Assembly: GCA_963762255.1 (NCBI GenBank)
Contig: CAVXKA010000001.1
Span: 1,504,001-1,568,000 of the forward strand
Direction of reading: 5' to 3'
DNA: 64,000 nucleotides
Origin: Candidatus Eiseniibacteriota bacterium
GTDB lineage: Bacteria; Eisenbacteria; RBG-16-71-46; JABDJR01
Both the position numbers and the translations under genes were made by a program. The notes beneath the pieces were generated by a model that was not told the DNA's origin, ran no database searches, and was given only the letters and a program-made list of their open reading frames with translations. Positions 1 to 64,000 of this stretch are shown one piece after another. How positions within the stretch are numbered: the first letter of the stretch is position 1; each line of letters starts with the position of its first letter.

Positions 1-1608
<1,608 letters not shown>

Positions 1609-1745
1609 GAGAGTGTGTACTCGGCAAGTATACACGGGAGAGGGCGTGGCCCGAGAACCTACGGGATCAGGTATAGTGACTCGGTGCATCGGCGCACGCT
1701 AACATCGATGCCGACCATCTGCCGACGAAAGGCGCAATAGCAGGT

Positions 1746-2741
1746 ATGAAGCTCGTCGTTTCTCTCGACGTCGAAGCAGATAACCAGTGGAACCACGGTG
1801 GCCCTCTAACGACACGAAACGTGCAGCACTGGGCCCCCTTTCAAGAGCTCTGCGATCGACACGGTGTCGTGCCGACCTATCTCGTGACGACCGAGATTGT
1901 CGAAGATGATCACGCGCGCAAGCAGCTGACCGACTGGCGCTCTCGGGGAGCGGCCGAGATCGGTGCCCACCTGCATCCGTGGTCGACGCCGCCGTACGCC
2001 GACGTGCCCGGATTGCGCTTCAACGACGAGCAACACGCGTACCCGTGTCAGCTGCCGGACGAGTTGATGGGCGCCAAGCTCGCCACCCTTACCGCGCAGA
2101 TTACCCAGGTTTTCTCCCACGCTCCCACTGCGTTCCGCGCAGGCCGGTTCGGTTTTGACGCCCGGCTGGCGCGGTGCTTGGCGGCGGAAGGGTTCGTCGT
2201 CGACTCATCGGTGACTCCCGGTGTTTCGTTGCGGGGCGTGGTCGGCATGGGTGGTGGTGGCCCGGATTTTTCCAGCTTCTCCATCGAGCCCTTCCGCATC
2301 GCCGGGACCGGCGAACCCGGTCTCCTGGAGATTCCCGTCACGATCGCACAGACCTACCGAGTCTTCGACCGGTTTCCCGGCCTATTGAAGCCCTACTCCT
2401 GGCTGCCCGTCAGGGCGGTGCGCAAAGTTCTGCTCAGCGCCTGGCTTCAGGCCCAACCGATGTGGCTGAACCCGCGTCCCAACTACAGGTCCAAGGATCT
2501 CGCTCTGGTCTGGCGCCGAGCCGAAGAGGCGGGTGCCGAGGTCGCGGTCATGATGTTTCACAGCAGCGAGCTCATGCCCGGCGGCAGTCCGTTCCGACCG
2601 ACGGTCGAATCCGTGCGCGACTTGTATACGTGCCTGGACGGGTTCTTCGCCTACGTCCGTGATCACGGCGGGAGCTTCTCCGGCATGACGGACGCGGCGC
2701 TGAGCCTTTCCCGGCAAGAACTCGCCGTGCGCCCGGTTTGA
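1746..2741 (+). CDS. Polysaccharide deacetylase family protein (WalW-like)
   Basis: NodB-like motifs SLDVEAD, EIGAHLHPW, FRAGRFG, VDSSV and FHSSEL. Confidence 0.8.
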   Translation: MKLVVSLDVEADNQWNHGGPLTTRNVQHWAPFQELCDRHGVVPTYLVTTEIVEDDHARKQLTDWRSRGAAEIGAHLHPWSTPPYADVPGLRFNDEQHAYPCQLPDELMGAKLATLTAQITQVFSHAPTAFRAGRFGFDARLARCLAAEGFVVDSSVTPGVSLRGVVGMGGGGPDFSSFSIEPFRIAGTGEPGLLEIPVTIAQTYRVFDRFPGLLKPYSWLPVRAVRKVLLSAWLQAQPMWLNPRPNYRSKDLALVWRRAEEAGAEVAVMMFHSSELMPGGSPFRPTVESVRDLYTCLDGFFAYVRDHGGSFSGMTDAALSLSRQELAVRPV

Positions 2742-2808
2742 GAGCATTCATCCTTTCTCAGGGTCGTGGCCGGCGGCCCACACCTCGAGCCGGGGGACCG
2801 GACCGAAC

Positions 2809-3933
2809 ATGAAGTTGTGCATGGTTACCCTGAGCGGGCTGTCCATCCACTTCCGAGACCCGCGCCGACCCGCGGGGGGATCGGAGCGGCAGGTCTCCCT
2901 TCTGGCCCAGGCACTGGTCCGGCGGGGGCACCAGGTGACCGTGGTGGTCACGGACTACAGCGGCGCCGCCCTCACCACCCCTCGTTCCACGACCTTGCCT
3001 CTGGTCAACGCATACGACAACCACAGCGGCGTCCGCGGGTTTCGTTTCCTGATTCCGCGTTGGCGCGGACTTCACCGAGCCCTGGCGCGGGTCGACGCTG
3101 ATGTGTGTTTCCAGCGCGGTGCCGGTGCGGCCACCGGCCAGGTGGCTTGGTTCGCCCAACGTCGGCGCCGGGGGTTCGTGTTCGGCCTGGCCAGCGATAC
3201 CGATGCCGATCGAGCCCGGGTCCGTCTCGGGTTCCGAGACCGTCGTCTCTACCAGTACGGCCTCCGCCGGGCCCAGCGGGCGGTGGCCCAGCACGCCGAC
3301 CAAGTTGTCTCCCTGCGGGCCAGCTATGGGGTGGAGGCGACGGTGATCGGGAGCATCGCCCCCTACCTGCCGGAGCGGATTGAGCCACCCGATTCCCACC
3401 CCACCGTGGTGTGGCTGGGGGATCTTCGCTCCCTGAAGCGACCGGAGCTCTTCCTGGCCATGGCGCGGCGCTTTCCCGAGGCCCGGTTCGTGATGATGGG
3501 TGGGCCCGTCCTGAGCGATGCCGACTGCTATGCGCGAGTGGAGGCAGAGGCGCGCATGATTCCCAACGTGGAGTTCCTGGGTTTCACCGGCGATCCCGCT
3601 CCCCGGCTGGCGCGGGCCTGGGTGCTTCTGAACACTTCGATACTGGAGGGATACCCTTCCAGTTTTCTGGAGGCCTGGGGTCACGGGGTGCCCACCGTCT
3701 CCTTCGTGGACCCTGGGGGGACGGTGCGCAAGGAAGGTATCGGGCGGGTCGTGGAAGACCCTCAGCACCTTGCTCAGGTCCTCGGAGAGGTGCTGGAATC
3801 GGCTGCGCTCCGCAACGAACTGGGCGCGCGCGCGCGTCCCTACGTGGAACGGGAGCATACCGCGGATACGGTGGCCGCTCGCTATGAGGCGGTATTCGCC
3901 GAGGCCGCGGCAGCGGCCCGAAGGTCCGGATAG
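2809..3933 (+). CDS. Glycosyltransferase family 4
   Basis: GT-B motifs GGSERQ, KRPELF and EGYPSSFLEAWGHGVP. Confidence 0.9.
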   Translation: MKLCMVTLSGLSIHFRDPRRPAGGSERQVSLLAQALVRRGHQVTVVVTDYSGAALTTPRSTTLPLVNAYDNHSGVRGFRFLIPRWRGLHRALARVDADVCFQRGAGAATGQVAWFAQRRRRGFVFGLASDTDADRARVRLGFRDRRLYQYGLRRAQRAVAQHADQVVSLRASYGVEATVIGSIAPYLPERIEPPDSHPTVVWLGDLRSLKRPELFLAMARRFPEARFVMMGGPVLSDADCYARVEAEARMIPNVEFLGFTGDPAPRLARAWVLLNTSILEGYPSSFLEAWGHGVPTVSFVDPGGTVRKEGIGRVVEDPQHLAQVLGEVLESAALRNELGARARPYVEREHTADTVAARYEAVFAEAAAAARRSG

Positions 3934-3969
3934 ACCGCGTCGTCGTGGCCGCCGGGTGCTCGGCTTGCC

Positions 3970-5464
3970 CTACGGCGTGAGCAGCTCCGCTTCCGGCGCG
4001 CGCTTCAAGAGCGTGCGCACGCCGCGGGTGACGTGGCAGGCACGGAACCCCGACTTGTGCATCAGTTCTGCAAGGTAGGCGCTCTTGAACCCCACTTCGC
4101 AGTAGAGGGCGTAGCTCTGGTCGCGGCTGAACGCGGGGTACGCGGCGAGGGCCTTCATGTATTCGAGGTGCAGGGCGCCGGGATAGTGCCAGGCCTCGAA
4201 GGCCGCTCGCGAGCGAAGATCGAGCACCGTCGTTCCGTCCGGAATCGTCTCGATCTCGAGGTCGGACGGCGCCGTTGCCTCGAGTTCGATCGTACGCAGC
4301 TCGTGCACGATGCGCGCGGAGAAGACGCGATCCAGGAGCGAAGGGTCGAGCCGCGATTCCTCGGTCTCGACCACCGAATGCGACGCGTTGGTGGAGGGAT
4401 TCTTGGGAACGAGCGCGCAGTATTCGTCCACCTCCGCCGATCGGTCGTAGGTGCCGATCCGCCGCGCGATGGAGATGATCTCCTCCTTGTTCATGCCCAC
4501 CAGGGGGCGCAGCACGGCAAGGTCCGTCGCTCGGGACACCACCGCCATGTTCTGGAGCGTCTGCGAGGAGACCTGGCCGACGGAATCCCCGGTGATGAGG
4601 GCCTCGATCTCCAGCTCGCGCGCCAGACGCTCGCCGGCGCGCAGCATGAACCGCTTCAGGATCACCTGCCAGTACTTGGGCAGAACCTTGGCCTGGATCT
4701 CCTCCACCGCGGGTTGGAAGTCGATCTCGTAGAGGTGCGGTCGGTCGCCGTAGCTCCAATGATCGGCGATGATCTTCATCACCCGCAGCACGCCGCGTCG
4801 GTGCGCCGGCCCGCCGAGATTGCAGAAGAGATAGTCGAGCGACACGCCGCGCCGCAGGAGCATCCACGAGGCCACCGCGGAATCGAATCCGCCCGAGACC
4901 AGGGACAGCGCGCGTCCCTGCACGCCGACCGGGAGGCCGCCTTCCGCCGGGATCATCTCGGTGAAGAGGTACGCCTCCTCCGGGTACACCTCGAGGTACG
5001 CGGTCACCTCCGGGGTGCGCAGATCGACGCGGGCCGCATGCTCGAGGAGCGCGGTGCCGAGAGCGCGCTGCACGTCCGCGGAGCGAAACGGAATGAGCTG
5101 GGTCTTGCCCGCCCGCCGCGCGCGCACCGCGAACCGCTTCCCGCGCACCGCCTCGGCGAAGAACTTCTCTCCCTGATTGACGAGATCGGGCAGATCCCGC
5201 CACGTGTGTCGCGCGATCGGCGAAACCGATTGCAGCCCGAACACGTGCGGGAGGATATCGATGCGCGAGCGGAGACTGGGTCTCCACGATCATGCGGTGC
5301 CACTCGCGCTCCGTTTCGTATGGAGCGCCGGTGGTCCCCAACGCGTTCTTCACGTTCTGGGCGAGCCGCTTGGTGAACCGCTGCTTGGTCTTGGGAAACT
5401 TGATGGATACCTCCCCCGAATAACGGAGGAGGATCCATCGCGGCGCCGCCGGATCGGAATGCAA
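3970..5464 (-). CDS. thiI: tRNA 4-thiouridine synthase ThiI with C-terminal rhodanese domain; one frameshift near 5263
   Basis: The N-terminus (LLRYSGEVSIKFPKTKQRF) is in one frame. The THUMP domain, PP-loop (SGGFDS), GDSVGQVSSQTL and rhodanese YCEVGFKS are in the next frame. Removing one base near 5263 joins them. Confidence 0.88.
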
Positions 5465-5466
5465 AG

Positions 5467-8400
5467 CTACGGCACCCGGGTGATCTTGACCGCGCCCGCG
5501 GTGCGGCCATCCACCACCACTCGGGTGAAGAAGATCCCCGCGCCGGCGTCGAGGCCGGTGTCGGTGCGGCCGTCCCAGCTCAGCCGGTGCTCGCCCGCAT
5601 TCAGGCGGCCGGAGTAGATCACGCGCACGCGACGTCCGGTCAGATCGAACACCTCGGCGCGCACCTCGTACTCGTCCTTGCCGCCGTCGGCGCGGCCCGC
5701 CAAAACCACCGGCACCTGCGCGGCACCGATCATCGGGTTCGGGAACGCGGCGAGAAGCCGCGTCACGCCCGCCGGCGTGTCACCGGGGACGCTCGTCGTG
5801 CTCTTGGCATCGGGAAGGCCGTCGTCATCCGCGTCGACGGTCACCATGCACCGATTGTCCACCGCGGGCAGCGTGGCGCTCTCATTGTTCGGGCAGACGT
5901 CGCCGCCGAGTGTGCCGGTCGGCTCGGGATCCCAGCACACGGAGGCCACCGCCGCGATCTTCGTTCCCGCCGGCACCTGGCCCGCTCCCAGCCCGTAGAG
6001 CACGTCCCACGGAATCGCCAGCTCGCTCCCGCCGTTGTTGCCGTTCAGGTGGTTGGGATCGAAGGCCATGATCGCCTGCGAGCTCAAGTCCACCGCGGTC
6101 GTCGGACTGGTGATCCGCCAGAGGCTCTGGCCGTCGTAGACGCTCTGGTGCTGATAGGCGCCCATCTGAATGTCGGGCTTGAAGCCGGGACCGCTGAAGC
6201 TCGCGCCTCGTTCCCAGCTCGAGATCGCGGTCAGGTCGGTCTGCCCGTTCGGCCCGCCGAAATCGGTGTCGAGATAGAGGAGCCAGGAATTCCCCTTCAC
6301 GCGACCCTGGATGCCGATGTAGAGGTAGTCGGCATCCCAGTCCATGTAGAGGACGTTGATCTCGTTGGTGTCACCGGGAGAAGAACTGTTCCAGGCCGAG
6401 TCCCACCAGTCCTCGCACTGCCAGCGCGCATTCCCCCAGTCGGCCGTCGAGAAGAGTCCGTCGATCTGGATCGCGGTCGGCGGCGTGTAGTTCACGGCCA
6501 CGTTGTCGTTTTGCGTGACCTGGACGTTCCCGTTGCTCGCCGCGTCGCGCACGGTGTTGGCCGCCAGGAGCAGTTCCAGCGAGCCCGTGCTGAGCGCCTC
6601 CAGCGCGGCCGCGGTCGTCGGCGTCAAGTCGAAGTCGAGCTTCGTGCTGGTACCGGTCGTGGTGAGCGTCTCCGAGTTGGTGAGCGTCACCTCGGCGATC
6701 GCCGTCGTTGTCGTCGTCGATGGCGATTCCGGTCTTCACCACCAGGGACGCCTGCACCGGCTCGTCGAAGTAAAGCGTGAGGTGGTTCGTGCCCGGGAAG
6801 TAGGTGCCGCTCAGGGCCAGCGGTCCAAGCTGGTCGGTGAGTGCGTCGCGCAGCGCCTTCAGCTCGGGGATGTGCCCCTGGCCGTCCAGCGCGCTCGAGA
6901 AGCCGCCGTAGACGAGCACCCGGAACTGACTGTCGCCGTAGAACTCGTCGCCCTCCAGGAGCGTGGCCGAGAACTGGGTGTTGTGATGTCCGCCCGCCGA
7001 TCCCACCACGACGCCTGCGGTCGCGTTCGTGTTGGGGTTCTTCTGACCGAAGTAGCCGCCGCCGTCGGGATCCCACACCCGGTTCAGCGTACCGTTCCAG
7101 GTCATGTCGCGCAGGTCGGGGCTGAACCCGTTCTTGACGTAGACACGCTGCCCGGGTGCCTTGTACGTGACGTCCAGGTAGGGCTGGCCCAGCGTCAAGG
7201 ACACCGTCTTCGTCACCGCGGGATGGGTGAGCCTGGCGGTGACGGTGTTGCCGGAGCCGGCCACCACGGAGAGCCCGTAGAGTTCGTGCTCCTTGTCGCT
7301 GCCGCCCACGCTCACGTCGGAGAGCGTGGCCACGTGGTTCGTCTCGTTGTAGTCGCCGTCGGTGTCCACCCAGTAAGCGTTGTCGTTGGAGACCACTGAG
7401 TAGTTGTAGTCGCTCCCCTTGGCGAAGAGCCACTGCAGCTTGCCGCCGATGGTATCGAAGACCGCCAGCAGGCGGTCGTTGTACATCACCAACTCTTCCA
7501 CCCCGTCGTCGTCGATGTCGCTCGTGTAGGCGCCGGTGGGGTTCACATAGAGCCCGCCCGCCCAGCGCGCGGCCTCGGTGTGCGGATTCGCGGAACGAAT
7601 GTGGTTCGAATAGTGGTTCTGCCACCCGGAGATCTCGCCGGCGTCGTGCCAACCGGTCTCGTGGAGGTTGGTGACCAGGATGTACCACGCCATCTCGCTC
7701 AGGTTGTTGGCCGGCGCGGTGAGGAGCTTGTTCAGCACGTTGTTCCACTGCTGGCCGTAGTTCCACTTGGGCGTGTGGCCGTCCAGGTTCGCGGCCCCGG
7801 TGTAGGCCGCCCAATCGCCGTACCAATAGTTGTTGCCGCCGCCATAGCCGTCCAGCCCGCCGAGGAGCCCGTAGGTGCCGCTCTGAAGCGTGATCGCCTG
7901 CGTGGTGAAGCCGGGATCCTGGAGCACGTCGGTCAGCTTCCACACACTCACGGTGCCGCTGTTGGCCGAGCACTGCTGGAGGATGTGGATGTAGTTGTTG
8001 AGCGCGTCCGGATTGCCGGCTCCCTGCGAGACTTCGGCCGCGATCTCCGCGTCGTTGCCGTAGAGGATGATCTCGTCCGAAGTGCTGGAGAGGATGCGGT
8101 TCCAGGCGTTGCCCCAGTTCCAGTTCACGTCGCCCACGAACGTGTTGTCGATGGGGAGGACCTTGATCCCGCCGTAGGTGTAGATGTGGTGGTCGTTGAA
8201 CGCGTTGTTGTTGTATCCGCAGTGAATGTAGTCGTCGAGGATGACCGCCCAGATGCCGTTGTCCGCGAAATCGTCGCCGATCCAGTCGATCACGTTCCCC
8301 GACGCGGTGACGCCGTTTCCGTCGTTGTCGGGGTTCTCGCACCACACGCGCTCCGGCACCCAGGCGACGCGCGGCGTGAAGCCGTAGCGGTAGGAGATCA

Positions 8401-9484
8401 TCGAGTTCTCGAGATCCACCGCCTTGCCGTTGATCTCGTCGCGCAGGAACGGCATCATGTGCTGCCCGTACGCGGAGGTGATCATCTCGATCCATCCGCC
8501 GGTGACGCCCGCCGAGAGCCAGTCGTTGAAGCTCTTGTCGTGCCACTCCGCCGCCGAGATCAGCGTCCCCGCCTGGTGCCAGTTGACCGGCAGGTTGTAG
8601 TAGTCGTGGGCGGCAAGAAGCTCGTCGGCGCCGTCGTCGGGGTTGTTGACATCGCCGTCGTTCACCGCATTCTCGCCGCGCTCACCGCGGAACACCGTGG
8701 TATAGGTGAGCCCCTGGTTCAGGTGCTGCACGAACGCGACGTTGTGGACGTTGCTCGTGGGGCTGTTGTCGGCGGTGATGCCGTCCAGCACGATGCCGCC
8801 CTCGGTGGTGAACACGTAGAAGTTGATGGGCGTGGACTCGTCTGCCGCCGCCCGGGGCGCGACCGCGTCGAACGCCGCCGCGGACTTTCCAGCGCCTTGC
8901 GCCACCGCTTCCTGGAACCCGCTCGGGAGCCAGCAACTCGCCTCGAGCATGTCCCACTCGCGGGTGGCGCGCACCGAGCGCACGCGTTCCGTCTCGCGGG
9001 CATCGCCAGCAGTGTCGAGCAAACGCGCGGTCGCCCCGGCCGAGGACTCGGTGAGTTCCACCGCGCGATCCCACGCGATGGGGGCTTCACCCGCGATGCC
9101 GTCGGGGAGCGACTTCGTCCCGCCGGACGCGTAGTCCATGAGCACGAACACCCGCACGCCGGCGTCGAGGACGCGCTCGGCGGTCTCCGCGCTCGGGGTC
9201 GGGTAGACGTTCACGCGCATCGAAAGCCGGTCCACTTCCTGATCGAAGTAGAAGCCCATGAGATCGCCACGCGCGGTCTGGCCGGTCGTGCCGTCGAAGA
9301 CGGGGTCCAATGCCTTGGCGTTGGCGCGCTGCCAGAGATGCGGGTTGCCCTCGATCTCGAGACCGGGGGCCGCGACGAGCGGCGCGATCCAGTCATGCGC
9401 GTCGAGTTCGCCGACGGAATGGCTCGCGAGCGGGAGCGCGGCGAGGACAAGGAGAAGAGGAAGCGTGCGACGGATCCAGTTCAT
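5467..9484 (-). CDS. Large secreted GH57-like glycoside hydrolase with DOMON/CBM9-like and FlgD-type Ig C-terminal domains; one frameshift near 6700
   Basis: Signal peptide, then GH57-type regions HLNQ, IEMITSAYGQH, WVPERVW and YGNDAE. The second ORF supplies IQIDG..DW, LYMDWDADYLYIG and FPNP..VFDLTGRRVR..WDGRTDTG. Removing one base near 6700 joins the frames. Confidence 0.7.
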
Positions 9485-9502
9485 GGGGCTCCTCCCAGAG
9501 GA

Positions 9503-9516
9503 TTGGACCGGTCCAA
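9503..9516. promoter_or_regulatory. Perfect 14-bp palindrome TTGGACCGGTCCAA, candidate LacI/GalR-type operator
   Basis: Central CG palindrome ~19 bp upstream of the GH57-like start codon. Confidence 0.45.
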
Positions 9517-9736
9517 ACCCCGTGGATGCTAAGCCTTGTTGCCTGTCGATTGGTGGCCGTCGGAAGGCGGCCGTACCGGGATCGTGGGTGCCAGAGGATG
9601 TCGTAAACCGAAGAAGATTCTACCAGATACGCGGTCGCGGACAAACCGGGCCGGGCAAGTCCAACCAGTCACAGCAGTTGTGCGGTCGCGGCCGCTGTGC
9701 AATGCTCCCCGTCACGCGCAATCCACGGAGGCATCC

Positions 9737-10477
9737 ATGACCCGACGCATTCCTCGCAAGGTCCACCACGTCCTGCCCCTACCGCGGCTCGACACGGAAT
9801 CGAACCCGCCCTTCGGTCGGGAAGTTGCGCAGGAAGTCGATTTCCTCATCCAGTTGATGGATCTCAAACCCGATGAGGCGATCCTGGACGTGGCATCGGG
9901 CGCGGGGCGACATGCTTTGGAGTTGGCTCGGCGCGGGTTTACCAACGTAACTGCGATGGATCCCTCCGATCAATTGCTGGGGATCGGGGCGAGGTGCGCG
10001 GCGTCGCTGGATCTCAAGGTGAAGTTCTTGAAGGGCGACGCGCAGAAGCCGGCGGGCAAGGACGCGTACGATGCTGCGTTGGTGCTAGGAGGTGGCGCAT
10101 TCGGGCTGATGGAGTCGGACAGGGAGAACGTGCAGGTTCTCGATGCCGTGTTCGACGCGCTGAAGCCGGGTGGGCGGATGGCGCTGAGCGCGATGAGCCT
10201 CTTGAACCTGCTGCGGCACCGAACGGAGCTGGCGAACTTCGATCCCGACACGAACTATCTGACCACGACCGAGCAGGTACCGGTGGAGGGAGACACCATC
10301 GAGGAATTCCCGCTCCACGAGCGCTATTACGTGGTGCCGGGGCTGCGCAACGACCTCCTGCGGATCGGGTTCCGCAACATCATGGCGTTCGGCGCGGACT
10401 CGGGGCGGTTCTCCAGCCGGTCGGTGAGCACCGACGACCCGGAGATCCTCATGTCGGCGGTCAAGCCGAAGGGGTGA
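9737..10477 (+). CDS. Class I SAM-dependent methyltransferase
   Basis: Motif I ILDVASGAGRH. ATG 9737 follows GGAGG. Confidence 0.85.
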   Translation: MTRRIPRKVHHVLPLPRLDTESNPPFGREVAQEVDFLIQLMDLKPDEAILDVASGAGRHALELARRGFTNVTAMDPSDQLLGIGARCAASLDLKVKFLKGDAQKPAGKDAYDAALVLGGGAFGLMESDRENVQVLDAVFDALKPGGRMALSAMSLLNLLRHRTELANFDPDTNYLTTTEQVPVEGDTIEEFPLHERYYVVPGLRNDLLRIGFRNIMAFGADSGRFSSRSVSTDDPEILMSAVKPKG

Positions 10478-10747
10478 GGGCTGGGCCTCCGGATACTCGG
10501 GTGCCATACCCGGTTTCCTGCACACATCAGAGCGTCTCCACAGAGTACGGCCACCCCAGCTCATCGCTCAGGCGTGCTGGGGAGTTGCTGCGTTCGCCGG
10601 AAAGGAAGATCGAGGGTAGATCTCGCGCCTTCTGGATTGCGGTGGTTCATTACCACCACCGCGAGACTAGCTCAGTGGACAGCCGGGAGACACGAAACTC
10701 ATGATAATATTCCATCAGTGTCCGCAGGCCCAGTTGGGAGGCAATCC

Positions 10748-11332
10748 ATGCCCGAGGAACTGCGAAACCACGAACTCGTCACCCTGGCTGTCTATTTGGT
10801 GGGAGGGGACGCCCATGAAGTTGACACGGAAGATGTCGCTATAAAGGCTGATGAACTAGCGCCAGGTCGATTCACGTGGAGGAAATATAGAGATCAGATT
10901 AATATTGAGATAATCAGAGCGTTTCTATCCGACGCTAAGAAACCAAAGAATGGTGGCTACCTCATTGGCACGGGGAACACGGGTTGGCTGTTGACTGGGG
11001 CCGGTTTGTCATTCGTTACTGCGAACCTGATCCGACTCAAAACAATACATGATCGCGGGGCACGTCTGGGCGCAGAGGAGCGTCGGCGTCGGACAAGAGA
11101 ACATGATCGCTTACTCAGTACTGCGGCCTTCCAGAAGTACTCGGCGGGCGAACAGTCTGCTATATCTATGCGGGACGCAGAGGCTGCCTTCAGGCTGAAT
11201 GAGTACATTGTTGGAGAGGCGCGACGCAGGAAGGTACAAAAGCTGGTCAATACATTCGCAGATGATGAGGAACTGGGAGGCGCGATCCGGTTCCTGGCTG
11301 CCCTTGCGTGCGGGGAGACCGGTGATGACTGA
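10748..11332 (+). CDS. Hypothetical protein, probable winged-helix DNA-binding domain
   Basis: ATG after GGGAGG. Helical N-part ends in a G..GWLLTGAG wing-like motif. Its stop overlaps the next start by 8 nt. Confidence 0.6.
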   Translation: MPEELRNHELVTLAVYLVGGDAHEVDTEDVAIKADELAPGRFTWRKYRDQINIEIIRAFLSDAKKPKNGGYLIGTGNTGWLLTGAGLSFVTANLIRLKTIHDRGARLGAEERRRRTREHDRLLSTAAFQKYSAGEQSAISMRDAEAAFRLNEYIVGEARRRKVQKLVNTFADDEELGGAIRFLAALACGETGDD

Positions 11333-12986
11333 AGCAGAAGAGCTGTATGTGAAAAGTCACGTTTCACGTGATCTATTGCAGAGCGCGGCACTCTTCAAGA
11401 ATGACCACCTCGTCGTTTGGGAATACGTCTCCAATGGGCTTCAGTACGTCGACCCGGGTACGGTTCCCAGAGTCCGGGTGACGCTGGATGATAGGCGAAA
11501 GCGAATCGCGATCAAAGACAATGGGCGAGGAATGACGTTCGCTGACCTTCAGGACTTCTTCGTCATGCACGGAGAGAACGTCGATCGAAAGATCGGGCGA
11601 CCGGGTCGCGGGATGTTCGGAACGGGCAAGTCAGCGGCGTTCGGGATCGCAGAAAGACTGATCATCTCCACCACCCGGAACGGGATGCGAACACGGGTAT
11701 CCTTGTCCCGTGACGACATAAATGGGATGCGAGACAACTCCCCCATTCCCGTTCAGGTCTTGGAGAGAACAGAGAATTCGGAGGAAGCGAATGGGACACT
11801 GGTAGAGATTGAGGGCGTCCATCTTCGGAAGCTTGATCAGAAGAACGTCATTCGGTTTGTGGAACGACATCTCGCGCATTGGCCTCGCAACGTCGTTGTG
11901 TGGATCAACAATCACGAATGCCAGTATGTGCCCCCCGCGGCCCTGCGACTGGATGTGATTCACCCAAGCGGGGAAATCGCGGAGATTCTGGGGCCGTGCA
12001 AACTGAATCTGCGTGTGTCCGCGGTGCCGTTGGGCGCTGACGAGGCAGGCGTGGCGGTGTTCTCAAAAGGGGTGTGGTATGAGACGACCCTCGCCGGAAG
12101 CGAAGGGCGCGAGATGGCTAGCTTCATCTTTGGCGATATCGACATTCCTAGAATCGACGAGGATGACTCACCGATTGCTCCGTTTGATATGAGCAGGGCG
12201 ATGCATCTTAACGCTGCCAATCCCTTGGTTCAGACTGCATACGCGTTCATTGGGACCAGCGTTGAGAAGCTAAGAAGGGAGCTGGTGGCTGAGGAGCGTA
12301 GGAGGCGTGCTTCTGAGGAGGCGCAGAAACTGGCGATGCAGGGGAGCGAAATCGCCCGCGTGATCAATGAGGATTTCCGTGAGTTTCAGCAAAGAGTGGC
12401 CAAAGCGCGCGCACGTGCGCGGGGAGGAGACGACCTTGGGGTGACCGAGCTGGACGGGGGGGGAGAAGCAGCCGACCTGGTGTTTGGGCGCGACGAGGGA
12501 GCGGTTATTCTGGATGATCATGGCAGCCCTGGAGCAGAAGGGAGTGGGGGGGGCGGAGCGGGGGGAGAGCCGCGCACGCTGAACCCGGAGGTCGAAGCCG
12601 GTACGGACGCGGACCCAAAGCTCGGACAGAGATCCGGTAGCGATGGTGGGGGTAGGGCCAAGCCCCGTGGCGGGTTCAGTATTGAATTTAGACACATGGG
12701 CCAAGACCAGGACCGGGCCAAGTACCAGCGAGAAGCAAGGCAGATTGTCATCAACTTGGACCATCCCCAGCTACATGCCGCGCTTGGTTCAGGTAGCGTA
12801 GAAGACCCCGTGTTTCGACGGCTTGCATATGAGGTCGCGTTCTCAGAGTACGCGCTTGCACTGGCACTTGAGTTGGCGTTGCGCGATGAGTATGTGGACA
12901 TCACAGATCCGATCGTCGAGATTGGGGAGACCTTGAATCGAGTTGCGCGGCGCGGAGCGTCCCTCTATGAGGAACCCAGTACCTAG
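11325..12986 (+). CDS. GHKL (MORC/HSP90-like) ATPase
   Basis: Bergerat-fold boxes WEYVSNG, KDNGRGM, GMFGTGK and GTLVEI, then a coiled coil, a Gly/acidic linker and C-terminal INLDHP. Confidence 0.85.
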   Translation: MTEAEELYVKSHVSRDLLQSAALFKNDHLVVWEYVSNGLQYVDPGTVPRVRVTLDDRRKRIAIKDNGRGMTFADLQDFFVMHGENVDRKIGRPGRGMFGTGKSAAFGIAERLIISTTRNGMRTRVSLSRDDINGMRDNSPIPVQVLERTENSEEANGTLVEIEGVHLRKLDQKNVIRFVERHLAHWPRNVVVWINNHECQYVPPAALRLDVIHPSGEIAEILGPCKLNLRVSAVPLGADEAGVAVFSKGVWYETTLAGSEGREMASFIFGDIDIPRIDEDDSPIAPFDMSRAMHLNAANPLVQTAYAFIGTSVEKLRRELVAEERRRRASEEAQKLAMQGSEIARVINEDFREFQQRVAKARARARGGDDLGVTELDGGGEAADLVFGRDEGAVILDDHGSPGAEGSGGGGAGGEPRTLNPEVEAGTDADPKLGQRSGSDGGGRAKPRGGFSIEFRHMGQDQDRAKYQREARQIVINLDHPQLHAALGSGSVEDPVFRRLAYEVAFSEYALALALELALRDEYVDITDPIVEIGETLNRVARRGASLYEEPST

Positions 12987-13059
12987 TCCTTCCGCTTCTG
13001 ACAGTGCCGGCTCCGCCATGGCCGCAGCAGCTGAGCACTGAGCCGAGGCGGAATTTGCG

Positions 13060-15462
13060 ATGAAGACGCAGGGGCGGCGCACTATTCCACAGTTGTTCCT
13101 TTCGGATAGTGCTCGGAGATGTCTCAAGAGACTGGCAATCGAGCGCGTCGTTGACCTAGCGCGCGTGACGCCCACGGAGATTTTGGGAGCCTGTGAAGAG
13201 AATCATGACACGCTCCAGGAAATCACGCAGCTCGCTTGGGAGATGGGCTCCCCGGTCGCAAGTCAACTAACGATTGACTTTGCCGGCACGCGCATTCATG
13301 AAGCTGATACTTCCGCCAACGTCCACCACCAGCATTCTGCGGATGTGGTCCCTCGTGTCCTTCTCTTGGGTGTTACGGACTTTCATCTTTCGGTACGTGC
13401 TCGAAATGGGCTAAAGAGGCTGAACATCGAGTTTGTAGGAGACCTTGTGACGACGCCAAGGTCGATCCTGCTGCGAACGCGTAACCTGGGCCGAAAGACA
13501 CTCGGCGAGCTCGAGCATCTCGCGGCTGGACTAGGCATGGTGCTGGGTATGCAGATTCCCTCCTGGGAGACGATCGACGCTTGTCGTGAGGCGACGCGAC
13601 ACCGTGCTGCCTTGGATGGATTGCGGGAGCGTCTGAAGCGCGGGGTCCGCGCCGAGGTCGTTCCTGTTGCTGAGTCGGCGAGTGCAGCCGCAGCGCCGAT
13701 GCAGAGCCATTGGAGATCCGAAGAACTCGCACTAATCATGCTCATGCGAGTGGCTGATTTCGGGCTCTCAGCACGCGCGAAGAGCGGCCTGGAGAAGTTG
13801 CACATCGAGTTTCTGGGTGACTTGGTCACGACGAAGGAGAGGAAGTTTCGAACGACGCGCAACTTTGGTCAGAAGACCCTGGAGGAGCTGCGCAATCTCG
13901 TGGGGTCGTTCGGGCTTGTTCTCGGATCCGATATGTCGGGATGGCTAGGCGTAGCAGCGCATGAGGCTGAAAAGCGGCACAAGGAGGAGATAGATAGGCT
14001 GTGGAGACGAGTTGCGCAGGAGCGCTTCTCTATTGATTCAACTTGCGGGGTAGAGCAAGAGATCGAATCGGCGCTGCACTTGGCACTACGTGCTGACCGT
14101 GTCAGGAGAGTCAGCGCATGGATGGGTCTCGGACGAGACGTGTGTCCAACGTTGGAGGAGGTTGGTTCGGAGTGCGGGGTTACGCGTGAGCGAATCCGGC
14201 AGATCGTGATGGCTGGAAGCACGAGGGTGCGTACAGTGCGGCTGGAAATGCCCAGGCTGCGCGGGGCACTTAGGGGACTTGAGGGAGCTGGATTGTTGTC
14301 AATCAGGAGCGCTGAGGCGTTTCTCAAGGAAGAGGGGTACACGACGGGGAACATCTCAATGGCGTGCCTGCTTCGGACTGCGAGGTTCTTCGGCATTCAG
14401 ACGCAACTGAGGATGATCAAGGGAGGTGGGCAAGAGTTCGTTGGCACGCCGAGAGCAAGAATGGTCCTCTTGCCAATCCGTCGTGAAACGCGACGGGCGG
14501 TCAGAAGGTGGGGATGCGCAACACTGGAGGATGTGGCGGCACAAGCGAGTCGGGAAGCTGCTCGTGCGATCTCAGCGGATCTGGTCGGGGACGTCGCGAA
14601 GACCTTCGGTGATTTCCGATGGCTGGATGAGGAGTCGGGCTGGTTCTGGCTTTCTAAGACGCGTCAGAATCGCCTGCTTTCTAGGATCGACAAGATTCTG
14701 GCTGTCGCGCCCCGCGTTGATCTGGCGCAACTCCGGGCCGGTGTTGGGCGGCACTATCGGATGGAGGGCTTTGCTCCACCCCTCCGAGTACTCCGCTCCC
14801 TTTGTGAACAGATGGAGGGCTGTGACGTCATTGATGGACAGATCATCGTTGCCCTGCGCCCACGAAGACTGGACATGGTACTCAGCGGCACCGAAAGAGT
14901 CCTCGTTACTGTAATGCGTGACCACGGGCCAGTCGTGTCATATGCGGAGATCGTGCGCCGATGTGTCGCCGCCGGCCTCAATCCGACAACGACGAGTGTT
15001 CATCTGGGTAACTCACCGGTCGTCCGTCGCCTCGCTCCTGGAGCGTATTCGCTGATTGGACAATCAGTGCTTCCCGGAGAGGTGGCTAGAGTGATCGCAG
15101 GCGCAACACATGGGAAACGGGTCATTCAGGATTCAGGCTGGGCTCGTGACGGGAGTGCATTCTGGGTGACATACAAGATCTCCGAGAGCGTTCTCCGGAG
15201 CGGTGTTGTGAGTGTTCCGGCCGGACTTGCGAAGCTCATGACGCCTCAGGGGTACGACTTGATCGGAGTTGATGGTGGGCATGTCGGACGCATCAGGGTT
15301 GCGGGGTCAAGCATATGGGGGTTCCTACCCGTCTTCCGAAGGCGTGGGGGAGATGCGGGGGACTATGTGCGTGTGACCTTTCGAAATAGCAGTGCTACGG
15401 CCAAGTTCGAATTCAGCGACATTCCATTCGAGGATGCGTACGTGACCCGGACCCTGTCCTGA
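13060..15462 (+). CDS. Multi-domain protein: three RNA polymerase alpha-CTD-like repeats, a sigma70 region 4 HTH and an uncharacterised C-terminal region
   Basis: Repeats LSDSARRCLKRLAI, LSVRARNGLKRLNIEFVGDLV..NLGRKTLGEL and LSARAKSGLEKLHIEFLGDLV..NFGQKTLEEL. Sigma4 motif TLEEVGSECGVTRERIRQI. Confidence 0.8.
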   Translation: MKTQGRRTIPQLFLSDSARRCLKRLAIERVVDLARVTPTEILGACEENHDTLQEITQLAWEMGSPVASQLTIDFAGTRIHEADTSANVHHQHSADVVPRVLLLGVTDFHLSVRARNGLKRLNIEFVGDLVTTPRSILLRTRNLGRKTLGELEHLAAGLGMVLGMQIPSWETIDACREATRHRAALDGLRERLKRGVRAEVVPVAESASAAAAPMQSHWRSEELALIMLMRVADFGLSARAKSGLEKLHIEFLGDLVTTKERKFRTTRNFGQKTLEELRNLVGSFGLVLGSDMSGWLGVAAHEAEKRHKEEIDRLWRRVAQERFSIDSTCGVEQEIESALHLALRADRVRRVSAWMGLGRDVCPTLEEVGSECGVTRERIRQIVMAGSTRVRTVRLEMPRLRGALRGLEGAGLLSIRSAEAFLKEEGYTTGNISMACLLRTARFFGIQTQLRMIKGGGQEFVGTPRARMVLLPIRRETRRAVRRWGCATLEDVAAQASREAARAISADLVGDVAKTFGDFRWLDEESGWFWLSKTRQNRLLSRIDKILAVAPRVDLAQLRAGVGRHYRMEGFAPPLRVLRSLCEQMEGCDVIDGQIIVALRPRRLDMVLSGTERVLVTVMRDHGPVVSYAEIVRRCVAAGLNPTTTSVHLGNSPVVRRLAPGAYSLIGQSVLPGEVARVIAGATHGKRVIQDSGWARDGSAFWVTYKISESVLRSGVVSVPAGLAKLMTPQGYDLIGVDGGHVGRIRVAGSSIWGFLPVFRRRGGDAGDYVRVTFRNSSATAKFEFSDIPFEDAYVTRTLS

Positions 15463-15783
15463 CCGGATGTGGCGGCGGCCATCCCCCGCACCATCACCTG
15501 CTGCACCGCGAACACGATCCCCAGGAGCGTTCCGCCGGCATCATCCCGGTGTAAGTCGCTCCGAAGTCGCCAACCACATGCTCGCAGGACCAAGTCTCCT
15601 CGCGATGGCGCTTATTCGGTGTCTAGAAGATGGACGACTTCAGGAGCGCTGCCCGCGAGTCGGAGAACCCCAGCACCAACGCAAGCTCCGTCCACATGCC
15701 GAGGAGCAAGACCCGGCTCTTGCTCGATTGATTGAAGATCTGAAGGAGGTCGTTCAGCGCTCCGCCGATGGCAACGATGGTCC

Positions 15784-15817
15784 AAAAGAAAGGGAGGGGC
15801 CTCTCGGGCCCCTCCCT
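15784..15817 (-). terminator. Intrinsic terminator
   Basis: Minus strand hairpin AGGGAGGGGCC-CGAGA-GGCCCCTCCCT followed by TTCTTTT, downstream of the 16377-15868 gene. Confidence 0.75.
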
Positions 15818-15867
15818 CGCGTAGCACCCCCCAGGGATATCGATACGCTCTGAAGCGAAACTGCGAG

Positions 15868-16377
15868 TTACTGGACGACGATCGCGCCGCGATCGACGAG
15901 ATCGATGCCGGTCACCTTCCAGATCTGGAAGGGGCCTTTGTCGCCGCCGCGAGCCACGATCTGGTCGCCGTCACCGACGAGGCGCAGATTGCCGGCGATG
16001 ACCGCAACCTGATAATTGAGTACCTTTCCGTCGAGGTCCTTCACCTCGAACGAAGCGCCGCGCACGGCGCGCACTTCCTGGCTGAACTCGCTCACGAGCT
16101 GCCCGCCCGAGATCGTGTCCTTGCGCCGGTCGATGAGGATCAGAGTCTGTGCGTCGTCGAGGTTCCCGGCGCCGGAAGCGATCGTGTAATTGGTGCCGTC
16201 GAACGAGAACGCCGTGCTGCGGGTCTGAGTCGTCGCGCCGCTGGCGCCGGCAAGGCCGTCGATCGCCGTGACGCGGACGACCGCCACCTTCCCGTCGGGG
16301 ATCGCCGCCGCGGAGGCGGTTGTAGCGATACCCGCAGCCAAGATGAGAGTCAGAAGGACAAAGCTTGCAGATTTCAT
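15868..16377 (-). CDS. Hypothetical secreted protein
   Basis: ATG 16377 after GGAGGTGGAG. Signal peptide MKSASFVLLTLILAAGIATTASA. Host-like codon usage. Confidence 0.7.
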   Translation of the reverse strand: MKSASFVLLTLILAAGIATTASAAAIPDGKVAVVRVTAIDGLAGASGATTQTRSTAFSFDGTNYTIASGAGNLDDAQTLILIDRRKDTISGGQLVSEFSQEVRAVRGASFEVKDLDGKVLNYQVAVIAGNLRLVGDGDQIVARGGDKGPFQIWKVTGIDLVDRGAIVVQ

Positions 16378-16637
16378 GGTGTGCTCCACCTCCGATTGGG
16401 TAGTCCGAAGGGTTCGGCCATCAGTATAGCACTCTAACTCGTTGTCGTTCAATGGGTTAATTTGCCCATCCATTCAAGTGTCGGTCGATCAACAGGTTGC
16501 GTGCGATTTGCATGACGCGCCGGCTCATCGGTGGGGGATATCGCCCGGGACAGTTGTGCGGGATCGTCGCCATGGGTACTCTCGGCGCCGGACTCCCGGC
16601 CGCACATCTCACCATCGCCCCTCAGCGAGAGACAACC

Positions 16638-19600
16638 ATGACGCGTTCCATTCGCCTCGCTCTTCTTGCTGCGCTCGTATGCGTGCTCGCGCCCGTCTCG
16701 GCGAGCGCCACCTCTCCTGTCGGTTATTACCGCCAGCCGTGGTTGCATGGCAACACGCTCGTCTTCATCGCCGAGGGGGATATATGGAAGGTGCCCGACA
16801 CGGGCGGCACCGCCACGCGGCTTACCAGTCACGCCGGCAACGAGGCAACTCCCGCAATCTCTCCCGACGGCAAGACGCTCGCGTTCGTCGCGTCCTACGA
16901 GGGCCCCACCGAGGTCTATACGATGCCGCTCGCGGGCGGGCTGCCCACCCGCCGCACCTATGGAAGCGGGAACAACATCGCCGTTGTCGGCTGGACCCCC
17001 GACGGTCGGGTGCTGGTGACGACCGACGTGTACTCCACGATTCCCAATCGTCAACTGGTCGCGCTGGACGTCTCGCGCGCGGACGCCGCCGGGCTTCCGA
17101 CGCGCCTCCCGCTCTTCCAGGCCGCCGACGGCGACTACACCCCCGACGGCAAGACGCTCTTCTTCACGCGGTTCGCCTTCCAGGGGAGCCATACCAAGCG
17201 ATACAAGGGAGGCACCGCGCAGAACATCTGGAAGTTCGCCGACGGCGACGACGAGGCGACCTGCCTCACCGGGGATTACGCGGGCACCAGCCGGCGCCCC
17301 ATGGTGTGGAACGGTCGCGTCTACTTCGTCTCCGACCGCGACGGCTCCATGAACCTCTGGTCGATGCTCCCCGACGGAGGCGATCTCCGGCAGCACACCC
17401 GCCACGAGGGTTGGGATGCGCAGGGCGCGGCGCTCGACGGAGGGCGAATCGTCTACCAGCTCGGCGCGGACATTCATCTCTACGACATCGCCGCCGGCGC
17501 CGACCGGGTCGTGCCGATCGCGCTCGACAGCGACCTCGACCAGATGCGGGAGCACTGGGTCGACAAGCCGATGACCTACCTCACCGCGGCGCACGTCGCA
17601 CCCGACGGCAAGCGCATCGCGCTCACCGCGCGCGGCGAGGTGTTCGTGGCGCCGGTGGAACAGGGCCGCTTCGTGCAAGTGACCCGCAAGGAAGGCGTGC
17701 GCTACCGCAACGCCCGCTTCATGCCCGACGGCAAGACGCTGCTCGCTCTCTCCGACGAGTCGGGGGAAGTCGAACTCTGGAAGCTGCCCGCGAACGGCGT
17801 GGGGCAAGGCGAGCGGCTCACCACCGACGCGGGGATCCTGCGCTGGGACGGCATTCCATCGCCGGACGGCAAGCGCGTGGCGCACTGGGACAAGAAGCAA
17901 CGGCTCTTCCTGTTCGACCTTGCCACGAAGCGCAACGTTCTGATCGAGGCGAGTGAGGTCGATCAGATTTCCGACGTCACCTGGTCGCCGGACAGCCGAT
18001 GGGTCGCCTACGTCGCGCGTGCGGAGAACTCGTTCCGCCGCATCAAGGTCTACAGCGTCGCCGACGGTTCGGTCACGCCCGTCACCAGCGATCGCTTCGA
18101 TAGCTACAGCCCGGCGTGGAGCGTGGACGGCAAGTGGCTCTACTTCATCTCCGACCGGAACCTGGTCTCCATCGTGCACGGCGTGTGGGGGAGCTATCAG
18201 CCCGAGCCGTACCTGGACAAGACGAGCCAGATCTTCGAGCTGGCGCTCGTGAAAGGGGCGCGCTCGCCGTTCGCCCCCGACGATGAGCTGCAAGCGGCGG
18301 AGACGGACGACGGCGGCGAGAAGGACGCGAAGGACGACAAGGACGCGAAGGACGAGAAGAAGGACGAGGAGGCCTCGGAGGGGCCCGCCGAGGTGCGCAT
18401 CGACAAGGAGGGCATCCAGGAGCGGTTGGCCCTCACCCCGATCCCGCCCGGCAACTATGGCTCGCTGGTCGCCGTCGACAAGGCGCTGTTCTGGCTCTCG
18501 ACCCAGACCGGCGCCGCCAAGGCGGATCTCGCCGGCGCCGAGATCACGAACCAGGATCTCGAGGTGAAGACGGTGGTGGAGGGGGTCACGAGCTACGAAG
18601 CCACCGCCGATGGCAAGAAGCTCCTCGTGCGCAAGGGCGAGACGTTCCACGTGATCGACGCGTCTCCCAAGGAGGCGGAGCTGGAGAAGAACGACGTCGA
18701 TCTGTCCACGTGGGCGCTCTCGGTGATTCCCCGCGAAGAATGGCGGCAGATGTTCACCGAGGCATGGCGGCTCGAGCGCGACTACTTCTACGACCCCGGC
18801 ATGCACGGCGTGGACTGGGATGCGATGCGCAAGAAGTACGAGCCCCTGGTGGATCGCGTCACCAATCGCGCCGAGCTGTCGGATCTGCTCGCGCAGCTCG
18901 TCTCGGAACTCTCCGCGCTTCACATCTTCGTCTACGGGGGTGAATTCCGTTCCGGCCCCGACAAGGCGGAGCCGTCCACCCTGGGTGCGGTGCTGCGCGC
19001 GCGACGCACGGGCCGGCGGCTATCGCGTCGAGCATATCTACCGTTCCGACCCCGACGAGCCCGGCCGCGCCAGCCCGCTCGCACGTCCGGGTGTGAACGT
19101 GGCCGACGGGGACGTGATCACGATGGTGAACGGGGTGCCCACGCTGGACGCCGCCGATATCGGAGTCATGCTTCGCCGGCAGGCGGGGCGGCAGGTGCTC
19201 CTGCGCGTGCAACCGTCGGCGGGCGAGCGCGCGGGACGCGATCGTGGAGCCGATGTCGCTGCGCGAGGAGTCCGAGCTGCGCTACCACGAGTGGGAGTAC
19301 ACGCGACGGCTCGAGGTGGAGCGGTTGAGCCATGGCCGCATCGGCTACGTCCATCTTCGCGCGATGGGGAGCGGGAACTACACCGAGTGGGCCAAGGGGT
19401 TCTACCCCGAGTACACGAACGAAGGGCTCATCGTCGATGTGCGTCGCAACACCGGCGGCAACATCGACAGTTGGGTGCTCTCCCGGCTCATGCGCAAGGC
19501 ATGGATGTTCTGGAGCCAGCCGGTAGGGAAGTCGCCGACCTGGAACATGCAGTGCGCGTTCCGCGGGCACGTGGCGGCGTTGTGCGACGAGAAGACCGCA

Positions 19601-19945
19601 TCGGACGGCGAGGTGTTCGCCGAGGGCATCCGCCGTCTCGGAATCGGCACGCTGATCGGCACGCGCACCTGGGGCGGAGAGATCTGGCTCAGCTCGGACA
19701 ACTTCCTCGTCGACGGCGGCATCGCCACCGCCGCCGAGTACGGCGTGTACGGACCGGAAGGGGAGTGGCTCATCGAGGGCCACGGCGTCGAGCCCGACAT
19801 CGTGGTGGACAACTTGCCGCACGCGACGTTCCGAGGCGAAGACGCGCAGCTCAAGGCGGCGGTGGATCACCTGCTCAAGAAGTTGGCGGACGAGCCGGTG
19901 CCGCCTCCGCCGCAACCCGAGTATCCCGACAAGTCGTTCAAGTAG
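16638..19945 (+). CDS. Tricorn-like S41 protease (beta-propellers, PDZ, S41 core); frameshifts near 19000 and 19240
   Basis: Signal peptide, PD40 repeats (SPDGK), EAWRLERDYFYDP, SELSALH. PDZ segment is in a second frame. GYVHL, DVRRNTGG, ASDGE and GTRTWGG are in a third frame. Confidence 0.88.
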
Positions 19946-19998
19946 GGCGCGCGCGGGGCGCCCTCGCGTCCCGCGCAATTCCCCGCGGAGCGGTCAAC

Positions 19999-20391
19999 AT
20001 GACGGAGGACTTGTTCGTTCTCTACGTTGCGGATCAAAGACGGAGCGCGGCGTTCTACGCGGCCGTGTTGGGCCGCGAGCCGAGGCTGGATGTGCCGGGG
20101 ATGACCGAGTTCGACCTGCCCGGCGGGGGCGCGCTCGGCCTGATGCCCGAAGCCGGGATCAAACGGCTCTTGGGCGCCGCGCTGCCCGATCCCGCGCGCG
20201 CGAACGGCGTGCCGCGGGCGGAGCTGTACCTGCGGGTCGAGAACCCGGAATCGTTCCACGCGCGTGCGCTGCGCGCGGGGGCGCGGGAGCTGAGCCCGCT
20301 GACCGCACGCGATTGGGGGGACGAGGCGGCGTACAGCCTCGACCCGGACGGCCATGTTCTCGCGTTCGCGCGTCCCATCGGACGGCCGTGA
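19999..20391 (+). CDS. VOC/glyoxalase family protein
   Basis: Motifs LYVADQRRSAAFY, ELYLRV and DWG..AY..DPDGHVL. Confidence 0.85.
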   Translation: MTEDLFVLYVADQRRSAAFYAAVLGREPRLDVPGMTEFDLPGGGALGLMPEAGIKRLLGAALPDPARANGVPRAELYLRVENPESFHARALRAGARELSPLTARDWGDEAAYSLDPDGHVLAFARPIGRP

Positions 20392-20445
20392 GGTGTATCC
20401 TCTTATGCATCTGCGATCTCAACTTCTCACTTCGGGAGGGTTGAA

Positions 20446-20709
20446 ATGAGATCAGTCGAGCCGACGGTGTTCCTCGCCGGACCCCCCGCGAGCGGTCTCC
20501 CCTGGTGGGCGCCGATCGCCGTCTCGGTGGTGCTTCTCCTCATCGCGCGGGCGTACGTGCTATGGCACCGCCGGACACGCACTCCCGACGCGCCCGCGGC
20601 GGAATCGGTGGGAGAAGCGCCGGTTCAGGCTCCGCCGGACCCCCTGGAGCCGGAGATTCCCCCCAAGCTTGACCTTGCCCCGTCACAGGTCTACCCTTTG
20701 ACCTCATAA
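20446..20709 (+). CDS. Small single-pass membrane protein
   Basis: GGGAGG RBS, one hydrophobic helix and a Pro-rich tail. Its 3' end overlaps the rib promoter. Confidence 0.5.
   Translation: MRSVEPTVFLAGPPASGLPWWAPIAVSVVLLLIARAYVLWHRRTRTPDAPAAESVGEAPVQAPPDPLEPEIPPKLDLAPSQVYPLTS
20669..20697 (+). promoter_or_regulatory. sigma70-type promoter of the rib operon
   Basis: TTGACC-17 bp-TACCCT just upstream of the FMN aptamer. Confidence 0.6.
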
Positions 20710-20715
20710 ATCCGA

Positions 20716-20837
20716 ACCTTCGGGGCGGGGTGCAAGTCCCCACCGGCGGTGATAGCCCGCGAGCGACGGCGCGCAAGCGCCCAAGCATGATCCCGTGGAA
20801 TCCGGGAGCCGACCGTACAGTCGGGATGAGAGAAGGT
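20716..20837 (+). promoter_or_regulatory. FMN riboswitch (RFN element)
   Basis: CTTCGGGGCGGGGTGCAAGTCCCCACCGGCGGTGATAGCCCGCGAGC...GAGCCGACCGTACAGTCGGGATGAGAGAAG upstream of the rib genes. Confidence 0.96.
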
Positions 20838-20886
20838 ACGGGACGTCCGTAGGCGGCGAGGTCCGCCCTGGATCGTCGTGCGTCTT

Positions 20887-20919
20887 GCCCCGAAGCGAAC
20901 ATGCCTCGGGGTTTTTTTT
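20887..20919 (+). terminator. Riboswitch expression-platform terminator
   Basis: GCCCCGAAGC-loop-GCCTCGGGGT followed by a T run. Confidence 0.85.
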
Positions 20920-20969
20920 GTCGGTCTTGGCGGGTGGCGGGGCCGGGTGACGGCGAGGAGACGACTCTC

Positions 20970-22094
20970 TTGATCAGCATCGAGCGCGCGATGGGCCGGG
21001 CACTGACGCTGGCCCGCCGAGGCATGGGCGTAACTCGACCCAACCCGCCGGTGGGCGCGGTGCTCCTGCGCGACGGCGCGATCGTCGGCGAAGGGCATCA
21101 TGAAGCCGCCGGCAAGGACCACGCCGAGATCGCCGCGATCAAGCAGGCGGGCGATCGCGCGCGCGGGGCGACGCTGCTCGTGACCCTCGCTCCGTGCAAC
21201 CACCATGGACGCACGCCGCCGTGCGCGCCGGAGATCGTCAGGGTTGGTATCGCTCGCGTGTGCTTCGGCGCGCTCGACCCCAACCGCGGATCGGGAGACG
21301 GCATCGAAGTGCTTCGCACGGCGGGGATCGAGGTGATCCAGGGCCCGCGCCGCCGCGAGGCCGAGTACTTGATCGCGGGGTTCGCATCGCTCGTCGAACG
21401 CAAACGCCCCCGCATCGCGCTCAAGGTGGCTGCATCGTTGGATGGTCGGATCGCCGGCGCGAGCGGCGACTCGAAGTGGATCAGCTCCACAATCGCGCGG
21501 GCGTGGGCGCACCGACGCCGTCGCGAGGCCGACGCGATCCTGGTGGGATCGGGCACCGCGCTCAAGGACAACCCGGAGCTGACCACGCGGTCGGTGAAGG
21601 GCCGCTCGCCCGATCGTTTCGTATTGGATTCGAAGCTGCGCACGCCGGCGACCGCGCGCGTGTGGGCACAGGACGGCGCGCGGCGCGTGGCGGTGACGAC
21701 GGAAAGCGCGCCGCCCGAAGCGGCGGGAGCGATGCGCAGCCGCGGGGTCGAAGTGTGGACACTTCCCTCCGACGCGCAGGGGCGGCCCGATCTGCTTGCC
21801 CTCGCCGCGCGGATGGGCGAGGAGGGCTACACGAATCTTCTGGTGGAAGGGGGCGGCACCGTCGCGGGAGCGTTCTTCGCCGCGCAGCTCGTGGACGTGG
21901 CCTGGGTGGTGATGGCGCGGCACCTCCTGCTCGGAGGCGGCGGGCCGGGTTGGACCGAGGGACTTCGCGTGCCCTCGGTGGCGCGCGCGCCGAAGATCGC
22001 GCGCACGGATCTTCGCAAGCTTGGACCCGATTGGCTCATCACCCTTGTGCCGGAAGCGGCGACGTGGTGGGATCCGGAGATCGCGCATGTTTAG
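20970..22094 (+). CDS. ribD: Bifunctional deaminase/reductase RibD
   Basis: Motifs PNPPVGAV, HAE, PCNHHGRTPPC, SLDGRIA and LVEGG. Probable TTG start after GAGGAG. Confidence 0.95.
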   Translation: MISIERAMGRALTLARRGMGVTRPNPPVGAVLLRDGAIVGEGHHEAAGKDHAEIAAIKQAGDRARGATLLVTLAPCNHHGRTPPCAPEIVRVGIARVCFGALDPNRGSGDGIEVLRTAGIEVIQGPRRREAEYLIAGFASLVERKRPRIALKVAASLDGRIAGASGDSKWISSTIARAWAHRRRREADAILVGSGTALKDNPELTTRSVKGRSPDRFVLDSKLRTPATARVWAQDGARRVAVTTESAPPEAAGAMRSRGVEVWTLPSDAQGRPDLLALAARMGEEGYTNLLVEGGGTVAGAFFAAQLVDVAWVVMARHLLLGGGGPGWTEGLRVPSVARAPKIARTDLRKLGPDWLITLVPEAATWWDPEIAHV

Positions 22095-22728
22095 CGGCAT
22101 CATCGAAGCGGTGGGCACGGTCGCGCGGGTGGACCGCCGAGGCGGCGGCGTCGCGCTCGCGCTGCGCGTGCCCGAATCGTTGCGCGGCCTCGCACCGGGC
22201 TCGAGCGTGGCCGTCAACGGCACCTGCCTCACCGTCGTGAAGTCCGACGGCGACACGCTCGCCTTCGACGCAGTGGGCGCCACGATGACGCGCACGCTCC
22301 TCGGGAGCATCGAACCGGGCGCGCGTCTCAACTTGGAGCGAAGCCTCAGGCTCGGCGCTCCCGTGGACGGGCATCTCGTGACCGGCCACGTGGACGGCAT
22401 CGGTACGGTGGAGGCGCGCCGCCCCGGCGACGGCGCGGTCTACTTCGACATTCGCGTGCCCGAAGAGCTGGCGGCGCAAATCGCGGCGCGCGGCTCGATC
22501 GCGGTGGACGGCGTGAGCCTCACCGTGGCCGAGGTGCGCGGGCTCGTGTTCACGGTCTCGATCGTGCCCTACACGATCAAGGAAACCATCCTGGGAGACT
22601 ACCGGCCCGGGCGACGCGTCCATCTGGAGACGGACGTCCTGGCCAAGTACGTCGTGCGGGCGCTGAGCGCGGAGGAGGGCCGCCGAGGCCTCGCCGCGTG
22701 GCTCGCGGAAACGGAGAAGACATCATGA
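22087..22728 (+). CDS. ribE: Riboflavin synthase alpha chain
   Basis: Starts MFSGII; motifs SVAVNGTCLT, GHLVTGHVDG and SIAVDGVSLT. Confidence 0.95.
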   Translation: MFSGIIEAVGTVARVDRRGGGVALALRVPESLRGLAPGSSVAVNGTCLTVVKSDGDTLAFDAVGATMTRTLLGSIEPGARLNLERSLRLGAPVDGHLVTGHVDGIGTVEARRPGDGAVYFDIRVPEELAAQIAARGSIAVDGVSLTVAEVRGLVFTVSIVPYTIKETILGDYRPGRRVHLETDVLAKYVVRALSAEEGRRGLAAWLAETEKTS

Positions 22729-24020
22729 GCGGCATCGACGAGGTCCAAGTCGACCGCGAGATCCGGTTCGACACCATTGAGGAGGCGGTGGCCGACCTCA
22801 AGGCGGGGAAGATGATCGTGGTGCTCGATGCGGAGGACCGCGAGAACGAGGGCGATGTCGTGTGCGCGGCGGAGCTGATCACCCCCGCGCACGTGAACTT
22901 CATCATCCGTGAGGCGCGCGGGCTCTTGTGCGTGCCGATGTCCGAGGATCGCCTGGCGCGGCTCGGCCTGGATTCGATGGTGAGGCAGAACACGGCGCCG
23001 ATGGGAACCTCCTTCACGGTCTCCGTGGACGCCGTGCGCGGCACCACGACCGGGATCAGCGCGCAGGACCGCGCGGTCACGATCCGCGCCCTGGCCGATC
23101 TGCACACCCGTCCGGAGGATCTCGCGCGTCCGGGTCACGTGTTCCCGTTGAGCGCGGTGCAGGGCGGTGTGCTGCGCCGCGCGGGCCACACCGAGGGTGT
23201 GGTGGATCTCATGAACCTCGCCGGGCTCCAGCCGGTGGGCGCTCTGTGCGAGATCCTCGACGAGGACGGCACCATGGCCCGCCCCCCGTATCTCTTCCGC
23301 TTCGCGCGCAAGCACCGTCTCAAGGTGATCTCGATCGCGCAGCTCATCGAGCACCGCTTCAAGACGGACAAGCTGGTGCGGCGCATGACGACCACCAAGC
23401 TCCCCACACGCTACGGCGATTTCGAGCTACATCTCTACAAGAGTTCGGTGGAGGATCGCGAGCACCTGGCGCTGGTCAAGGGCGACCCGTCCGCGCACGG
23501 CCCCGCACTGGTGCGGCTGCACTCGTCGTGCCTGACCGGCGATATCCTCGGGTCGCTGCGCTGCGATTGCGGGGAGCAGGTCACCGAGGCGCTGGAGCGC
23601 ATCGAGGCCGAGGGCGCGGGTGTCTTCCTCTATATGATGCAGGAAGGACGCGGCATCGGGCTCGCCAACAAGATCCTCACGTACGCGCTACAGGACGAGG
23701 GACTCGACACCGTGGAGGCGAACGTGCATCTTGGGTTCAAACCCGACGAGCGCCACTACGGCGTGGCGGCGCAGATCCTCAGCGATCTGGGGGTGACGGA
23801 GGTGCGTCTCCTCACCAATAATCCCGCCAAGCACATCGGCCTGGAGACGTTCGGCATCCGCATCACGGAGCGGGTGCCGCTGGAGGTGGGAACGAACCCC
23901 GCCAACCTTCGCTATCTCGCCACCAAGCGCGACAAGATGGGGCATCTGCTCGATCTCGGCGGGGCCCCCGCGGCGCCGGGCGGCGCGCCCGATTCCGAAA
24001 GGAGAAACGGACATGAATGA
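22725..24020 (+). CDS. ribBA: Bifunctional DHBP synthase / GTP cyclohydrolase II
   Basis: Motifs DRENEGD, RPGHVFPL, GHTE, RLHSSCLTGD, RCDCG and QEGRGIGL. Confidence 0.96.
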   Translation: MSGIDEVQVDREIRFDTIEEAVADLKAGKMIVVLDAEDRENEGDVVCAAELITPAHVNFIIREARGLLCVPMSEDRLARLGLDSMVRQNTAPMGTSFTVSVDAVRGTTTGISAQDRAVTIRALADLHTRPEDLARPGHVFPLSAVQGGVLRRAGHTEGVVDLMNLAGLQPVGALCEILDEDGTMARPPYLFRFARKHRLKVISIAQLIEHRFKTDKLVRRMTTTKLPTRYGDFELHLYKSSVEDREHLALVKGDPSAHGPALVRLHSSCLTGDILGSLRCDCGEQVTEALERIEAEGAGVFLYMMQEGRGIGLANKILTYALQDEGLDTVEANVHLGFKPDERHYGVAAQILSDLGVTEVRLLTNNPAKHIGLETFGIRITERVPLEVGTNPANLRYLATKRDKMGHLLDLGGAPAAPGGAPDSERRNGHE

Positions 24021-24630
24021 GTACAAGGGCTCTTTGGACGGTTCGGGGAAGCGGTTCGCCATCGTGGCGTCGCGCTTCAACGAGAGCTTCGTCACCCACA
24101 TCGTGGACGGCGCGGTGGATTGCCTTCAGCGGTTGGGCGCGGAAGAGGACGACGTCGATCTCTTCTGGGTGCCGGGTTCGTTCGAGGTGCCCCAGGGCGC
24201 GCGCGCGGCGGCGATGAGCGGCAACTACGACGCGGTCCTCGCGCTCGGCGTGCTCATCCGCGGAGCCACGCCGCACTTCGACCTGATCGCCGCGGAGGTG
24301 ACGCGGTCGATCGGCGCGGTGGGACGCGACACCGGCGTGCCGACGATCTTCGGCATCGTGACTGCGGATACCATGGAGCAGGCGGCCGAGCGCTGCGGAG
24401 CCAAGATGGGCAACCGCGGGTGGACCGCGGCCGAGGCGGCGGTGGAAATGGCCAATCTCGGCGAGGCGTTCTCGGGATGGCGCGGCCCCGGCGAGGCGGA
24501 AGCGGTGGTACACGAGCACGAGCACGACCACGAGCACGAGCCGGCGGCTCCCGCGCCCGCCAAGCGGCGCGCCCCCGCGGCCCGGAAAGGCGGCAAGGGT
24601 GACCGGAACCGACGACGCGCCGGCGCATAA
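24013..24630 (+). CDS. ribH: Lumazine synthase with ~50-aa C-terminal extension
   Basis: Motifs SRFN, VPGSFEVP and IRGATPHFD. Tail reads HEHEHDHEHE...KRRAPAARKGGKG. Confidence 0.95.
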   Translation: MNEYKGSLDGSGKRFAIVASRFNESFVTHIVDGAVDCLQRLGAEEDDVDLFWVPGSFEVPQGARAAAMSGNYDAVLALGVLIRGATPHFDLIAAEVTRSIGAVGRDTGVPTIFGIVTADTMEQAAERCGAKMGNRGWTAAEAAVEMANLGEAFSGWRGPGEAEAVVHEHEHDHEHEPAAPAPAKRRAPAARKGGKGDRNRRRAGA

Positions 24631-25066
24631 GGGACTCGTCCCCACCCACGGCCCTCGTCGACGCGCGCGCATCGCGTGCGTGCAGGCGCTCTATCGGGCC
24701 GATGTCGTGGGCGATTCCTTGAGCGCGGTTCGCGACGAAGTCGCGGCCGACACCGGGTTGCCCGACGAGGCGCGCGACTACGCGGGTCGATTGCTGTGGC
24801 TGGTGGAGGAGCGCGGCAAGGAGATCGACGCTACGATCTCGGCGGCGCTCACGCGGTGGGATCTCAAGCGGCTAGCGGTGATCGATCGCGCGGTGTTGCG
24901 CATGGCGACTGCGGAGGTGCTGTTCGCTCCGGAGGTGCCGGTGCAGGTGCTGCTCAACGAGGCCATCGAAATCGCCAAGCGCTTCGGGTCGAACGAATCG
25001 GGAAGGTTCGTGAACGGGGTGCTGGACCGTGTCGCTCGCGAGCAACGCGGCAAGGAGGCGGAGTGA
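24599..25066 (+). CDS. nusB: Transcription antitermination factor NusB
   Basis: Motifs RRRAR..VQALY, DRAVLR, NEAIEIAKRF and FVNGVLD. Follows ribH. Confidence 0.95.
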   Translation: MTGTDDAPAHKGLVPTHGPRRRARIACVQALYRADVVGDSLSAVRDEVAADTGLPDEARDYAGRLLWLVEERGKEIDATISAALTRWDLKRLAVIDRAVLRMATAEVLFAPEVPVQVLLNEAIEIAKRFGSNESGRFVNGVLDRVAREQRGKEAE

Positions 25067-25797
25067 GAACGGGGATCATCTCCGACATTCACGCCAACCT
25101 CGACGCTCTCAAGGTGGTCCTCGACGACCTGCGCGCGCAGAACGTGGATCGCGTGGTGTGCCTCGGCGACATCGTCGGCTATGGCCCCGAGCCCAACGAA
25201 TGCGTGCAGCGGGTGCAGGAGACATGCGCCTTCACTGTCGTCGGCAACCACGACTACGCCGCGCTGGGACGGCTGGATACGCTCGCGTTCAACGACTACG
25301 CGCGGGCGGCGGCGGACTGGACCTCGGAGGCGCTCTCGCCCGAGTCGCGCGCATTCCTGGAGCAGTTGCCCCTGACCAAGGAGCTGGATGGGATGCTCCT
25401 GGTGCACGCGAGCCCGCTGGCTCCGGAAGAGTGGACGTACGTGCTCTCGTACCATGAAGCGGAACGGCAGTTCGCGGCGTTCACCGAGCGGCTCTGCTTC
25501 ATCGGGCACTCGCACCTGCCGGTGGTGGTGGAGAATACCGACGGTCACGTCGAAGCGCTGCGCTATCCGAATGGCGACCCGCTGCCGCTGCGCGCCGAGT
25601 GCCGTTACCTCATCAACGTCGGCAGCGTCGGTCAGCCGCGCGACCGTGATCCGCGAAGCGCATACGTGGTGTACGACTCCGAGGCGGACACCGTGTTGCT
25701 GCGGCGACTGGAGTATCCGGTGCGCGAGGCGCAGGCCAAGATCATCGACGCCGGGTTGCCGCCGTTTCTGGCGTTCAGGCTCGATTCCGGCGTCTAG
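25063..25797 (+). CDS. Metallophosphoesterase (calcineurin-like)
   Basis: Motifs SDIHAN, LGDIVGYG, GNHD, GHSH and NVGSVGQPRD. Confidence 0.9.
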   Translation: MRTGIISDIHANLDALKVVLDDLRAQNVDRVVCLGDIVGYGPEPNECVQRVQETCAFTVVGNHDYAALGRLDTLAFNDYARAAADWTSEALSPESRAFLEQLPLTKELDGMLLVHASPLAPEEWTYVLSYHEAERQFAAFTERLCFIGHSHLPVVVENTDGHVEALRYPNGDPLPLRAECRYLINVGSVGQPRDRDPRSAYVVYDSEADTVLLRRLEYPVREAQAKIIDAGLPPFLAFRLDSGV

Positions 25798-27053
25798 CCC
25801 GTCACCGTCGGATCCGTCACGCGGCCGAGGAACAGGATGCTCCCGGTCACGTTGTCGCGGATCAGGAAGAGGAACGGGTGGTCCGCCGTGAACGGCATCG
25901 GCATGCTGGTCTCGCCCACGGAGATGCCGGTGGCCGCGGCCGCCTCGGTGCCTTCCTCGTTCACCTTCACGAACGCCTTGTGCACCGCGGTCTGCACGAA
26001 GAGATCGCGCGCGCCGTCGATGCCGGAGAGGTCCGCAGCCACCGGATCGAAGACCGACGGCATCCCCATGTCGGCGAGCATGCCGTTCAGTGAGAAGAAC
26101 TTGGTCGTCTCGAAGCGCGGGAAGTAGATCGACTGTTCCCGCTCGACAAGACCGGCGAGCCAGGTGTTCAGGTTCTCCACCGTCAAGCGATCTTCGAGCG
26201 CCTTGAGGCCATCGGTCGTCTCGGGGAGGAGCACGATCATGGAGAGATCCTTCCCCTTGTAGGGCAGCTCCAGGATCGAGACGCCTTCCGCCTGGCCCGA
26301 CAGGAACTCCGCCTCCACCGTCATCATGTCGACGGTCACAGTGCTGGTCGGTGTGACGTGGAACGGAACCTTGCTCGTCTTCTTCTCGTCGAACTGGGTC
26401 AGCCACGTCCCCTTGAAATAGATGGCGTTGGTGAGCACGAGGCGTGTCATCCCGTTGATCGAGCCGGGAGTCATGAGGTTCTGGATGCGGTCCTCTGTCT
26501 TCTGCGCGACCCAGTCATTGATGGTGCCGCGGCATGCCTCGGGGGCGCCCGCGAAGTCCATGGGTTGGAGTTCCGCGCCGTACATGTCGCGCGTCACCGC
26601 GAGATAGTCGGAGAGAAATGGAAATCCCTCTTGGCCCCACAACCGATTGGCGACGTTGAGGCGATAGCCCTCGAATGCGATGCCGCGGTCGATGCTGGCC
26701 AGCAGCTCGCGATAGAGCGGGTGCAGGCGATCCTGGGCGAGCGGAAAGTGGAAGACCTGCGCGATCTCCGCCTCGGTCTGCGTCCGCGCGCCGGCGTGGA
26801 GCATCGCAAACGCGGTCGAGATGCTGAAGGGCGAGAAGAAGAGGTTGCCCTCCTCGTCGCCCAGCTCGCGGTAGAGATCGAGAGCGAAGGCGGTGTTACC
26901 GGCGACGACCTCGCTCGCTTCGGCCTGGTACTCGACCGGGAGCTGGCGCGTCTGCAGCGGGTCGCCCGGCTTGGACGGATTGTCAGAAACGCAACTCAAG
27001 AGCGCCGCTGCCGCGAAGAGTCCGATGGCGAAGAGCTTCGTGAGCTTCAACAT
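25794..27053 (-). CDS. Serpin, lipoprotein
   Basis: Lipobox LLSC; motifs NLFFSPFSI, NAIYFKGTW, hinge EEGTEAAAAT and ADHPFLFLI. Confidence 0.95.
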   Translation of the reverse strand: MLKLTKLFAIGLFAAAALLSCVSDNPSKPGDPLQTRQLPVEYQAEASEVVAGNTAFALDLYRELGDEEGNLFFSPFSISTAFAMLHAGARTQTEAEIAQVFHFPLAQDRLHPLYRELLASIDRGIAFEGYRLNVANRLWGQEGFPFLSDYLAVTRDMYGAELQPMDFAGAPEACRGTINDWVAQKTEDRIQNLMTPGSINGMTRLVLTNAIYFKGTWLTQFDEKKTSKVPFHVTPTSTVTVDMMTVEAEFLSGQAEGVSILELPYKGKDLSMIVLLPETTDGLKALEDRLTVENLNTWLAGLVEREQSIYFPRFETTKFFSLNGMLADMGMPSVFDPVAADLSGIDGARDLFVQTAVHKAFVKVNEEGTEAAAATGISVGETSMPMPFTADHPFLFLIRDNVTGSILFLGRVTDPTVTG

Positions 27054-27152
27054 CTTGCCGTCCTCCCGAAGTGGGGTCGAGGGGCTGAACGGGTGTCCAG
27101 GATCGTGCATCACTGCATCTTACTCCCGTTTTCTAGCCGCGGTTCCCGCCAG

Positions 27153-28712
27153 TTACGGGTCCACCACGCGACCCATGAACAGGATCGTCCCGGTCGTGTT
27201 CTCCTGGATCCACCAGAGGAAGGGGTGGTCGACGCGGACGACGACGGGCTCCTCCCATTCCATGGTGCTCCCGGTGGCAATATGCGCGGTCGCCGCCGAG
27301 GCCTCGGTGCCTTCCTCATATGCATCCACCGCGGCAGCGTGGAACGCCCCAGAAACGTGGAGCTGCCCCGCAGCCATAGGATCCTCGATGGCACCGAGCA
27401 AGTCACACTCACCAGGGCGGAACGCGCGAGAGATGCCGATGTCTTGAAGCACTGGAACAAGATCCCATTCGGATGCAGCTCTCCATCGGGGCAGATGCAA
27501 CTCCACGCGGCTCGGCCCGGCGCAACCTCGAACAGCCGCAATCGCGTGCGCGTCAAGCCGGCGCTCCAGGTCCGTCAAGCCGTCCCGCGCCCGTGGAAGG
27601 ACGATCATCATCCCGATGTTTCCGCCTCGGTAGTCGAGCCGTACCACCTGCTCATCATCGGTTTCTCCGTAGAGAGTCTCCATGGTGGATTGCATGGTGG
27701 GGACCTTTGTTGAATCGGTCTGGCCGACCCAGAAGGTCTCATCGGCGGTGAGTCCTTCGGCGAACGGGTGGAGCCATCGCGAGCGGAAGAAGACCGTGTT
27801 GGCGAGAACGAGGGCCGTGCTCACATCGATAGAGCCCACAGGGATCAGTTCCGGGATCCGTCCCCGTGTCCCGTCGCGCGCCCAACGATTGATAGCATTG
27901 CGGCCCTGCTCGGGCGCGCCACTGAAATCGATAGCGGCTACGGTGTCGGCCGGGATGGATCGTGCCGACTCCATGAAGCCCTCACGCAGGCGCAGCTTTC
28001 CATCGAACCACGCGCCGTTGGCCAGTCGCCATTGGCCTCCAGTCGTGAAGGTGATGACATCCAGGTAGGCTCGCAGCGTGTCCAGCGTGCTCAAGAAACG
28101 GGGCGCGCCCTCTTGTGCGTGCAGAACAGCGATGATCTCACCGGCCGTTTCGCCCCGAGCACCGCGCAGGAGTAAACCGCATGAGGCGGCGACACAGAGC
28201 GGGGAGTGGATGGAGTTGCCGCCGTGGCGCGCCAGCTCCTGGTGCAGACGGGCGGTAAACTCGTCACTCACAACGGGGGTTGGTGCTAGAGGCGGCCGCG
28301 AATCCGAGCGGATGCGCATCGGCTCGATCCCGAGCTGGGCATATCGGGGATCGGGTCGAGGAAGTGTGCAACGGAGGGCGAAATCGATCGTTGCTTCACG
28401 GCCCTCGCCGACGACGCAGGGCGTCTCAACCGATGCGTAGCCAAGAAAGGTCGCCCGCAGCACATATGACCCGGGTGGGACGTTCGCCATCCGGAACTGC
28501 CCCGTGGTGTCCGCCATCGCGCCAAGGCGCGTGCCAAGCAGGATTACGTTGGCGAAGCGTATGGGGCGACCGTCTTCCGCACCTCGCACGGTCCCGGCGA
28601 TAGTGCCGGCGGGGCGCGCGGACGGCCCAGTTTGGGCACGCGCGACTGGCGCGGGCGCGGCGACCAGGAGAAGGAGTACGGCGAATGGTGCGAGGTGAAG
28701 CGTACGCGTCAT
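27153..28712 (-). CDS. Serpin with N-terminal carboxypeptidase-regulatory-like domain
   Basis: Signal peptide, GTIAGTV..ANV..GQFRMANVPPGSY, then hinge EEGTEASAAT and DHPF. Confidence 0.92.
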   Translation of the reverse strand: MTRTLHLAPFAVLLLLVAAPAPVARAQTGPSARPAGTIAGTVRGAEDGRPIRFANVILLGTRLGAMADTTGQFRMANVPPGSYVLRATFLGYASVETPCVVGEGREATIDFALRCTLPRPDPRYAQLGIEPMRIRSDSRPPLAPTPVVSDEFTARLHQELARHGGNSIHSPLCVAASCGLLLRGARGETAGEIIAVLHAQEGAPRFLSTLDTLRAYLDVITFTTGGQWRLANGAWFDGKLRLREGFMESARSIPADTVAAIDFSGAPEQGRNAINRWARDGTRGRIPELIPVGSIDVSTALVLANTVFFRSRWLHPFAEGLTADETFWVGQTDSTKVPTMQSTMETLYGETDDEQVVRLDYRGGNIGMMIVLPRARDGLTDLERRLDAHAIAAVRGCAGPSRVELHLPRWRAASEWDLVPVLQDIGISRAFRPGECDLLGAIEDPMAAGQLHVSGAFHAAAVDAYEEGTEASAATAHIATGSTMEWEEPVVVRVDHPFLWWIQENTTGTILFMGRVVDP

Positions 28713-28718
28713 TGCGGG

Positions 28719-30332
28719 CTACCTCATTTCTCTTGAGGCTGAGGCGGTGGCGCGCGGATCTACGACCCGACCCATGAACAGGATCGTCCCGGTCGTGTTC
28801 TCCTGGATCCACCAGAGGAAGGGGTGGTCGATGTGGACGGAGACCGGTTCCTCCCAATCCATGGCACTCATGGTGGCAATATGCGCAGTCGCCGCCGAGG
28901 CCTCGGCGCCTTCCTCGTCGACTTCTATCGTCGCTGCGTGGACGGCTGAGGACACGTAGACCCGCTTCGCGAGATACTCGCTCTCGATGGCCCGGGATAG
29001 ATCGCACCGACCCTCTTCGAATACCTTGGAGACGCCAAGAGCGCGCAAGACGGGAATGAGATCCCAACGGGATTCCATTTTCCAGCGAGGCAGGCGGAGA
29101 TCGACCTCTCGGGTCTTGAGAACCTCTCGGAGCTCTTTGATCAAGGGGCCATCCAGACGTCTTTCGATACCGGCGAGGCCATCTCGGGACCCGGGAAGGA
29201 CGATGACCATGCCGATGTCGCTTCCCCGGTAGTCCAGGCGGACGACTTGCGCGTCCGCGACGTTTCCATAGGAGATCTTCGAGGCCGATCGCATGGTGGG
29301 CACGCTGATGGGATCGGATCCGTTGACCCAGAACGGCTCATCGCGGGTCTCGCCCTTGCCGAAAGGATCGAGCCAACGCGCGTGCAGGTAGAGGGCGCTG
29401 GCGAGAACGATCGCGGTCTCGCGATGGACCGCTTCAGGGGCCAGGATGTCAGGGATCCGGTCTCCCGTCTGCTTGCGGACCCAGTCGTTGATGGCCGTGC
29501 GGGCCTCTTCCGGGGCGCCTTGGAAGTCCAGAACGCCGACTGTATCCGCCGGATCGGAGCCGATCGACTCGACATAGTCGCCGTGCGGGGCGACGGCGCG
29601 GTCGAACCAGGCGCCATTGGCCATGTTCCAACTGTCTCCGAGGACCGTGGTGCTCTGGCTTAGAAAGGACCCTATCCACCCTAGCCCGGTGAGCAGTTCC
29701 TCCCCGTCCTGTTTGGTCTGAAGTGCTTGCGCGATTTCTCGTGCGGTCTCACCGTGGGCGGCGCGCATGAGAAGGGCGCTCGCGGCGGTCACGCAGAACG
29801 GAGAGTGAACGAGGTTGCCTCCGGATGGGGCCAGTTCTCGATGGAGTCTTGCGGCGAAGGCGTCCCAACCCGCTACCTGCTCGGGGCGCGGGAAGAGATG
29901 GATGCTGCGGAGCGGCACCCAATCCCACTTGTCGATCCGGAAGGAGGCAACCCCGTTCCGCGCGGTCACGAGTGGGGGTGCGACAATCGTCGTGCGGATG
30001 GTGAAGGCGATTGCAGCTTCAGCGCCACCCTTCACCACCACGGTCGTCTCGGCCGGCGCGTATCCGAGGAAGCTCACGCGAAGGCGGTGCTCACCCGGGG
30101 GAACGTTCTCGATCCGGAACTCGCCGAAGGGATTCGTCGTGTCCGCCAGCTTGGTTCCGAGGACGGTGACCTGCGCATACTGCTTGGGCATGCCATCCAC
30201 GTCACGCACGGTCCCGCTAATCGTTCCGGGGGCGCGCGCCAGCGGGGATTCCGAATCCTGCAATCCGAGCAGAGGAGAGACGGCAACGACGATCAATATG
30301 ACAAAGAGAATCTTCTGAATCTGTCGTGGCAC
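28719..30332 (-). CDS. Serpin with N-terminal carboxypeptidase-regulatory-like domain
   Basis: Probable GTG start at 30332 gives a signal peptide. Contains GTISGTV..GEFRIENVPPG, hinge EEGAEASAAT and DHPF. Confidence 0.92.
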   Translation of the reverse strand: MPRQIQKILFVILIVVAVSPLLGLQDSESPLARAPGTISGTVRDVDGMPKQYAQVTVLGTKLADTTNPFGEFRIENVPPGEHRLRVSFLGYAPAETTVVVKGGAEAAIAFTIRTTIVAPPLVTARNGVASFRIDKWDWVPLRSIHLFPRPEQVAGWDAFAARLHRELAPSGGNLVHSPFCVTAASALLMRAAHGETAREIAQALQTKQDGEELLTGLGWIGSFLSQSTTVLGDSWNMANGAWFDRAVAPHGDYVESIGSDPADTVGVLDFQGAPEEARTAINDWVRKQTGDRIPDILAPEAVHRETAIVLASALYLHARWLDPFGKGETRDEPFWVNGSDPISVPTMRSASKISYGNVADAQVVRLDYRGSDIGMVIVLPGSRDGLAGIERRLDGPLIKELREVLKTREVDLRLPRWKMESRWDLIPVLRALGVSKVFEEGRCDLSRAIESEYLAKRVYVSSAVHAATIEVDEEGAEASAATAHIATMSAMDWEEPVSVHIDHPFLWWIQENTTGTILFMGRVVDPRATASASREMR

Positions 30333-30361
30333 GATCGAGTCCCCCAGCCCTGGAACGATCA

Positions 30362-30419
30362 ACCCCGGGGGTCGCCGCGAGTATGGCTCTTTTCGCCTCG
30401 CGATGCAACCACCCGGGGT
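30362..30419 (-). promoter_or_regulatory. sigma70-like promoter embedded in an imperfect inverted repeat upstream of the serpins
   Basis: Minus strand TTGCAT (30408-30403)-17 bp-CATACT (30385-30380), flanked by ACCCCGGG...CCCGGGGT arms. Confidence 0.5.
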
Positions 30420-30461
30420 CGGTATTGAAACGCGGGCGCCCCGTCGCGCCCGCGCGTTCAT

Positions 30462-32828
30462 TCATCGCTTCTGCTGCGGGTAGTCGTCTTCCGGTTCCCA
30501 GCGGGGCCGGAAGTCGTCGCCCCAGACGGGCGGTTGGTTACGGTCCCACAGATCGCGCGCCCGCTCGACCAGGCCGGCCAACTCTTCCGCGTCCGACGGC
30601 GAGCCCATCGCGTGGGCCGCGCTTCGCGCGAGACCCATCACCTTGCCGAGATCGCCGTCCTTGGCCCAGTAGGAGTGGCGCAGGATCTCGGCGAACTCCG
30701 CCGCCGCCGCGTCCATGCGGAAGCTGGCGTCGGCCTGCTCGATCCGACGCTTGATGTCCTTCACGCGAATCGTGCGCGCTTCCTCCACCACGCGCCCGCT
30801 CTCGGCGTCCTGGTAGCGGATGCGCACGGTGGCGAAATCGCCGCCCGCGTCCTTCTCGATCTTGGCTTCGAAGAGCGCCGTGACTTCGTGGCCCGCGCCC
30901 ACCTCACCCGCGTCCACCGCGTCGTTGCGGAAGTCGCGGTCGGCCACGTCGCGGTTCTCGTATCCGAGGAGACGGTAGCGGCGCACGTTGTCGGCGTCGA
31001 ACTCCACCTGGACCTTGGCGTCGCGCGCGATCGTCTGCAGCGTGCCGGTCAGGTTGTCCACGAAGACGCGGCGGGCCTCGGCGGGGTCATCGACATAGAA
31101 GTAGTTGCCGTCGCCCTTGTCGGCGAGCTGCTCCAGGAGGACGTCGTTGAAGTTGCCCATCCCCACGCCGATCGCGGTCATCTCGATGCCGCGACCCGCC
31201 TCGCGCTCGATCACAGCCAGGATGTCGTCGGCACCGGTAGCGCCGGTGTTGGCCACCCCGTCCGAGCAGAGGATCACGCGGTTGACGGCGCCGCGCTCGA
31301 AGGCGCGGGCGGCCATCGCGTAGCCCTGACGGAGGCCGTCCTCGGCGTTGGTGGAGCCGCCCGCCTGGAGCCGGACGATCGCGTCTTCGATGTCGCGCCG
31401 GTAGCGAACCGACGTGGTGGGGAGGACGACGCGGGCGCTCGTGCCGTAGGTCACGATGCCGACCTTGTCGTCACGATCGAGCTGGTCGAGCAGCATGCCG
31501 AGCGACCGCTTCACAAGCTCAAGCCGATCCTCGCGCTCCATGGAGCCCGAGCTGTCGATCACGAACGTGAGCACCACCGGCTTGCGCGCACGCGCATCGA
31601 TCTCGCGCCCCTTGAGCCCGACGCGCAGGAGAACGAGCCCCTCGCCGAACGGGGACGGCGCCGCCTCCAGATGGATGGCGAAGGTTCCGTGGTCGGATGG
31701 GGCCCACTTGCGATCGGCGACGACGTCGTGGCCGGGAGGCGCGTAGTTGTGGCCGATCGCGTTCACGAACTCCTCGACGCGCACTGCCTCCGCGGGCGGC
31801 AGATCGCCGCGCTCGAGATAGGAGCGCGTGACCGCATAGGACGCGTTGTCCACGTCCATGGCGAAGGTGGCGAAGCGATCCTCCTGCGGGTCCACGAACG
31901 GGTTCACGCCATAGTGCTGGAAGAACATCGCGTCGTAGGCCTGACCGTTGACGGGATCGGTGCCACCCACCGAGTTGGGCCAGCGCTCCTGGTCGGTCTT
32001 CTTGTCGCGGAGGGCGTCCATGGGCCAGCTTTGGGGCGGCATCGGCTTGCCGGGGGCGATGGACTCGGCGGTGAGCGGGACTCCTTCACGGGCGCCCGAC
32101 GGAGCGTTTCCGACGTAGGGAACGGCCTTCATCTGGTCCCTCGCCTCTTCCGACCGTCCGCCACGGGAGTGAACCTGGTTACCCTGGGTCACCACACCGC
32201 TCTTGAGGGCAACGGCTTCGCCGAACGAGTCCACCGGCAGGCTGTTGAGGTTCTCCGAGCCCGCCATTTGCCGGGACGCTGCGGGCACTTCCTCGATGGC
32301 GACCTTCACCGGCCGAGGCTCCATCGCGCGGCGCCGCGCCTCCGCCTTGGCTTCCGGGGAAAGTCCGCCGGAGATCTCGTCCTTGCGCTCGTTCCCTCGT
32401 GCGCCCGCCGCGGCATTCTGATCGAGGCCGTTGGCTGCGGATTGCTCACCCGGGTGAGCATTGGCTTCGCGGTCGGTCACCACGGATTGATCACCCGGGT
32501 GAGCATCCGACTCGGGCACATCCACTGCGCTCATCGTGCGTTCGCGGGTCGCGTCGAGCGTGGGCTCCGCGGACGGAGGCTGCGTCAAGTCGCCGGACGG
32601 CGCGAGCTCCTGCGCAAAACGGTCGGTGATCACGTTCTCCGCGGGGCCGCGCAGCGAAAGCACGACGACGAACACGCCGGCGCTGGCGACAGCCAGCGCG
32701 GCGCCGGGAATGGCCCAACGACGCCACGCGGGGCGTCGCTTGTCGATGGCGGTGAACATGGCCTCGCGCACGCGACGCTCCTCGGCGTCGGTCATGCGGT
32801 CCTGATGGCGATCGAAGATCTCTTTCAT
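30462..32828 (-). CDS. Membrane-anchored vWA domain protein (YfbK-like) with anti-sigma-like N-terminus
   Basis: ATG 32828 overlaps the sigma stop (ATGA). Short cytoplasmic N-terminus, one TM helix, MIDAS DSSGSM, VILCSDGVAN and YRLLGYENR. Confidence 0.88.
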   Translation of the reverse strand: MKEIFDRHQDRMTDAEERRVREAMFTAIDKRRPAWRRWAIPGAALAVASAGVFVVVLSLRGPAENVITDRFAQELAPSGDLTQPPSAEPTLDATRERTMSAVDVPESDAHPGDQSVVTDREANAHPGEQSAANGLDQNAAAGARGNERKDEISGGLSPEAKAEARRRAMEPRPVKVAIEEVPAASRQMAGSENLNSLPVDSFGEAVALKSGVVTQGNQVHSRGGRSEEARDQMKAVPYVGNAPSGAREGVPLTAESIAPGKPMPPQSWPMDALRDKKTDQERWPNSVGGTDPVNGQAYDAMFFQHYGVNPFVDPQEDRFATFAMDVDNASYAVTRSYLERGDLPPAEAVRVEEFVNAIGHNYAPPGHDVVADRKWAPSDHGTFAIHLEAAPSPFGEGLVLLRVGLKGREIDARARKPVVLTFVIDSSGSMEREDRLELVKRSLGMLLDQLDRDDKVGIVTYGTSARVVLPTTSVRYRRDIEDAIVRLQAGGSTNAEDGLRQGYAMAARAFERGAVNRVILCSDGVANTGATGADDILAVIEREAGRGIEMTAIGVGMGNFNDVLLEQLADKGDGNYFYVDDPAEARRVFVDNLTGTLQTIARDAKVQVEFDADNVRRYRLLGYENRDVADRDFRNDAVDAGEVGAGHEVTALFEAKIEKDAGGDFATVRIRYQDAESGRVVEEARTIRVKDIKRRIEQADASFRMDAAAAEFAEILRHSYWAKDGDLGKVMGLARSAAHAMGSPSDAEELAGLVERARDLWDRNQPPVWGDDFRPRWEPEDDYPQQKR

Positions 32829-33406
32829 AGTCTCTGCTCCTGAAGCTGCGAAGCGGCGACGGTGGCGGAGGGGGCCTCGAGCTGCGCGCGCAACGATTCG
32901 CGTCCGCGGAACGCATGCACGCGCGCGGTGGCCTCGCTCACGCCAAGGATTTCGCCTACTTCGCGGAAGGAATACCCCATCCATTCGTGGAGGAGGACCG
33001 CGCCGCGCTGCCGCTCGGGCAATCGGGCCAAGGCCTGCCGCAGCCGGATGCCCTCTTCTGGATTCGGCTGGGGAAGGCCCTCGCGACGAGGCGGGTCGCC
33101 CTCCAACGTGTCGGTGCGCTTGAACCGTCCGAGGAATCGGCGCTTCCAATCCTGGGCGCGGCGAACGGCGATGCCGACGAGCCATGACTCGAGGCTGCCG
33201 TCGCCGCGATACCGATCGATGCCCTGGACCGCGCTCACGTAGGTTTCCTGGAGCACGTCCCGAGCTTCGTCGCGATTGCCCAAGTGATAGGCGAGCAGTC
33301 CGAAGAGCCGTTCGTGGGTGGCGGAGTAGATGTTCCGCCAGGCTTCTTCATCACCGCTCGCCGCGCGTCGCGCCAGCTCGAGGTCGGGATGTCCATCTTG
33401 ACTCAT
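32825..33406 (-). CDS. ECF RNA polymerase sigma factor
   Basis: Region 2 EARDVLQETY..WLVGIA and region 4 LPERQR..GYSFREVGEILGVSEAT. Confidence 0.92.
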   Translation of the reverse strand: MSQDGHPDLELARRAASGDEEAWRNIYSATHERLFGLLAYHLGNRDEARDVLQETYVSAVQGIDRYRGDGSLESWLVGIAVRRAQDWKRRFLGRFKRTDTLEGDPPRREGLPQPNPEEGIRLRQALARLPERQRGAVLLHEWMGYSFREVGEILGVSEATARVHAFRGRESLRAQLEAPSATVAASQLQEQRL

Positions 33407-33715
33407 CCGCTCATCTCCCTGCCGCGCGCCGATTACCCGTCCCGGCGCTTCCGGCGATCAATGCAGGAGTCGCCCGGGGGATGGGATTCGTTTACGGAGG
33501 CTACGTGCCTCTTTATACCCCTTGTGGGGACCGGGGACATCGGGTTGTTTGGGTCGAGGGGCCAACCCATTGACATGGAGCGGGTTGACCGAGGACGGCC
33601 GAGCGCGCAGGGGCTCCTCTGGCTCGTTGGGCGATGGACCGCGGGTGCGCGTTCGGGCCGTCCGGGCCTAGACTTGGGGCCCCGCCCGGCTTACCCCGTC
33701 GCTATGTGATCTTCA

Positions 33716-34153
33716 ATGGCAAGTGCCATCCGCGCGAAGCGGCCGCAGCGACTGCCGGTGGTGCTGACTCGGCGAGAGGTGCGCGAGTTGCTGGGCCGAC
33801 TGCGGGGAACGACGTGGCTCATGGCGTCGCTCCTGTATGGGTCGGGTACACCTTGCGCAGGTGCGGCGTCCACGAGACGGATCTTCGCGGCGGGCTGGGC
33901 ACGGTGGAACTCCCCGATGCGATTGCGCAGAAGCATCCCAACGCGGCGCGGGAGGCGGGGATCGCGAAGCCCGCGAGCTGCCACACGCTCCGGCATTCGT
34001 TTGCCACGCACCTTCTTGAGGCCGGGCAGGACATCCGGACGATTCAGGAGTTGCTCGGGCACCGCGACGTGAGCACGACCATGATCTACACGCATGTTCT
34101 CAACCGGGGGGGGGGGGCTGGGAGTGCGGAGTCCGCTGGACGAGGGGAAGTGA
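33716..34153 (+). pseudogene. intI: Integron integrase remnant with N-terminal loss and two internal deletions
   Basis: Ordered IntI fragments: [27 protein letters not shown], then [28 protein letters not shown] (IntI-specific insert), then [53 protein letters not shown] and GVRSPLD. The box I LR..E segment is missing. Confidence 0.92.
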
Positions 34154-34279
34154 GGGGGCGCGCGATGCCGACGGTGCTTGTCATGTTTATCGCGCCACAT
34201 GGGCGGGCGGCGCAGGCTAACCGGCAAGCGGTCAGACCGGGAACCGCCGGGATTTCGAGGGATCCACCCGCGCAGGTGC

Positions 34280-34340
34280 GGGGCTATACTGAACAAGGAT
34301 ATCGACCCAGTTAAGGAGTTCTGTCCAATTCACGTTAGAC
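34280..34340 (+). mobile_element. Putative attI site (crossover G/TT at 34334) with upstream TATACT (-10-like, possible Pc)
   Basis: GTTAGAC at 34334-34340 has no upstream attC hairpin and is the exact complement of GTCTAAC ending cassette 1. Confidence 0.7.
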
Positions 34341-34374
34341 GCTCACTGAATCCAACACAGGGAGGGGAGAGGCG

Positions 34375-34680
34375 ATGGAATACCGGATCTCTCGGGTCTC
34401 AGTAGGCCAATTGACGAAGCTCTCCTGTGTGCTCTATGCGTGCATGGGAGTCATCTTCATACCGATCTTCATTGTCATGAGTCTGGTCGACCCAGAGGTG
34501 GGAATCTTTGGTATTGGGTTTGCGCTGGTCATGCCGGTCATCTACGCTGCGTTGGGTGCCTTGACTGGGACACTAGGCGCCGTGCTGTACAACTGGGCCG
34601 CAGGAATGTTCGGGGGCGTCGAACTCAATCTCGACGTGGCAGCCCCCGCACTCGCTGCGACTCAGCAGACAGCGAAGTAG
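34375..34680 (+). CDS. Cassette 1: small membrane protein (DUF3566-like)
   Basis: Two hydrophobic helices ending YNWAAGMFGGVEL; strong RBS. Confidence 0.65.
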   Translation: MEYRISRVSVGQLTKLSCVLYACMGVIFIPIFIVMSLVDPEVGIFGIGFALVMPVIYAALGALTGTLGAVLYNWAAGMFGGVELNLDVAAPALAATQQTAK

Positions 34681-34876
34681 GCGTGGTAGGCGAGAAGATG
34701 CTGGAACACCTGCTTGGTCGCAAGATCCGCCCAGAGATCGGGGTGATTCTGCGCCTGCTCCGAGAAGCAGGATCAGGCTAGGCAGGCCATTTGAGAAGGA
34801 CGAGCAGTGTCGGCAGCCGATCTAGGGCCGGGAGGCTCTAGCACGGATCTTAGAGATGATCAGAACGAAAGAGGAC

Positions 34877-34977
34877 GTCTAACCAGCCGCTGCAGCCGCC
34901 GCCCGCTCCTGGGGGTAGGATAGGGCTTTGAAAGGTGTCGGTCGTCGCGGGCGCGGCTGACCGGCAGCACGTTGGAC
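34877..34977 (+). repeat. attC1 (main family)
   Basis: GTCTAAC...GTTGGAC. Confidence 0.93.
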
Positions 34978-34994
34978 AGACTAGGGGAGCGACG

Positions 34995-35603
34995 ATGGAG
35001 GCTGCACTAGCAAGCTGGCTCGGCTTGGTCTTGGCTGAGGCGACCAAGCAGGTCACCTCGCAGGCGACCTCGGGCATCGTGTCGCGGATTCGCAAGCTCG
35101 TCGCAAGCCGTCTTGGCTCGGAACCGAACGCGACTCAAGGGTCGCCGCAGCGGCATCACCGATCTCGTTAGCAGGACGAGGCAATCCCTGCCGCGCTCGA
35201 GGAACTCGTCGGCCAATCCCCGGTGCTTCGAAGGTTGAGTCGCGCGCTCGATCTGCTCGAGGGCGCCTGTGTTCTGTGGGTCGACGACCATCCAGAATGG
35301 AACTCGTGGGAGATGGCGTGTCTTGAGTCTGCGGGCGTGCGCGTGCGCACGGTTGAGACGACGCGATCCGCTCTCGCAATGGTAGCGGATGGCTACGACA
35401 CCATCGTGTCTGATATTCGCCGTGGCGATGAGCCGGACGCGGGGCTCAATAGGGCGCGTCACGCCGTCGCTCACGGTCGAAGGAGCCGAAAGGACCCGCA
35501 GGTGAACCGGAAGACGGTAGGGCGGTGGGAAGTGCTTGTTCAAGGCATCGTGCATGAGGTGGAGTGCATCCTGGAGGCGGAGTGCGGTACGCGCCGGGTG
35601 TAA
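34995..35603 (+). pseudogene. Cassette 2: frameshifted receiver-domain gene fused to an unrelated 3' fragment
   Basis: VLWVDDHP..YDTIVSDIRRG (REC-like) is truncated and followed by RARHAVAHG. The cassette end boxes do not match. Confidence 0.6.
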
Positions 35604-35607
35604 GGTC

Positions 35608-35708
35608 ACCTAACGGGCCGCTGCAGCCGCCGCCCGCTCCTGGGAGTGGGATAGGGCTTTGAAGGGTGCCGGATGTCGCGAGCGCGGCTGACCGGCAACA
35701 CGTTAGCC
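35608..35708 (+). repeat. attC2 (main family)
   Basis: ACCTAAC...GTTAGCC. Confidence 0.93.
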
Positions 35709-35724
35709 GGACAGGAATGGAGCT

Positions 35725-36078
35725 ATGAAGCAGAAGAAGCTCCAGAGCGTCGCCCATAACACAATGGACCACGCCGTCAGCGGTTTGGGTTTTCTCACTC
35801 CGCATGTCGTCGAGTTCTTCAGCGTTTCCGGCCAGCGGAAGCTCTCGGTTAATCTCCTTGCCGATGATCCGGTTGCAGGCAGCGGTCCACTCTCGCAGCC
35901 GCTCACGGTGGCAGCGCAATCCTGTCGACGAGATTCCTTGAGATCCTTGCCAGCGAGGGCTTCAGCCCGGCCATTCTCATGGCGGCCCGGCTCGAATTTG
36001 CTGACCTCGATGGTGCCGATTTCACATGCGAATGCGTGCTGGAATCCGAGCAAGGCGGGCGCTATAGCGCCTCAATGA
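35725..36078 (+). CDS. Cassette 3: hypothetical protein (may be frameshifted distally)
   Basis: ATG after GGAG directly after attC2. Confidence 0.5.
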   Translation: MKQKKLQSVAHNTMDHAVSGLGFLTPHVVEFFSVSGQRKLSVNLLADDPVAGSGPLSQPLTVAAQSCRRDSLRSLPARASARPFSWRPGSNLLTSMVPISHANACWNPSKAGAIAPQ

Positions 36079-36146
36079 ACTCCAAGACCTATTGGATGCA
36101 TGCACGCCAGGATCCGTGGGAGGCAATTCGGAGACTTCGGGGCGCC

Positions 36147-36247
36147 GGCTAACAAGCCGCTGCAGCCGCCGCCCGCTCCTGGGAGTGGGATAGGGCTTTG
36201 AAGGGTGCCGGATGTCGCGAGCGCGGCTGACCGGCAACACGTTAGGC
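36147..36247 (+). repeat. attC3 (main family)
   Basis: GGCTAAC...GTTAGGC. A 90-bp core is identical to attC2. Confidence 0.93.
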
Positions 36248-36274
36248 GTCACGGAACGATCGGGGGATCTCGAA

Positions 36275-36823
36275 ATGATGAATGACGTCCAAATTCATTC
36301 AGTCCGAATGCAGGTGCCGCCACGTGTGCGAATCGGTGGCTTGGGGAGGGGGGAGTTGCTCGAAGCGCTGCACTCGCACGGTGTCATGCTCAATCCCATC
36401 GGAGTCGAACTGTTCCAACATCCTGGATTCACCACCAAGGCGACAAGCAAGACAGTGGAGATCGCTTGTGTTTCGGTTGCGGCGCTCGGCTTCTCAGGCG
36501 GAGGGATCTACCAAGACATTGTTCAAGCAGCGATGCGACGTCGGCTGGTCGAGTGCCCTCTTGAGCTGGGGCCGCACTTGCGGATTGCCTACCTTCATCA
36601 AGCAGAGGGCTCGATCGGCTGTGCGCCTACGCAGAACAAGGCGCCTTCTGGCTCCATCACAGTGGCGTCGCCCCCACTAGACAACGACGACACTACGCCT
36701 AAGGGGTTCTATCTTCGACGCATAGAGGGCGTCTTGTGGCTCAGGGGCTTCACGTCCTGGTCGGGGCACGTATGGAGTGCCGAGGACGTTTTCGTCTTTG
36801 CGAGGCACAGTGGTGAAGCCTAA
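36275..36823 (+). CDS. Cassette 4: conserved hypothetical protein
   Basis: Motifs CPLELGPHLR and PKGFYLRRIEGVLWLRG. Stop TAA lies inside the attC end box. Confidence 0.7.
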   Translation: MMNDVQIHSVRMQVPPRVRIGGLGRGELLEALHSHGVMLNPIGVELFQHPGFTTKATSKTVEIACVSVAALGFSGGGIYQDIVQAAMRRRLVECPLELGPHLRIAYLHQAEGSIGCAPTQNKAPSGSITVASPPLDNDDTTPKGFYLRRIEGVLWLRGFTSWSGHVWSAEDVFVFARHSGEA

Positions 36824-36886
36824 CCTCTCCATCGAGCGGATACGCCCCGGCAGGCCGGGCCGTGCCGCTCATGTCGAACATTAGGT
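36818..36886 (+). repeat. attC4 (short, different family; GTT mutated to ATT)
   Basis: GCCTAAC...GAGCGG..CCCGGCAGGCCGGG..CCGCTC...ATTAGGT. Confidence 0.85.
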
Positions 36887-36894
36887 TGAAGACT

Positions 36895-37377
36895 ATGGTA
36901 GGAAAGACGTTTCTCGTGTTGCTGGCCTTCACCGTCTTGGGGTGTGGGGACTCGACTTCTCCTTGCCACTCTGATCTCGCATTCCCACCCAAGCACCCAG
37001 AGCGGGTCACGGTCTCCCAGGGGGTTTGGGGCCTTGTTGCTTTTTGGGAAGGTGATTTCATGCCGCACTGCCTGTCAGGCACGATCACTCCTGTCGGCCG
37101 GGAGATGCGGATCCATGCGCTCACCCGGCCAGATCAAGTTGAGGGGGTGGGGCCCTTCTTCTCGGAAGTACGGACGCCGGAAGTGGCTAGGGTCTGGTCA
37201 GACGCAGATGGCTTCTTCCAGGCTGCGCTTGCGCCAGGTAAGTACAGTCTGTTCTCGGTAGAGGACACGGCCCTGTATGCGAATCGTTTGTCCTCGGGTG
37301 CTTTGTGTCCCTTCACCGTGTCGCCAGACACGGTGATCGCGGTGACTTTTGACATCACCTGGGGTGCGAACTACTGA
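36895..37377 (+). CDS. Cassette 5: putative lipoprotein
   Basis: Lipobox VLGC; SDADGFFQAALAPGKYSL. Confidence 0.7.
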   Translation: MVGKTFLVLLAFTVLGCGDSTSPCHSDLAFPPKHPERVTVSQGVWGLVAFWEGDFMPHCLSGTITPVGREMRIHALTRPDQVEGVGPFFSEVRTPEVARVWSDADGFFQAALAPGKYSLFSVEDTALYANRLSSGALCPFTVSPDTVIAVTFDITWGANY

Positions 37378-37383
37378 GATTCA

Positions 37384-37484
37384 ACCTACCGGGCCGCTAC
37401 AGCCGCCGCCTGCTCCTGGGAGTAGGATAGGGCTTTGAAAGGCTCCGGTGGTCGCGGGCGCGGCTGACCGGCAGCACGTTAGAC
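37384..37484 (+). repeat. attC5 (main family; AAC mutated to ACC)
   Basis: ACCTACC...GTTAGAC. Confidence 0.9.
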
Positions 37485-37507
37485 AGATTGGAGGATTCAG
37501 AGTGAAC

Positions 37508-38191
37508 ATGCAGCGGGTTCTGCTGGCCGTGCTAGGTACTCACGTGATGATCTTCTCTCTGCTGGTTGCCCCAACGGAGTGCGTCGCTGAAGACCCAGGA
37601 CGGGCCGATCCCCTGCAGAAGGGTGCGTGGGCCATTCAGTTCGGAATCACGTCTGACTTCACCTTGAATTCGTTCAGCGGCGGCATCATGTCCATGAAAC
37701 GCCACTTCTCCTCGCGTTCGGCATTACGCGGCGGGCTCAGCGGATCGCTGGAGAGTCTCGATGGGGTATCCCAGTGGTCCGATCCGGACACAACGGCCAG
37801 TGAGGATACCGATCGGGACGCAGCCGGTCTTGGGATTGAACTCCAGTACCTGTACTACTCGCGACCCATCAATGGGTTGAGTCTCTACTGGGGGACCGGA
37901 CCTTCCTATCGGACGAATCGCGACGAGTCCGGGTATTCAGCGGACGGTAGGGAGAGTAGGCGTACCAGACACCAGTGGTCGCTTGGCCTCCTCAACTCGC
38001 TGGGCGTGGAGTGGTTCCCCGCGAAGTTCGTCGGGATACACGCGGAGTACGGGCTTGCGCTGGAATATGTCTCCCAATCGACCGAGGACAATTACCTGAC
38101 AGAGTTGGGGCGAGCGCTGCGGAACTCTGAACTTGACGGGTGGCGAGTGGATGATCGCCCGGTGAGGTTTGGAGTCAGTGTCTACTTCTAG
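37508..38191 (+). CDS. Cassette 6: putative outer-membrane beta-barrel protein
   Basis: Signal peptide, amphipathic strands and terminal FGVSVYF. Confidence 0.7.
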   Translation: MQRVLLAVLGTHVMIFSLLVAPTECVAEDPGRADPLQKGAWAIQFGITSDFTLNSFSGGIMSMKRHFSSRSALRGGLSGSLESLDGVSQWSDPDTTASEDTDRDAAGLGIELQYLYYSRPINGLSLYWGTGPSYRTNRDESGYSADGRESRRTRHQWSLGLLNSLGVEWFPAKFVGIHAEYGLALEYVSQSTEDNYLTELGRALRNSELDGWRVDDRPVRFGVSVYF

Positions 38192-38197
38192 ACCACA

Positions 38198-38299
38198 GTC
38201 TAACGGGCCGCTGCAGCCGCCGCCCGCTCCTGGGGAGTAGGATACGGCTTTGGAGGGCGCTGGTGGTCGCGGGCGCGGCTGACCGGCGGCACGTTAGCT
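38198..38299 (+). repeat. attC6 (main family)
   Basis: GTCTAAC...GTTAGCT. Confidence 0.93.
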
Positions 38300-38316
38300 T
38301 GCTGGGTGAGGGGTTT

Positions 38317-39099
38317 ATGAGACTGCGATTTGAGCGGCTGGCGTTGTGGGCTTCTTGCGGGGTACTCGTTGCGCTCCTATCCCCAGTGCGTCTAGCGCGT
38401 GCGAATGGGCCCGAGATCGGAAGAGATGCTGGGGCCATTTTCCCGCTAGAGAGCCCTGCGGTGCAATTGGTCTATGAACACATTACTGCGACTCTGCCGC
38501 CGCAGGGATACGAGTACGATCCAGGCTCCGTCGTCTGCATCTACGGGCTCCGGAATCTCACGGACCAGGCAGTTACGTTCGAGATGTCATTCGTGACCAA
38601 CATTCCCGGACGTTTCCCCGGAGTCGTCGCGGATCAGTACAGGAGAGCGAAGTTCACAGCACAGTTGAAAGGGGCTGATCTTCCCGTAGGAATCGCTCCG
38701 GCAGACTCCGCGAAATGGGTTCCGTTCTTCGGAGTGCCGGTGGATTCCCTACCCGTGTGGACGATCGAGCTGGGGCCACGAGAGGAAGCCACCCTGAGAG
38801 TCTCGTATCTCGCGGAGTGGTCAGGCGGCGCGGATGGTGATCATTGGACGCGCTACTTTGAGTACCTGGCTACCGCAGCCTCGCTTTGGGCCGGGCCAAT
38901 CGAGCACGCAAGGGTGGAGTTTGTCCTGGGTGATCTCTTCGTAGCTGCGCTGAAGGAGATGGGGGAGGGAAGCGATCGCTTCCAGGTCCAGATCGAGCCG
39001 GCCGATGGCAAGTGGTCGTGGAACGGCGTCGTGTGGGAACGAGCGAACTGGGAGCCAGATGAAGACTTCCGACTCAGCTTTGATGGGAACGACCGGTAA
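38317..39099 (+). CDS. Cassette 7: secreted protein (DUF4424-like)
   Basis: Signal peptide ending ARA-N; motifs YLATAASLWAGPI and NWEPDED. Confidence 0.6.
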   Translation: MRLRFERLALWASCGVLVALLSPVRLARANGPEIGRDAGAIFPLESPAVQLVYEHITATLPPQGYEYDPGSVVCIYGLRNLTDQAVTFEMSFVTNIPGRFPGVVADQYRRAKFTAQLKGADLPVGIAPADSAKWVPFFGVPVDSLPVWTIELGPREEATLRVSYLAEWSGGADGDHWTRYFEYLATAASLWAGPIEHARVEFVLGDLFVAALKEMGEGSDRFQVQIEPADGKWSWNGVVWERANWEPDEDFRLSFDGNDR

Positions 39100-39113
39100 C
39101 CATGTGGTAAACA

Positions 39114-39215
39114 AGCTAACGGGCCGCTTCAGCCGCCGCCCGCTCCCGGGGAGTAGGATAGGGCCTTAAAAGGTGTCGGTCGTCGCGGGCACGGCTGACC
39201 GGCAGCACGTTAGGT
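39114..39215 (+). repeat. attC7 (main family)
   Basis: AGCTAAC...GTTAGGT. Confidence 0.93.
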
Positions 39216-39244
39216 TCACGGTTCCCGGGCTGGGGGAAATCGAC

Positions 39245-39727
39245 ATGGTCAGACTGATTTGTCTCGTGTCACTCCTTGCTCTACTCGGCTGTGCTGAGGA
39301 CAAAGTTACACAACCAGGGCCCGTCGGCTTCACCGCAATCGCTGATACCTCGTTCTCCGATTCGAATGTCCGCCTGGCTCTTTCGGTATCTCGCCAAGGT
39401 ACCTTGATCTATCTGGAGGTCGTCGCGTCCAACGAAAGCGCTCAGCTCCTCCGTTACGATGCGGGAGGTTGTGGATGTCCGGCACCAGGTCTCGGGCTGC
39501 ACGGCGAGGAGGGAGCAATCTGCTGGCAGCCGAGACCTCTCTGCCCATGCTGGGAGGAGATTCTCGAGTTCAGACCTGATGGGAGTGTTGGGAGGGCATC
39601 GTTGTTTCAGCTATGTCTTGAATCCCCGGGTCAGTATGTAGCTACAGCTGGCCTCTGGTACTGGTCGGGCGTGGGCCCGGAATGGGAACACCATTCGATT
39701 GAGGTTTCACTCCCCGTCACGCTATGA
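39245..39727 (+). CDS. Cassette 8: putative lipoprotein, Cys-rich
   Basis: Lipobox LLGC; GCGCP and CPC motifs. Confidence 0.7.
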   Translation: MVRLICLVSLLALLGCAEDKVTQPGPVGFTAIADTSFSDSNVRLALSVSRQGTLIYLEVVASNESAQLLRYDAGGCGCPAPGLGLHGEEGAICWQPRPLCPCWEEILEFRPDGSVGRASLFQLCLESPGQYVATAGLWYWSGVGPEWEHHSIEVSLPVTL

Positions 39728-39745
39728 GTCTCGATGAGGGGCGGA

Positions 39746-39847
39746 ACCTAACGGGCCGCTGCAGCCGCCACCCGCTCCTGGGGAGTAGGATAGGGCTTTG
39801 AAGGGCGCCGGTCGTCGCGGGCGCGGCGGACCGGCAGCACGTTAGGT
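39746..39847 (+). repeat. attC8 (main family)
   Basis: ACCTAAC...GTTAGGT. Confidence 0.93.
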
Positions 39848-39868
39848 TGACAGACGGGGAGGTTAGCG

Positions 39869-40138
39869 CTGGATCCTCGAATTTGGCCTGAATGGTGGGA
39901 CTGGGAACTCGAGCTCAGCCCCCACCTATGGAAGCGCATGGAAGATCGGAGATTTACTGAAGTGGATCTCCGAACCATGCTCTCGCGGGCGATGGCCATT
40001 CGGGCGGACGTAGTGCCGGGCCGGTGGGTTGCTGCGACCCGATTTCGGAAGGCCGATTGGGAGATCATCGTGGAGCCCGATGAAGGTGGTAGAATACTTG
40101 TCGTGATCACCGCCTATCCTGCGGAAGCAGACTCATGA
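39869..40138 (+). CDS. Cassette 9a: DUF4258-like (BrnT/RelE-fold) putative toxin
   Basis: WPEWWDWELELSPHLWKRMEDR...LVVITAYP. The reading frame extends upstream to a CTG placed 6 nt after GGGAGG. Confidence 0.65.
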   Translation: MDPRIWPEWWDWELELSPHLWKRMEDRRFTEVDLRTMLSRAMAIRADVVPGRWVAATRFRKADWEIIVEPDEGGRILVVITAYPAEADS

Positions 40139-40407
40139 GCCAGACTTACTTGGAAGTCACTTTTCGCCACGGTAAACCCCTTGCGGCCTATTACTACCTC
40201 CCACGCCGGCCGGGCCAGCGAAGCTACAGGACTCAGCGATTCGAGCCGGGTCTTGTCGTTGATTTCTCCAGAGGTGGGAAGCCACTCGGGATTGAGATCA
40301 CGGCCCCGTCTTCGACCCCGCTCTCAGCCATCAACCGGGTGCTGGCTAGCCTTGGGTTGCCGAAGTTGACCCGCGCTGAATTTGCACCCTTGCGGCTCGC
40401 TGCTTAG
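40135..40407 (+). CDS. Cassette 9b: DUF2283-like putative antitoxin
   Basis: AAYYYL...LVVDF..GKPLGIEI. ATGA overlap with 9a. Confidence 0.7.
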   Translation: MSQTYLEVTFRHGKPLAAYYYLPRRPGQRSYRTQRFEPGLVVDFSRGGKPLGIEITAPSSTPLSAINRVLASLGLPKLTRAEFAPLRLAA

Positions 40408-40417
40408 AACGAGGGCA

Positions 40418-40519
40418 ACCTGACGGGCCGTTGCAGCCGCCGCCCGCTCCCGGGGAGTAGGATAGGGCTTTGAAAGGTGCCGGTCGTCGCGGGCGCGGCT
40501 GACCGGCAGCACGTTGGAC
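40418..40519 (+). repeat. attC9 (main family; end box ACCTGAC)
   Basis: ACCTGAC...GTTGGAC. Confidence 0.9.
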
Positions 40520-40556
40520 CGTTGATGATGGTGGGGATAGGGCTTGGGGGACGCAA

Positions 40557-40997
40557 ATGCGCAACGTCCTTGCGGTAGTCATGGTTTTGGCGATGGGGGT
40601 GGTGAGCTGCGATGAGGACGTGAGCCCTCGGGGGCAGGACGAGATGAGTCTGGCGTTTGTGGTCGAAGAGACTCTCACACTGCCGGACTCCGCAGCTTAT
40701 GTCCAGGTCATAGGGTCCGGTCGCATCGATCTGGTTGGTTTCTACACCGGTTGCAGCTACACAATGCAAGGCAGGCTCCTCGGGCCGGAGGTCCCGAGCA
40801 TCGTGGTGGATGTAGAGATCAACCGTTGCCCGGTAATCTGCATCCGGAACGTCCACAGCCGGTACCGGGGGACGATCACTGGGGTTCCGCCTGGTGAGCA
40901 TCGGGTCCTTCTGGAGCATGTGGTCCGAGACTGTCATTCTGGGGAGTTGACCCATGTGGCGACAGTTCTCGACACCGTGGTGACGGTTCCTTCATAG
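40557..40997 (+). CDS. Cassette 10: putative lipoprotein
   Basis: Lipobox VVSC; beta-rich, with GVPPGEHRV. Confidence 0.7.
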   Translation: MRNVLAVVMVLAMGVVSCDEDVSPRGQDEMSLAFVVEETLTLPDSAAYVQVIGSGRIDLVGFYTGCSYTMQGRLLGPEVPSIVVDVEINRCPVICIRNVHSRYRGTITGVPPGEHRVLLEHVVRDCHSGELTHVATVLDTVVTVPS

Positions 40998-41005
40998 CGG
41001 GGCCG

Positions 41006-41108
41006 GTCTAACAGGCCGCTGCAGCCGCCGTCCGCTCCTGGGGAGTAGAATGCAGCATTGAAAGGTGGCCGGTCGTCGCGGGCGCGGCTGACCGGCAACA
41101 CGTTAGCC
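41006..41108 (+). repeat. attC10 (main family)
   Basis: GTCTAAC...GTTAGCC. Confidence 0.92.
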
Positions 41109-41148
41109 AGAACACCGAGAGCATCGTCTAACCGGGAGGAGCGCCCAG

Positions 41149-41385
41149 ATGATCGATCTCTACGACAATGAAACGAACAGACTCCTCGGCTCGATTACTG
41201 AGTCTGAGCTGCAACTTCTCGTGGATGCGCTCGAGGAGGAGTCCAGCAAGGACCAAGACTACTACATCAACCAGGATACCATCGGCATGATCGCCGACGG
41301 CCGCGCGTCCGATCATCTTCTTCAGCTACTACGTTCGGCGCTAGGCACCGCAGACGGTGTCGAGATCAGTTGGAAACGCCGCTAG
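41149..41385 (+). CDS. Cassette 11a: small acidic conserved hypothetical protein
   Basis: GGAGGAG RBS; LEEESSKDQDYYINQDT. Confidence 0.7.
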   Translation: MIDLYDNETNRLLGSITESELQLLVDALEEESSKDQDYYINQDTIGMIADGRASDHLLQLLRSALGTADGVEISWKRR

Positions 41386-41517
41386 CCGGATCTCCCAGCA
41401 CTGGCTCGGAGACGATGGAGAGACCCAGGACCTCTGTTCCCACGGCAGCCTGGCGCTGTCCATCGGCGGTGTGCGACTGGCCGACGGGAGCGAGGATTAC
41501 GGCATCAGTGAATCACC

Positions 41518-41826
41518 ATGCTGATGATGGGCTGCCCAATAGGGATCGATTGGTCGGTGCGCCATGAGAGTGGCTCGGTGCGCCTCGACGGAATCGTCGT
41601 TTACCTCTCCACCAACGAAGACCGTGATGCCAGCCGTTCTGACGCAGTCGCGTTGCTGCCTCTGGCCGAGTATCGGTCTCAGGTGCTCGCCTTCGCAGAG
41701 AGCGCGCGCGACTTCTTTCTCCAGGCACCGCGGAAGTCGTTTTGCGATGCCTTCGACCGTGGAGAATACGAGCAGTTCTGGCGCGAGTTCGACTGCATCC
41801 TCGAACGCCAGCGCTTGATCGGCTAA
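41518..41826 (+). CDS. Cassette 11b: hypothetical protein, possibly 5'-truncated
   Basis: Stop TAA lies within the GGCTAAC end box. Confidence 0.5.
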   Translation: MLMMGCPIGIDWSVRHESGSVRLDGIVVYLSTNEDRDASRSDAVALLPLAEYRSQVLAFAESARDFFLQAPRKSFCDAFDRGEYEQFWREFDCILERQRLIG

Positions 41827-41910
41827 CAGACGTTTAGAGCTGACCGGCTCCGGAGGTATGATGAGGCACGTTGCGTCGCTAGCCGGCAGCTCAAGCGCCG
41901 GACGTTAGGC
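41821..41910 (+). repeat. attC11 (different family)
   Basis: GGCTAAC..GAGCTGACCGGCT...AGCCGGCAGCTC..GTTAGGC. The loop contains TATGAT. Confidence 0.88.
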
Positions 41911-41981
41911 GGCCAAAACGTACAGAAAGGAGACCACGATCAGAAGACGAGCAGGCGGCACCTGAGACGAAAGGTGTTACG

Positions 41982-42284
41982 GTGAAGCTATTGGCAGCGC
42001 TTGACCTTGGCCTTGAAATCGAGGGCATGGCAGGTCGCCAACTTCGAATGCGAATCGTGACCTTCGAACCTGGTGGGGTCTTCGGCCCGATTCACGACCA
42101 TAAAGACAGGCCGGGCATGGTCTACATACTGCAAGGAACGATCACTGATCATCGAAATGGAGTGGCTAAGGAGTATGGGCCGGGAGTGGGCTGGCCTGAG
42201 GATAAGAACACCACGCACTGGCTTGAGAATAGAGGAACGACGCCGGCGGTGGAGATCTCAGTCGATATAGTCAGGCAACCGTGA
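41982..42284 (+). CDS. Cassette 12: cupin domain protein (original start near 41939 appears damaged)
   Basis: Motifs HDH..RPG.VYILQG and THWLENRG. The AAAGGAG RBS at ~41926 is followed by ATC rather than ATG. Confidence 0.8.
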   Translation: MKLLAALDLGLEIEGMAGRQLRMRIVTFEPGGVFGPIHDHKDRPGMVYILQGTITDHRNGVAKEYGPGVGWPEDKNTTHWLENRGTTPAVEISVDIVRQP

Positions 42285-42314
42285 GCTCAGGCCCGGCACT
42301 TGACTCTGGTCACC

Positions 42315-42393
42315 GCCTAACAACGCGCTGCACCGGACTCGTCGTCAGTCACTGCGCTCCTTCCTCCTCGCCGCTGAGCTTGAATCGCTCGGC
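42315..42393 (+). repeat. attC12 (different family, degenerate right box)
   Basis: GCCTAACAACGCGCTGCACCGGACTCG...CTCGCCGCTGAGCTTGAATC-GCTCGGC. Confidence 0.7.
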
Positions 42394-42555
42394 GGTACGA
42401 TCGCAGCACCAAGAAGGGTCAGCGCCCATACTGGCTGCTTGCGACTCGTCGCTGACTGTCGATGACGGCGCGAGAGCCCATCCAAGCCGACACGAGCAAA
42501 GCCTGATCTCTAAGCTAAGGGTAGGATCTTACGGGGAGGTACCAGGGAGGCCCAC

Positions 42556-43356
42556 GTGAACGACGACCAAACAGGGCGCAAGGCCCGGACCAAAGCGCAG
42601 TTCAACGCAATCGTCGCCGAGTACGACTTCGGACCCGGTTGCTTTGCGCATTTCGGCCGGCGTCTTGCGGCTGTGGCAGGCATCGAACTGGGACAGCGCG
42701 TGCTGGATATCGCGAGCGGCCGCGGCGCCGTCCTGTTTCCTGCAGCCGAACTGGTTGGGCCGACAGGCTACATAGTCGGAATCGACCTTGCGGAGGAAAT
42801 GGCACGAGCCGTAAACGAGGAAGCGGTTCGAAGGGGCATGAAGGCCCAAGTTCGAGTCATGGACGCCGAGCTTCTCGAATTTCCCGACGAAGCGTTCGAC
42901 CGTGTGCTGTGCGGATTCGGCATTATGTTCTTTCCCGATCAGGATCGCGCAATGGCAGAATTCCGGCGCGTCTTGAAACCGGGTGGCCGGCTAGCCCTGT
43001 CAACCTGGCGTATTGATCAGGCCGGTGAGTTCAAAGAGATCTTCGTCGAATTGGGTATGAAGGCACCCGAACCGCCGGGCTGGATCAGCGAACCCGATGT
43101 ACTCTTGCAGCTCCTGACGCGTGCCGGTTTCACCAACGTGGACGTACGAGCAGACTCGCAGCTATTTCGCTACGCAGATGTCGAGGAGTACTGGCGTCAG
43201 GCTCGCGGCACCGGATTCAGGCGCGCGCTTGATGCGTTGGACGCTCTCCAGGTCGAGCGGGTACGAACAGCGCTCGCCGAGAAGGCACGTCGGCATCAGC
43301 GCGGGGACGGGATCTACTTCCCAGCAACGGCACTCTTGGCAGTGGCAACCCGTTAG
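42556..43356 (+). CDS. Cassette 13: class I SAM methyltransferase (UbiE-like)
   Basis: Motifs VLDIASGRG, FDRVLCGFG and RVLKPGG. Confidence 0.9.
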   Translation: MNDDQTGRKARTKAQFNAIVAEYDFGPGCFAHFGRRLAAVAGIELGQRVLDIASGRGAVLFPAAELVGPTGYIVGIDLAEEMARAVNEEAVRRGMKAQVRVMDAELLEFPDEAFDRVLCGFGIMFFPDQDRAMAEFRRVLKPGGRLALSTWRIDQAGEFKEIFVELGMKAPEPPGWISEPDVLLQLLTRAGFTNVDVRADSQLFRYADVEEYWRQARGTGFRRALDALDALQVERVRTALAEKARRHQRGDGIYFPATALLAVATR

Positions 43357-43635
43357 CTCGGAAGCCTCGGGCAGCGGAGCCGAAAACGCTTCGGCGGGCC
43401 ATATCATCGGCACGGCACCGGCATGCCGCGGAAGCTGCTCGAAGCAAGCCCGCCTCCAGATCGAGAATTCGACGGGAATGTCCGGAGGTGGCCGAAATCG
43501 GACGCTCATGGCAGTGTACTTCTGGGCGCCTCGCTCCAGTCAGCGTACTGCCAGCGTCGTGGGATCACGGCGCAGTCCGTTGCAGCCGTGGTCAAAGCCA
43601 ATCTTGCAGTCCAGGCGAGCAGAGATGAGGCCAGT

Positions 43636-43736
43636 GCCCAACGGGACGCTGCAGCCGCCGCCCGCTCCTGGGGTAGGATAGGGCTTTGAAGGTGAGTCGG
43701 CAGTCGCGGGCGCGGCTGACCGGCAACCCGTTAGAA
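43636..43736 (+). repeat. attC13 (main family)
   Basis: GCCCAAC...GTTAGAA. Confidence 0.92.
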
Positions 43737-43767
43737 GGACGAATGGAATGTTGCAGGAGGTTCCCAC

Positions 43768-44874
43768 ATGACCCAGGCGCGACTCGAAAGGCTGTGTGCT
43801 TCTCTGCGGGCCTCAGACCTGGATGCCGTGATCCTGAATCCCAGCCCCACACTGACCTACCTGACTGGGCTTCACTTTCACTTGATGGAAAGGCCGGTTG
43901 TCTTGTTTGTTGCTCCCGGACAGGACCCGGTGTTGGTGCTGCCCGAACTGGAACTGCCCAAGCTCGATCACCTGACCTACAAGCTGCAGGCCGTGGCCTT
44001 CGGCGAGACACCCTCGGAATGGGGGAATGCCTTCCGCAAGGCGGCGCAGATGCTGGGGCTGAATGGAAAGCGCATAGGCGTGGAGCCGCGCCAGTTGCGC
44101 CTGCTGGAGTTCGGCCATGTCAAGGCTGGTGCGCCCGAGGCAGAGCTCCCGGATGCAAGCCTCGTCCTTTCCGCACTGAGATTGAAGAAGGATCAAGCCG
44201 AGGTCGAGTTGATGCGCCGTGCAGTGCACATCGCGCAGAACGCGCTCGAGGCCGCCATCCCACTGATCAAAATCGGCATGACCGAGCGCGAACTGGCTTC
44301 CGAACTGGTCGTGCAATTGCTGAAGAACGGCTCCGCCCCGGAGTTTCCCTTTGCGCCCATCGTATCCTCCGGGCCAAACTCCGCCACCGCGCACGCTTCT
44401 CCCACAGACCGCAAACTGCAGGCGGGCGACATGCTGGTGGTGGACTGGGGCGCGGCGTATGACGACTACATTTCGGACCTGACTCGCACCTTTGCCGTCG
44501 GGGAAGTGGATGCTGAGTTTCAGAAGATCCACAGGATCGTACAGGAGGCCAACGCGGCGGGACGCGCCGCCGGTCGGCCGGGCATTCCCTGTGCCGAGGT
44601 GGACAAGGCCGCGCGCAGCGTGATCGAGCAATCCGGATATGGCAAATACTTCACGCACCGCACTGGCCATGGCATCGGCATGGAGGGCCATGAGGAGCCA
44701 TTCATGCGCGGGGACAACCTGCAGCTGCTTGAGCCGGGCATGGCCTACACCGTGGAGCCGGGCATCTACCTCCCGGGCCGCAACGGTGTACGCATAGAAG
44801 ATAATGTGGTGGTCACCGAAAGTGGCACCGACTGCCTGAGCGACATGCCGCGCGAGATCCGCGTGGTTGGATGA
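43768..44874 (+). CDS. Cassette 14: M24 Xaa-Pro peptidase
   Basis: Motifs DWGA..SDLTRT, HRTGHGIG, EPGIY and GVRIED. Confidence 0.93.
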   Translation: MTQARLERLCASLRASDLDAVILNPSPTLTYLTGLHFHLMERPVVLFVAPGQDPVLVLPELELPKLDHLTYKLQAVAFGETPSEWGNAFRKAAQMLGLNGKRIGVEPRQLRLLEFGHVKAGAPEAELPDASLVLSALRLKKDQAEVELMRRAVHIAQNALEAAIPLIKIGMTERELASELVVQLLKNGSAPEFPFAPIVSSGPNSATAHASPTDRKLQAGDMLVVDWGAAYDDYISDLTRTFAVGEVDAEFQKIHRIVQEANAAGRAAGRPGIPCAEVDKAARSVIEQSGYGKYFTHRTGHGIGMEGHEEPFMRGDNLQLLEPGMAYTVEPGIYLPGRNGVRIEDNVVVTESGTDCLSDMPREIRVVG

Positions 44875-45024
44875 GGACCTTGCGAACTCCAATGTCTGCC
44901 GCGCAGATGTTGGAGTGGGACTGACCCGTGATGGTATAGGCTTCCGCCCGGGTGATGGCGGATTCCGCTAGCCGGCGAGGGATGCCGAGGGAATCAGGAG
45001 AATGCAGGCTGAGCAATACGGGTC

Positions 45025-45124
45025 TTCTAACTAGCCGTTGCAGCGGCGGGTCGGGCCTGTCACGGGCCGTGCGGGGCACAACCCGCGCCAAGCCCGCTCG
45101 CCGCTGACCGGCAGCACGTTAGCT
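45025..45124 (+). repeat. attC14 (different core, main-family right end)
   Basis: TTCTAAC..TTGCAGCGGCGGGTCGGGC...GCCCGCTCGCCGCTGACCGGCAGCAC-GTTAGCT. Confidence 0.9.
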
Positions 45125-45143
45125 GCACCAGAGGGGGAGCCGG

Positions 45144-45584
45144 ATGGGCAGAGTAGATGACGCACTGCGTCAGTTCGGGGAGGGTCGGGCCTGCTCGCAA
45201 GCGGTGCTCGGGGCCTTTGCGCCGTCGCTGGGGCTTGATCCCGGCCAGGCCGTCTGTCTCTCTGCCGGGTTCGCCGCCGGCATGCGAATTGGCGAGGTGT
45301 GCGGTGCAGCCACCGGCGCGATTATCGCCCTCGGCCTCGCCCGCTGCGACGAGTCGTGTGCAACGCGCGAGGGTCGGGCCGCGGTCGCATCGGCGGTCGA
45401 CGAGTTCAGCGAACGCTTCCGGCAGCGTGTCGGCGCGATCGACTGCCCCGACATCATCGGTTGCGACATCCGCACGCCTGAGGGTCGGGCATCCGCCCAG
45501 TCGGCAGGGCTCTTCGCCTCCCGGTGTACGCCCGCTGTCCGGGCTGCGGCGGAGATCCTGGACGACATGCTCACGGGCAGCTAG
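45144..45584 (+). CDS. Cassette 15: C-GCAxxG-C-C family putative redox protein
   Basis: Motifs ACSQAV, VCGAATG, IDC and RC. Confidence 0.85.
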   Translation: MGRVDDALRQFGEGRACSQAVLGAFAPSLGLDPGQAVCLSAGFAAGMRIGEVCGAATGAIIALGLARCDESCATREGRAAVASAVDEFSERFRQRVGAIDCPDIIGCDIRTPEGRASAQSAGLFASRCTPAVRAAAEILDDMLTGS

Positions 45585-45677
45585 CGGGCCGCTGCAGCAG
45601 CCCGCTCCCGGGGAGTAGGATAGGGCTTTGAAAGGTGCCGGTCGTCACGGGCGCGGCTGACCGGCAGCACGTTAGGG
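45579..45677 (+). repeat. attC15 (main family; AAC mutated to AGC)
   Basis: AGCTAGC...GTTAGGG. Confidence 0.9.
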
Positions 45678-45694
45678 CTACAAGGAGTCTGCTT

Positions 45695-46453
45695 GTGCAA
45701 GCGCACTTCTCACGACACCTGAAGATCGGGGTGCTGTGTACCGGGATCCTGTGCACATCATGTTTGGATCTTGGACGCTCCACTCGTCCAACACCCACAC
45801 CCCTTCCCGCCCCCTCTTCCGCTGCGCAGGCCTTCATCGATTCCGCCGGTTTGCCGCTCTACCACGCTTCTTACCAGCTATTCATCCAGGGCAGCGTCGA
45901 AGTGTTCGGCGCCTCGTACGGGCCGGGCATGGACTGTCCCTCAGGGTGCATCAGCAGTTCGGTCCTCGGGTTGCGCGTGGCCGCGAAAACAGGCTGGCTC
46001 CTGGTACGGGACTACAACGCAGGCTTCGCGCCGGACAGTGCACAGTACTTCGATGTGACTGGGGCAGACAGTGTCCTCGGCGAGGAACCGCTGTGGATCG
46101 GCTTGAAGGCAGTTGATAAGGCCGACATCTGGTTTTGGCAATCCTATTTGCCCCTGCTTGCCCGGGACTCCGATGTGGCCAGGGATGCGCTGCTTCGCAT
46201 TCCTCAATGGCTCTATCCCCGCGTGCCATATCCGGCCCTTGGCGTCCCGGCGGCAGAAGCTCTTCTGGGGAACTATGTGGTCCAAACAGATCGCGAGATT
46301 CTCACCTTGCTAGTTCAATTGCCTGGCACCAAAGGCGATCCGTATTCGGCTATTCGGGAACGTGCGCAAGCGTATCTCGATGCGCTCGCCGGCAAGGGTC
46401 TGGGTGAGAGCCCTAACGGGCCGCTGCAGCTGCCGCCCGCTCTTGGGGAGTAA
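45695..46453 (+). CDS. Cassette 16: putative lipoprotein; ORF runs into attC16
   Basis: Hydrophobic leader ending CTSC; GMDCPSGC motif. Confidence 0.6.
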   Translation: MQAHFSRHLKIGVLCTGILCTSCLDLGRSTRPTPTPLPAPSSAAQAFIDSAGLPLYHASYQLFIQGSVEVFGASYGPGMDCPSGCISSSVLGLRVAAKTGWLLVRDYNAGFAPDSAQYFDVTGADSVLGEEPLWIGLKAVDKADIWFWQSYLPLLARDSDVARDALLRIPQWLYPRVPYPALGVPAAEALLGNYVVQTDREILTLLVQLPGTKGDPYSAIRERAQAYLDALAGKGLGESPNGPLQLPPALGE

Positions 46454-46512
46454 GATGCGGCCTTGAAGGGTGCCGGATGTCGCGGGCGCGGCTGACCGGC
46501 AGCACGTTAGGC
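46411..46512 (+). repeat. attC16 (main family)
   Basis: CCCTAAC...GTTAGGC. Confidence 0.93.
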
Positions 46513-46566
46513 GCATAGGATGCGAATCAGACAGGCAGCCACTGATGACCTGCGTCGGAGAGAACG

Positions 46567-47112
46567 ATGCTGAACGGTAAGAGGGTGACTCTGCGAAGGG
46601 TCACGGATGACGACTGGAAGCAGATAGAGATGTGGGCGCAAGACAGGGGCGCTCTCTTCGGGCCGCACCAGCGATTCCAGGTGGAGTTGCTATCTGAGCT
46701 CAAAGAAGCCTACCGGAAGACAGGGCTTCTCAGCCGGGACTCAGCCGTTCTGATCATCGAGGTGGTAGACGGCAAGCGCCCGATTGGGATTGTGCGGTAC
46801 CGCCCCTTGCCGTTCCCGGACACGGATCTGCCAGTTCCCGAGGTGGGTTTCGCAGTGGCCGACCCGCGGGCTCGCGGGAAGGGCTACGCGAAGGAGGCCC
46901 TCGGGATCTTGGTGCGGTACTTATACGAGAGTCAACCGGGCGAGCGCATCATGGCCGTGACAGACTGTGAGAACGTGGCCTCGCAGCGGATCCTGGAGAG
47001 CGTTGGCTTCCGGCGCGAGGGGGTGCTTCGTCGGGCGATGTTTCGAGGAGATCGCTGGAGCGATGCTTTCGTATACGGCTTGCTCCGGGAGGATCTCAAG
47101 GGAGAGTCCTGA
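46567..47112 (+). CDS. Cassette 17: GNAT acetyltransferase (RimJ/RimL-like)
   Basis: Motifs RGKGYAKEA and NVASQRILESVGFRREG. Confidence 0.9.
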   Translation: MLNGKRVTLRRVTDDDWKQIEMWAQDRGALFGPHQRFQVELLSELKEAYRKTGLLSRDSAVLIIEVVDGKRPIGIVRYRPLPFPDTDLPVPEVGFAVADPRARGKGYAKEALGILVRYLYESQPGERIMAVTDCENVASQRILESVGFRREGVLRRAMFRGDRWSDAFVYGLLREDLKGES

Positions 47113-47127
47113 GATGGTCCGGAGGGC

Positions 47128-47214
47128 ACCTAACAAGTGCATGAACCTGACGCGCGCGGCCGGCGCGATAGACTGCAGGCGCAGCGCGCGCAGGTTATGC
47201 GCTGGACGTTAGGC
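47128..47214 (+). repeat. attC17 (different family)
   Basis: ACCTAAC..GCATGAACCTGACGCGCGC...GCGCGCGCAGGTTATGC..GTTAGGC. Confidence 0.9.
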
Positions 47215-47230
47215 GGACGGAGCATTCTAA

Positions 47231-47839
47231 ATGAAGTGGATCGGAGCTCTCTCTTGTCTCGTAGGATTGCTTGCCATCTCCTGTGGTGGAGAGACACCGC
47301 GCGTGGTGGAAGTCGCCGTCCTCCACACCACGCTCGGCACAATAGAGGTAGTGTTCTTCCCCGATGTAGCGCCCCTGGCCGTCGAGAACTTCAAGACCCT
47401 CGCCGACCGTGGCTACTATGATGGCACGACGTTCCACCGGACCATCGACCAGTTCATGATACAAGGGGGTGACCCAACGGCTACTGGGCGCGGGGGGGAG
47501 AGCATGTGGGGCGATCCCTTCGCGGATGAGTTCTCTGACTCCCTTCGGTTTGACCAACCAGGGCGCTTGGCGATGGCAAATAGAGGTCCGACCACGAACG
47601 GGAGTCAGTTCTTCATCACGGTGGTTCCGACCCCACACCTGAACGACAAGCACACGATCTTCGGCCAAGTGGTGAACGGGATGCCTGTTGTGCAGGCAAT
47701 CGCGCGGGCCGAGAAAGACGATCAGGGCCGGCCAGTCAGTCCGGTCACGATCACCCAGGTCCGGGTGGAGCGTGTGGGTTGGATAGGAGTTCCCCCTAAC
47801 GGGCCGCTGCCGCCGCCGCCCGCTCTTGGGGAGTATTGA
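47231..47839 (+). CDS. Cassette 18: cyclophilin-type peptidyl-prolyl isomerase, lipoprotein; ORF runs into attC18
   Basis: Lipobox AISC; motifs FHRTIDQFMIQGGDP, AMANRG, NGSQFFIT and HTIFG. Confidence 0.93.
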   Translation: MKWIGALSCLVGLLAISCGGETPRVVEVAVLHTTLGTIEVVFFPDVAPLAVENFKTLADRGYYDGTTFHRTIDQFMIQGGDPTATGRGGESMWGDPFADEFSDSLRFDQPGRLAMANRGPTTNGSQFFITVVPTPHLNDKHTIFGQVVNGMPVVQAIARAEKDDQGRPVSPVTITQVRVERVGWIGVPPNGPLPPPPALGEY

Positions 47840-47885
47840 AGGGTGCCGGATGTCGCGGGCGCGGCTGACCGGCAGCACGTTAGAC
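47794..47885 (+). repeat. attC18 (main family, ~10-bp loop deletion)
   Basis: CCCTAAC...GAGTA^TTGAAGG...GTTAGAC. Confidence 0.9.
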
Positions 47886-47913
47886 ACACGGTTGGGGCTT
47901 GAGGGCAGAACAC

Positions 47914-48540
47914 ATGCGATTTGCGCTCGTTGCAGTAGTGACCTTGCTGGGGCTCCCGGCGGCCTGTGGGGCGAGTGAGCTCTCCATGCGCGGCATGGTC
48001 GGACCCGCGCTCACCCTAGAATCCGAGAAGGGATGGGATGCTCCAGGGAAGGGGCCAGTTGTCGCAGGGGGACTCCTCTGGACCCCAGGGGCGGAGGGGG
48101 CCCTTCGACTGGTGATCGCGGCGCAGTACTGGCGGGTCGCGGGTGAGCGCGACTGCGAACTTGAGTGTGGGGAGTTTCAGATTAGGACCTCTGCATATCC
48201 GGTTGGCGTCGGGGTCCGCGCCCACGTTGGTGATCGATCCCGCAGGAGTGGTTCCCTCTACCTGGAGGTCGTGCCAGCGGTTGTGTATGTGCAGCAGTCC
48301 ATCGAGCAGACGGGCAACATGTGGGGAGAGAACTACTCGGGCAGGGAGACGCAGTGGGCGGCGGGGATCCTCGCGTCAGTGCTCGCACCCGTTGCTCTCA
48401 CGGAGAGGCTGAGCCTGGAGGTCGGCGTGGGCTATCTGTGGACTGAGGATCTTGCTAAGCCGACTGGGAGCGGGTTCTTCCAAGGGGACCTAAGTGGGAT
48501 TCATGAAGTATCGGCGACGCTCGGTGTGGCGCTCAGGTGA
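47914..48540 (+). CDS. Cassette 19: putative outer-membrane beta-barrel protein
   Basis: Signal peptide and alternating amphipathic strands (LSLEVGVGYLW, SATLGVAL). Confidence 0.6.
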   Translation: MRFALVAVVTLLGLPAACGASELSMRGMVGPALTLESEKGWDAPGKGPVVAGGLLWTPGAEGALRLVIAAQYWRVAGERDCELECGEFQIRTSAYPVGVGVRAHVGDRSRRSGSLYLEVVPAVVYVQQSIEQTGNMWGENYSGRETQWAAGILASVLAPVALTERLSLEVGVGYLWTEDLAKPTGSGFFQGDLSGIHEVSATLGVALR

Positions 48541-48544
48541 GGGT

Positions 48545-48645
48545 GTCTAACGGGCCGCTACAGCCGCCGCCCGCTCCTAGGGATAGGATAGGGCTTTGAA
48601 GGGTGCCGTATGTCGCGGGCGCGGCTGACCGGCAGCACGTTGGGC
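48545..48645 (+). repeat. attC19 (main family)
   Basis: GTCTAAC...GTTGGGC. Confidence 0.93.
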
Positions 48646-48665
48646 ATTTAAGGATCGGTGATCTG

Positions 48666-49502
48666 GTGTTCATAGCAGCGCTTCTGGTTCTTCTGCTGGC
48701 ATCCCCGGCGACCGCCACTGTGCAAGGCGATACTCATATCGGTCCCTACCTGGTTCAGGTGACCGCGGACTCGATAGACGCTCACGACGTCTTAGTCGTC
48801 CGGGCCGGGGGCAGAAGCCTCTTCCGTATAGATAACTTCCTCCGGTTGCGCCTGTCGGGACCGGTTCAGGACCCCAGAGTGTCTATTTCCCCCGGGACCG
48901 ACATCTCGGGTGACGGCATTCCGGATCTCGTCGTTTTCGGCTGGAGCGGTGGAGCTCACTGTTGCTTCGTGGCATGGGTACTCTCCCTTGGGGAGGAGTT
49001 TCGTGTTCTTGCGGAAGTGACGGGCGGAGACGTCGAACCGATCTTTCGCCAGATGGACGACGACACAGCATTGGAGGTACAGGTGGTGGACGGAGCGTTC
49101 GCCTACTGGCCCAGGTCGTTTGGTGGATCCCCGTCAGTTCGCGTGGCGCTGGACTGGGCGGGGGATCGACTGCATCCGTCGGTGGAGCTCACCGCGACGT
49201 TGCAGCCTACGGCAGCAGAAGTCATCTCTGACGCCGACCGAATCAGGACCGACCCGGGGTGGCAGACACAGATGGAACCGTACGACGCGGTTTTCAGCCG
49301 GGCTCTCGAGTTGCTCTACTCAGGGCATGAGGATCTTGCGGCCTCATTCATCGACTCTGCCTGGGGCGGGACCCGAAGTGGAGAAGTCCAACTTGTGATG
49401 GAGTTCGGTCAACGGCTTGAACGGAGCATCTACCACGGTAGGCTGGAGAACGCGCGGCGTGAGATGCATAAGTTGCATTCCGACCGGCCCAATGGAAGGT
49501 GA
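48666..49502 (+). CDS. Cassette 20: secreted hypothetical protein (start uncertain)
   Basis: Signal-like leader; DISGDGIPDLVV..WSGGAHCC motif. Confidence 0.65.
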   Translation: MFIAALLVLLLASPATATVQGDTHIGPYLVQVTADSIDAHDVLVVRAGGRSLFRIDNFLRLRLSGPVQDPRVSISPGTDISGDGIPDLVVFGWSGGAHCCFVAWVLSLGEEFRVLAEVTGGDVEPIFRQMDDDTALEVQVVDGAFAYWPRSFGGSPSVRVALDWAGDRLHPSVELTATLQPTAAEVISDADRIRTDPGWQTQMEPYDAVFSRALELLYSGHEDLAASFIDSAWGGTRSGEVQLVMEFGQRLERSIYHGRLENARREMHKLHSDRPNGR

Positions 49503-49503
49503 T

Positions 49504-49563
49504 GCCTAACAGTGGCACGCAGCGGGCGCCGCTACGCACCGCCGCTGATGCCATGCGGTAGGC
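49504..49563 (+). repeat. attC20 (60-bp 59-be type; GTT mutated to GGT)
   Basis: GCCTAACAGTGGCACGCAGCGG..GCTACGC..CCGCTGATGCCATGC-GGTAGGC. Confidence 0.82.
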
Positions 49564-49613
49564 TGTGAAGGCTGGTTATTGAGTGAGGGTGTGGCGTCGG
49601 AGGGACAAGATTC

Positions 49614-50003
49614 ATGCGCGCACTACCTGAGCGGTTGTTCATCGTCGCTTTCATGCCTCTTGTCTTTGGATGCGGTTCGGGTGCTGACCGTCAGGTAGTA
49701 ACCGTTGACCCGACGTATGGCTACACGGAGGAGAACCCAATCAAGGTAGGGGGGTTCGAAGAGGATCAGGGTCCGGACAACGAACAGCGCTTCCTTGAAT
49801 CACTCCGTGGACCGAAGGGCCAACGAGTTCGTTTCGAACGAAATGGTCACTGCTGCCCCTTTGCGACGCCTGCGAGTGAGCTGGGGCTTGGCTTCCTGGA
49901 CGTTTACGAAGTCACGTATGACGGCCTGGGTGTCCCCGTGAAGCTGTACATCAACATGTACGATAAGGACAAACTGCAGGCCCCCAAGGGCTTCTCGTAT
50001 TGA
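49614..50003 (+). CDS. Cassette 21: putative lipoprotein
   Basis: Lipobox VFGC; motifs YGYTEENPIKVG, LRGPKG, GHCCPF and LYINMYD. Confidence 0.75.
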   Translation: MRALPERLFIVAFMPLVFGCGSGADRQVVTVDPTYGYTEENPIKVGGFEEDQGPDNEQRFLESLRGPKGQRVRFERNGHCCPFATPASELGLGFLDVYEVTYDGLGVPVKLYINMYDKDKLQAPKGFSY

Positions 50004-50026
50004 AGGGGAATTTGAAACCCGCGGCA

Positions 50027-50129
50027 GCCCAACCTGCCGTTTCAGCCGCCGCCCGCTCCTGAGGAGTAGAATGCGGCTTTGAACGGCGGCCGGTGGTCGC
50101 GGGCGCGCCTGACCGGCAGCACGTCAGGC
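50027..50129 (+). repeat. attC21 (main family; GTT mutated to GTC)
   Basis: GCCCAAC...GTCAGGC. Confidence 0.88.
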
Positions 50130-50149
50130 GGCCCGAAGGAGTGAACTCT

Positions 50150-50593
50150 ATGACATCCTCAGCCTTGGTGCCCAAGGAGGAGGTTCGGCGTGCGTGCGAG
50201 AGTCTTGGCATCAAGGATTGGAGCACTGTCACAGAGTTGACAGTGTCTGCCGATGAAGCACGAGCGATCCTCAAAGAGATCGGCGGCGAAGCCCGTGAGG
50301 TCGGCCTGGAGGATTTCCGCCACGGCCTGCAGATCGAACTCGAGCACGGTACCCGCTTCCCGGATGCCAACGTCACTAACAACCATCCCGTCCTCACCGG
50401 AAAGATCGTCCTCGCACATCTAAAGGAATCGCTGCTTTACTACAAACGACTTGCTGTCGCCGAACTCGAGGGTGACCTCCTCAACGCGACCAAAGCACGC
50501 GACGCAGACAAGATATGGTCGGTCTATGCGCGAATTGTCTCGGCCCGCCTTGCCCTAGATCAGGCGGAGGTCGAGTATCTAGCAGATGCGTGA
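50150..50593 (+). CDS. Cassette 22: DUF5661-like protein
   Basis: FRHGLQIELEHG..NVT..TGKIVLAHLKE..YYKRL. Confidence 0.75.
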   Translation: MTSSALVPKEEVRRACESLGIKDWSTVTELTVSADEARAILKEIGGEAREVGLEDFRHGLQIELEHGTRFPDANVTNNHPVLTGKIVLAHLKESLLYYKRLAVAELEGDLLNATKARDADKIWSVYARIVSARLALDQAEVEYLADA

Positions 50594-50599
50594 GATGCC

Positions 50600-50753
50600 G
50601 CCTAACCAGGCAATGGTGCTGACCGGCCGCGGTCGGTAGCGTGCCACGGCTTTGGCCCGCCGGCCGCCGGGGCGGGTGGTTGACAAGCCGGCGGGCGGCG
50701 GTCGTCACTTCCGGGTACACCGCGGCCGGCAGTTCATTGCCGGGCCGTTATGT
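50600..50753 (+). repeat. attC22 (long, different family)
   Basis: GCCTAAC..GGCAATGGTGCTGACCGGCCGCGGT...ACCGCGGCCGGCAGTTCATTGCC..GTTATGT. The loop contains TTGACA. Confidence 0.85.
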
Positions 50754-50776
50754 GGACAATCTTGGCAGGAGCGTAA

Positions 50777-51202
50777 ATGAGATTCAGGGGGGCGATGCAG
50801 AGACTCTTGGCTCAGGCACCACGCACAATTGCTGCCGCGCTCGTATGCGTGCTGCTGGCCGGCTGTGGTGAGGATGGCGTCGTCTGTACTCATGAGTATG
50901 TTCCCGGCATCACGATTGAGGTTCGTGATGCCGCAACGGGCGCCCCTGCTGCCTGTGGAGCTACGGCTTGGTTCATATCCGGGTCGTGGTCGGAGATGAG
51001 TGAGCGCTGGTGGGGATGCGATATGCCGGATTCGCTGTACTTGCCAAGCCTGAAGGGTGCATACGAGCGCAGTGGTACTTACACGGTGTTGGTGCTCAAG
51101 GACGGGTATGCGCCATGGTCGCGAGACGAGATCGAGGTTCGCGAGGACGCCTGTCATGTCCGGACAGTTGAGCTCAAGGCCATGCTGGTCCGGAATCCTT
51201 GA
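50777..51202 (+). CDS. Cassette 23: putative lipoprotein, carboxypeptidase-regulatory-like fold
   Basis: Lipobox LAGC; motifs VRDAATGAP and GTYTVLVLKDGYAPW. Confidence 0.7.
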   Translation: MRFRGAMQRLLAQAPRTIAAALVCVLLAGCGEDGVVCTHEYVPGITIEVRDAATGAPAACGATAWFISGSWSEMSERWWGCDMPDSLYLPSLKGAYERSGTYTVLVLKDGYAPWSRDEIEVREDACHVRTVELKAMLVRNP

Positions 51203-51218
51203 GGCGCCGCGGGGCACC

Positions 51219-51320
51219 ATATAACGGGCCGCTGCAGCCGCCGCCCGCTCCTGGGGAGTAGGATGGGGCTTTGAAAGGCGTCGGGTGTCGCGGGCGCGGC
51301 TGAACGGCAGCACGTTAGAC
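51219..51320 (+). repeat. attC23 (main family)
   Basis: ATATAAC...GTTAGAC. Confidence 0.92.
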
Positions 51321-51337
51321 CGCATGTTGGAGGCAAG

Positions 51338-51913
51338 ATGAACAGAGTTGAAGGCCAGATTCGACTGCTCTGGATCGTGGTTATTCTGCAGGGCCTGGTG
51401 ATTGCTGGATTGTTTGTGATGGGAAGTGCTGGCCCACCCAGCACACTGACTTGCCGTGAGTTGATCGTGGTCGACGAGAATCAGGAGCCTAGAATCCGGC
51501 TGAAGGGCTACCCGGACAGCCAACCGCGGCAGATCCAGAGAGAGATCGCCGAGCTCTCCGCGGGCCCGGGCTACTCTCAGCTAACGCTCGTTGGGGAGAG
51601 CGCGCACTCGCGTTTGGATGCGGGCAAGTACGTGGCGTCTGTCAGTCTTCAGGCGACTCCCGACGTGAGCTCCGGGCAGGTCACTTTCTGGCCGGAGACC
51701 TCTGCATCCCTGGAAGTCGATGTTCGTCGCGAGCGTCGCGCGTGCTTCTTGGAACTACGCGATGACGACGCGCCCCGGCTGATTCTCGGCTCTTCACAGA
51801 ACAACCAGCTTTCCCTTGGGGCCAAGGGGCAGGAGCCGGAATGGGCGCCAACGTCATCGATAGTCCTGCTAGACGAGAACGGGACTGAGGTGTTCCGTGC
51901 ACCGGGCCGCTGA
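51338..51913 (+). CDS. Cassette 24: hypothetical protein with N-terminal TM anchor
   Basis: GGAGG RBS, one TM helix and repeated LxDxxGxxR-type strands. Confidence 0.65.
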   Translation: MNRVEGQIRLLWIVVILQGLVIAGLFVMGSAGPPSTLTCRELIVVDENQEPRIRLKGYPDSQPRQIQREIAELSAGPGYSQLTLVGESAHSRLDAGKYVASVSLQATPDVSSGQVTFWPETSASLEVDVRRERRACFLELRDDDAPRLILGSSQNNQLSLGAKGQEPEWAPTSSIVLLDENGTEVFRAPGR

Positions 51914-51925
51914 CGCAAGGGTTCG

Positions 51926-52027
51926 ATCTAACGGGCTGCTGCAGCCGCCGCCCGCTCCTGGGGAGTAGGATAGGGCTTTGAAGGGCGCCGGTCGTCGCGG
52001 GCGCGGCGGACCGGCAGCACGTTCGGC
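51926..52027 (+). repeat. attC24 (main family)
   Basis: ATCTAAC...GTTCGGC. Confidence 0.92.
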
Positions 52028-52071
52028 TACGATAGTAAATCATAACAACACAAAGAAAGGAGGTGATACCT

Positions 52072-52203
52072 ATGCCAAACAAAGATAAGAAAGGCCCAAA
52101 GGGGCAGGGACCGAAAGATGGGCACGGTGGAGGAAAAGGGAAAGGGAAAGGAACAAATACGCCCGCTGGTCCGAAGAAGGGCGGGAAGAAGGGCGGATGC
52201 TAA
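52072..52203 (+). CDS. Cassette 25: 43-aa Lys/Gly-rich peptide (not in the ORF track)
   Basis: Perfect SD AAAGGAGGTGAT, then MPNKDKKGPKGQGPKDGHGGGKGKGKGTNTPAGPKKGGKKGGC*. Confidence 0.75.
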   Translation: MPNKDKKGPKGQGPKDGHGGGKGKGKGTNTPAGPKKGGKKGGC

Positions 52204-52205
52204 TC

Positions 52206-52305
52206 ACCGGACCAGTCGTCGCAGGCGACGTTGCCCGCCGGGACGATTCTTCGCAGTCCTAAACGGAGTTCAGGCGGGCAGCGCGCCTGAACTCACCCGT
52301 CAGGC
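52206..52305 (+). repeat. attC25 (degenerate, different family)
   Basis: ACCGGAC..CAGGCGACGTTGCCCGCC...GGCGGGCAGCGCGCCTG..GTCAGGC. Confidence 0.65.
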
Positions 52306-52327
52306 GCCTGACCGCGCTGGAGGCGTG

Positions 52328-52804
52328 ATGACGAAGATCGAGGAAAGCGTTATCGTCGACGCCCCGGTGGACGCGGTCTTCGGCTATGCGTCCGACTGGC
52401 GGAGGTGGTCTGACTGGTTTGATGGTCTGTCCGGCGTTCGGCCGACATCCGAGATGACCCGTGGTAGCGGTGCGCGCTACAGCTACAGCGTCAGAGTCAT
52501 GGGTCTCCCAGCAATCGTTGAGACGGAGATCTATGATTTCGTCGAGGGCCGGGGCTGGACCGGGGTCGGGACACGTGGTCTGCCGCATCGGACGCACTGG
52601 CTGTTCGAAGCGCAGGGCCAATCGACGAGATTCACGTACACGCTGGAGTACCGCCTGCCTGTGCCTGTGTTGGGCGCCGCGCTTGACGCTCTAGTGTTGA
52701 AGCGCGAGTGGCGTGGCATACTCCGGAGGTCTCTCTCGAACGTCCGAGGGCACTTTCTCCGATCCGCGCCGCCGGAGGTGGTGGGGGCGAGCCACGGCAC
52801 CTAG
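52328..52804 (+). CDS. Cassette 26: SRPBCC family protein
   Basis: IEESVIVDAPVDAVFGYASD...WLFE..STRFTY. Confidence 0.85.
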   Translation: MTKIEESVIVDAPVDAVFGYASDWRRWSDWFDGLSGVRPTSEMTRGSGARYSYSVRVMGLPAIVETEIYDFVEGRGWTGVGTRGLPHRTHWLFEAQGQSTRFTYTLEYRLPVPVLGAALDALVLKREWRGILRRSLSNVRGHFLRSAPPEVVGASHGT

Positions 52805-52868
52805 CTAGCGTTTGCGGCCGACGGCGCCCGCCTCCGGCGGTCACGTCGGCGTAGCTTGAGCGTTCGAC
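52799..52868 (+). repeat. attC26 (degenerate short type)
   Basis: ACCTAGC..GCCGACG..CCGCC..GGCGG..CGTCGGC..GTTCGAC. GTTCGAC pairs with GTCGAAC at 53784. Confidence 0.65.
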
Positions 52869-52893
52869 CCATCAGCGAGACAAGGGGTTCCCT

Positions 52894-53637
52894 GTGTCCG
52901 GACAACAGACGGTTCTGCTCGTCGGAGGCACCGGACGCACTGGTCGACGCGTCCTCGAACAGCTTCTGCGGCGCGGAGTCAGCGTGCGCGCGATCGTGCG
53001 GTCGACCCGCAGACTCCCGAAGGACATTACGGATGATCCGCGACTGACGATTGTCGAGGCCGACCTCCTGTCGTTAGGCGGCGAAGACCTCGTCGCGCGA
53101 ATTCGTGGCTGCGATGTAGTCGTTTCGTGTCTCGGCCATGTCATCAGCGTCAGGGGAGTGCTTGGTCCACCGCGTGATCTAGTCACGCGAGCCACTGAGC
53201 GACTCTGTCACGCGATTCAAGAGTCGCAGCCAGACACACCCGTCAAGTACATCCTCATGAGCAGCGTTTCAGTCAATAACCCCGGTGCGTCCGATCCGCG
53301 GCGAGGCACGATGGAGAAGGTATTTCTGTGGGTTCTCCGCGGGTTAGTCCCGCCGGCAAGAGACAATCAGCGAGCCGCGGATTTCCTCTCTCGCGAGATA
53401 GGGTTGGACAATCCGCTCGTGCATTGGGTTGTGGTTCGCCCGGACACCCTCCTGGAGGGTGATGTTTCGGCCTACTCGCTACACGAGAACCTCGTGACCA
53501 ACCTCTTCAAGCCGGTCAGTACCAACATGGCGAACGTTGCGCACTTCATGTGCGAGCTCGCCACTGATCCGGAAATGTGGGACAGGTGGGCGGGGCGACT
53601 GCCCGTAGTCGTCAACGCATCCAGTCCGGACGGGTGA
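52894..53637 (+). CDS. Cassette 27: NAD(P)H-binding protein (atypical SDR)
   Basis: Rossmann motif VGGTGRTG; WVVVRP. Confidence 0.85.
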   Translation: MSGQQTVLLVGGTGRTGRRVLEQLLRRGVSVRAIVRSTRRLPKDITDDPRLTIVEADLLSLGGEDLVARIRGCDVVVSCLGHVISVRGVLGPPRDLVTRATERLCHAIQESQPDTPVKYILMSSVSVNNPGASDPRRGTMEKVFLWVLRGLVPPARDNQRAADFLSREIGLDNPLVHWVVVRPDTLLEGDVSAYSLHENLVTNLFKPVSTNMANVAHFMCELATDPEMWDRWAGRLPVVVNASSPDG

Positions 53638-53783
53638 CACCCGAGGCGTAAGCACTCCCGGCATGAGCTACCGAGTGGCAGGCGATGCTGCGCCCCACGG
53701 GCCGCGAACCGAAGTCGGGGCAAGACTCTTCGTAGTTGACTTAGGGCTAGGCCGACCCGGCGCAACGCACCAGGTACGAAGCC

Positions 53784-53886
53784 GTCGAACAAGCCGCCGC
53801 AGCAGCCCCCCGCTTCTGGCGAGTAGAATGCGACCTTGATAGGCGGCCGGTCGTCGCGGATGCGGCGGACCGGCAGTACGTCAGGC
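53784..53886 (+). repeat. attC27 (main family, degenerate)
   Basis: GTCGAAC...GAGTAGAATGCG...GTCAGGC. Confidence 0.8.
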
Positions 53887-53906
53887 GCCTTGCCAGTGCC
53901 GTATCC

Positions 53907-54347
53907 TTGAACTCTGTGATTCACTACAACCCCGAAGGCCCAGTCTTAGTCTATGACGGCACCTGCAGCTTTTGCGCTGGCAGCGTGCGGCTCATTCTCA
54001 AGCACGACCGGAAGAAATTGCTGCGGTTCGCCACCCGCGATAGTAATTTCGGCCGTGGCGTTGTTCAGCGTCACCCCGAGATCGCCGATGTGGATTCGCT
54101 CCTGTGGGTAGTACCCGCCGGTCAGGACCTGGGCTCAGAATTGGTGCTCACTCGTTCCGCCGCAGCTCTGCAGGTCGCGGCCTATCTGGGGGGAATCTGG
54201 CGAGCGGCCAGGGTGGCGAGGCTGATGCCTCGTTCGCTTCGCGATGCCGTCTATGAGTTTGTGGCCAAACACCGACTCGCGCTGACTCCGGGCGCCCGGC
54301 AGTGCCTGGTCCCCACCCCAGATGAGCGATTCCGCTTTCTAGCCTGA
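53907..54347 (+). CDS. Cassette 28: DCC1-like thiol-disulfide oxidoreductase
   Basis: Motifs VYDGTCSFC and RDAVYEFVAKHR. Confidence 0.88.
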   Translation: MNSVIHYNPEGPVLVYDGTCSFCAGSVRLILKHDRKKLLRFATRDSNFGRGVVQRHPEIADVDSLLWVVPAGQDLGSELVLTRSAAALQVAAYLGGIWRAARVARLMPRSLRDAVYEFVAKHRLALTPGARQCLVPTPDERFRFLA

Positions 54348-54356
54348 AAGAGGGCC

Positions 54357-54422
54357 GCGCAACAAGCCACTGCAGCGGCCGCCCGCTCCTGCGAGTAGGT
54401 TGCGGCTTTGAAGGGCGGCCGG
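54357..54422 (+). repeat. attC28 (main family, right arm deleted)
   Basis: GCGCAACAAGCCACTGCAGCGGCCGCCCGCTCCTGCGAGTAGGTTGCGGCTTTGAAGGGCGGCCGG, after which similarity ends. Confidence 0.8.
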
Positions 54423-54520
54423 AAGCACTCACTCACGGACTCCGGCTCAGGGCGGACGACGCCCCACCTGTCCGGGTCGTGTCGGGTATGATCTGAAGAG
54501 CTAATTGGAGGATCGCACCC

Positions 54521-55411
54521 ATGCCCCGCAAGACCGCACACGATTTCGATCAGGAATTGCTCGTCCTGTTCGACGCCTACGTCCATGGGGCCATCGACCG
54601 CCGCACGTTTCTCGACAAGGCTGCCAGGTTCGCCGTCGGTGGAGTCACGGCGATGATGCTGCTTGATCAGCTGAGTCCGAACTTTGCGGCCGCGCAGGTG
54701 GTTAGCGCCGAGGACAAACGGATCGAGGCGAAGCATCTGGAGTACGACTCGCCGAAGGGCTACGCCAGAGCCCGCGGGTACTTCGTCAATCCGGCGGCGG
54801 CGAAAGGGAAGCTTCCGGGCGTCCTCGTGATCCACGAGAACCGCGGCCTCAACCCGCATATCGAAGACATCGCACGGCGCCTCGCGCTCGATGGCTTTGT
54901 CGCCTTCGCCCCCGACGCCCTCTTCTCTCTGGGTGGCTACCCCGGCGACGAAGACAAGGCGCGCGAGCTGTTCGTGAAGCTCGATCAAGCCCGGACCCGC
55001 GAAGACTTCACCGCCGCGGCAGCGTTTCTGAAAGCGCGCCCGGAGTGCACGGGCAGGGTGGGAGCGGTGGGCTTCTGCTACGGGGGAGGCATGGTGAACT
55101 ACCTGGCCACGCGTCTGGGCGGCGATCTCTCCGCCGCCGTCTGCTTCTACGGTTCCCCCCCGGACATGGAGGACGTGCCGAAGATCAAAGCACCGCTGAT
55201 TGTGCACTCCGCGGAGAAGGACGAGCGCATCAACGCCAGCTGGCCGGAGTTCGAGCGGGCTCTCAAGGCAGCGAAGGTCAAGTACGAGCGCTTCCTGTAT
55301 CCCGGTACGCTGCACGGCTTCAACAACGACACAACGCCGCGGTATGACGCGGACGCGGCCAAGCTCGCGTGGGGGAGGACGCTCGCGTTCCTCGAGAAGC
55401 ATCTGCGGTAG
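54521..55411 (+). CDS. Dienelactone hydrolase family protein (YghX-like)
   Basis: Motifs DRRTFL, HENRGLNPHIED, GFCYGG and HGFNND. Confidence 0.92.
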   Translation: MPRKTAHDFDQELLVLFDAYVHGAIDRRTFLDKAARFAVGGVTAMMLLDQLSPNFAAAQVVSAEDKRIEAKHLEYDSPKGYARARGYFVNPAAAKGKLPGVLVIHENRGLNPHIEDIARRLALDGFVAFAPDALFSLGGYPGDEDKARELFVKLDQARTREDFTAAAAFLKARPECTGRVGAVGFCYGGGMVNYLATRLGGDLSAAVCFYGSPPDMEDVPKIKAPLIVHSAEKDERINASWPEFERALKAAKVKYERFLYPGTLHGFNNDTTPRYDADAAKLAWGRTLAFLEKHLR

Positions 55412-55480
55412 CTGATGCGCCGGGCCCATCGGAACGTCAAGCTCGGCCAGTTTTGGAAACGCGCTTGACGGGGAGGCCGC

Positions 55481-55900
55481 ATGGCCTTGAGCGCATTCGA
55501 TGACAAGTCTCGTCCGCCCAAGCCTGGTGAGCTCGAAGCGGTTCTCGGCGATTCCGCCGGGCTCTGGGATGAGCTGGTTGCGCACGTGGAGGGGGCCTAC
55601 CCGCCGGTCACGCAACTCTGGAATTTCTCCGGTGCCAAGTACGGCTGGTCGCTGCGGCTCAAGCGCCGCGAGCGGATCGTGCTTTACATGACGCCGCAGC
55701 CTGGAGGCTTCCTGCTAGGCGTCGTCTTGGGCGAGAAGGCGGCGAAGGCCGCGCATGATTCGGGTTTGCCAAAATCGGTCCTCATCCTGATCGACGGCGC
55801 ACCCCGCTACGCCGAGGGTCGGGGCATCCGCCTCGTTGTCTCGAGCGCAGGCGACCTCGCTGCGGCGCGGACGCTCGCTGCGCTCAAGATGGCCACGTGA
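55481..55900 (+). CDS. DUF3788-like protein
   Basis: Motifs KYGWSLRLK and YAEGRGIRL. Confidence 0.75.
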   Translation: MALSAFDDKSRPPKPGELEAVLGDSAGLWDELVAHVEGAYPPVTQLWNFSGAKYGWSLRLKRRERIVLYMTPQPGGFLLGVVLGEKAAKAAHDSGLPKSVLILIDGAPRYAEGRGIRLVVSSAGDLAAARTLAALKMAT

Positions 55901-55938
55901 CGGCACTACGTCAGGCGAATCGGAGGGTTGGCAGGGTC

Positions 55939-56040
55939 GCCCGACCGGGCGTTGCCGCCGGCGTCCGCTCCCGGGGAGTAGAATCCGGCTTTGCGGGCGG
56001 CCGGTCATTGCGGTCGCGGCGGACCGGCCGCACGAGAGGA
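55939..56040 (+). repeat. attC29 (main family, both boxes degenerate)
   Basis: GCCCGAC...CCGCTCCCGGGGAGTAGAATCCGGCTTTG...CGGACCGGCCGCAC-GAGAGGA. Confidence 0.75.
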
Positions 56041-56046
56041 GGGAGT

Positions 56047-56562
56047 ATGCGACGACCCGTAGTTGCTGCGCTGTTTCTTCTTGTCGTTGGGTGTCGCTCG
56101 AGCAGCGAGATATCGGCGGGCTCGCTCCGAGGCGACTTCGGCCGCATTGGCGCTGTAGAAATCGGTATGTCACAAGAGGAAATCAGGGTAGCGCTGGGGG
56201 CCGAGCCAGCCCCAGTCTCCCCGGTTCCATCGGAAGAGCGATCCTGCTACTACCTTTCCATCGAGGGCCAGCCAACCGGCGTGCGCTTCATGATGAACCA
56301 GGATCGGCTGGTGCGTTACGAGGTCGTCGACCCATCTATTCGTACCGCAAAGAACGTCGGGATCGGGAGTACCGAGAACGAAGTCCAAGCCGCCTATGAC
56401 AGGCGAGTTTCTATCCTGCCGCACAAGTACACCCAAGGACATTACCTCGTCGTCGCCGGTCCCAAGGGCTTGAAGCTCCTGTTCGAGACCGACGGCGCCG
56501 TTGTTACCACGTTTCGCGCCGGCCGCGAGCCCGAGGTCAGCTACGTTGAGGGTTGCTCATGA
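56047..56562 (+). CDS. Putative lipoprotein
   Basis: Lipobox VVGC; motifs IGAVEIGMS, VGIGSTE and terminal VEGCS. Confidence 0.75.
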   Translation: MRRPVVAALFLLVVGCRSSSEISAGSLRGDFGRIGAVEIGMSQEEIRVALGAEPAPVSPVPSEERSCYYLSIEGQPTGVRFMMNQDRLVRYEVVDPSIRTAKNVGIGSTENEVQAAYDRRVSILPHKYTQGHYLVVAGPKGLKLLFETDGAVVTTFRAGREPEVSYVEGCS

Positions 56563-56725
56563 GCGAATTCCCGCCCGGCGATCCGCGTCCGCTTCTGAAG
56601 CTGACGACAGGCGGCCGGACATGGACCGGTAAGGAAGCCGGACAACCGCTCGCCGAAAGGAGACGATCGATGCCGCGGGTGGTCAACATCGCTGACTGCT
56701 TCGGGAGACTTGCGGGCACCTGACC

Positions 56726-56974
56726 ATGGTCGAAATGTCGAATTGCCCGCCGCGAGCAGGACTGCCTGCCGTGGCGGTTCGGGAACGGGCCTTCCTACCG
56801 ACGGAGCTCACTCTGCTCTTCCGCCTCACGGGTATGTCTGTGCTCGACATGTGGGGCGGAACCGCAGGGAACTGGGGCAGAAGGCCCCTCGATCTGGACG
56901 AGATCGAGATCATGATCGTGGCGTGCAAGATTGCCGAACCGGCAGCGCACGCGGTCGGCGGACTCGAAGTCTGA
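56726..56974 (+). pseudogene. 3' fragment of a class I methyltransferase
   Basis: RERAFLPTEL...WGGTAGNWGRRPLDLDEIEIMIVACK resembles the C-terminus of the 9737-10477 protein. No SAM-binding N-part is present. Confidence 0.55.
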
Positions 56975-57018
56975 TTGACGATCGGAAGGAACGTCTCCTT
57001 CCAGTTCCAGGAGGACCC

Positions 57019-58071
57019 ATGCCCAAGATCCGGGCCGTCGCAACGGCTGTTCCCTCGACCCGAGTCGACCTGGAGTTGACGGTGGCGTTCGCGCGCCAGA
57101 TGTTCGCCGAGCGTATCCCCGATCTCGAACGCATGCTGCCCCTGTTCACGAACGCCGGCATTCAGACCCGCTACTTCGCGGCGCCTCAGGAGTGGTTCTT
57201 CGCTGACCACGATCTGGCCGAGAGGAGCGCCATGTATGCCCGCGAGGCGACGCGACTTTCGGCGGAGGCGGCCGGCAAGGCACTGACCAAGGCCGGATTG
57301 GTGCCGGCGGAGGTCGACTACATCATCTACGTGAACACCACCGGGCTGGCCACGCCCTCCATCGATGCCCGGCTGATCAATATCATGGGCCTACGGCCGG
57401 ATGTGCGCCGCACGCCTATCTGGGGCCTGGGTTGCGCGGGAGGGGCAGCGGGCCTCTCCCATGCCCATCACTACGCGCTGGCCCATCCCGAGGCGCAGAT
57501 CCTGGTGGTCGCCACCGAACTATGCGGACTGACGTTCCTACCCGGTGACACCTCCAAGTCGAATCTGGTCGCTACCGCCCTGTTCGGCGATGGTGCGGCC
57601 GCCGCCGTGGTCGGCGGCGACGCGTGCGAGGGGCGGGGGCTCGAAGTGCTCGGCACGGGCAGCCGCTTCTACGCGGACTCCCTGGACGTCATGGGCTGGT
57701 CCGTGTTGCAGGAGGGCCTGCAAGTGATCTTTGCCCAACGGATCCCCGAGATCGTGGAGGACACCGCCGCGGAAGACGTGGGGGCGTTCTTAGCGGGCCA
57801 CGACATCAAGATCGCCGACATCGGTGCCTTCCTGCTGCATCCCGGTGGCACCAAAGTCTTGGAGGCCTACGAGAAGGCGTTGGCCTTGGAGCCGGCGCAG
57901 CTCGCGCTGCCCCGGGGCATCCTGCGTGACTACGGCAATATGTCCTCAGCGACGGTCTTCTTCGTGCTGGAGCGGTACTTGGACACATGGGGGATGGGCA
58001 ACGGCGGCCACGGGTTGATATCGGCACTGGGGCCGGGGTTCTGCTCGGAGTCTCTCCTCGTGGCGCTGTAG
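57019..58071 (+). CDS. Type III polyketide synthase (chalcone synthase-like)
   Basis: Cys-His-Asn triad motifs GLGCAGG, HPGG and GNMSS; also LFGDGAAA and GPGF. Confidence 0.93.
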   Translation: MPKIRAVATAVPSTRVDLELTVAFARQMFAERIPDLERMLPLFTNAGIQTRYFAAPQEWFFADHDLAERSAMYAREATRLSAEAAGKALTKAGLVPAEVDYIIYVNTTGLATPSIDARLINIMGLRPDVRRTPIWGLGCAGGAAGLSHAHHYALAHPEAQILVVATELCGLTFLPGDTSKSNLVATALFGDGAAAAVVGGDACEGRGLEVLGTGSRFYADSLDVMGWSVLQEGLQVIFAQRIPEIVEDTAAEDVGAFLAGHDIKIADIGAFLLHPGGTKVLEAYEKALALEPAQLALPRGILRDYGNMSSATVFFVLERYLDTWGMGNGGHGLISALGPGFCSESLLVAL

Positions 58072-58162
58072 GGCGGCGCAGCCGAGTCCCTCATCGCGAT
58101 CTTGCCTGGGATCGACATGGGGAGCTAAGGTAGAGGAAGTCGGACAGCTTGAGGAGGGACAC

Positions 58163-58384
58163 ATGAAGCAGAACATGGGTACCGTGGACCGCGTGATCCG
58201 GACTCTCATTGCGATCGGCATCGGCGTCCTCTACTTCACCGGTCGCATCAGCGGCACGCTCGCCATTATTCTGGGCGTTGTCGCGGTCGTCTTCTTGGTC
58301 ACCAGCTTGGTAGCCCGGTGTCCGGCCTACGTCCCGCTCGGAGTGTCGACGCATAAGAAGACTGATGGTTCCCGGGACGCTTGA
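58163..58384 (+). CDS. DUF2892 (YgaP-like) membrane protein
   Basis: MKQNMGTVDRVIR...CPAYVPLGVST. Confidence 0.88.
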   Translation: MKQNMGTVDRVIRTLIAIGIGVLYFTGRISGTLAIILGVVAVVFLVTSLVARCPAYVPLGVSTHKKTDGSRDA

Positions 58385-58470
58385 GCGGAAATAGGCGACC
58401 GGAAAATAGTGCGCCAGTTCTGACTGGCATAGAATGCCCCGCGGGGCAGGGTAATGAAGGAGGATTGATC

Positions 58471-58863
58471 ATGAAAGGTTTTGTGCAAGACATCGAGGGT
58501 CTCGCCGTGAAGAATGACGAGTTTCGCCGGGTGCTCTACACGGCGAAGCACTGCCAGCTCGTTCTCATGGCGTTAAGGCCCAAAGAAGAGATCGGTGCGG
58601 AAGTCCACACACTCGACCAATTCTTTCGCGTGGAGGAGGGGAGCGGCGAGGCGGTGCTGGACGGTGTTCGGACGGCGATCCGAGCGGGCTTCGCAGTAGT
58701 CGTTCCGGCAGGGGCCAATCACAACATCATCAATACTGGCAGTGTCCCACTGAAGCTCTACACGCTCTATGCCCCCCCGAATCATCGGGACGGCGTCGTC
58801 CATCATACCCGCAGCGATGCGGAGGCCGACAACGAACACTTCGACGGCAAGACGACGGAATAG
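58471..58863 (+). CDS. Cupin domain protein
   Basis: Motifs FRRVLYT, IGAEVH..DQFFRVEEG, HNIINTG and YAPPNH. Confidence 0.9.
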   Translation: MKGFVQDIEGLAVKNDEFRRVLYTAKHCQLVLMALRPKEEIGAEVHTLDQFFRVEEGSGEAVLDGVRTAIRAGFAVVVPAGANHNIINTGSVPLKLYTLYAPPNHRDGVVHHTRSDAEADNEHFDGKTTE

Positions 58864-58932
58864 AGAACCGACAGGGCGCCGGGCCGGCTCGACCCCATAG
58901 AGTTCGTCAGGCGTCAGGAGAACGGAGTCGTC

Positions 58933-59319
58933 ATGTCCGTGCGTGTGGTCAGGCTTGGAAGCGATCGCCACCCTAGCGAAGGCGTGCGGATCGGTACCGT
59001 CCGCCGCCCGCCGCGGGGTGTGCCCAAGTCCGAGTTCTCTTCGCAGAACTGGTACGACGTGTGGTTCCCCAATCTTGCGCCGAGCATCGAGACGATGAAG
59101 CTCGGGCAGGAGGCGACGACGCCCGCGCGATGGGCCGTGTTCGCAAGGAAGTACACGGCGGAGATGTCGCAACCGGACGCGGATCACGCGCTGTCGCTTC
59201 TCGCCGCCCTATCCCACGGCACCAACTTCTCGGTCGGCTGCTATTGCCCCGACGAGGCGCACTGCCATCGCTCCATCCTGCGCAAGCTGCTCGAGAAGAA
59301 GGGCGCGACGTTTGCGTAG
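58933..59319 (+). CDS. DUF488 (YeaO-like) protein
   Basis: Motifs RIGTVRRPPRGV, LAPS and CHRSIL. Confidence 0.85.
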   Translation: MSVRVVRLGSDRHPSEGVRIGTVRRPPRGVPKSEFSSQNWYDVWFPNLAPSIETMKLGQEATTPARWAVFARKYTAEMSQPDADHALSLLAALSHGTNFSVGCYCPDEAHCHRSILRKLLEKKGATFA

Positions 59320-59387
59320 CTTCGGTTGGGACGCGAAACGCCGCCCGATCCCGCGCTCGACCGGCGGCCGAAGTGGGAGAGACTCCT

Positions 59388-59855
59388 GTGCTGCACGTCT
59401 ATGTCGACGCTGATGCGTGTTCCGTCAAACCGGAGGTGTACCGCGTCGCGAGCCGCTATCGGCTCCATGTCACGCTCGTAGCCAACTCGCGGATGCGAGT
59501 GCCGAACGAGCGATGGCTCACGCTCACCGTCGTGGAGGGTGGATTCGACGCGGCCGACGATTGGATCGTCGAGCATGTTCAACCGTGCGACATCGTGATC
59601 ACCGCCGACCTCCCGCTTGCGAGTCGTTGCCTGAAACAAGGGGCGCGGGTCGTCGGTCCCACCGGGAGGCCCTTCACGGAATCCAACATCGGGGAGGCCG
59701 TCGCGACTCGGGATCTGCTGGCGGACCTGCGTGGGGCGGGAGAGATAACGGGCGGGCCTCCGCCACTCGAGCAGCGGGACCGATCACGGTTCCTCCAACA
59801 ACTGGACCAGGTGGTTCAGTCCATCCTGCGCGAGCATCCGACCGCTCCGGCGTAG
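59388..59855 (+). CDS. YaiI/YqxD family protein
   Basis: Motifs YVDADAC, DAADDWI and ITADLPLA. Confidence 0.92.
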   Translation: MLHVYVDADACSVKPEVYRVASRYRLHVTLVANSRMRVPNERWLTLTVVEGGFDAADDWIVEHVQPCDIVITADLPLASRCLKQGARVVGPTGRPFTESNIGEAVATRDLLADLRGAGEITGGPPPLEQRDRSRFLQQLDQVVQSILREHPTAPA

Positions 59856-59963
59856 CTGCGTTGGCGCCGACGCTCGGATCCCGGTGATAGACTGGAAGGG
59901 CACATCGGCAAACGCGGCCGAGCGCGGATGCGTCGAGCGGGTCGTCGAATCGCGGGGGTCACC

Positions 59964-60218
59964 ATGGCTGACAAGCGTACTCGTGTCGAAGAGTTCGAAG
60001 TCTCCGGGGAGAAGATCGTCGAGACCGTCAAGGACTTGGTCCATAAGGGCAACATCCGCCGGATCACCATCAAGGATAGCGACGGCAAGTCGCTCATTGA
60101 GATTCCGCTTACCCTGGGCGTCGTCGGTGCCGTCCTGCTTCCTGTCTGGGCGGCCTTGGGAGCGCTTGCCGCGCTAGTAACCAAGTGCACGATTGTGGTT
60201 GAAATGGTAGAGGAGTGA
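59964..60218 (+). CDS. DUF4342 protein
   Basis: VKDLVHKGNIRRITIK..IEIPLTLG. Confidence 0.85.
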   Translation: MADKRTRVEEFEVSGEKIVETVKDLVHKGNIRRITIKDSDGKSLIEIPLTLGVVGAVLLPVWAALGALAALVTKCTIVVEMVEE

Positions 60219-61141
60219 CATCGCGCCTGCTTCTCTTGATGTGTCTTTCGCTTCTCGCCGTTGCGTGCCACGCCAGACCCAAGATCGAGGAGGGCATCGT
60301 CGACAACGGCGCGCACCCCCTCTACTACAAGACCATGGGCTCGGGCGATCCGATCGTGGTGCTGCACGGCGGCCCCGGCTTCGATCATCGGCAGTTCCTA
60401 CCCTACATTTGGGAGCTCGCCCGCGGGCACAAGGTCATCCTCTTCGATCAACGGTGTACGGGCCTGTCGACCGGACCAGCGGATTCGGCGTCCCTCACGA
60501 TCGATGCGTTCGTCGGGGACATCGAGGCCGTGCGGATGGCCTTCGGCATCGAGAAGATGAACCTGCTGGGGCATTCCTGGGGTGGAATCCTGGCGATATA
60601 CTACGGCCTGCGACACCAGGACAAGTTGAAGTCCCTGATCCTGTGCTCCACGGCGGCGACTGAGGAGAGCTTCGCCGAGATGGTCGCCACGTATGAGGCG
60701 AACCGGGCGCCCGGCGACAAAGAGCTTCTTCTGGAGATCTACGAGTCGGACGGGTTCAAGAGCGGGAACCCGATCGTGGTCGAGCGATTCTGGCGTGTGT
60801 ACTTCAAGCCCTATTTCGGGGACCAGTCCCTGGTGGACAAGATGGACTTGCAGTTCACGGAGAACACGATCAAGAACTGCAATATCGTGGCCGAGCGGGT
60901 ACTCCAGTCCATTGGGCACTTCGAGTTGCACGAGGACCTGAAGGGGCTGTACTGCCCGACGTTGATCCTGCACGGGGACGTGGACCCCATGAGCTACAAG
61001 TACGCGGAGCGCATACACGAGAGCATTGCGGGATCGGAATTGGTCATCGTGAAGGGTGCGGGGCACTGGCTGTTCGTGGATGGGACTGAGGTGTTCAGTC
61101 GAAGCATTCTCGAATTCCTTGCGGGCCTGCCGAGAGACTGA
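60215..61141 (+). CDS. Alpha/beta hydrolase (proline iminopeptidase-like), exported
   Basis: Motifs HGGPG, GHSWGG, GDVD and AGH; N-terminal signal. Confidence 0.9.
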   Translation: MTSRLLLLMCLSLLAVACHARPKIEEGIVDNGAHPLYYKTMGSGDPIVVLHGGPGFDHRQFLPYIWELARGHKVILFDQRCTGLSTGPADSASLTIDAFVGDIEAVRMAFGIEKMNLLGHSWGGILAIYYGLRHQDKLKSLILCSTAATEESFAEMVATYEANRAPGDKELLLEIYESDGFKSGNPIVVERFWRVYFKPYFGDQSLVDKMDLQFTENTIKNCNIVAERVLQSIGHFELHEDLKGLYCPTLILHGDVDPMSYKYAERIHESIAGSELVIVKGAGHWLFVDGTEVFSRSILEFLAGLPRD

Positions 61142-61208
61142 CATTCATCGGCCGCGGTGGCCGCTGATACGCTGGAACACGAACCGACTGGGAAGGACAG
61201 GGGAAACG

Positions 61209-61685
61209 TTGGGAGCTGCAAGGAGCGCACTCGGTCTGGTGGTTTGGCTGGCAATCTCATTCGCCGCCGCAGGAGTCGGCTCCCGGTTCATGCCGGGCCC
61301 TTGGTACGCATCGCTCGCCAAACCTGTTTGGACTCCGCCGAGCGCGGTCTTCGCTCCGGTGTGGACCCTTCTGTACGCAATGATGGGCGTGGCGGCGTGG
61401 TTGGTGTGGCGGCGTGCGGGGTTCCGGACCGCGGGCGCGGCACTGGTTGTCTTCGTGATCCAGTTGGTTCTTAACGCGCTGTGGTCGTACCTCTTCTTCG
61501 GGCTCCATCGAGCCGATATCGCCTTCATCGATATTGCGGTTCTGTGGATTGCGATTCTTGTCACTGTCGTGCTGTTCTGGCGGAGGGACCCGCGAGCCGG
61601 GGCGCTCATGTTGCCCTACCTCGCCTGGGTTGGGTTCGCATCCTGCCTGAACTTCGCCTTGTGGCGGATGAATGGAATGGAATGA
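61209..61685 (+). CDS. tspO: TspO/MBR family protein
   Basis: Motifs WYASLAKPVWTPP..FAPVWTLLY, QLVLNALWSYLFF and PYLAWVGFA. Confidence 0.92.
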   Translation: MGAARSALGLVVWLAISFAAAGVGSRFMPGPWYASLAKPVWTPPSAVFAPVWTLLYAMMGVAAWLVWRRAGFRTAGAALVVFVIQLVLNALWSYLFFGLHRADIAFIDIAVLWIAILVTVVLFWRRDPRAGALMLPYLAWVGFASCLNFALWRMNGME

Positions 61686-61722
61686 AGCGTGGCAAGCTAG
61701 CGGCGATCGGCTTCCGGTTCTG

Positions 61723-62220
61723 ATGACGCACGAAGCTCTTCTTCGGGAACTGAGCGAGGGCGATCTCTCCGTCCTGTTCGAACACCAGGCGGATCCCGAG
61801 GCGGCCCGTATGGCGGCCTTCCCGTCGCGCGATCGGGACGCGTTCATGGCGCACTGGGCGAAGCTCTTGGTGAACGACGCCGTCACGAAGCGGACCGTTC
61901 TGTTCGAGGGCCGGGTGGCCGGGAACATCGTCAGCTTCGATCGCGACGGCCACCGGGAGGTCGGCTACTGGATCGGCCGGGAGCACTGGGGCAAGGGCAT
62001 CGCCACCGCGGCCCTGGCGGAGTTCCTGAAGATCGAGACGACGCGCCCGCTCTACGCATATGTCGCGAAGCACAACGTCGCGTCCACCCGGGTTCTGCAG
62101 AAGTGCGGCTTCAGCATCTGCGGCGACTGCAGCGGGCCTTTGGTGCCCGGTGGGGCAGAGGTGGAGGACCACATCCTGGTCCTGGGATGCAGCCCGCAGC
62201 ATGCGACGGGCAGTCTATAG
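61723..62220 (+). CDS. GNAT acetyltransferase (RimJ/RimL-like)
   Basis: Motifs EVGYWIGREHWGKGIAT and NVASTRVLQKCGF. Confidence 0.9.
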   Translation: MTHEALLRELSEGDLSVLFEHQADPEAARMAAFPSRDRDAFMAHWAKLLVNDAVTKRTVLFEGRVAGNIVSFDRDGHREVGYWIGREHWGKGIATAALAEFLKIETTRPLYAYVAKHNVASTRVLQKCGFSICGDCSGPLVPGGAEVEDHILVLGCSPQHATGSL

Positions 62221-62322
62221 TATAATTTCGCCCTCCTTTAGCGCCGCCCGGTATGGGGTGGCATCGACAGCCAATTGACTTTCCGATCGTCGACCATCAC
62301 AAGCATTCACGAGGAGAAGACA

Positions 62323-63273
62323 ATGACCGACAAGAAGATCATTGCGGTATTGGGTGCAACCGGGGCGCAGGGCGGGGGATTGGCGCGAGCCATCCTCAAC
62401 GACAAGACCGGCTTGTTCACGTTGAGAGCGATCACTCGGGACGCCGGGTCCGACAAAGCCAAGGAGTTGGCGGCGCTGGGCGCGGAGGTCGTATCCGCCG
62501 ACGTGGACGACGCGACGAGTCTGGAGAAAGCCTTCACCGGTGCTCACGGCGCCTACTGCGTGACGTTCTACTGGGCCCACTTTTCGCCCGAGAAGGAATT
62601 GGCCCAGGCGGGGGCCATGGCCCAGGCGGCGAAGCGCGCCGGACTCCAGCACGTGGTCTGGTCGACGCTCGAGGACACGCGGAAACGGGTGCCGCTTGGC
62701 GATGACCGCATGCCCACCCTCATGGGCAAGTACAAAGTTCCGCACTTCGACGCCAAAGGTGAAGCCGATCATCTCTTCACGGACGCGGGCGTCCCGACCA
62801 CGTTTCTCCTGACCTCGTTCTACTGGGATAACCTGATCTACTTCGGCATGGGCCCGAAGCGGGGGCCGGACGGGAAGTTGGCGATCACGATGCCGATGGG
62901 CGACAAGAAGCTCCCCGGAATCGCCGCCGAGGACATCGGCAAGTGCGCCTACGGCGTCTTCAAGAGGGGCGACGAATTTGTCGGCAAGACGATCGGGATT
63001 GCCGGCGAGCACCTGACCGGAGCGCAGATGGCGGCGGCCCTGACTCGCGCTCTGGGACAGGACGTCGGTTACAACAGCGTTCCTCCCGAGGTGTACCGCG
63101 GCTTCGGGTTCCCCGGTGCGGACGACCTTGGAAACATGTTCCAATACAAGCGCGATTTCGAGGCGGCGTTCTGCGGCGCGCGGGATCTTGCGCTGTCACG
63201 GGCTCTCAATCCCGAACTGCAGACGTTCGATACGTGGCTCGCTCGGAACAAGAGCCGCATTCCGCTCGGGTAA
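62323..63273 (+). CDS. NmrA/HSCARG family protein
   Basis: Motifs VLGATGAQGG and PHFDAKG. A TATAAT lies upstream at 62221. Confidence 0.92.
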   Translation: MTDKKIIAVLGATGAQGGGLARAILNDKTGLFTLRAITRDAGSDKAKELAALGAEVVSADVDDATSLEKAFTGAHGAYCVTFYWAHFSPEKELAQAGAMAQAAKRAGLQHVVWSTLEDTRKRVPLGDDRMPTLMGKYKVPHFDAKGEADHLFTDAGVPTTFLLTSFYWDNLIYFGMGPKRGPDGKLAITMPMGDKKLPGIAAEDIGKCAYGVFKRGDEFVGKTIGIAGEHLTGAQMAAALTRALGQDVGYNSVPPEVYRGFGFPGADDLGNMFQYKRDFEAAFCGARDLALSRALNPELQTFDTWLARNKSRIPLG

Positions 63274-63299
63274 CGCGAGAGCGTCTCGCTGCCCCCGCG

Positions 63300-64000
63300 C
63301 TAGCGCAGTCCCCACCAGACGGAGGCCAACTCCGGCAGGACGCGCACGTGCGGGGGCGGCGGCACTCTCTTGAGAAACCACGGCAGGTTGCTGTACCGGT
63401 GGAGGAGCCCGTAGGCGAGCAGCCGACGCTCGAGTGCCTCGTCAAGCGCCACCTCCGTGTATCCATACGAAAGCAGCACCCGTCGCAGGAGCTTCGGTTC
63501 GCCGCACGACAGGAAGAGACCGACGGAGGCGAACTCGTACTCGGGGGCGCCCACCATGGCCGGCTCGAAGTCGAACAGGCCGGAGAGTTGCCAGCCGTCG
63601 CGGGCACGCTCCACGAGCAGGTGCTCGCGCATGATCTCCGTGTGGAGCAGCGATTCTGTCCGGCCGTCGCCGACAGGCGTGCGCGCGAGGAAATCGGAGA
63701 TCCCTTCGAGCCAGCACGATTCCAAGCCGCGGCGCCGCTGCCGCTCCACTGCGGTGCTGCGCTGCTCCTTGATGAAGCTCGGCCAGTCGAAGCGAACCGC
63801 GTCCAAGCGAACGTCGCTCACGCAGTGGAGCTCGGCCAACGCCTCGCCCATCGCGGCGGCGATCCGGATCCGATCGTCCGCGGGGACGTGAGGCCAGGCC
63901 TCGGCGAGGCTCACGCCGTGAAGCTGATCCATGAGGAGGTATCCCCAGCCGTCGAGTTCCCCGAGCGCACGCACGCCGGGCGTCGGGACGGACAACCGGC
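63300..64000 (-). CDS. Aminoglycoside phosphotransferase/choline kinase family protein (5' end outside the window)
   Basis: LLHTEIMREHLL (HxD variant) and GLFDFEPA motifs. Confidence 0.8.
   Translation of the reverse strand, partial: RLSVPTPGVRALGELDGWGYLLMDQLHGVSLAEAWPHVPADDRIRIAAAMGEALAELHCVSDVRLDAVRFDWPSFIKEQRSTAVERQRRRGLESCWLEGISDFLARTPVGDGRTESLLHTEIMREHLLVERARDGWQLSGLFDFEPAMVGAPEYEFASVGLFLSCGEPKLLRRVLLSYGYTEVALDEALERRLLAYGLLHRYSNLPWFLKRVPPPPHVRVLPELASVWWGLR

Follow-up and report, generated by a model that had tools for sequence, protein, structure and literature searches.

The window analysed here, a 64,000-nucleotide stretch of a Candidatus Eiseniibacteriota genome, carries three adjacent genes, A, B and C, that form a real conserved unit. 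We give about an even chance to the reading that they are one horizontally mobile unit and encode a MORC-type ATPase complex targeted to DNA, which would most likely serve as a conflict system against invading DNA such as a phage, a plasmid or another mobile element.

Organisation of the locus

Gene A (10748..11332, + strand; 194 aa) begins with an ATG at 10748, about 6 nt downstream of a GGGAGG Shine-Dalgarno sequence, and ends with a TGA (11330-11332) inside gene B, the two genes overlapping by 8 nt (ATGACTGA). Gene B (11325..12986, + strand; ATG at 11325) encodes a predicted MORC-type GHKL ATPase of 553 aa and is separated by 73 nt (12986 to 13060) from gene C (13060..15462, + strand), which encodes a predicted multi-domain DNA-binding protein of 800 aa. 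The GC content is 0.54-0.60 across positions 10500-15500, against 0.62-0.73 on either side. The genes on both sides of the trio are host-type; a GH57-like protein (6371-9484, - strand) and a class-I SAM methyltransferase (9536-10477, + strand) precede it, and a 201-aa ORF without an assigned family (15868-16473, - strand) and a tricorn protease (from 16497) follow. An earlier note on this DNA had described three co-oriented genes with the same overlap and gap, more AT-rich than their flanks, inserted between host genes and free of nuclease, methylase and kinase motifs. The ORF coordinates, the GC profile and the flanking annotations all agree with that description, and searches of A, B and C against Pfam, PADLOC, NCBIfam and PHROGs likewise found no nuclease, DNA-methylase or kinase family.

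No tRNA lies within the window, and at the borders of the island neither direct repeats nor att-like sites of a convincing kind were found. A weak sigma-70-like promoter match (TGGACA-18-CATGAT; 10676..10705, + strand) is present 43 nt 5' of gene A, with 9/12 consensus matches. As four sites of such strength occur in the region against 1.6 expected, this match is no evidence of function.

Gene B, a predicted MORC-type ATPase

Pfam recognises HATPase_c_3 (1.2e-12) and HATPase_c (8.2e-7) in B, and in 17 sequences the GHKL motifs E33, N37, D65-x-G67-x-G69 and G96/G99/G101 do not vary. The AF2 model, built with 17 sequences and of moderate confidence (pLDDT 73.8), has a GHKL (Bergerat) fold with an S5-type transducer domain directly after it (together residues 11-329; 11355..12311, + strand). 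Residues 300-448 (12222..12668, + strand) comprise a long helix (300-365) and a Gly-rich linker of low confidence (367-448; pLDDT <50), and the protein ends in a conserved alpha/beta domain (residues 450-547; 12672..12965, + strand) for which G449, G450, F451, R464, Y467, N477, H480, P481, R499, E503 and E508 are invariant. Structure comparison with this model indicates that B is probably a MORC-type GHKL ATPase, as had been proposed for it earlier; Hsp90 and TRAP1 lie within approximately 2-3 Z units of the MORCs in this comparison and stand at the top of the Foldseek E-value ranking.

Gene A

Gene A appears to encode a small family-less protein that is translationally coupled to B. Its homologs give a 53-member alignment with a mean column identity of 53%, and the Atlas clusters nearest to it are unnamed. 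The protein has zero matches in Pfam, NCBIfam, PADLOC and PHROGs. It had previously been called a winged helix-turn-helix protein, a call that found no backing: Pfam searches with 53 family members gave no recurrent family, a profile search of the PDB returned nothing below an E-value of 0.28, and hhalign detected no similarity to the winged-helix region of C (probability 0.08). The predicted complex of B with A had a score of 0.08 (mark, 0.32), a value that speaks neither for nor against binding.

Promoter-recognition modules in gene C

Pfam identifies three RNA_pol_A_CTD stretches in C (6.3e-30), the best of them at residues 101-151, and a Sigma70_r4 match (1.8e-4) just below the gathering score. 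The three alphaCTD domains and the sigma region 4 listed in the earlier note are thus all there, with the qualification that the first repeat is degenerate. Repeat 1 (residues about 5-70; 13072..13269, + strand) shows 27% identity to E. coli RpoA 245-329 and has lost the positions of R265, G296 and K298. Repeat 2 (residues 95-165; 13342..13554, + strand) is 41% identical to the E. coli alphaCTD, and its VRARNGL and NLGRKTL sequences align with VRSANCL (264-270) and NLGKKSL (294-300) of E. coli alpha. Repeat 3 (residues 222-292; 13723..13935, + strand), which is 35% identical to the E. coli alphaCTD, retains the R265, G296 and K298 positions and has a serine in place of N268. At the position of alpha E261, C shows no similarity. 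In RNA polymerase the alphaCTD binds the minor groove of AT-rich UP elements (PMC2613000).

A sigma-70 region 4.2-like helix-turn-helix (residues 355-392; 14122..14235, + strand) aligns by BLASTP with E. coli RpoD 564-590, with 16/27 residues identical and the TLEEVG and VTRERIRQI segments unchanged; past the recognition helix, from sigma70 residue 591 onward, C is dissimilar to sigma70. Sigma70_r4 is found by Pfam in 43 of the 45 members of the C family, in which R378 and Q381 are invariant and T364, R376, E377 and R380 are at least 90% conserved. In sigma70 itself R584, E585 and R588 act in -35 recognition (PMC2613000). The family profile matches both alphaCTD (2.5e-16) and sigma regions 3-4 (8e-15) in the PDB. 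Sigma region 2, or the core-binding part, was not detected in C with Pfam or NCBIfam, which found only Sigma70_r4.

The remainder of C consists of four tandem winged-helix domains (residues 397-687; 14248..15120, + strand) and a B3-type DNA-binding pseudobarrel (residues 694-789; 15139..15426, + strand), the fold of the B3/EcoRII-N type being present. The winged helices and the B3 domain had escaped the earlier note, as had the closest relatives of C, PglW and MzaA. An exhaustive profile search with the C-terminal module of C gave 3121 matches, 2362 of them at E<=1e-10, counted among 50%-identity cluster representatives; a search for homologs of whole C had returned 22 matches only, a word-index artefact. 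Scanning genome contigs with the C alignment was useless for gene context because it picked up a generic sigma-4 motif, the matches (L001-L022) being ordinary sigma-like ones confined to C residues 301-430. The sole other alphaCTD match in the genome lies on another contig and is probably the genuine rpoA.

Conservation of the trio and natural fusions

More than 535 contigs with a B homolog were found in a metagenome scan, and 80 metagenome loci together with one genome locus (L029) fell into 73 groups when clustered by B at 95% nucleotide identity. A homolog of A adjoins B in all 65 groups that have at least 620 bp of upstream sequence. Of the 46 groups that extend 2300 bp or more past B, 42 have C 3' of B and co-oriented with it, mostly after a gap of 0-80 nt; C is divergent and upstream in two others, and absent from the last two (L086 and L088), where a methyltransferase occupies its place. 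In a second genome of the same class the trio is present at 44, 52 and 28% identity, with unrelated flanks. Homologs of the three genes keep company in nearly all groups with room for them, in keeping with the earlier note's treatment of them as one candidate system.

In two fusion proteins (P0295 and P0296, 83% identical) a C-like protein is combined with B residues 5-350, and the linker and C-terminal domain of B are missing. As these natural fusions do without it, that domain appears less likely to hold a cryptic nuclease.

Distribution and neighbours

B and the C-terminal half of C each occur in the same 2/206 genomes of the host phylum, at non-syntenic sites, and were not found in one same-genus and six same-family genomes. 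The GC content of the trio is below that of its flanks in 28 of 32 loci, with a mean difference of 5.4 points. The flanking DNA of the hosts spans 35 to 70% GC, for which reason we dropped the idea of C as a sensor of AT-rich DNA specific to high-GC hosts. No B homolog was present in 50,697 phage records, and 72,556 plasmid records contained one partial GHKL match only. From the sequences compared, the cassette appears to be widespread and to move horizontally.

The neighbours of the trio were surveyed in 148 flanking ORFs from 58 loci, four near-duplicate loci and one 886-aa ORF being left out. They include 5 DNA methyltransferases, 4 integrases, 2 Cas1, 2 AAA_21 proteins and 2 transposases. 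Eco57I-type N6 methyltransferases account for 5 ORFs at some of the loci, with matches to Type II restriction-enzyme models adjoining them; such pairs lie beside the trio at three loci (L093, L095 and L099), and at a fourth (L063) a methyltransferase is next to C. An AIPR/AbiU protein, an OLD-type AAA_21-TOPRIM protein or PIN/MazE pairs are found at some loci, and L086 is the sole variant locus with an AIPR/AbiU protein, which follows B. The other families, among those listed, are mostly single housekeeping-type matches (GidA, histidinol dehydrogenase, chaperonin). The 25 families listed, out of 126 matched, include no helicase. Both in the window and at L029 just three genes stand between host genes, with no adjoining DNA methyltransferase or nuclease. 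Most loci have no methyltransferase, so that a self/non-self basis is not visible. Defence-gene neighbours (restriction-modification, abortive-infection, Cas1, OLD-type) occur at a minority of loci, as counted without a background control.

Proposed function and alternatives

In the mechanism we favour, C would be the DNA-reading subunit and would bind promoter-like sites (UP plus -35). Its repeats 2 and 3 keep the residues that align with the UP-element-binding surface of RNA polymerase alpha, its region-4.2 helix has the sigma70 letters at -35-contacting positions, and the four winged helices and the B3 barrel may supply further DNA contacts. B would be the motor, a GHKL+S5 module with intact ATP-binding motifs that would be expected to dimerise in response to ATP and, in the manner of MORC, MutL and topoisomerase VI-B, to clamp or loop DNA. 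Its long helix and flexible linker would lead to a C-terminal domain that, we infer, docks B to C, since the natural fusions swap exactly that part for C. A would be a small, obligatory partner whose synthesis keeps pace with that of B. No toxin or other effector domain was found in the trio; with neither nuclease nor toxin visible, the target DNA would be occluded or compacted, or unlinked nucleases would be licensed. The earlier note had offered a promoter-DNA reader with an ATP-driven clamp as one alternative, and the conserved DNA-contact residues fit it. A fuller version, in which C finds strong promoter-like DNA on incoming elements and loads a MORC clamp that occludes or compacts it, would make the trio a nuclease-free immunity or silencing machine, the prokaryotic counterpart and possibly the forerunner of plant and animal MORC transposon silencing; in this specific form we think it rather unlikely. 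The case for a defence or silencing role, which we think probable, is circumstantial. What would point to defence is the patchy distribution, the low GC, the kinship of several modules with defence proteins and a few defence-gene neighbours.

Three other readings are each improbable. The phage T4 proteins AsiA, Alt and ModA target alphaCTD or sigma region 4 surfaces, and C might accordingly be a guard or decoy that displays both, the polymerase surfaces most often hijacked by phages; a phage takeover factor that binds or modifies these surfaces would activate B (and A), whose target would then be DNA or the polymerase. The action of AsiA on sigma region 4 is documented (PMC2613000). Such a role would suit the region 4.2 helix shared with sigma70, the arginine that repeats 2 and 3 keep at the R265 position and the presence of several repeats, as bait would have. 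However, the residues conserved across the C family are the DNA-contacting ones, C departs from sigma70 from residue 591 onward and from alpha at the E261 position, its five further nucleic-acid-binding domains would be superfluous in pure bait, and no effector is present for an abortive response; we regard a decoy as unlikely.

It is similarly doubtful that the trio is an accessory motor for restriction-modification, with B and C looping or scanning DNA, in the way of the MORC/paraMORC ATPases (PMC2292703), on behalf of a methyltransferase/endonuclease pair that is linked in few loci and mostly unlinked. The four loci with adjoining Eco57I-type methyltransferases and the two in which one replaces C are in its favour, as are the resemblance of the GHKL region of B to the N-terminal region of BbrUII/HgiDII, the presence of B3 domains in restriction enzymes (LlaJI.R1), and MORC operons with B3 proteins (PMC2292703). 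Yet DNA methyltransferases account for only 5/148 flanking ORFs, the trios of the window and L029 have no adjoining DNA methyltransferase or nuclease, and the absence of helicases from the 25 listed of 126 flank families differs from the roughly 70% of MORC neighbourhoods that hold one (PMC2292703).

The trio may alternatively have no part in defence. As a mobile factor of transcription or of the nucleoid, it would bind UP/-35-like DNA and remodel promoter regions of the host, to the advantage of the host itself or of a carrier element. That all recognisable domains are predicted to bind nucleic acid, that the promoter-recognition residues are conserved and an effector absent, and that the flank families, among those listed, are mostly housekeeping-type would suit this role, but we hold it to be improbable: the trio is in 2/206 phylum genomes and not in close relatives, has low GC in 28/32 loci and a non-syntenic insertion, and shows neither a sigma region 2 nor a core-binding part in Pfam and NCBIfam searches. 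Finally, a selfish addiction-type module, in which one product is harmful, another restrains the harm and the cassette is thereby kept in the genome, is very improbable, for although A and B are tightly coupled in translation and there are frequent PIN/MazE neighbours and mobility, the trio has no toxin-like domain, its proteins are far bigger and more elaborate than toxin-antitoxin pairs, and the PIN/MazE pairs are separate genes at a minority of loci.

Eukaryotic MORCs act on DNA to silence transposons. To our knowledge, the working mode of bacterial MORC-like ATPases is largely unknown; genomic context has linked these proteins to restriction systems since 2008 (PMC2292703). The cassette would be a compact three-gene version of MORC, without nuclease or helicase, with a targeting subunit predicted to derive from promoter-recognition modules, and belongs to a large unnamed family, with 2362 relatives among 50%-identity representatives at E<=1e-10. 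Should it prove to be a defence system, it would add a mechanism that reads promoter architecture, not methylation, and provide a tractable bacterial model of how MORCs act; as a regulator, it would represent a new class of mobile promoter-binding factor.

Comparison with known systems

The trio is not named as a system by any model of PADLOC, Pfam or NCBIfam, and with PADLOC A, B and C reach no model beyond a partial PglW match of C. Our literature search found no description of the trio, although supplementary lists of candidate systems might still include it. The earlier note likewise did not recognise the combination as a named system. In the partial match, C residues 230-554 align with positions 806-1113 of the 1403 of the PADLOC PglW model (5e-12), and the NCBIfam BREX_PglW model gives 1.6e-14. 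The match to PglW stays within model positions 800-1113, at 52.7 bits against a cut-off of 990 bits. The two proteins share the order alphaCTD-like domain, helix-turn-helix, winged helices; PglW is described as a kinase followed by an alphaCTD-like domain, three wHTH domains and an inactive STAND module (PMC12839542). C differs in lacking the N-terminal enzymatic half (no kinase match), in leaving the C-terminal part of that model unmatched, and in having three alphaCTD repeats and a terminal B3 barrel. Unlike type 2 BREX, the trio has no PglX, PglY or PglZ nearby, and the partner of C is a MORC-type ATPase.

The five-gene anti-phage system MZA (MzaABCDE) resembles the trio in placing a sigma-70-family protein and a GHKL ATPase in one operon (MzaA-MzaB), and the AIPR/AbiU protein after B at the variant locus L086 is a further likeness. 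The sigma part at the C-terminus of MzaA is matched by C residues 303-382 (2.9e-6; 26.4 bits, cut-off 800), and the GHKL core of B is a weak NCBIfam match to MzaB (1.9e-3; 16.7 bits, cut-off 850). The third to fifth Mza-like genes are missing beside the trio, which has no counterpart of the nuclease MzaD as described in the available text (bioRxiv 10.1101/2022.06.16.496414), and the Mza models leave A, the alphaCTD repeats, the winged-helix array and the B3 domain unmatched. The PADLOC matches of B at E<=1 are only MzaB (0.044) and one REase_II model (0.051); the Tiamat, CapK/CapS and SLFN-pAgo GHKL systems were set aside. Going by the portions of the reports at hand, MANTIS/Gao_RL (AAA+ ATPase, methyltransferase, helicase-nuclease; bioRxiv 10.64898/2026.09.23.753747) and the Vibrio cholerae GHKL-Shedu fusion VcSduA (PMC12137116) are unrelated.

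Among restriction enzymes, B matches positions 38-175 of the 659 in the BbrUII/HgiDII family model (3.1e-11), within the N-terminal part, and LlaJI.R1 has a B3 domain as C does. MORC and paraMORC1-5 proteins resemble B in their GHKL+S5 module, family-specific C-terminal extension and mobile, patchy occurrence, and some of their neighbourhoods contain methyltransferases, endonucleases, AIPR or B3 (VP1/RAV) proteins (Iyer, Abhiman, Aravind 2008, PMC2292703). Their usual partners are superfamily-II helicases, found in about 70% of MORC neighbourhoods, and nucleases (PMC2292703). Neither 'sigma' nor 'alpha subunit' appears as a term in the portion of that paper's text available to us. In contrast to MORC/paraMORC operons, the constant partners here are A and C, and restriction-modification-type operon partners (helicase, endonuclease, methyltransferase) are not part of the trio.

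[quoted passage not shown] It differs from alpha in having no alpha N-terminal domain (121.6 bits, against a best RpoA cut-off of 302 bits), and from sigma-70 factors in missing region 2 (about 23 bits with the best sigma-factor model, against cut-offs of 354-555). The eukaryotic proteins MORC2/3/4 and SMCHD1 show 10-16% sequence identity to B. Unlike them, B has no CW zinc finger or chromatin-reader domains, and its DNA targeting is predicted to come from a separate protein.

Results

The cassette consists of three co-oriented genes on the + strand: gene A (10748-11332, 194 aa), gene B (11325-12986, 553 aa, with its ATG at 11325) and gene C (13060-15462, 800 aa). A and B overlap by 8 nt, with the TGA of A (11330-11332) inside the first codons of B, and 73 nt separate B from C, all exactly as an earlier note on this DNA had placed them. 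That note also described a less GC-rich insertion between host genes, and this is borne out by a GC content of 0.54-0.60 over 10500-15500 against 0.62-0.73 on either side and by host-type flanking genes, encoding a GH57-like protein and a class-I SAM methyltransferase upstream, and a 201-aa ORF without family assignment and a tricorn protease downstream. There are no tRNA genes in the 64-kb window, and a search of the window for repeats at the cassette borders found none.

The 201-aa ORF downstream of C lies on the - strand, has a hydrophobic stretch near its N-terminus and an intermediate GC content (about 0.61), and matched no family in a Pfam search; it is followed, within the region 15790-16473 (- strand), by a strong terminator-like hairpin (15790-15818; 12-bp stem with 9 GC pairs). 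Further on, the tricorn protease ORF (16497-19328) and the ORF at 18820-20391, both + strand, are long, in different frames and overlap by ~500 nt. The last ~100 residues of the former resemble out-of-frame sequence, and the overlap may reflect a frameshift that is due to a sequencing error or marks a pseudogene.

Metagenomes were scanned with conserved B peptides. This gave at least 535 confirmed stretches, and the 80 best were taken forward as loci. Clustering by B at 95% nucleotide identity sorted these, together with L029, a locus from a second genome of the same class, into 73 groups. A abuts B in all 65 groups with at least 620 bp of upstream sequence, and the two genes abut or overlap throughout the loci examined. 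Where at least 2300 bp of downstream sequence was available, a same-strand C-like ORF followed B in 42 of 46 groups, mostly across a gap of 0-80 nt; C was divergent and upstream of A in two groups, and absent in two (loci L086 and L088). Co-occurrence thus upholds the proposal that the three genes are a conserved unit, and A-B-C is demonstrably an obligatory one. In L086 (2302-5889) and L088 (2141-3868) the position of C after A-B is taken by an Eco57I-type N6 DNA methyltransferase, which suggests that A-B is a module able to take other partners; the methyltransferase of L086 is in turn followed by an AIPR/AbiU protein (8.3e-34).

Two homologous proteins, P0295 (1044 aa, from a cluster of 59 sequences) and P0296 (1036 aa), carry B residues 5-350 fused directly to a C-like protein, with neither the B linker nor the B C-terminal domain. 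The 83% identity between the two indicates that the fusion has persisted. Since these natural fusions dispense with the linker and that domain, we infer that B and C act in one complex, in which the B C-terminal domain normally holds C.

Protein B matches HATPase_c_3 in Pfam (1.2e-12) and has invariant ATP-binding residues Glu33, Asn37, Asp65, Gly67, Gly69, Gly96, Gly99, Gly101 and Lys102 in a 17-sequence alignment. It is a GHKL+S5 motor with its ATP-binding residues intact. Its AlphaFold model (pLDDT 73.8) comprises a GHKL domain and a second alpha/beta domain (residues 1-295), a single long helix (300-365), a disordered Gly-rich linker (367-448) and a conserved C-terminal alpha/beta domain (450-547). 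Elsewhere in the window's own genome, G000, a further, remote GHKL match to B lies at C2:738089-738553 (- strand; locus L026), with E 7.8e-4 and 30% identity over residues 31-179 in a 602-aa frame.

Protein A had no match in Pfam, NCBIfam, PADLOC, PHROGs or a PDB profile search, and hhalign found no similarity to the winged helices of C. By eye alone, residues 1-90 look winged-helix-like.

In protein C, the three alphaCTD repeats were aligned to E. coli RpoA 245-329. Repeat 2 is 41% identical, with VRARNGL opposite VRSANCL of alpha (264-270) and NLGRKTL opposite NLGKKSL (294-300); repeat 3 (35%) also keeps the Arg265, Gly296 and Lys298 positions, which repeat 1 (27%) does not. We take these positions to be the DNA-binding surface of alphaCTD. 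Residues 355-381 share 16 of 27 residues with sigma70 564-590, TLEEVG and VTRERIRQI being unchanged, and the identical stretch covers Arg584, Glu585 and Arg588. In the literature, alphaCTD binds the minor groove of AT-rich UP elements and these three sigma70 residues contact the -35 element (both in the available part of PMC2613000). At the level of aligned sequence, then, the sigma-like helix retains the known -35 contact residues and alphaCTD repeats 2 and 3 retain the three alpha positions. Within the C family (n=45) Arg378 and Gln381 are invariant and Thr364, Arg376, Glu377 and Arg380 at least 90% conserved; Pfam finds RNA_pol_A_CTD in 36 members and Sigma70_r4 in 43, and the family profile matches sigma regions 3-4 (8e-15) and alphaCTD (2.5e-16) in the PDB. 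The last 404 residues matched no Pfam family and have a confident predicted fold (pLDDT 89.5, 40 sequences); five nucleic-acid-binding domains are predicted in C besides the alphaCTD repeats and sigma-like helix, all of its recognisable parts being modules of this kind.

Two C-like proteins have further domains. P0166 (1173 aa), a C homolog, has about four tandem ~65-residue repeats after its B3 domain (residues ~880-1173), and for the distant P0021 (928 aa) precomputed Pfam lists alphaCTD, Sigma70_r4 and PF05066, together with the integrase-type domains PF02899, PF13495 and PF13102.

Relatives of B number at least 1943 in a word-indexed search, the best 120 having 54-68% identity, nearly all over 97-100% of the length; sources named among the matches listed are Myxococcota, Acidobacteriota, 'Deltaproteobacteria', Polyangiales and Fimbriimonadales. 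The C-terminal module of C has 3121, 2362 and 1144 relatives at E<=1e-3, 1e-10 and 1e-30, respectively, among 1.84 billion 50%-identity representatives. Within the window's phylum, B and C occur in the same two of 206 genomes, and were not found in one same-genus genome (75% complete) or six same-family genomes. The L029 trio is 44, 52 and 28% identical to A, B and C, and is all that the two loci have in common, their flanks being unrelated. In 28 of 32 loci the GC content of the trio falls below that of the surrounding DNA (mean difference 5.4 points), and the flanking DNA itself spans 35 to 70% GC across loci. No B homolog was found among 50,697 phage records, and 72,556 plasmid records gave one partial GHKL match. 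From this distribution, the unrelated flanks, the GC deficit and the phage and plasmid searches, we conclude that the cassette is accessory, horizontally moved and travels on its own; the contigs that have yielded it so far are chromosomal or unassigned, and come mostly from uncultivated bacteria.

Neighbouring genes were surveyed as 148 ORFs (minimum length 150 aa) lying no more than 2.5 kb from the trio at 58 loci, after exclusion of four near-duplicates among the loci and of a single 886-aa ORF. Pfam assigned five to Eco57I/N6_Mtase, four to Phage_integrase, three to Radical_SAM, and two each to Cas1, AAA_21 and DDE transposase; the others of the 25 families listed (of 126 matched) comprised TPR repeats and one-off matches, mostly of housekeeping type. 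PADLOC matched the same ORFs to mad2-like or MTase_II (5-6 ORFs), Cas1 (2-3) and HEC-01A (2). Type II restriction-enzyme models matched ORFs adjoining methyltransferases in L095 (7.4e-16), L093 (2.2e-7) and, weakly, L099 (1.8e-4), and L098 has an OLD-type AAA_21-TOPRIM neighbour. A is immediately preceded by PIN and MazE-like ORFs in clusters of 13 and 7 metagenome loci, and these ORFs are absent from the window; in L035 they form a VapBC-type pair (PIN 958-1461, 2e-17; MazE-like 675-1082, 1.7e-5; both +). These neighbours are suggestive of defence islands. As they involve a minority of loci and have no background control, they do not amount to the enrichment that the earlier note had raised.

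Discussion

Covalent B-C fusions and the mobility of the cassette are established here. On the reading we prefer, C would bind duplex DNA, plausibly with an UP-plus-(-35)-like architecture, and B would be held on it through the B C-terminal domain; on binding ATP, B may dimerise and then clamp, loop or compact the bound DNA, with A regulating or completing B. The conserved core contains no nuclease, toxin or methyltransferase; the output would then be that target DNA is occluded or silenced, or that the cassette cooperates with unlinked nucleases. Taken whole, this reading has about an even chance of being correct.

Three other readings are each unlikely. C could be a decoy for phage takeover factors, which is doubtful. 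It is similarly improbable that the cassette is a mobile regulator or nucleoid factor. Nor do we favour an accessory motor of restriction-modification, methyltransferases occurring beside some trios and none in the core. An addiction module, with PIN/MazE pairs at some loci and a core free of toxins, is very improbable.

The cassette joins promoter readers derived from RNA polymerase to a MORC motor, and the interest lies in this, in the size of the family and in its compact, testable form. The earlier note had interpreted the genes as a candidate undescribed defence/chromatin system, and this is partly supported: the trio is a real and conserved one that carries no name, and its proteins are kin to those of conflict systems. 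Its defence function is putative, and the winged-helix fold that the note gave to A is tentative.

PADLOC called no known system for the trio, in keeping with the claim that it matches none that is named, and its model matches were partial or at noise level: nothing for A, MzaB (0.044) and one REase_II model (0.051) for B, and, for C, a weak MzaA match and a partial one to PglW (positions 806-1113 of 1403; 5e-12). NCBIfam scores were likewise far below cut-off: 52.7 bits against 990 (PglW) and 26.4 against 800 (MzaA) for C, and 16.7 against 850 (MzaB) for B, which also matches the N-terminal region of the BbrUII/HgiDII restriction enzyme model (42.5 against 550). PglW, as laid out in the accessible part of PMC12839542, has enzymatic domains, an alphaCTD-like domain, three wHTH modules and an inactive STAND; given this layout and the partial match, C is homologous to the DNA-binding middle of BREX type 2 PglW, whose kinase it lacks. 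MZA, from what is available of its description (bioRxiv 10.1101/2022.06.16.496414), pairs a sigma-family protein with a GHKL ATPase, as the cassette does, and adds the nuclease MzaD. In the account of Iyer et al. 2008 (PMC2292703), the MORC/paraMORC operons contain superfamily-II helicases, nucleases, methylases, AIPR and B3 proteins; the terms 'sigma' and 'alpha subunit' are absent from the available text of that description. A literature search, with subscription journals and supplementary tables outside its scope, found no paper joining a MORC/GHKL ATPase with alphaCTD and sigma-4 proteins. The cassette is best placed with the conflict systems that are associated with GHKL/MORC ATPases, where it stands apart from MZA, from BREX type 2 and from the MORC/paraMORC operons described in 2008.

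Follow-up and report, generated by a model that had tools for sequence, protein, structure and literature searches.

A recurrent -10-like hexamer in the attC sites of a decayed chromosomal integron, and its putative promoter role

Groups of attC sites that have no integrase are known as CALINs, and some of them, like some sedentary chromosomal integrons, lie beside intI pseudogenes (PMC4889954, Cury et al. 2016). Their attC sites are described as resembling each other more inside one integron than across different ones (PMC4889954, Cury et al. 2016). The accepted view is that cassettes are promoterless, that expression is limited to those nearest Pc, and that the distal ones are kept silent in reserve until shuffling by the integrase wakes them (PMC8946536, PMC8876359). 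In the array of Vibrio sp. DAT722, a σ70-type promoter is reported to bridge one attC, with ~40-fold more transcript downstream of it (PMC2945992).

We analyzed a 64,000-nucleotide stretch of DNA (the window) from a Candidatus Eiseniibacteriota bacterium, and its attC region resembles known systems. As in the sedentary chromosomal integrons and CALINs beside intI pseudogenes (PMC4889954), we found a long, co-oriented and compact array of mostly single-gene cassettes; an attC at the end of each cassette, its inverse R''/R' boxes bounding an imperfect hairpin, with near-identical attC sites within the array; GC content below that of the flanks; a decayed intI alongside; and other attC clusters in the genome. 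It differs from them in that we found no intact IntI in the assembly and in that its host lineage is little studied. It also shares with the reverse integrons of the Treponema denticola type (PMC6557892, PMC4889954) an intI on the cassette strand with the array downstream, although here intI is a remnant, the phylum is different and the likeness is one of layout.

A reverse chromosomal integron with a decayed integrase gene

The locus holds the cassettes of a reverse-type sedentary chromosomal integron, whose integrase gene has decayed. Its main parts are as follows.

33713..34116, + strand: intI remnant, two integron integrase fragments; the N-terminal half and the middle are missing
34334..34339, + strand: GTTAGA, putative attI/first-cassette junction, read from the sequence
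34336..56040, + strand: cassette array with 20 main-family attC sites and at least five unrelated attC-like sites; cassette genes on the + strand

The truncated intI lies on the cassette strand, upstream of the array, and three relatives (G001, G002 and G004) have the same reverse layout with a full-length intI. The remnant matches Pfam Phage_integrase (E 1.1e-18) and aligns to TIGR02249 in two segments, positions 85-130 with 41.5 bits and positions 248-306 with 107.3 bits; the cut-off for that family is 265 bits, so that the locus lacks the IntI gene of a complete integron. No full-length intI scored above this cut-off anywhere in the 93.6%-complete assembly, and full-length matches of 420-467 bits were present in six of ten genomes of the same order. 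GTTAGA at 34334 is likely the attI/first-cassette crossover, judging from the GTTRRRY consensus. A search of the + strand between 33000 and 34500 for TTGnnn-16/18-TAnnnT, as a Pc candidate, returned none.

The array has a GC content of 0.60-0.65, compared with 0.63-0.70 in the flanks, and further attC clusters sit elsewhere in this genome. Pfam domains were confined to ORFs of the + strand (seven of eight tested there, neither of two tested on the - strand). Most single-gene cassettes begin their longest ORF only 6-44 nt past R', and 10 of the 22 longest cassette ORFs end 9-23 nt ahead of R''. The attC sites themselves have inverse R'' (..AAC) and R' (GTT..) boxes, an imperfect hairpin and a variable centre. 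Because the cassettes are so compact, the preceding attC is the sole non-coding room for a promoter.

The central hexamer and its conservation within the main attC family

Repeat search and alignment identified 20 copies of the main attC family between 34877 and 56040. All lie on the + strand.

attC 1, 34877..34977, +: TAGGAT at 34916-34921
attC 2, 35608..35708, +: TGGGAT at 35647-35652, without the A
attC 3, 36147..36247, +: TGGGAT at 36186-36191; 97% identical to attC 2
attC 4, 37384..37484, +: TAGGAT at 37423-37428
attC 5, 38198..38299, +: TAGGAT at 38238-38243
attC 6, 39114..39215, +: TAGGAT at 39154-39159
attC 7, 39746..39847, +: reference copy; TAGGAT at 39786-39791
attC 8, 40418..40519, +: TAGGAT at 40458-40463
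attC 9, 41006..41108, +: TAGAAT at 41046-41051
attC 10, 43636..43736, +: TAGGAT at 43674-43679
attC 11, 45579..45677, +: TAGGAT at 45616-45621; TAG is the stop of the cassette's longest ORF
attC 12, 46411..46512, +: TAAGAT at 46451-46456; TAA is the stop of the cassette's longest ORF
attC 13, 47794..47885, +: hexamer lost through a 10-nt deletion
attC 14, 48545..48645, +: TAGGAT at 48584-48589
attC 15, 50027..50129, +: TAGAAT at 50067-50072
attC 16, 51219..51320, +: TAGGAT at 51259-51264
attC 17, 51926..52027, +: TAGGAT at 51966-51971
attC 18, 53784..53886, +: decayed, R' = GTCAG; TAGAAT at 53824-53829
attC 19, 54357..54420, +: truncated, 5' half only (3' half lost); TAGGTT at 54396-54401
attC 20, 55939..56040, +: decayed, R'' = CCGAC and R' = CGAGAG; TAGAAT at 55979-55984

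This repeat of ~100 nt, the lineage's own attC family, consists of R''/R' core boxes, an imperfect stem of ~24 bp and a central loop (variable terminal structure, VTS) of ~41 nt that contains two mini-hairpins. Across 31 copies, 84.2% of cells in the proposed pairing were paired, compared with 28-44% when partners were slid; there were few compensatory changes because the copies are too alike. The bottom-strand fold reached -25.2 kcal/mol (z -1.7). The hexamer follows a CTCC..GGAG mini-palindrome and lies in the unpaired stretch between the two small helices of the central loop.

The initial annotation had described TAnnnT at one aligned position in 17 of the 20 sites, and our alignment agrees (TAGGAT in 11, TAGAAT in four, TAAGAT and TAGGTT in one each), as it does for the exceptions: TGGGAT at 35647 and 36186 and the deletion in the site at 47794-47885. 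The decayed sites at 53784, 54357 and 55939 do retain the hexamer despite their damaged R boxes. Variation limited to the middle bases, as the annotation had it, was true of the 17 window copies but not of the wider family. When we aligned 42 copies from the window, other arrays, two relatives and metagenome contigs, 34 carried TAnnnT; the second base was G in six copies and the first was not T in three (C twice, A once), with at least one of the deviating rows (C1:488201) misaligned. In 10 of the 20 window copies TAGGATA gives TAnnnT on the opposite strand also.

The annotation had stated that its promoter idea would be refuted by a hexamer no more conserved than the loop bases around it; by this test the idea fares poorly inside the family. 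The key columns (T 39/42, A 36/42, T 40/42) were kept no better than many neighboring loop and stem columns. The whole site is highly conserved, its (i, i+1, i+5) column scores averaging 0.85 over the 42 copies, and the T-A-...-T placement ranked 20th of 93 placements in these copies and, among the 15 that diverged most, 12th of 93. The best-kept block, CCGCCCGCTCCTGGGGAGTA, ends within the hexamer, after which conservation drops; in diverged copies the best-kept part is GCTCCTGGGGAGTA. Several families share the main-family arms but have motif-free centres (the site at 45024 and the families of G002, G003 and G004). Since the 20 window copies form one family, they count as one event for statistics.

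These observations bear on a reading for which we would put the chances at just short of even, that the hexamer is a passenger of a homogeneous attC family and has no promoter role. Within one chromosomal integron the attC sites are nearly copies of each other, having a common origin and having spread recently, which leaves the loop just as uniform as the stems; TAGGAT in the unpaired linker between the mini-hairpins would then be retained because the entire site is retained, and cassettes would owe their transcription to read-through from upstream or to promoters that some cassettes occasionally bear. Uniform conservation, G in place of the -10-critical A in 6 of 42 copies, TAnnnT on both strands and the motif-free related families all count toward it, as does the lack of a -35 and TG described below. 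One point here counts against it, namely that all three key bases were intact in 34 of 42 copies, compared with ~29 predicted by our own arithmetic from a uniform 12% per-site divergence. The anatomy of the site, the homogeneity of the family and the lack of -35 and TG are observations; the lack of function we infer.

Promoter scoring and comparison across attC families

We scored candidate promoters with a model built from this genome's own tRNA promoters (20). By -10 score alone, TAGGAT fell in the top 0.12% and TAGAAT in the top 0.01% of genome positions, and a tRNA-Pro gene has TTGAAT-17-TAGGAT upstream. A σ70-type promoter would combine the -10 hexamer TAnnnT, present in 17 of the 20 window copies, with either a -35 at 16-18 nt or TGn, and the main family has neither: the best hexamers at 16-18 nt reached -2.2 to -8.8 bits, and the triplet just upstream of the hexamer is mostly GAG. 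The initial annotation had itself cautioned that the spacing of C/TTGCAG is non-canonical; this element lies 21 nt upstream of the hexamer. Total scores of main-family sites ran from -3.2 to +3.3 bits, compared with 11.9-18.8 for the 20 tRNA promoters; these totals are matched by 0.3%-4% of genome positions, or about 1 in 50 random positions as a two-element promoter. A consensus promoter scan found none at any main-family site and 1 site in 20 kb, versus 3.8 in shuffles.

TAnnnT is rare in this genome (1.47 per kb per strand, and on a given strand in 4.7% of random 41-nt stretches). Upstream of crude gene calls it peaked on the sense strand at 5.0-5.4 per kb between -80 and -41, compared with 2.8-3.4 antisense. 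This is the same distance class as that of the attC hexamer.

The window holds further attC or attC-like sites.

41821..41910, +: unrelated attC; TTTAGA-18-TATGAT at 41833-41862, sense strand
45024..45127, +: attC with main-family arms and another centre (CCTGTCACG type); no TAnnnT
47128..47214, +: unrelated attC; CTGACG-16-TAGACT, sense strand, with TAGACT at 47169-47174
50598..50755, +: unrelated long attC-like site, 158 nt; TAGCGT at 50637-50642 and TTGACA at 50680-50685, which do not pair as a promoter
52804..52868, +: short hairpin resembling an attC, with a cassette gene on either side; boundaries set by eye

TTTAGA-18-TATGAT, also noted in the initial annotation, does lie inside the first of these, with a composite score of 8.9 bits (top 0.02% of genome positions), and CTGACG-16-TAGACT scored 9.6 bits. 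The TTGACA that had been noted as promoter-like is present at 50680, the sole one inside any attC-like site, but has no -10 at 16-18 nt.

Across integrons of the phylum we compared a curated set of 27 attC families. Sense TAnnnT occurred in the site centre in 10 families versus 3.85 expected (P 0.0018), and antisense TAnnnT in three versus 3.80, which is no enrichment. After a central TA, T at +5 was present in 10 of 18 sense and 3 of 18 antisense cases against a baseline of 0.11-0.18, and +5 was the only enriched position. An uncurated pipeline gave 15 of 44 sense versus 5 of 44 antisense (P 0.005), and control hairpins upstream of intI had TAnnnT in 0 of 17. With 20 or 25 nt trimmed from each end, TAnnnT ranked first among the 64 X1X2nnnX6 patterns; with 12 nt trimmed it fell outside the top six. 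When only other genomes were used, T at +5 occurred in 6 of 11 TA sites (P 0.005), and the family-level test gave 6 of 22 versus 3.28 (P 0.09); with a stricter hairpin threshold and the window left out it gave 5 of 17 (P 0.15). TTnnnA and AAnnnA were enriched too, so A/T clustering in loops accounts for part of the signal, and 17 of the 27 families lack the motif. The sense enrichment across families is a hint, modest and partly post hoc. A pure passenger model does not predict enrichment on the sense strand only.

Other families supply what the main family lacks, with a -35 in TTTAGA-18 (41833), CTGACG-16 (47147) and TTGCAC-16 (a G045 site), and TGn in G001. This relative has an unrelated attC family with TGnTAnnnT in 17 of 19 copies, a conserved island (0.98) amid variable flanks (0.74) that also counts against the passenger reading; TGn is present in 11 of this genome's 20 tRNA promoters. 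Sense composites of 8.9-9.6 bits (top 0.02%) were found in three of the 27 families, and the best antisense composite reached 7.7 bits.

The hexamer may be considered, tentatively and with somewhat less confidence than we give the passenger reading, as the working -10 of a weak, -35-independent outward promoter. RNA polymerase holoenzyme would bind the sense-strand TAnnnT in the attC centre, which would be hard to keep paired and is perhaps partly melted under negative supercoiling, and transcription would start a few bases downstream of the hexamer. Such a transcript would have only the 3' attC arm and hence no full hairpin, and the next cassette's start codon would come 65-105 nt past the hexamer. 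As attC is part of the upstream cassette, each cassette would give a promoter to its downstream neighbor, and the expression gradient from Pc would flatten. Beyond the presence and enrichment of the motif, every one of these steps is conjectural. The suggestion of a self-promoting attC thus stands in part: TAGGAT is a good -10, the cassettes are compact, the motif is enriched on the sense strand across families and an attC-bridging promoter is reported in Vibrio sp. DAT722 (PMC2945992), but the main family has no -35 or TG and a background-level total score, and its key bases are unexceptionally conserved. The annotation's further ideas, that all 22 kb of the array might be expressed with no shuffling and that intI might for this reason be dispensable, are conjecture that goes beyond the remnant intI and the lack of a full-length match described above.

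One reading, to our minds unlikely, gives the conserved centre some other sequence-specific function, on the sense strand or in mRNA. It could be a stop codon trap, as the commonest variant packs TAG, TAG and TGA, in three frames, into 16 nt; a GGGGAG resembling a Shine-Dalgarno sequence, together with a short ORF (from TTG to TGA/TAG near R') through which translation would be coupled to that of the next cassette; or a protein-binding or RNA-processing site. The longest ORF ends in the loop in 3 of 22 cassettes (two at the hexamer TAG/TAA, one at the TGA of TTTGAA TGA), but the other 19 stop ahead of attC. TAG is found at 11 of 18 central TA sites across families; the second TAG of the main family occurs in only about half of copies (A 24/42, G 26/42), and a stop codon leaves the enriched T at +5 unexplained. 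Retention of GCTCCTGGGGAGTA in diverged copies is consistent with such a role, as are a main-family short frame, by sequence reading, from the loop to a stop in or near R' and the frame GGAGG-T-ATGATG ... TAG in the attC at 41821, and a review describes how short ORFs in attC ease translation past the hairpin (PMC8876359). Against this, 4 of 20 copies have the short frame broken by a 1-nt insertion, and 12 nt separate GGGGAG from TTG.

Significance and comparison with known systems

We conclude that the attC hexamer TAnnnT is real and recurs in the sites of relatives, and that its promoter role is putative; what the data give is a hint from statistics across attC families and no demonstration. 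A phylum-wide generalization, which we consider rather doubtful, would be that in many attC sites the unpaired centre also serves as an outward -10, either -35-independent or aided by TGn or loop melting, so that each cassette hands a promoter downstream and long arrays are transcribed throughout without Pc, shuffling or a living integrase. If this were true, a large array would amount to a lasting collection of expressed genes, a newly inserted cassette would not silence those it displaced, and an array could remain of use once its integrase had died, a dead integrase being the situation here. The natural TGGGAT and deletion variants, together with the extended -10 family of G001, are ready-made controls that make the question cheaply testable.

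In the literature we searched, we found no description of a -10-like element that forms part of an attC family's consensus and recurs across families. The promoter-early stem-loop (PeSL) boundaries of T4-type phages are repeated elements too, in which a hairpin is joined to a promoter serving the following gene; unlike the attC sites here, they hold full promoters and are not IntI substrates. The array of Vibrio sp. DAT722 likewise has distal cassettes transcribed from promoters within the array, one of which overlaps an attC, but those promoters are individual, diverse and mostly in the cassette body, whereas the -10-like element described here is a consensus feature of an entire attC family and recurs across families (PMC2945992 for the Vibrio array).

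The integron array, its attC sites and its relatives

The array is built on a repeat of ~100 nt, present in 20 copies between 34.3 and 56.0 kb (the main attC family), and at least five further hairpin sites share its end boxes. Main-family repeats start with CTAAC and finish with GTTAG, and the two arms pair. RNAalifold gave a consensus of only three pairs on 31 whole-genome copies, so the attC structure was written by hand; its pairs were formed in 84.2% of cells in these copies versus 28–44% with slid partners. The cassette genes lie on the + strand, where Pfam domains (including M24 peptidase, dienelactone hydrolase, SRPBCC, NAD-binding, methyltransferase, and GNAT) were found in 7/8 ORFs tested; the two long − strand ORFs had none. 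The longest ORF begins 6–44 nt past the preceding R' box (R' and R'' being the end boxes of attC) in the majority of single-gene cassettes, and in 10 of 22 cassettes it terminates 9–23 nt ahead of the next R''. The GC content of the array is 0.60–0.65 versus 0.63–0.70 in the surroundings.

Features bordering the array
28719–33406, − strand (opposite to the array): genes for a serpin-CarboxypepD_reg fusion, a 907-aa VWA/YfbK protein, and an ECF sigma factor, head to tail; the ECF sigma factor gene adjoins the intI remnant
33713–34116, + strand: intI remnant, two fragments of an integron integrase (TIGR02249), upstream of the array
34106–34115: run of ~10 G at the 3' end of the intI remnant, right after the conserved ...YTHVLNRGG motif
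56710–58071, + strand: type III polyketide synthase (chalcone/stilbene synthase domains), directly past the last decayed attC

Against TIGR02249, the remnant scored 41.5 bits at model positions 85–130 and 107.3 bits at 248–306 (cut-off, 265), and no full-length integron integrase was found with this model elsewhere in the 93.6%-complete genome. Because of the attC hairpins, the compact + strand cassettes, the intI fragments, and the lower GC, we conclude that the locus is a chromosomal integron array, or a CALIN (an attC cluster lacking an integrase) next to an intI pseudogene, and that it is of the "reverse" type in which intI is co-oriented with the cassettes. Looking for the cassette promoter Pc, we found no TTGnnn-N16–18-TAnnnT match upstream of 34334.

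Further copies of the main family occur in three other places of the genome, in the relatives G002 and G004, and in metagenome contigs. The copies elsewhere in the genome, whole and decayed, lie at C1:486056–490590 (−), C1:835002–841500 (+), C2:1157254–1157637 (−), and C1:1414732–1414784 (+), as small attC clusters with no integrase nearby, and the genome's other arrays held no additional long attC families. A 3'-arm-anchored pattern scan of genome contigs returned 37 stretches, nearly all of them chance matches in GC-rich actinomycetes: only L088 was a full-length family copy, L070 matched weakly and partially at the 3' arm (30.5 bits), and hardly anything beyond that arm is shared with the family by L079 and L092. 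The same scan of metagenome contigs returned 23 stretches, which yielded 8 full copies and one partial, and a 94%-identical attC copy is present in a public Candidatus Eisenbacteria record. Full-length intI was found in 6/10 genomes of the same order, and integron integrases over the cut-off in 61/206 genomes of the phylum, among them G072, which is flagged as unpublished and enters no other result; in G001, G002, and G004, full-length intI is followed on the same strand by the attC sites and cassette ORFs. In at least 6 of the 20 intI stretches collected, the contig stops ~80–1200 nt past the intI 3' end, which fits repeat-rich arrays breaking assemblies downstream of a co-oriented intI.

The loop hexamer within the main family

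The initial annotation had described a −10-like hexamer, TAnnnT, in the central loop of the main-family sites, and this observation was confirmed. It stands at one aligned position in 17/20 window copies (TGGGAT replaces it in two and a 10-nt deletion removes it in one), after CTCC..GGAG, in the unpaired linker separating two mini-helices of the central loop, and it is retained in all three decayed distal sites. TAnnnT occurs on a given strand in 4.7% of random 41-nt stretches of this genome; the 20 window copies are one family, and their agreement therefore counts as one event.

In the wider family, TAnnnT is present in 34/42 copies, with a 35th under another alignment, and the key columns hold T in 39, A in 36, and T in 40 copies; all attC columns are well kept. 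When the same spacing (i, i+1, i+5) was placed along the whole site, 20/93 placements were at least as conserved as the hexamer in the full set and 12/93 in the 15 most diverged copies, so that within the family its conservation is unexceptional and does not exceed that of neighboring bases. Conservation is highest in the block CCGCCCGCTCCTGGGGAGTA, which extends from the stem top through the first two hexamer bases. At the second base, which matters most in a −10 element, G stands in 6/42 aligned copies, at least one of which is a misaligned row. We tentatively favor the view that the main-family hexamer is a passenger within a homogeneous recombination site; attC sites are known to resemble each other more within an integron than between integrons (PMC4889954).

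Promoter likeness and other readings of the loop

This genome uses classical two-element promoters. TTGnnn-N16–18-TAnnnT occurs within 120 nt upstream of 20/52 tRNA genes (genome-wide density, 0.077 per kb per strand), and 11 of these 20 tRNA promoters also have TGn. An Rfam search gave no match inside the array and, elsewhere in the window, only two riboswitches: an FMN riboswitch (100.4 bits; 20669–20841, +) preceded by TTGACC-17-TACCCT, which shows this organism's promoter type in clean form, and a TPP riboswitch (62.9 bits; 1509–1617, −) with TATACT ~10 nt upstream of the aptamer.

Scored with weight matrices built from the 20 tRNA promoters, the attC hexamers are excellent −10 elements (top 0.01–0.12% of positions), and TAGGAT itself serves in one tRNA-Pro promoter. 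The best hexamers at the −35 position scored −2 to −9 bits, which left totals of −3.2 to +3.3 bits versus 11.9–18.8 in the training set, values equaled by 0.3%–4% of genome positions; the training promoters were picked by the very pattern later modeled and therefore cannot show that a −35 is obligatory. The C/TTGCAG singled out as the only −35-like candidate lies 21 nt from the hexamer, and there is no −35-like partner at the right spacing; TG is absent ahead of the main-family hexamer, and a consensus promoter scan found no promoter at any main-family site. It is possible, if less probable than the passenger view, that the hexamer would act as a weak outward promoter without need of a −35. 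The distance from the hexamer to the next start codon is 65–105 nt. As a rough calibration, TAnnnT at −80 to −41 upstream of crude gene calls occurs at 5.0–5.4 per kb in sense versus 2.8–3.4 in antisense; therefore ~40% of such motifs there are above background.

Some other role, as a stop codon, in translational coupling, or as a binding site, seems unlikely. σ54 and ECF readings of the loop, TTTGAA as a −35, and an antisense promoter at TATCCT were all dropped since, by eye against consensus, the partner element was absent at the right spacing. A three-frame stop trap was dropped as the main role, since the second TAG is variable and most ORFs terminate ahead of attC. A short frame at 39799–39844 and in other main-family copies begins at a loop TTG, with GGGGAG ahead; another, at 41857–41907, begins with ATGATG at 41857, with GGAGG ahead. 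Both reach a stop codon inside or close to the R' box. Such frames are possibly coupling ORFs; the main-family frame is broken by a 1-nt insertion in 4/20 copies.

Comparison across attC families and with known integrons

For other genomes of the phylum, we gathered the arrays that lie downstream of intI, defining attC by inverse AAC/GTT boxes with at least 6/7 complementary bases and an arm-folding energy of −26 kcal/mol or lower. "Sense" is the direction away from intI, with which the cassette-filling ORFs agree in four arrays. In G001, a genome of another genus in the same family, a different attC family of ~135 nt carries the centre TGCTATATT or a close variant, which reads TGnTAnnnT, an extended −10, on the sense strand in 17/19 copies; the eighteenth, an unusual copy, has TATACT. 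Conservation is 0.98 at the key bases, which stand as an island amid variable flanks (0.74).

In a curated set of 27 long attC families with one representative each, the inner part held TAnnnT in 10/27 in sense versus 3.85 expected from shuffles (P 0.0018) and in 3/27 in antisense versus 3.80. Among 64 X1X2nnnX6 patterns, TAnnnT was the most enriched when 20 or 25 nt were trimmed per end; with a trim of 12 nt, where arm motifs dominate, it was outside the top six. Other A/T patterns were somewhat enriched too, and A/T clustering in loops therefore explains part of the signal. T stands at +5 of 10/18 central TA dinucleotides in sense (antisense, 3), other offsets not being T-rich, against a baseline of 0.16–0.18 in the array outside attC sites and 0.11–0.12 in the genome. 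With the window's own families left out, the counts were 6/11 TA sites (P 0.005) and 6/22 families versus 3.28 expected (P 0.09). An uncurated run on all 52 candidate clusters gave 15/44 sense versus 5/44 antisense (P 0.005), 13/41 without the window (P 0.015), 7/20 under a stricter hairpin threshold (P 0.04), and 5/17 with both restrictions (P 0.15); in this run, 0/17 hairpin candidates upstream of intI had a sense TAnnnT. The family definitions are our own, families may share ancestry, and the conditional test (T after TA) was devised post hoc; a dinucleotide-preserving shuffle conditions on the TA count, and its P value was given no weight. Sense composites of 8.9–9.6 bits were found in 3/27 families.

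Sense composites of 8.9–9.6 bits
41833, sense: TTTAGA-18-TATGAT
47169 (hexamer), sense: CTGACG-16-TAGACT
a G045 site, sense: TTGCAC-16-TAGGAT

The attC at 45024–45127 has main-family arms and a different centre with CCTGTCACG, which is common to large attC families of G001, G002, G004, and G024 (stretches L141, L138, L140, and L155); because of this shared element, these sites appear to form an attC superfamily whose centres are exchangeable. In G045 (L144, 14398–15129), three identical 100-nt attC sites lie 316 nt apart, and their centre GGAGTAGGGAC has GGAGTAGG in common with the window's family, the final T being absent. In G003 (L139, 4706–6213 and 7410–8527), tandem repeats of ~145 nt and ~278 nt follow closely after a full-length intI; each 278-nt unit finishes in a 90-nt attC and is therefore probably a duplicated cassette of very small size.

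The cross-family sense excess and the G001 island fit the promoter idea, or else some other sense-strand role; the passenger view, which we still prefer for the main family, predicts neither. The proposal that each attC hexamer drives the next cassette appears partly supported: in its favor, the motif is plausible as a −10 and reappears in other families on the expected strand, and against it the main-family hexamer is not specially conserved and has no partner element.

Published work already describes promoters carried by cassettes, gene-less cassettes that bear promoters, and broad transcription across a Vibrio array of 116 cassettes (PMC8876359, PMC11014356, PMC6557892, PMC2945992). For Vibrio sp. 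DAT722, a σ70-type promoter that bridges one attC, with ~40-fold more transcript downstream, is reported (PMC2945992). In full-text searches of main articles, we found no −10 built into an attC-family consensus or recurring across families; Vibrio TSS tables may list attC-internal starts. If the hexamer were a promoter, the logic would be new: since an attC is part of the cassette ahead of it, the promoter of each cassette would come from its upstream neighbor. In itself, the locus is an ordinary though little-sampled chromosomal integron.
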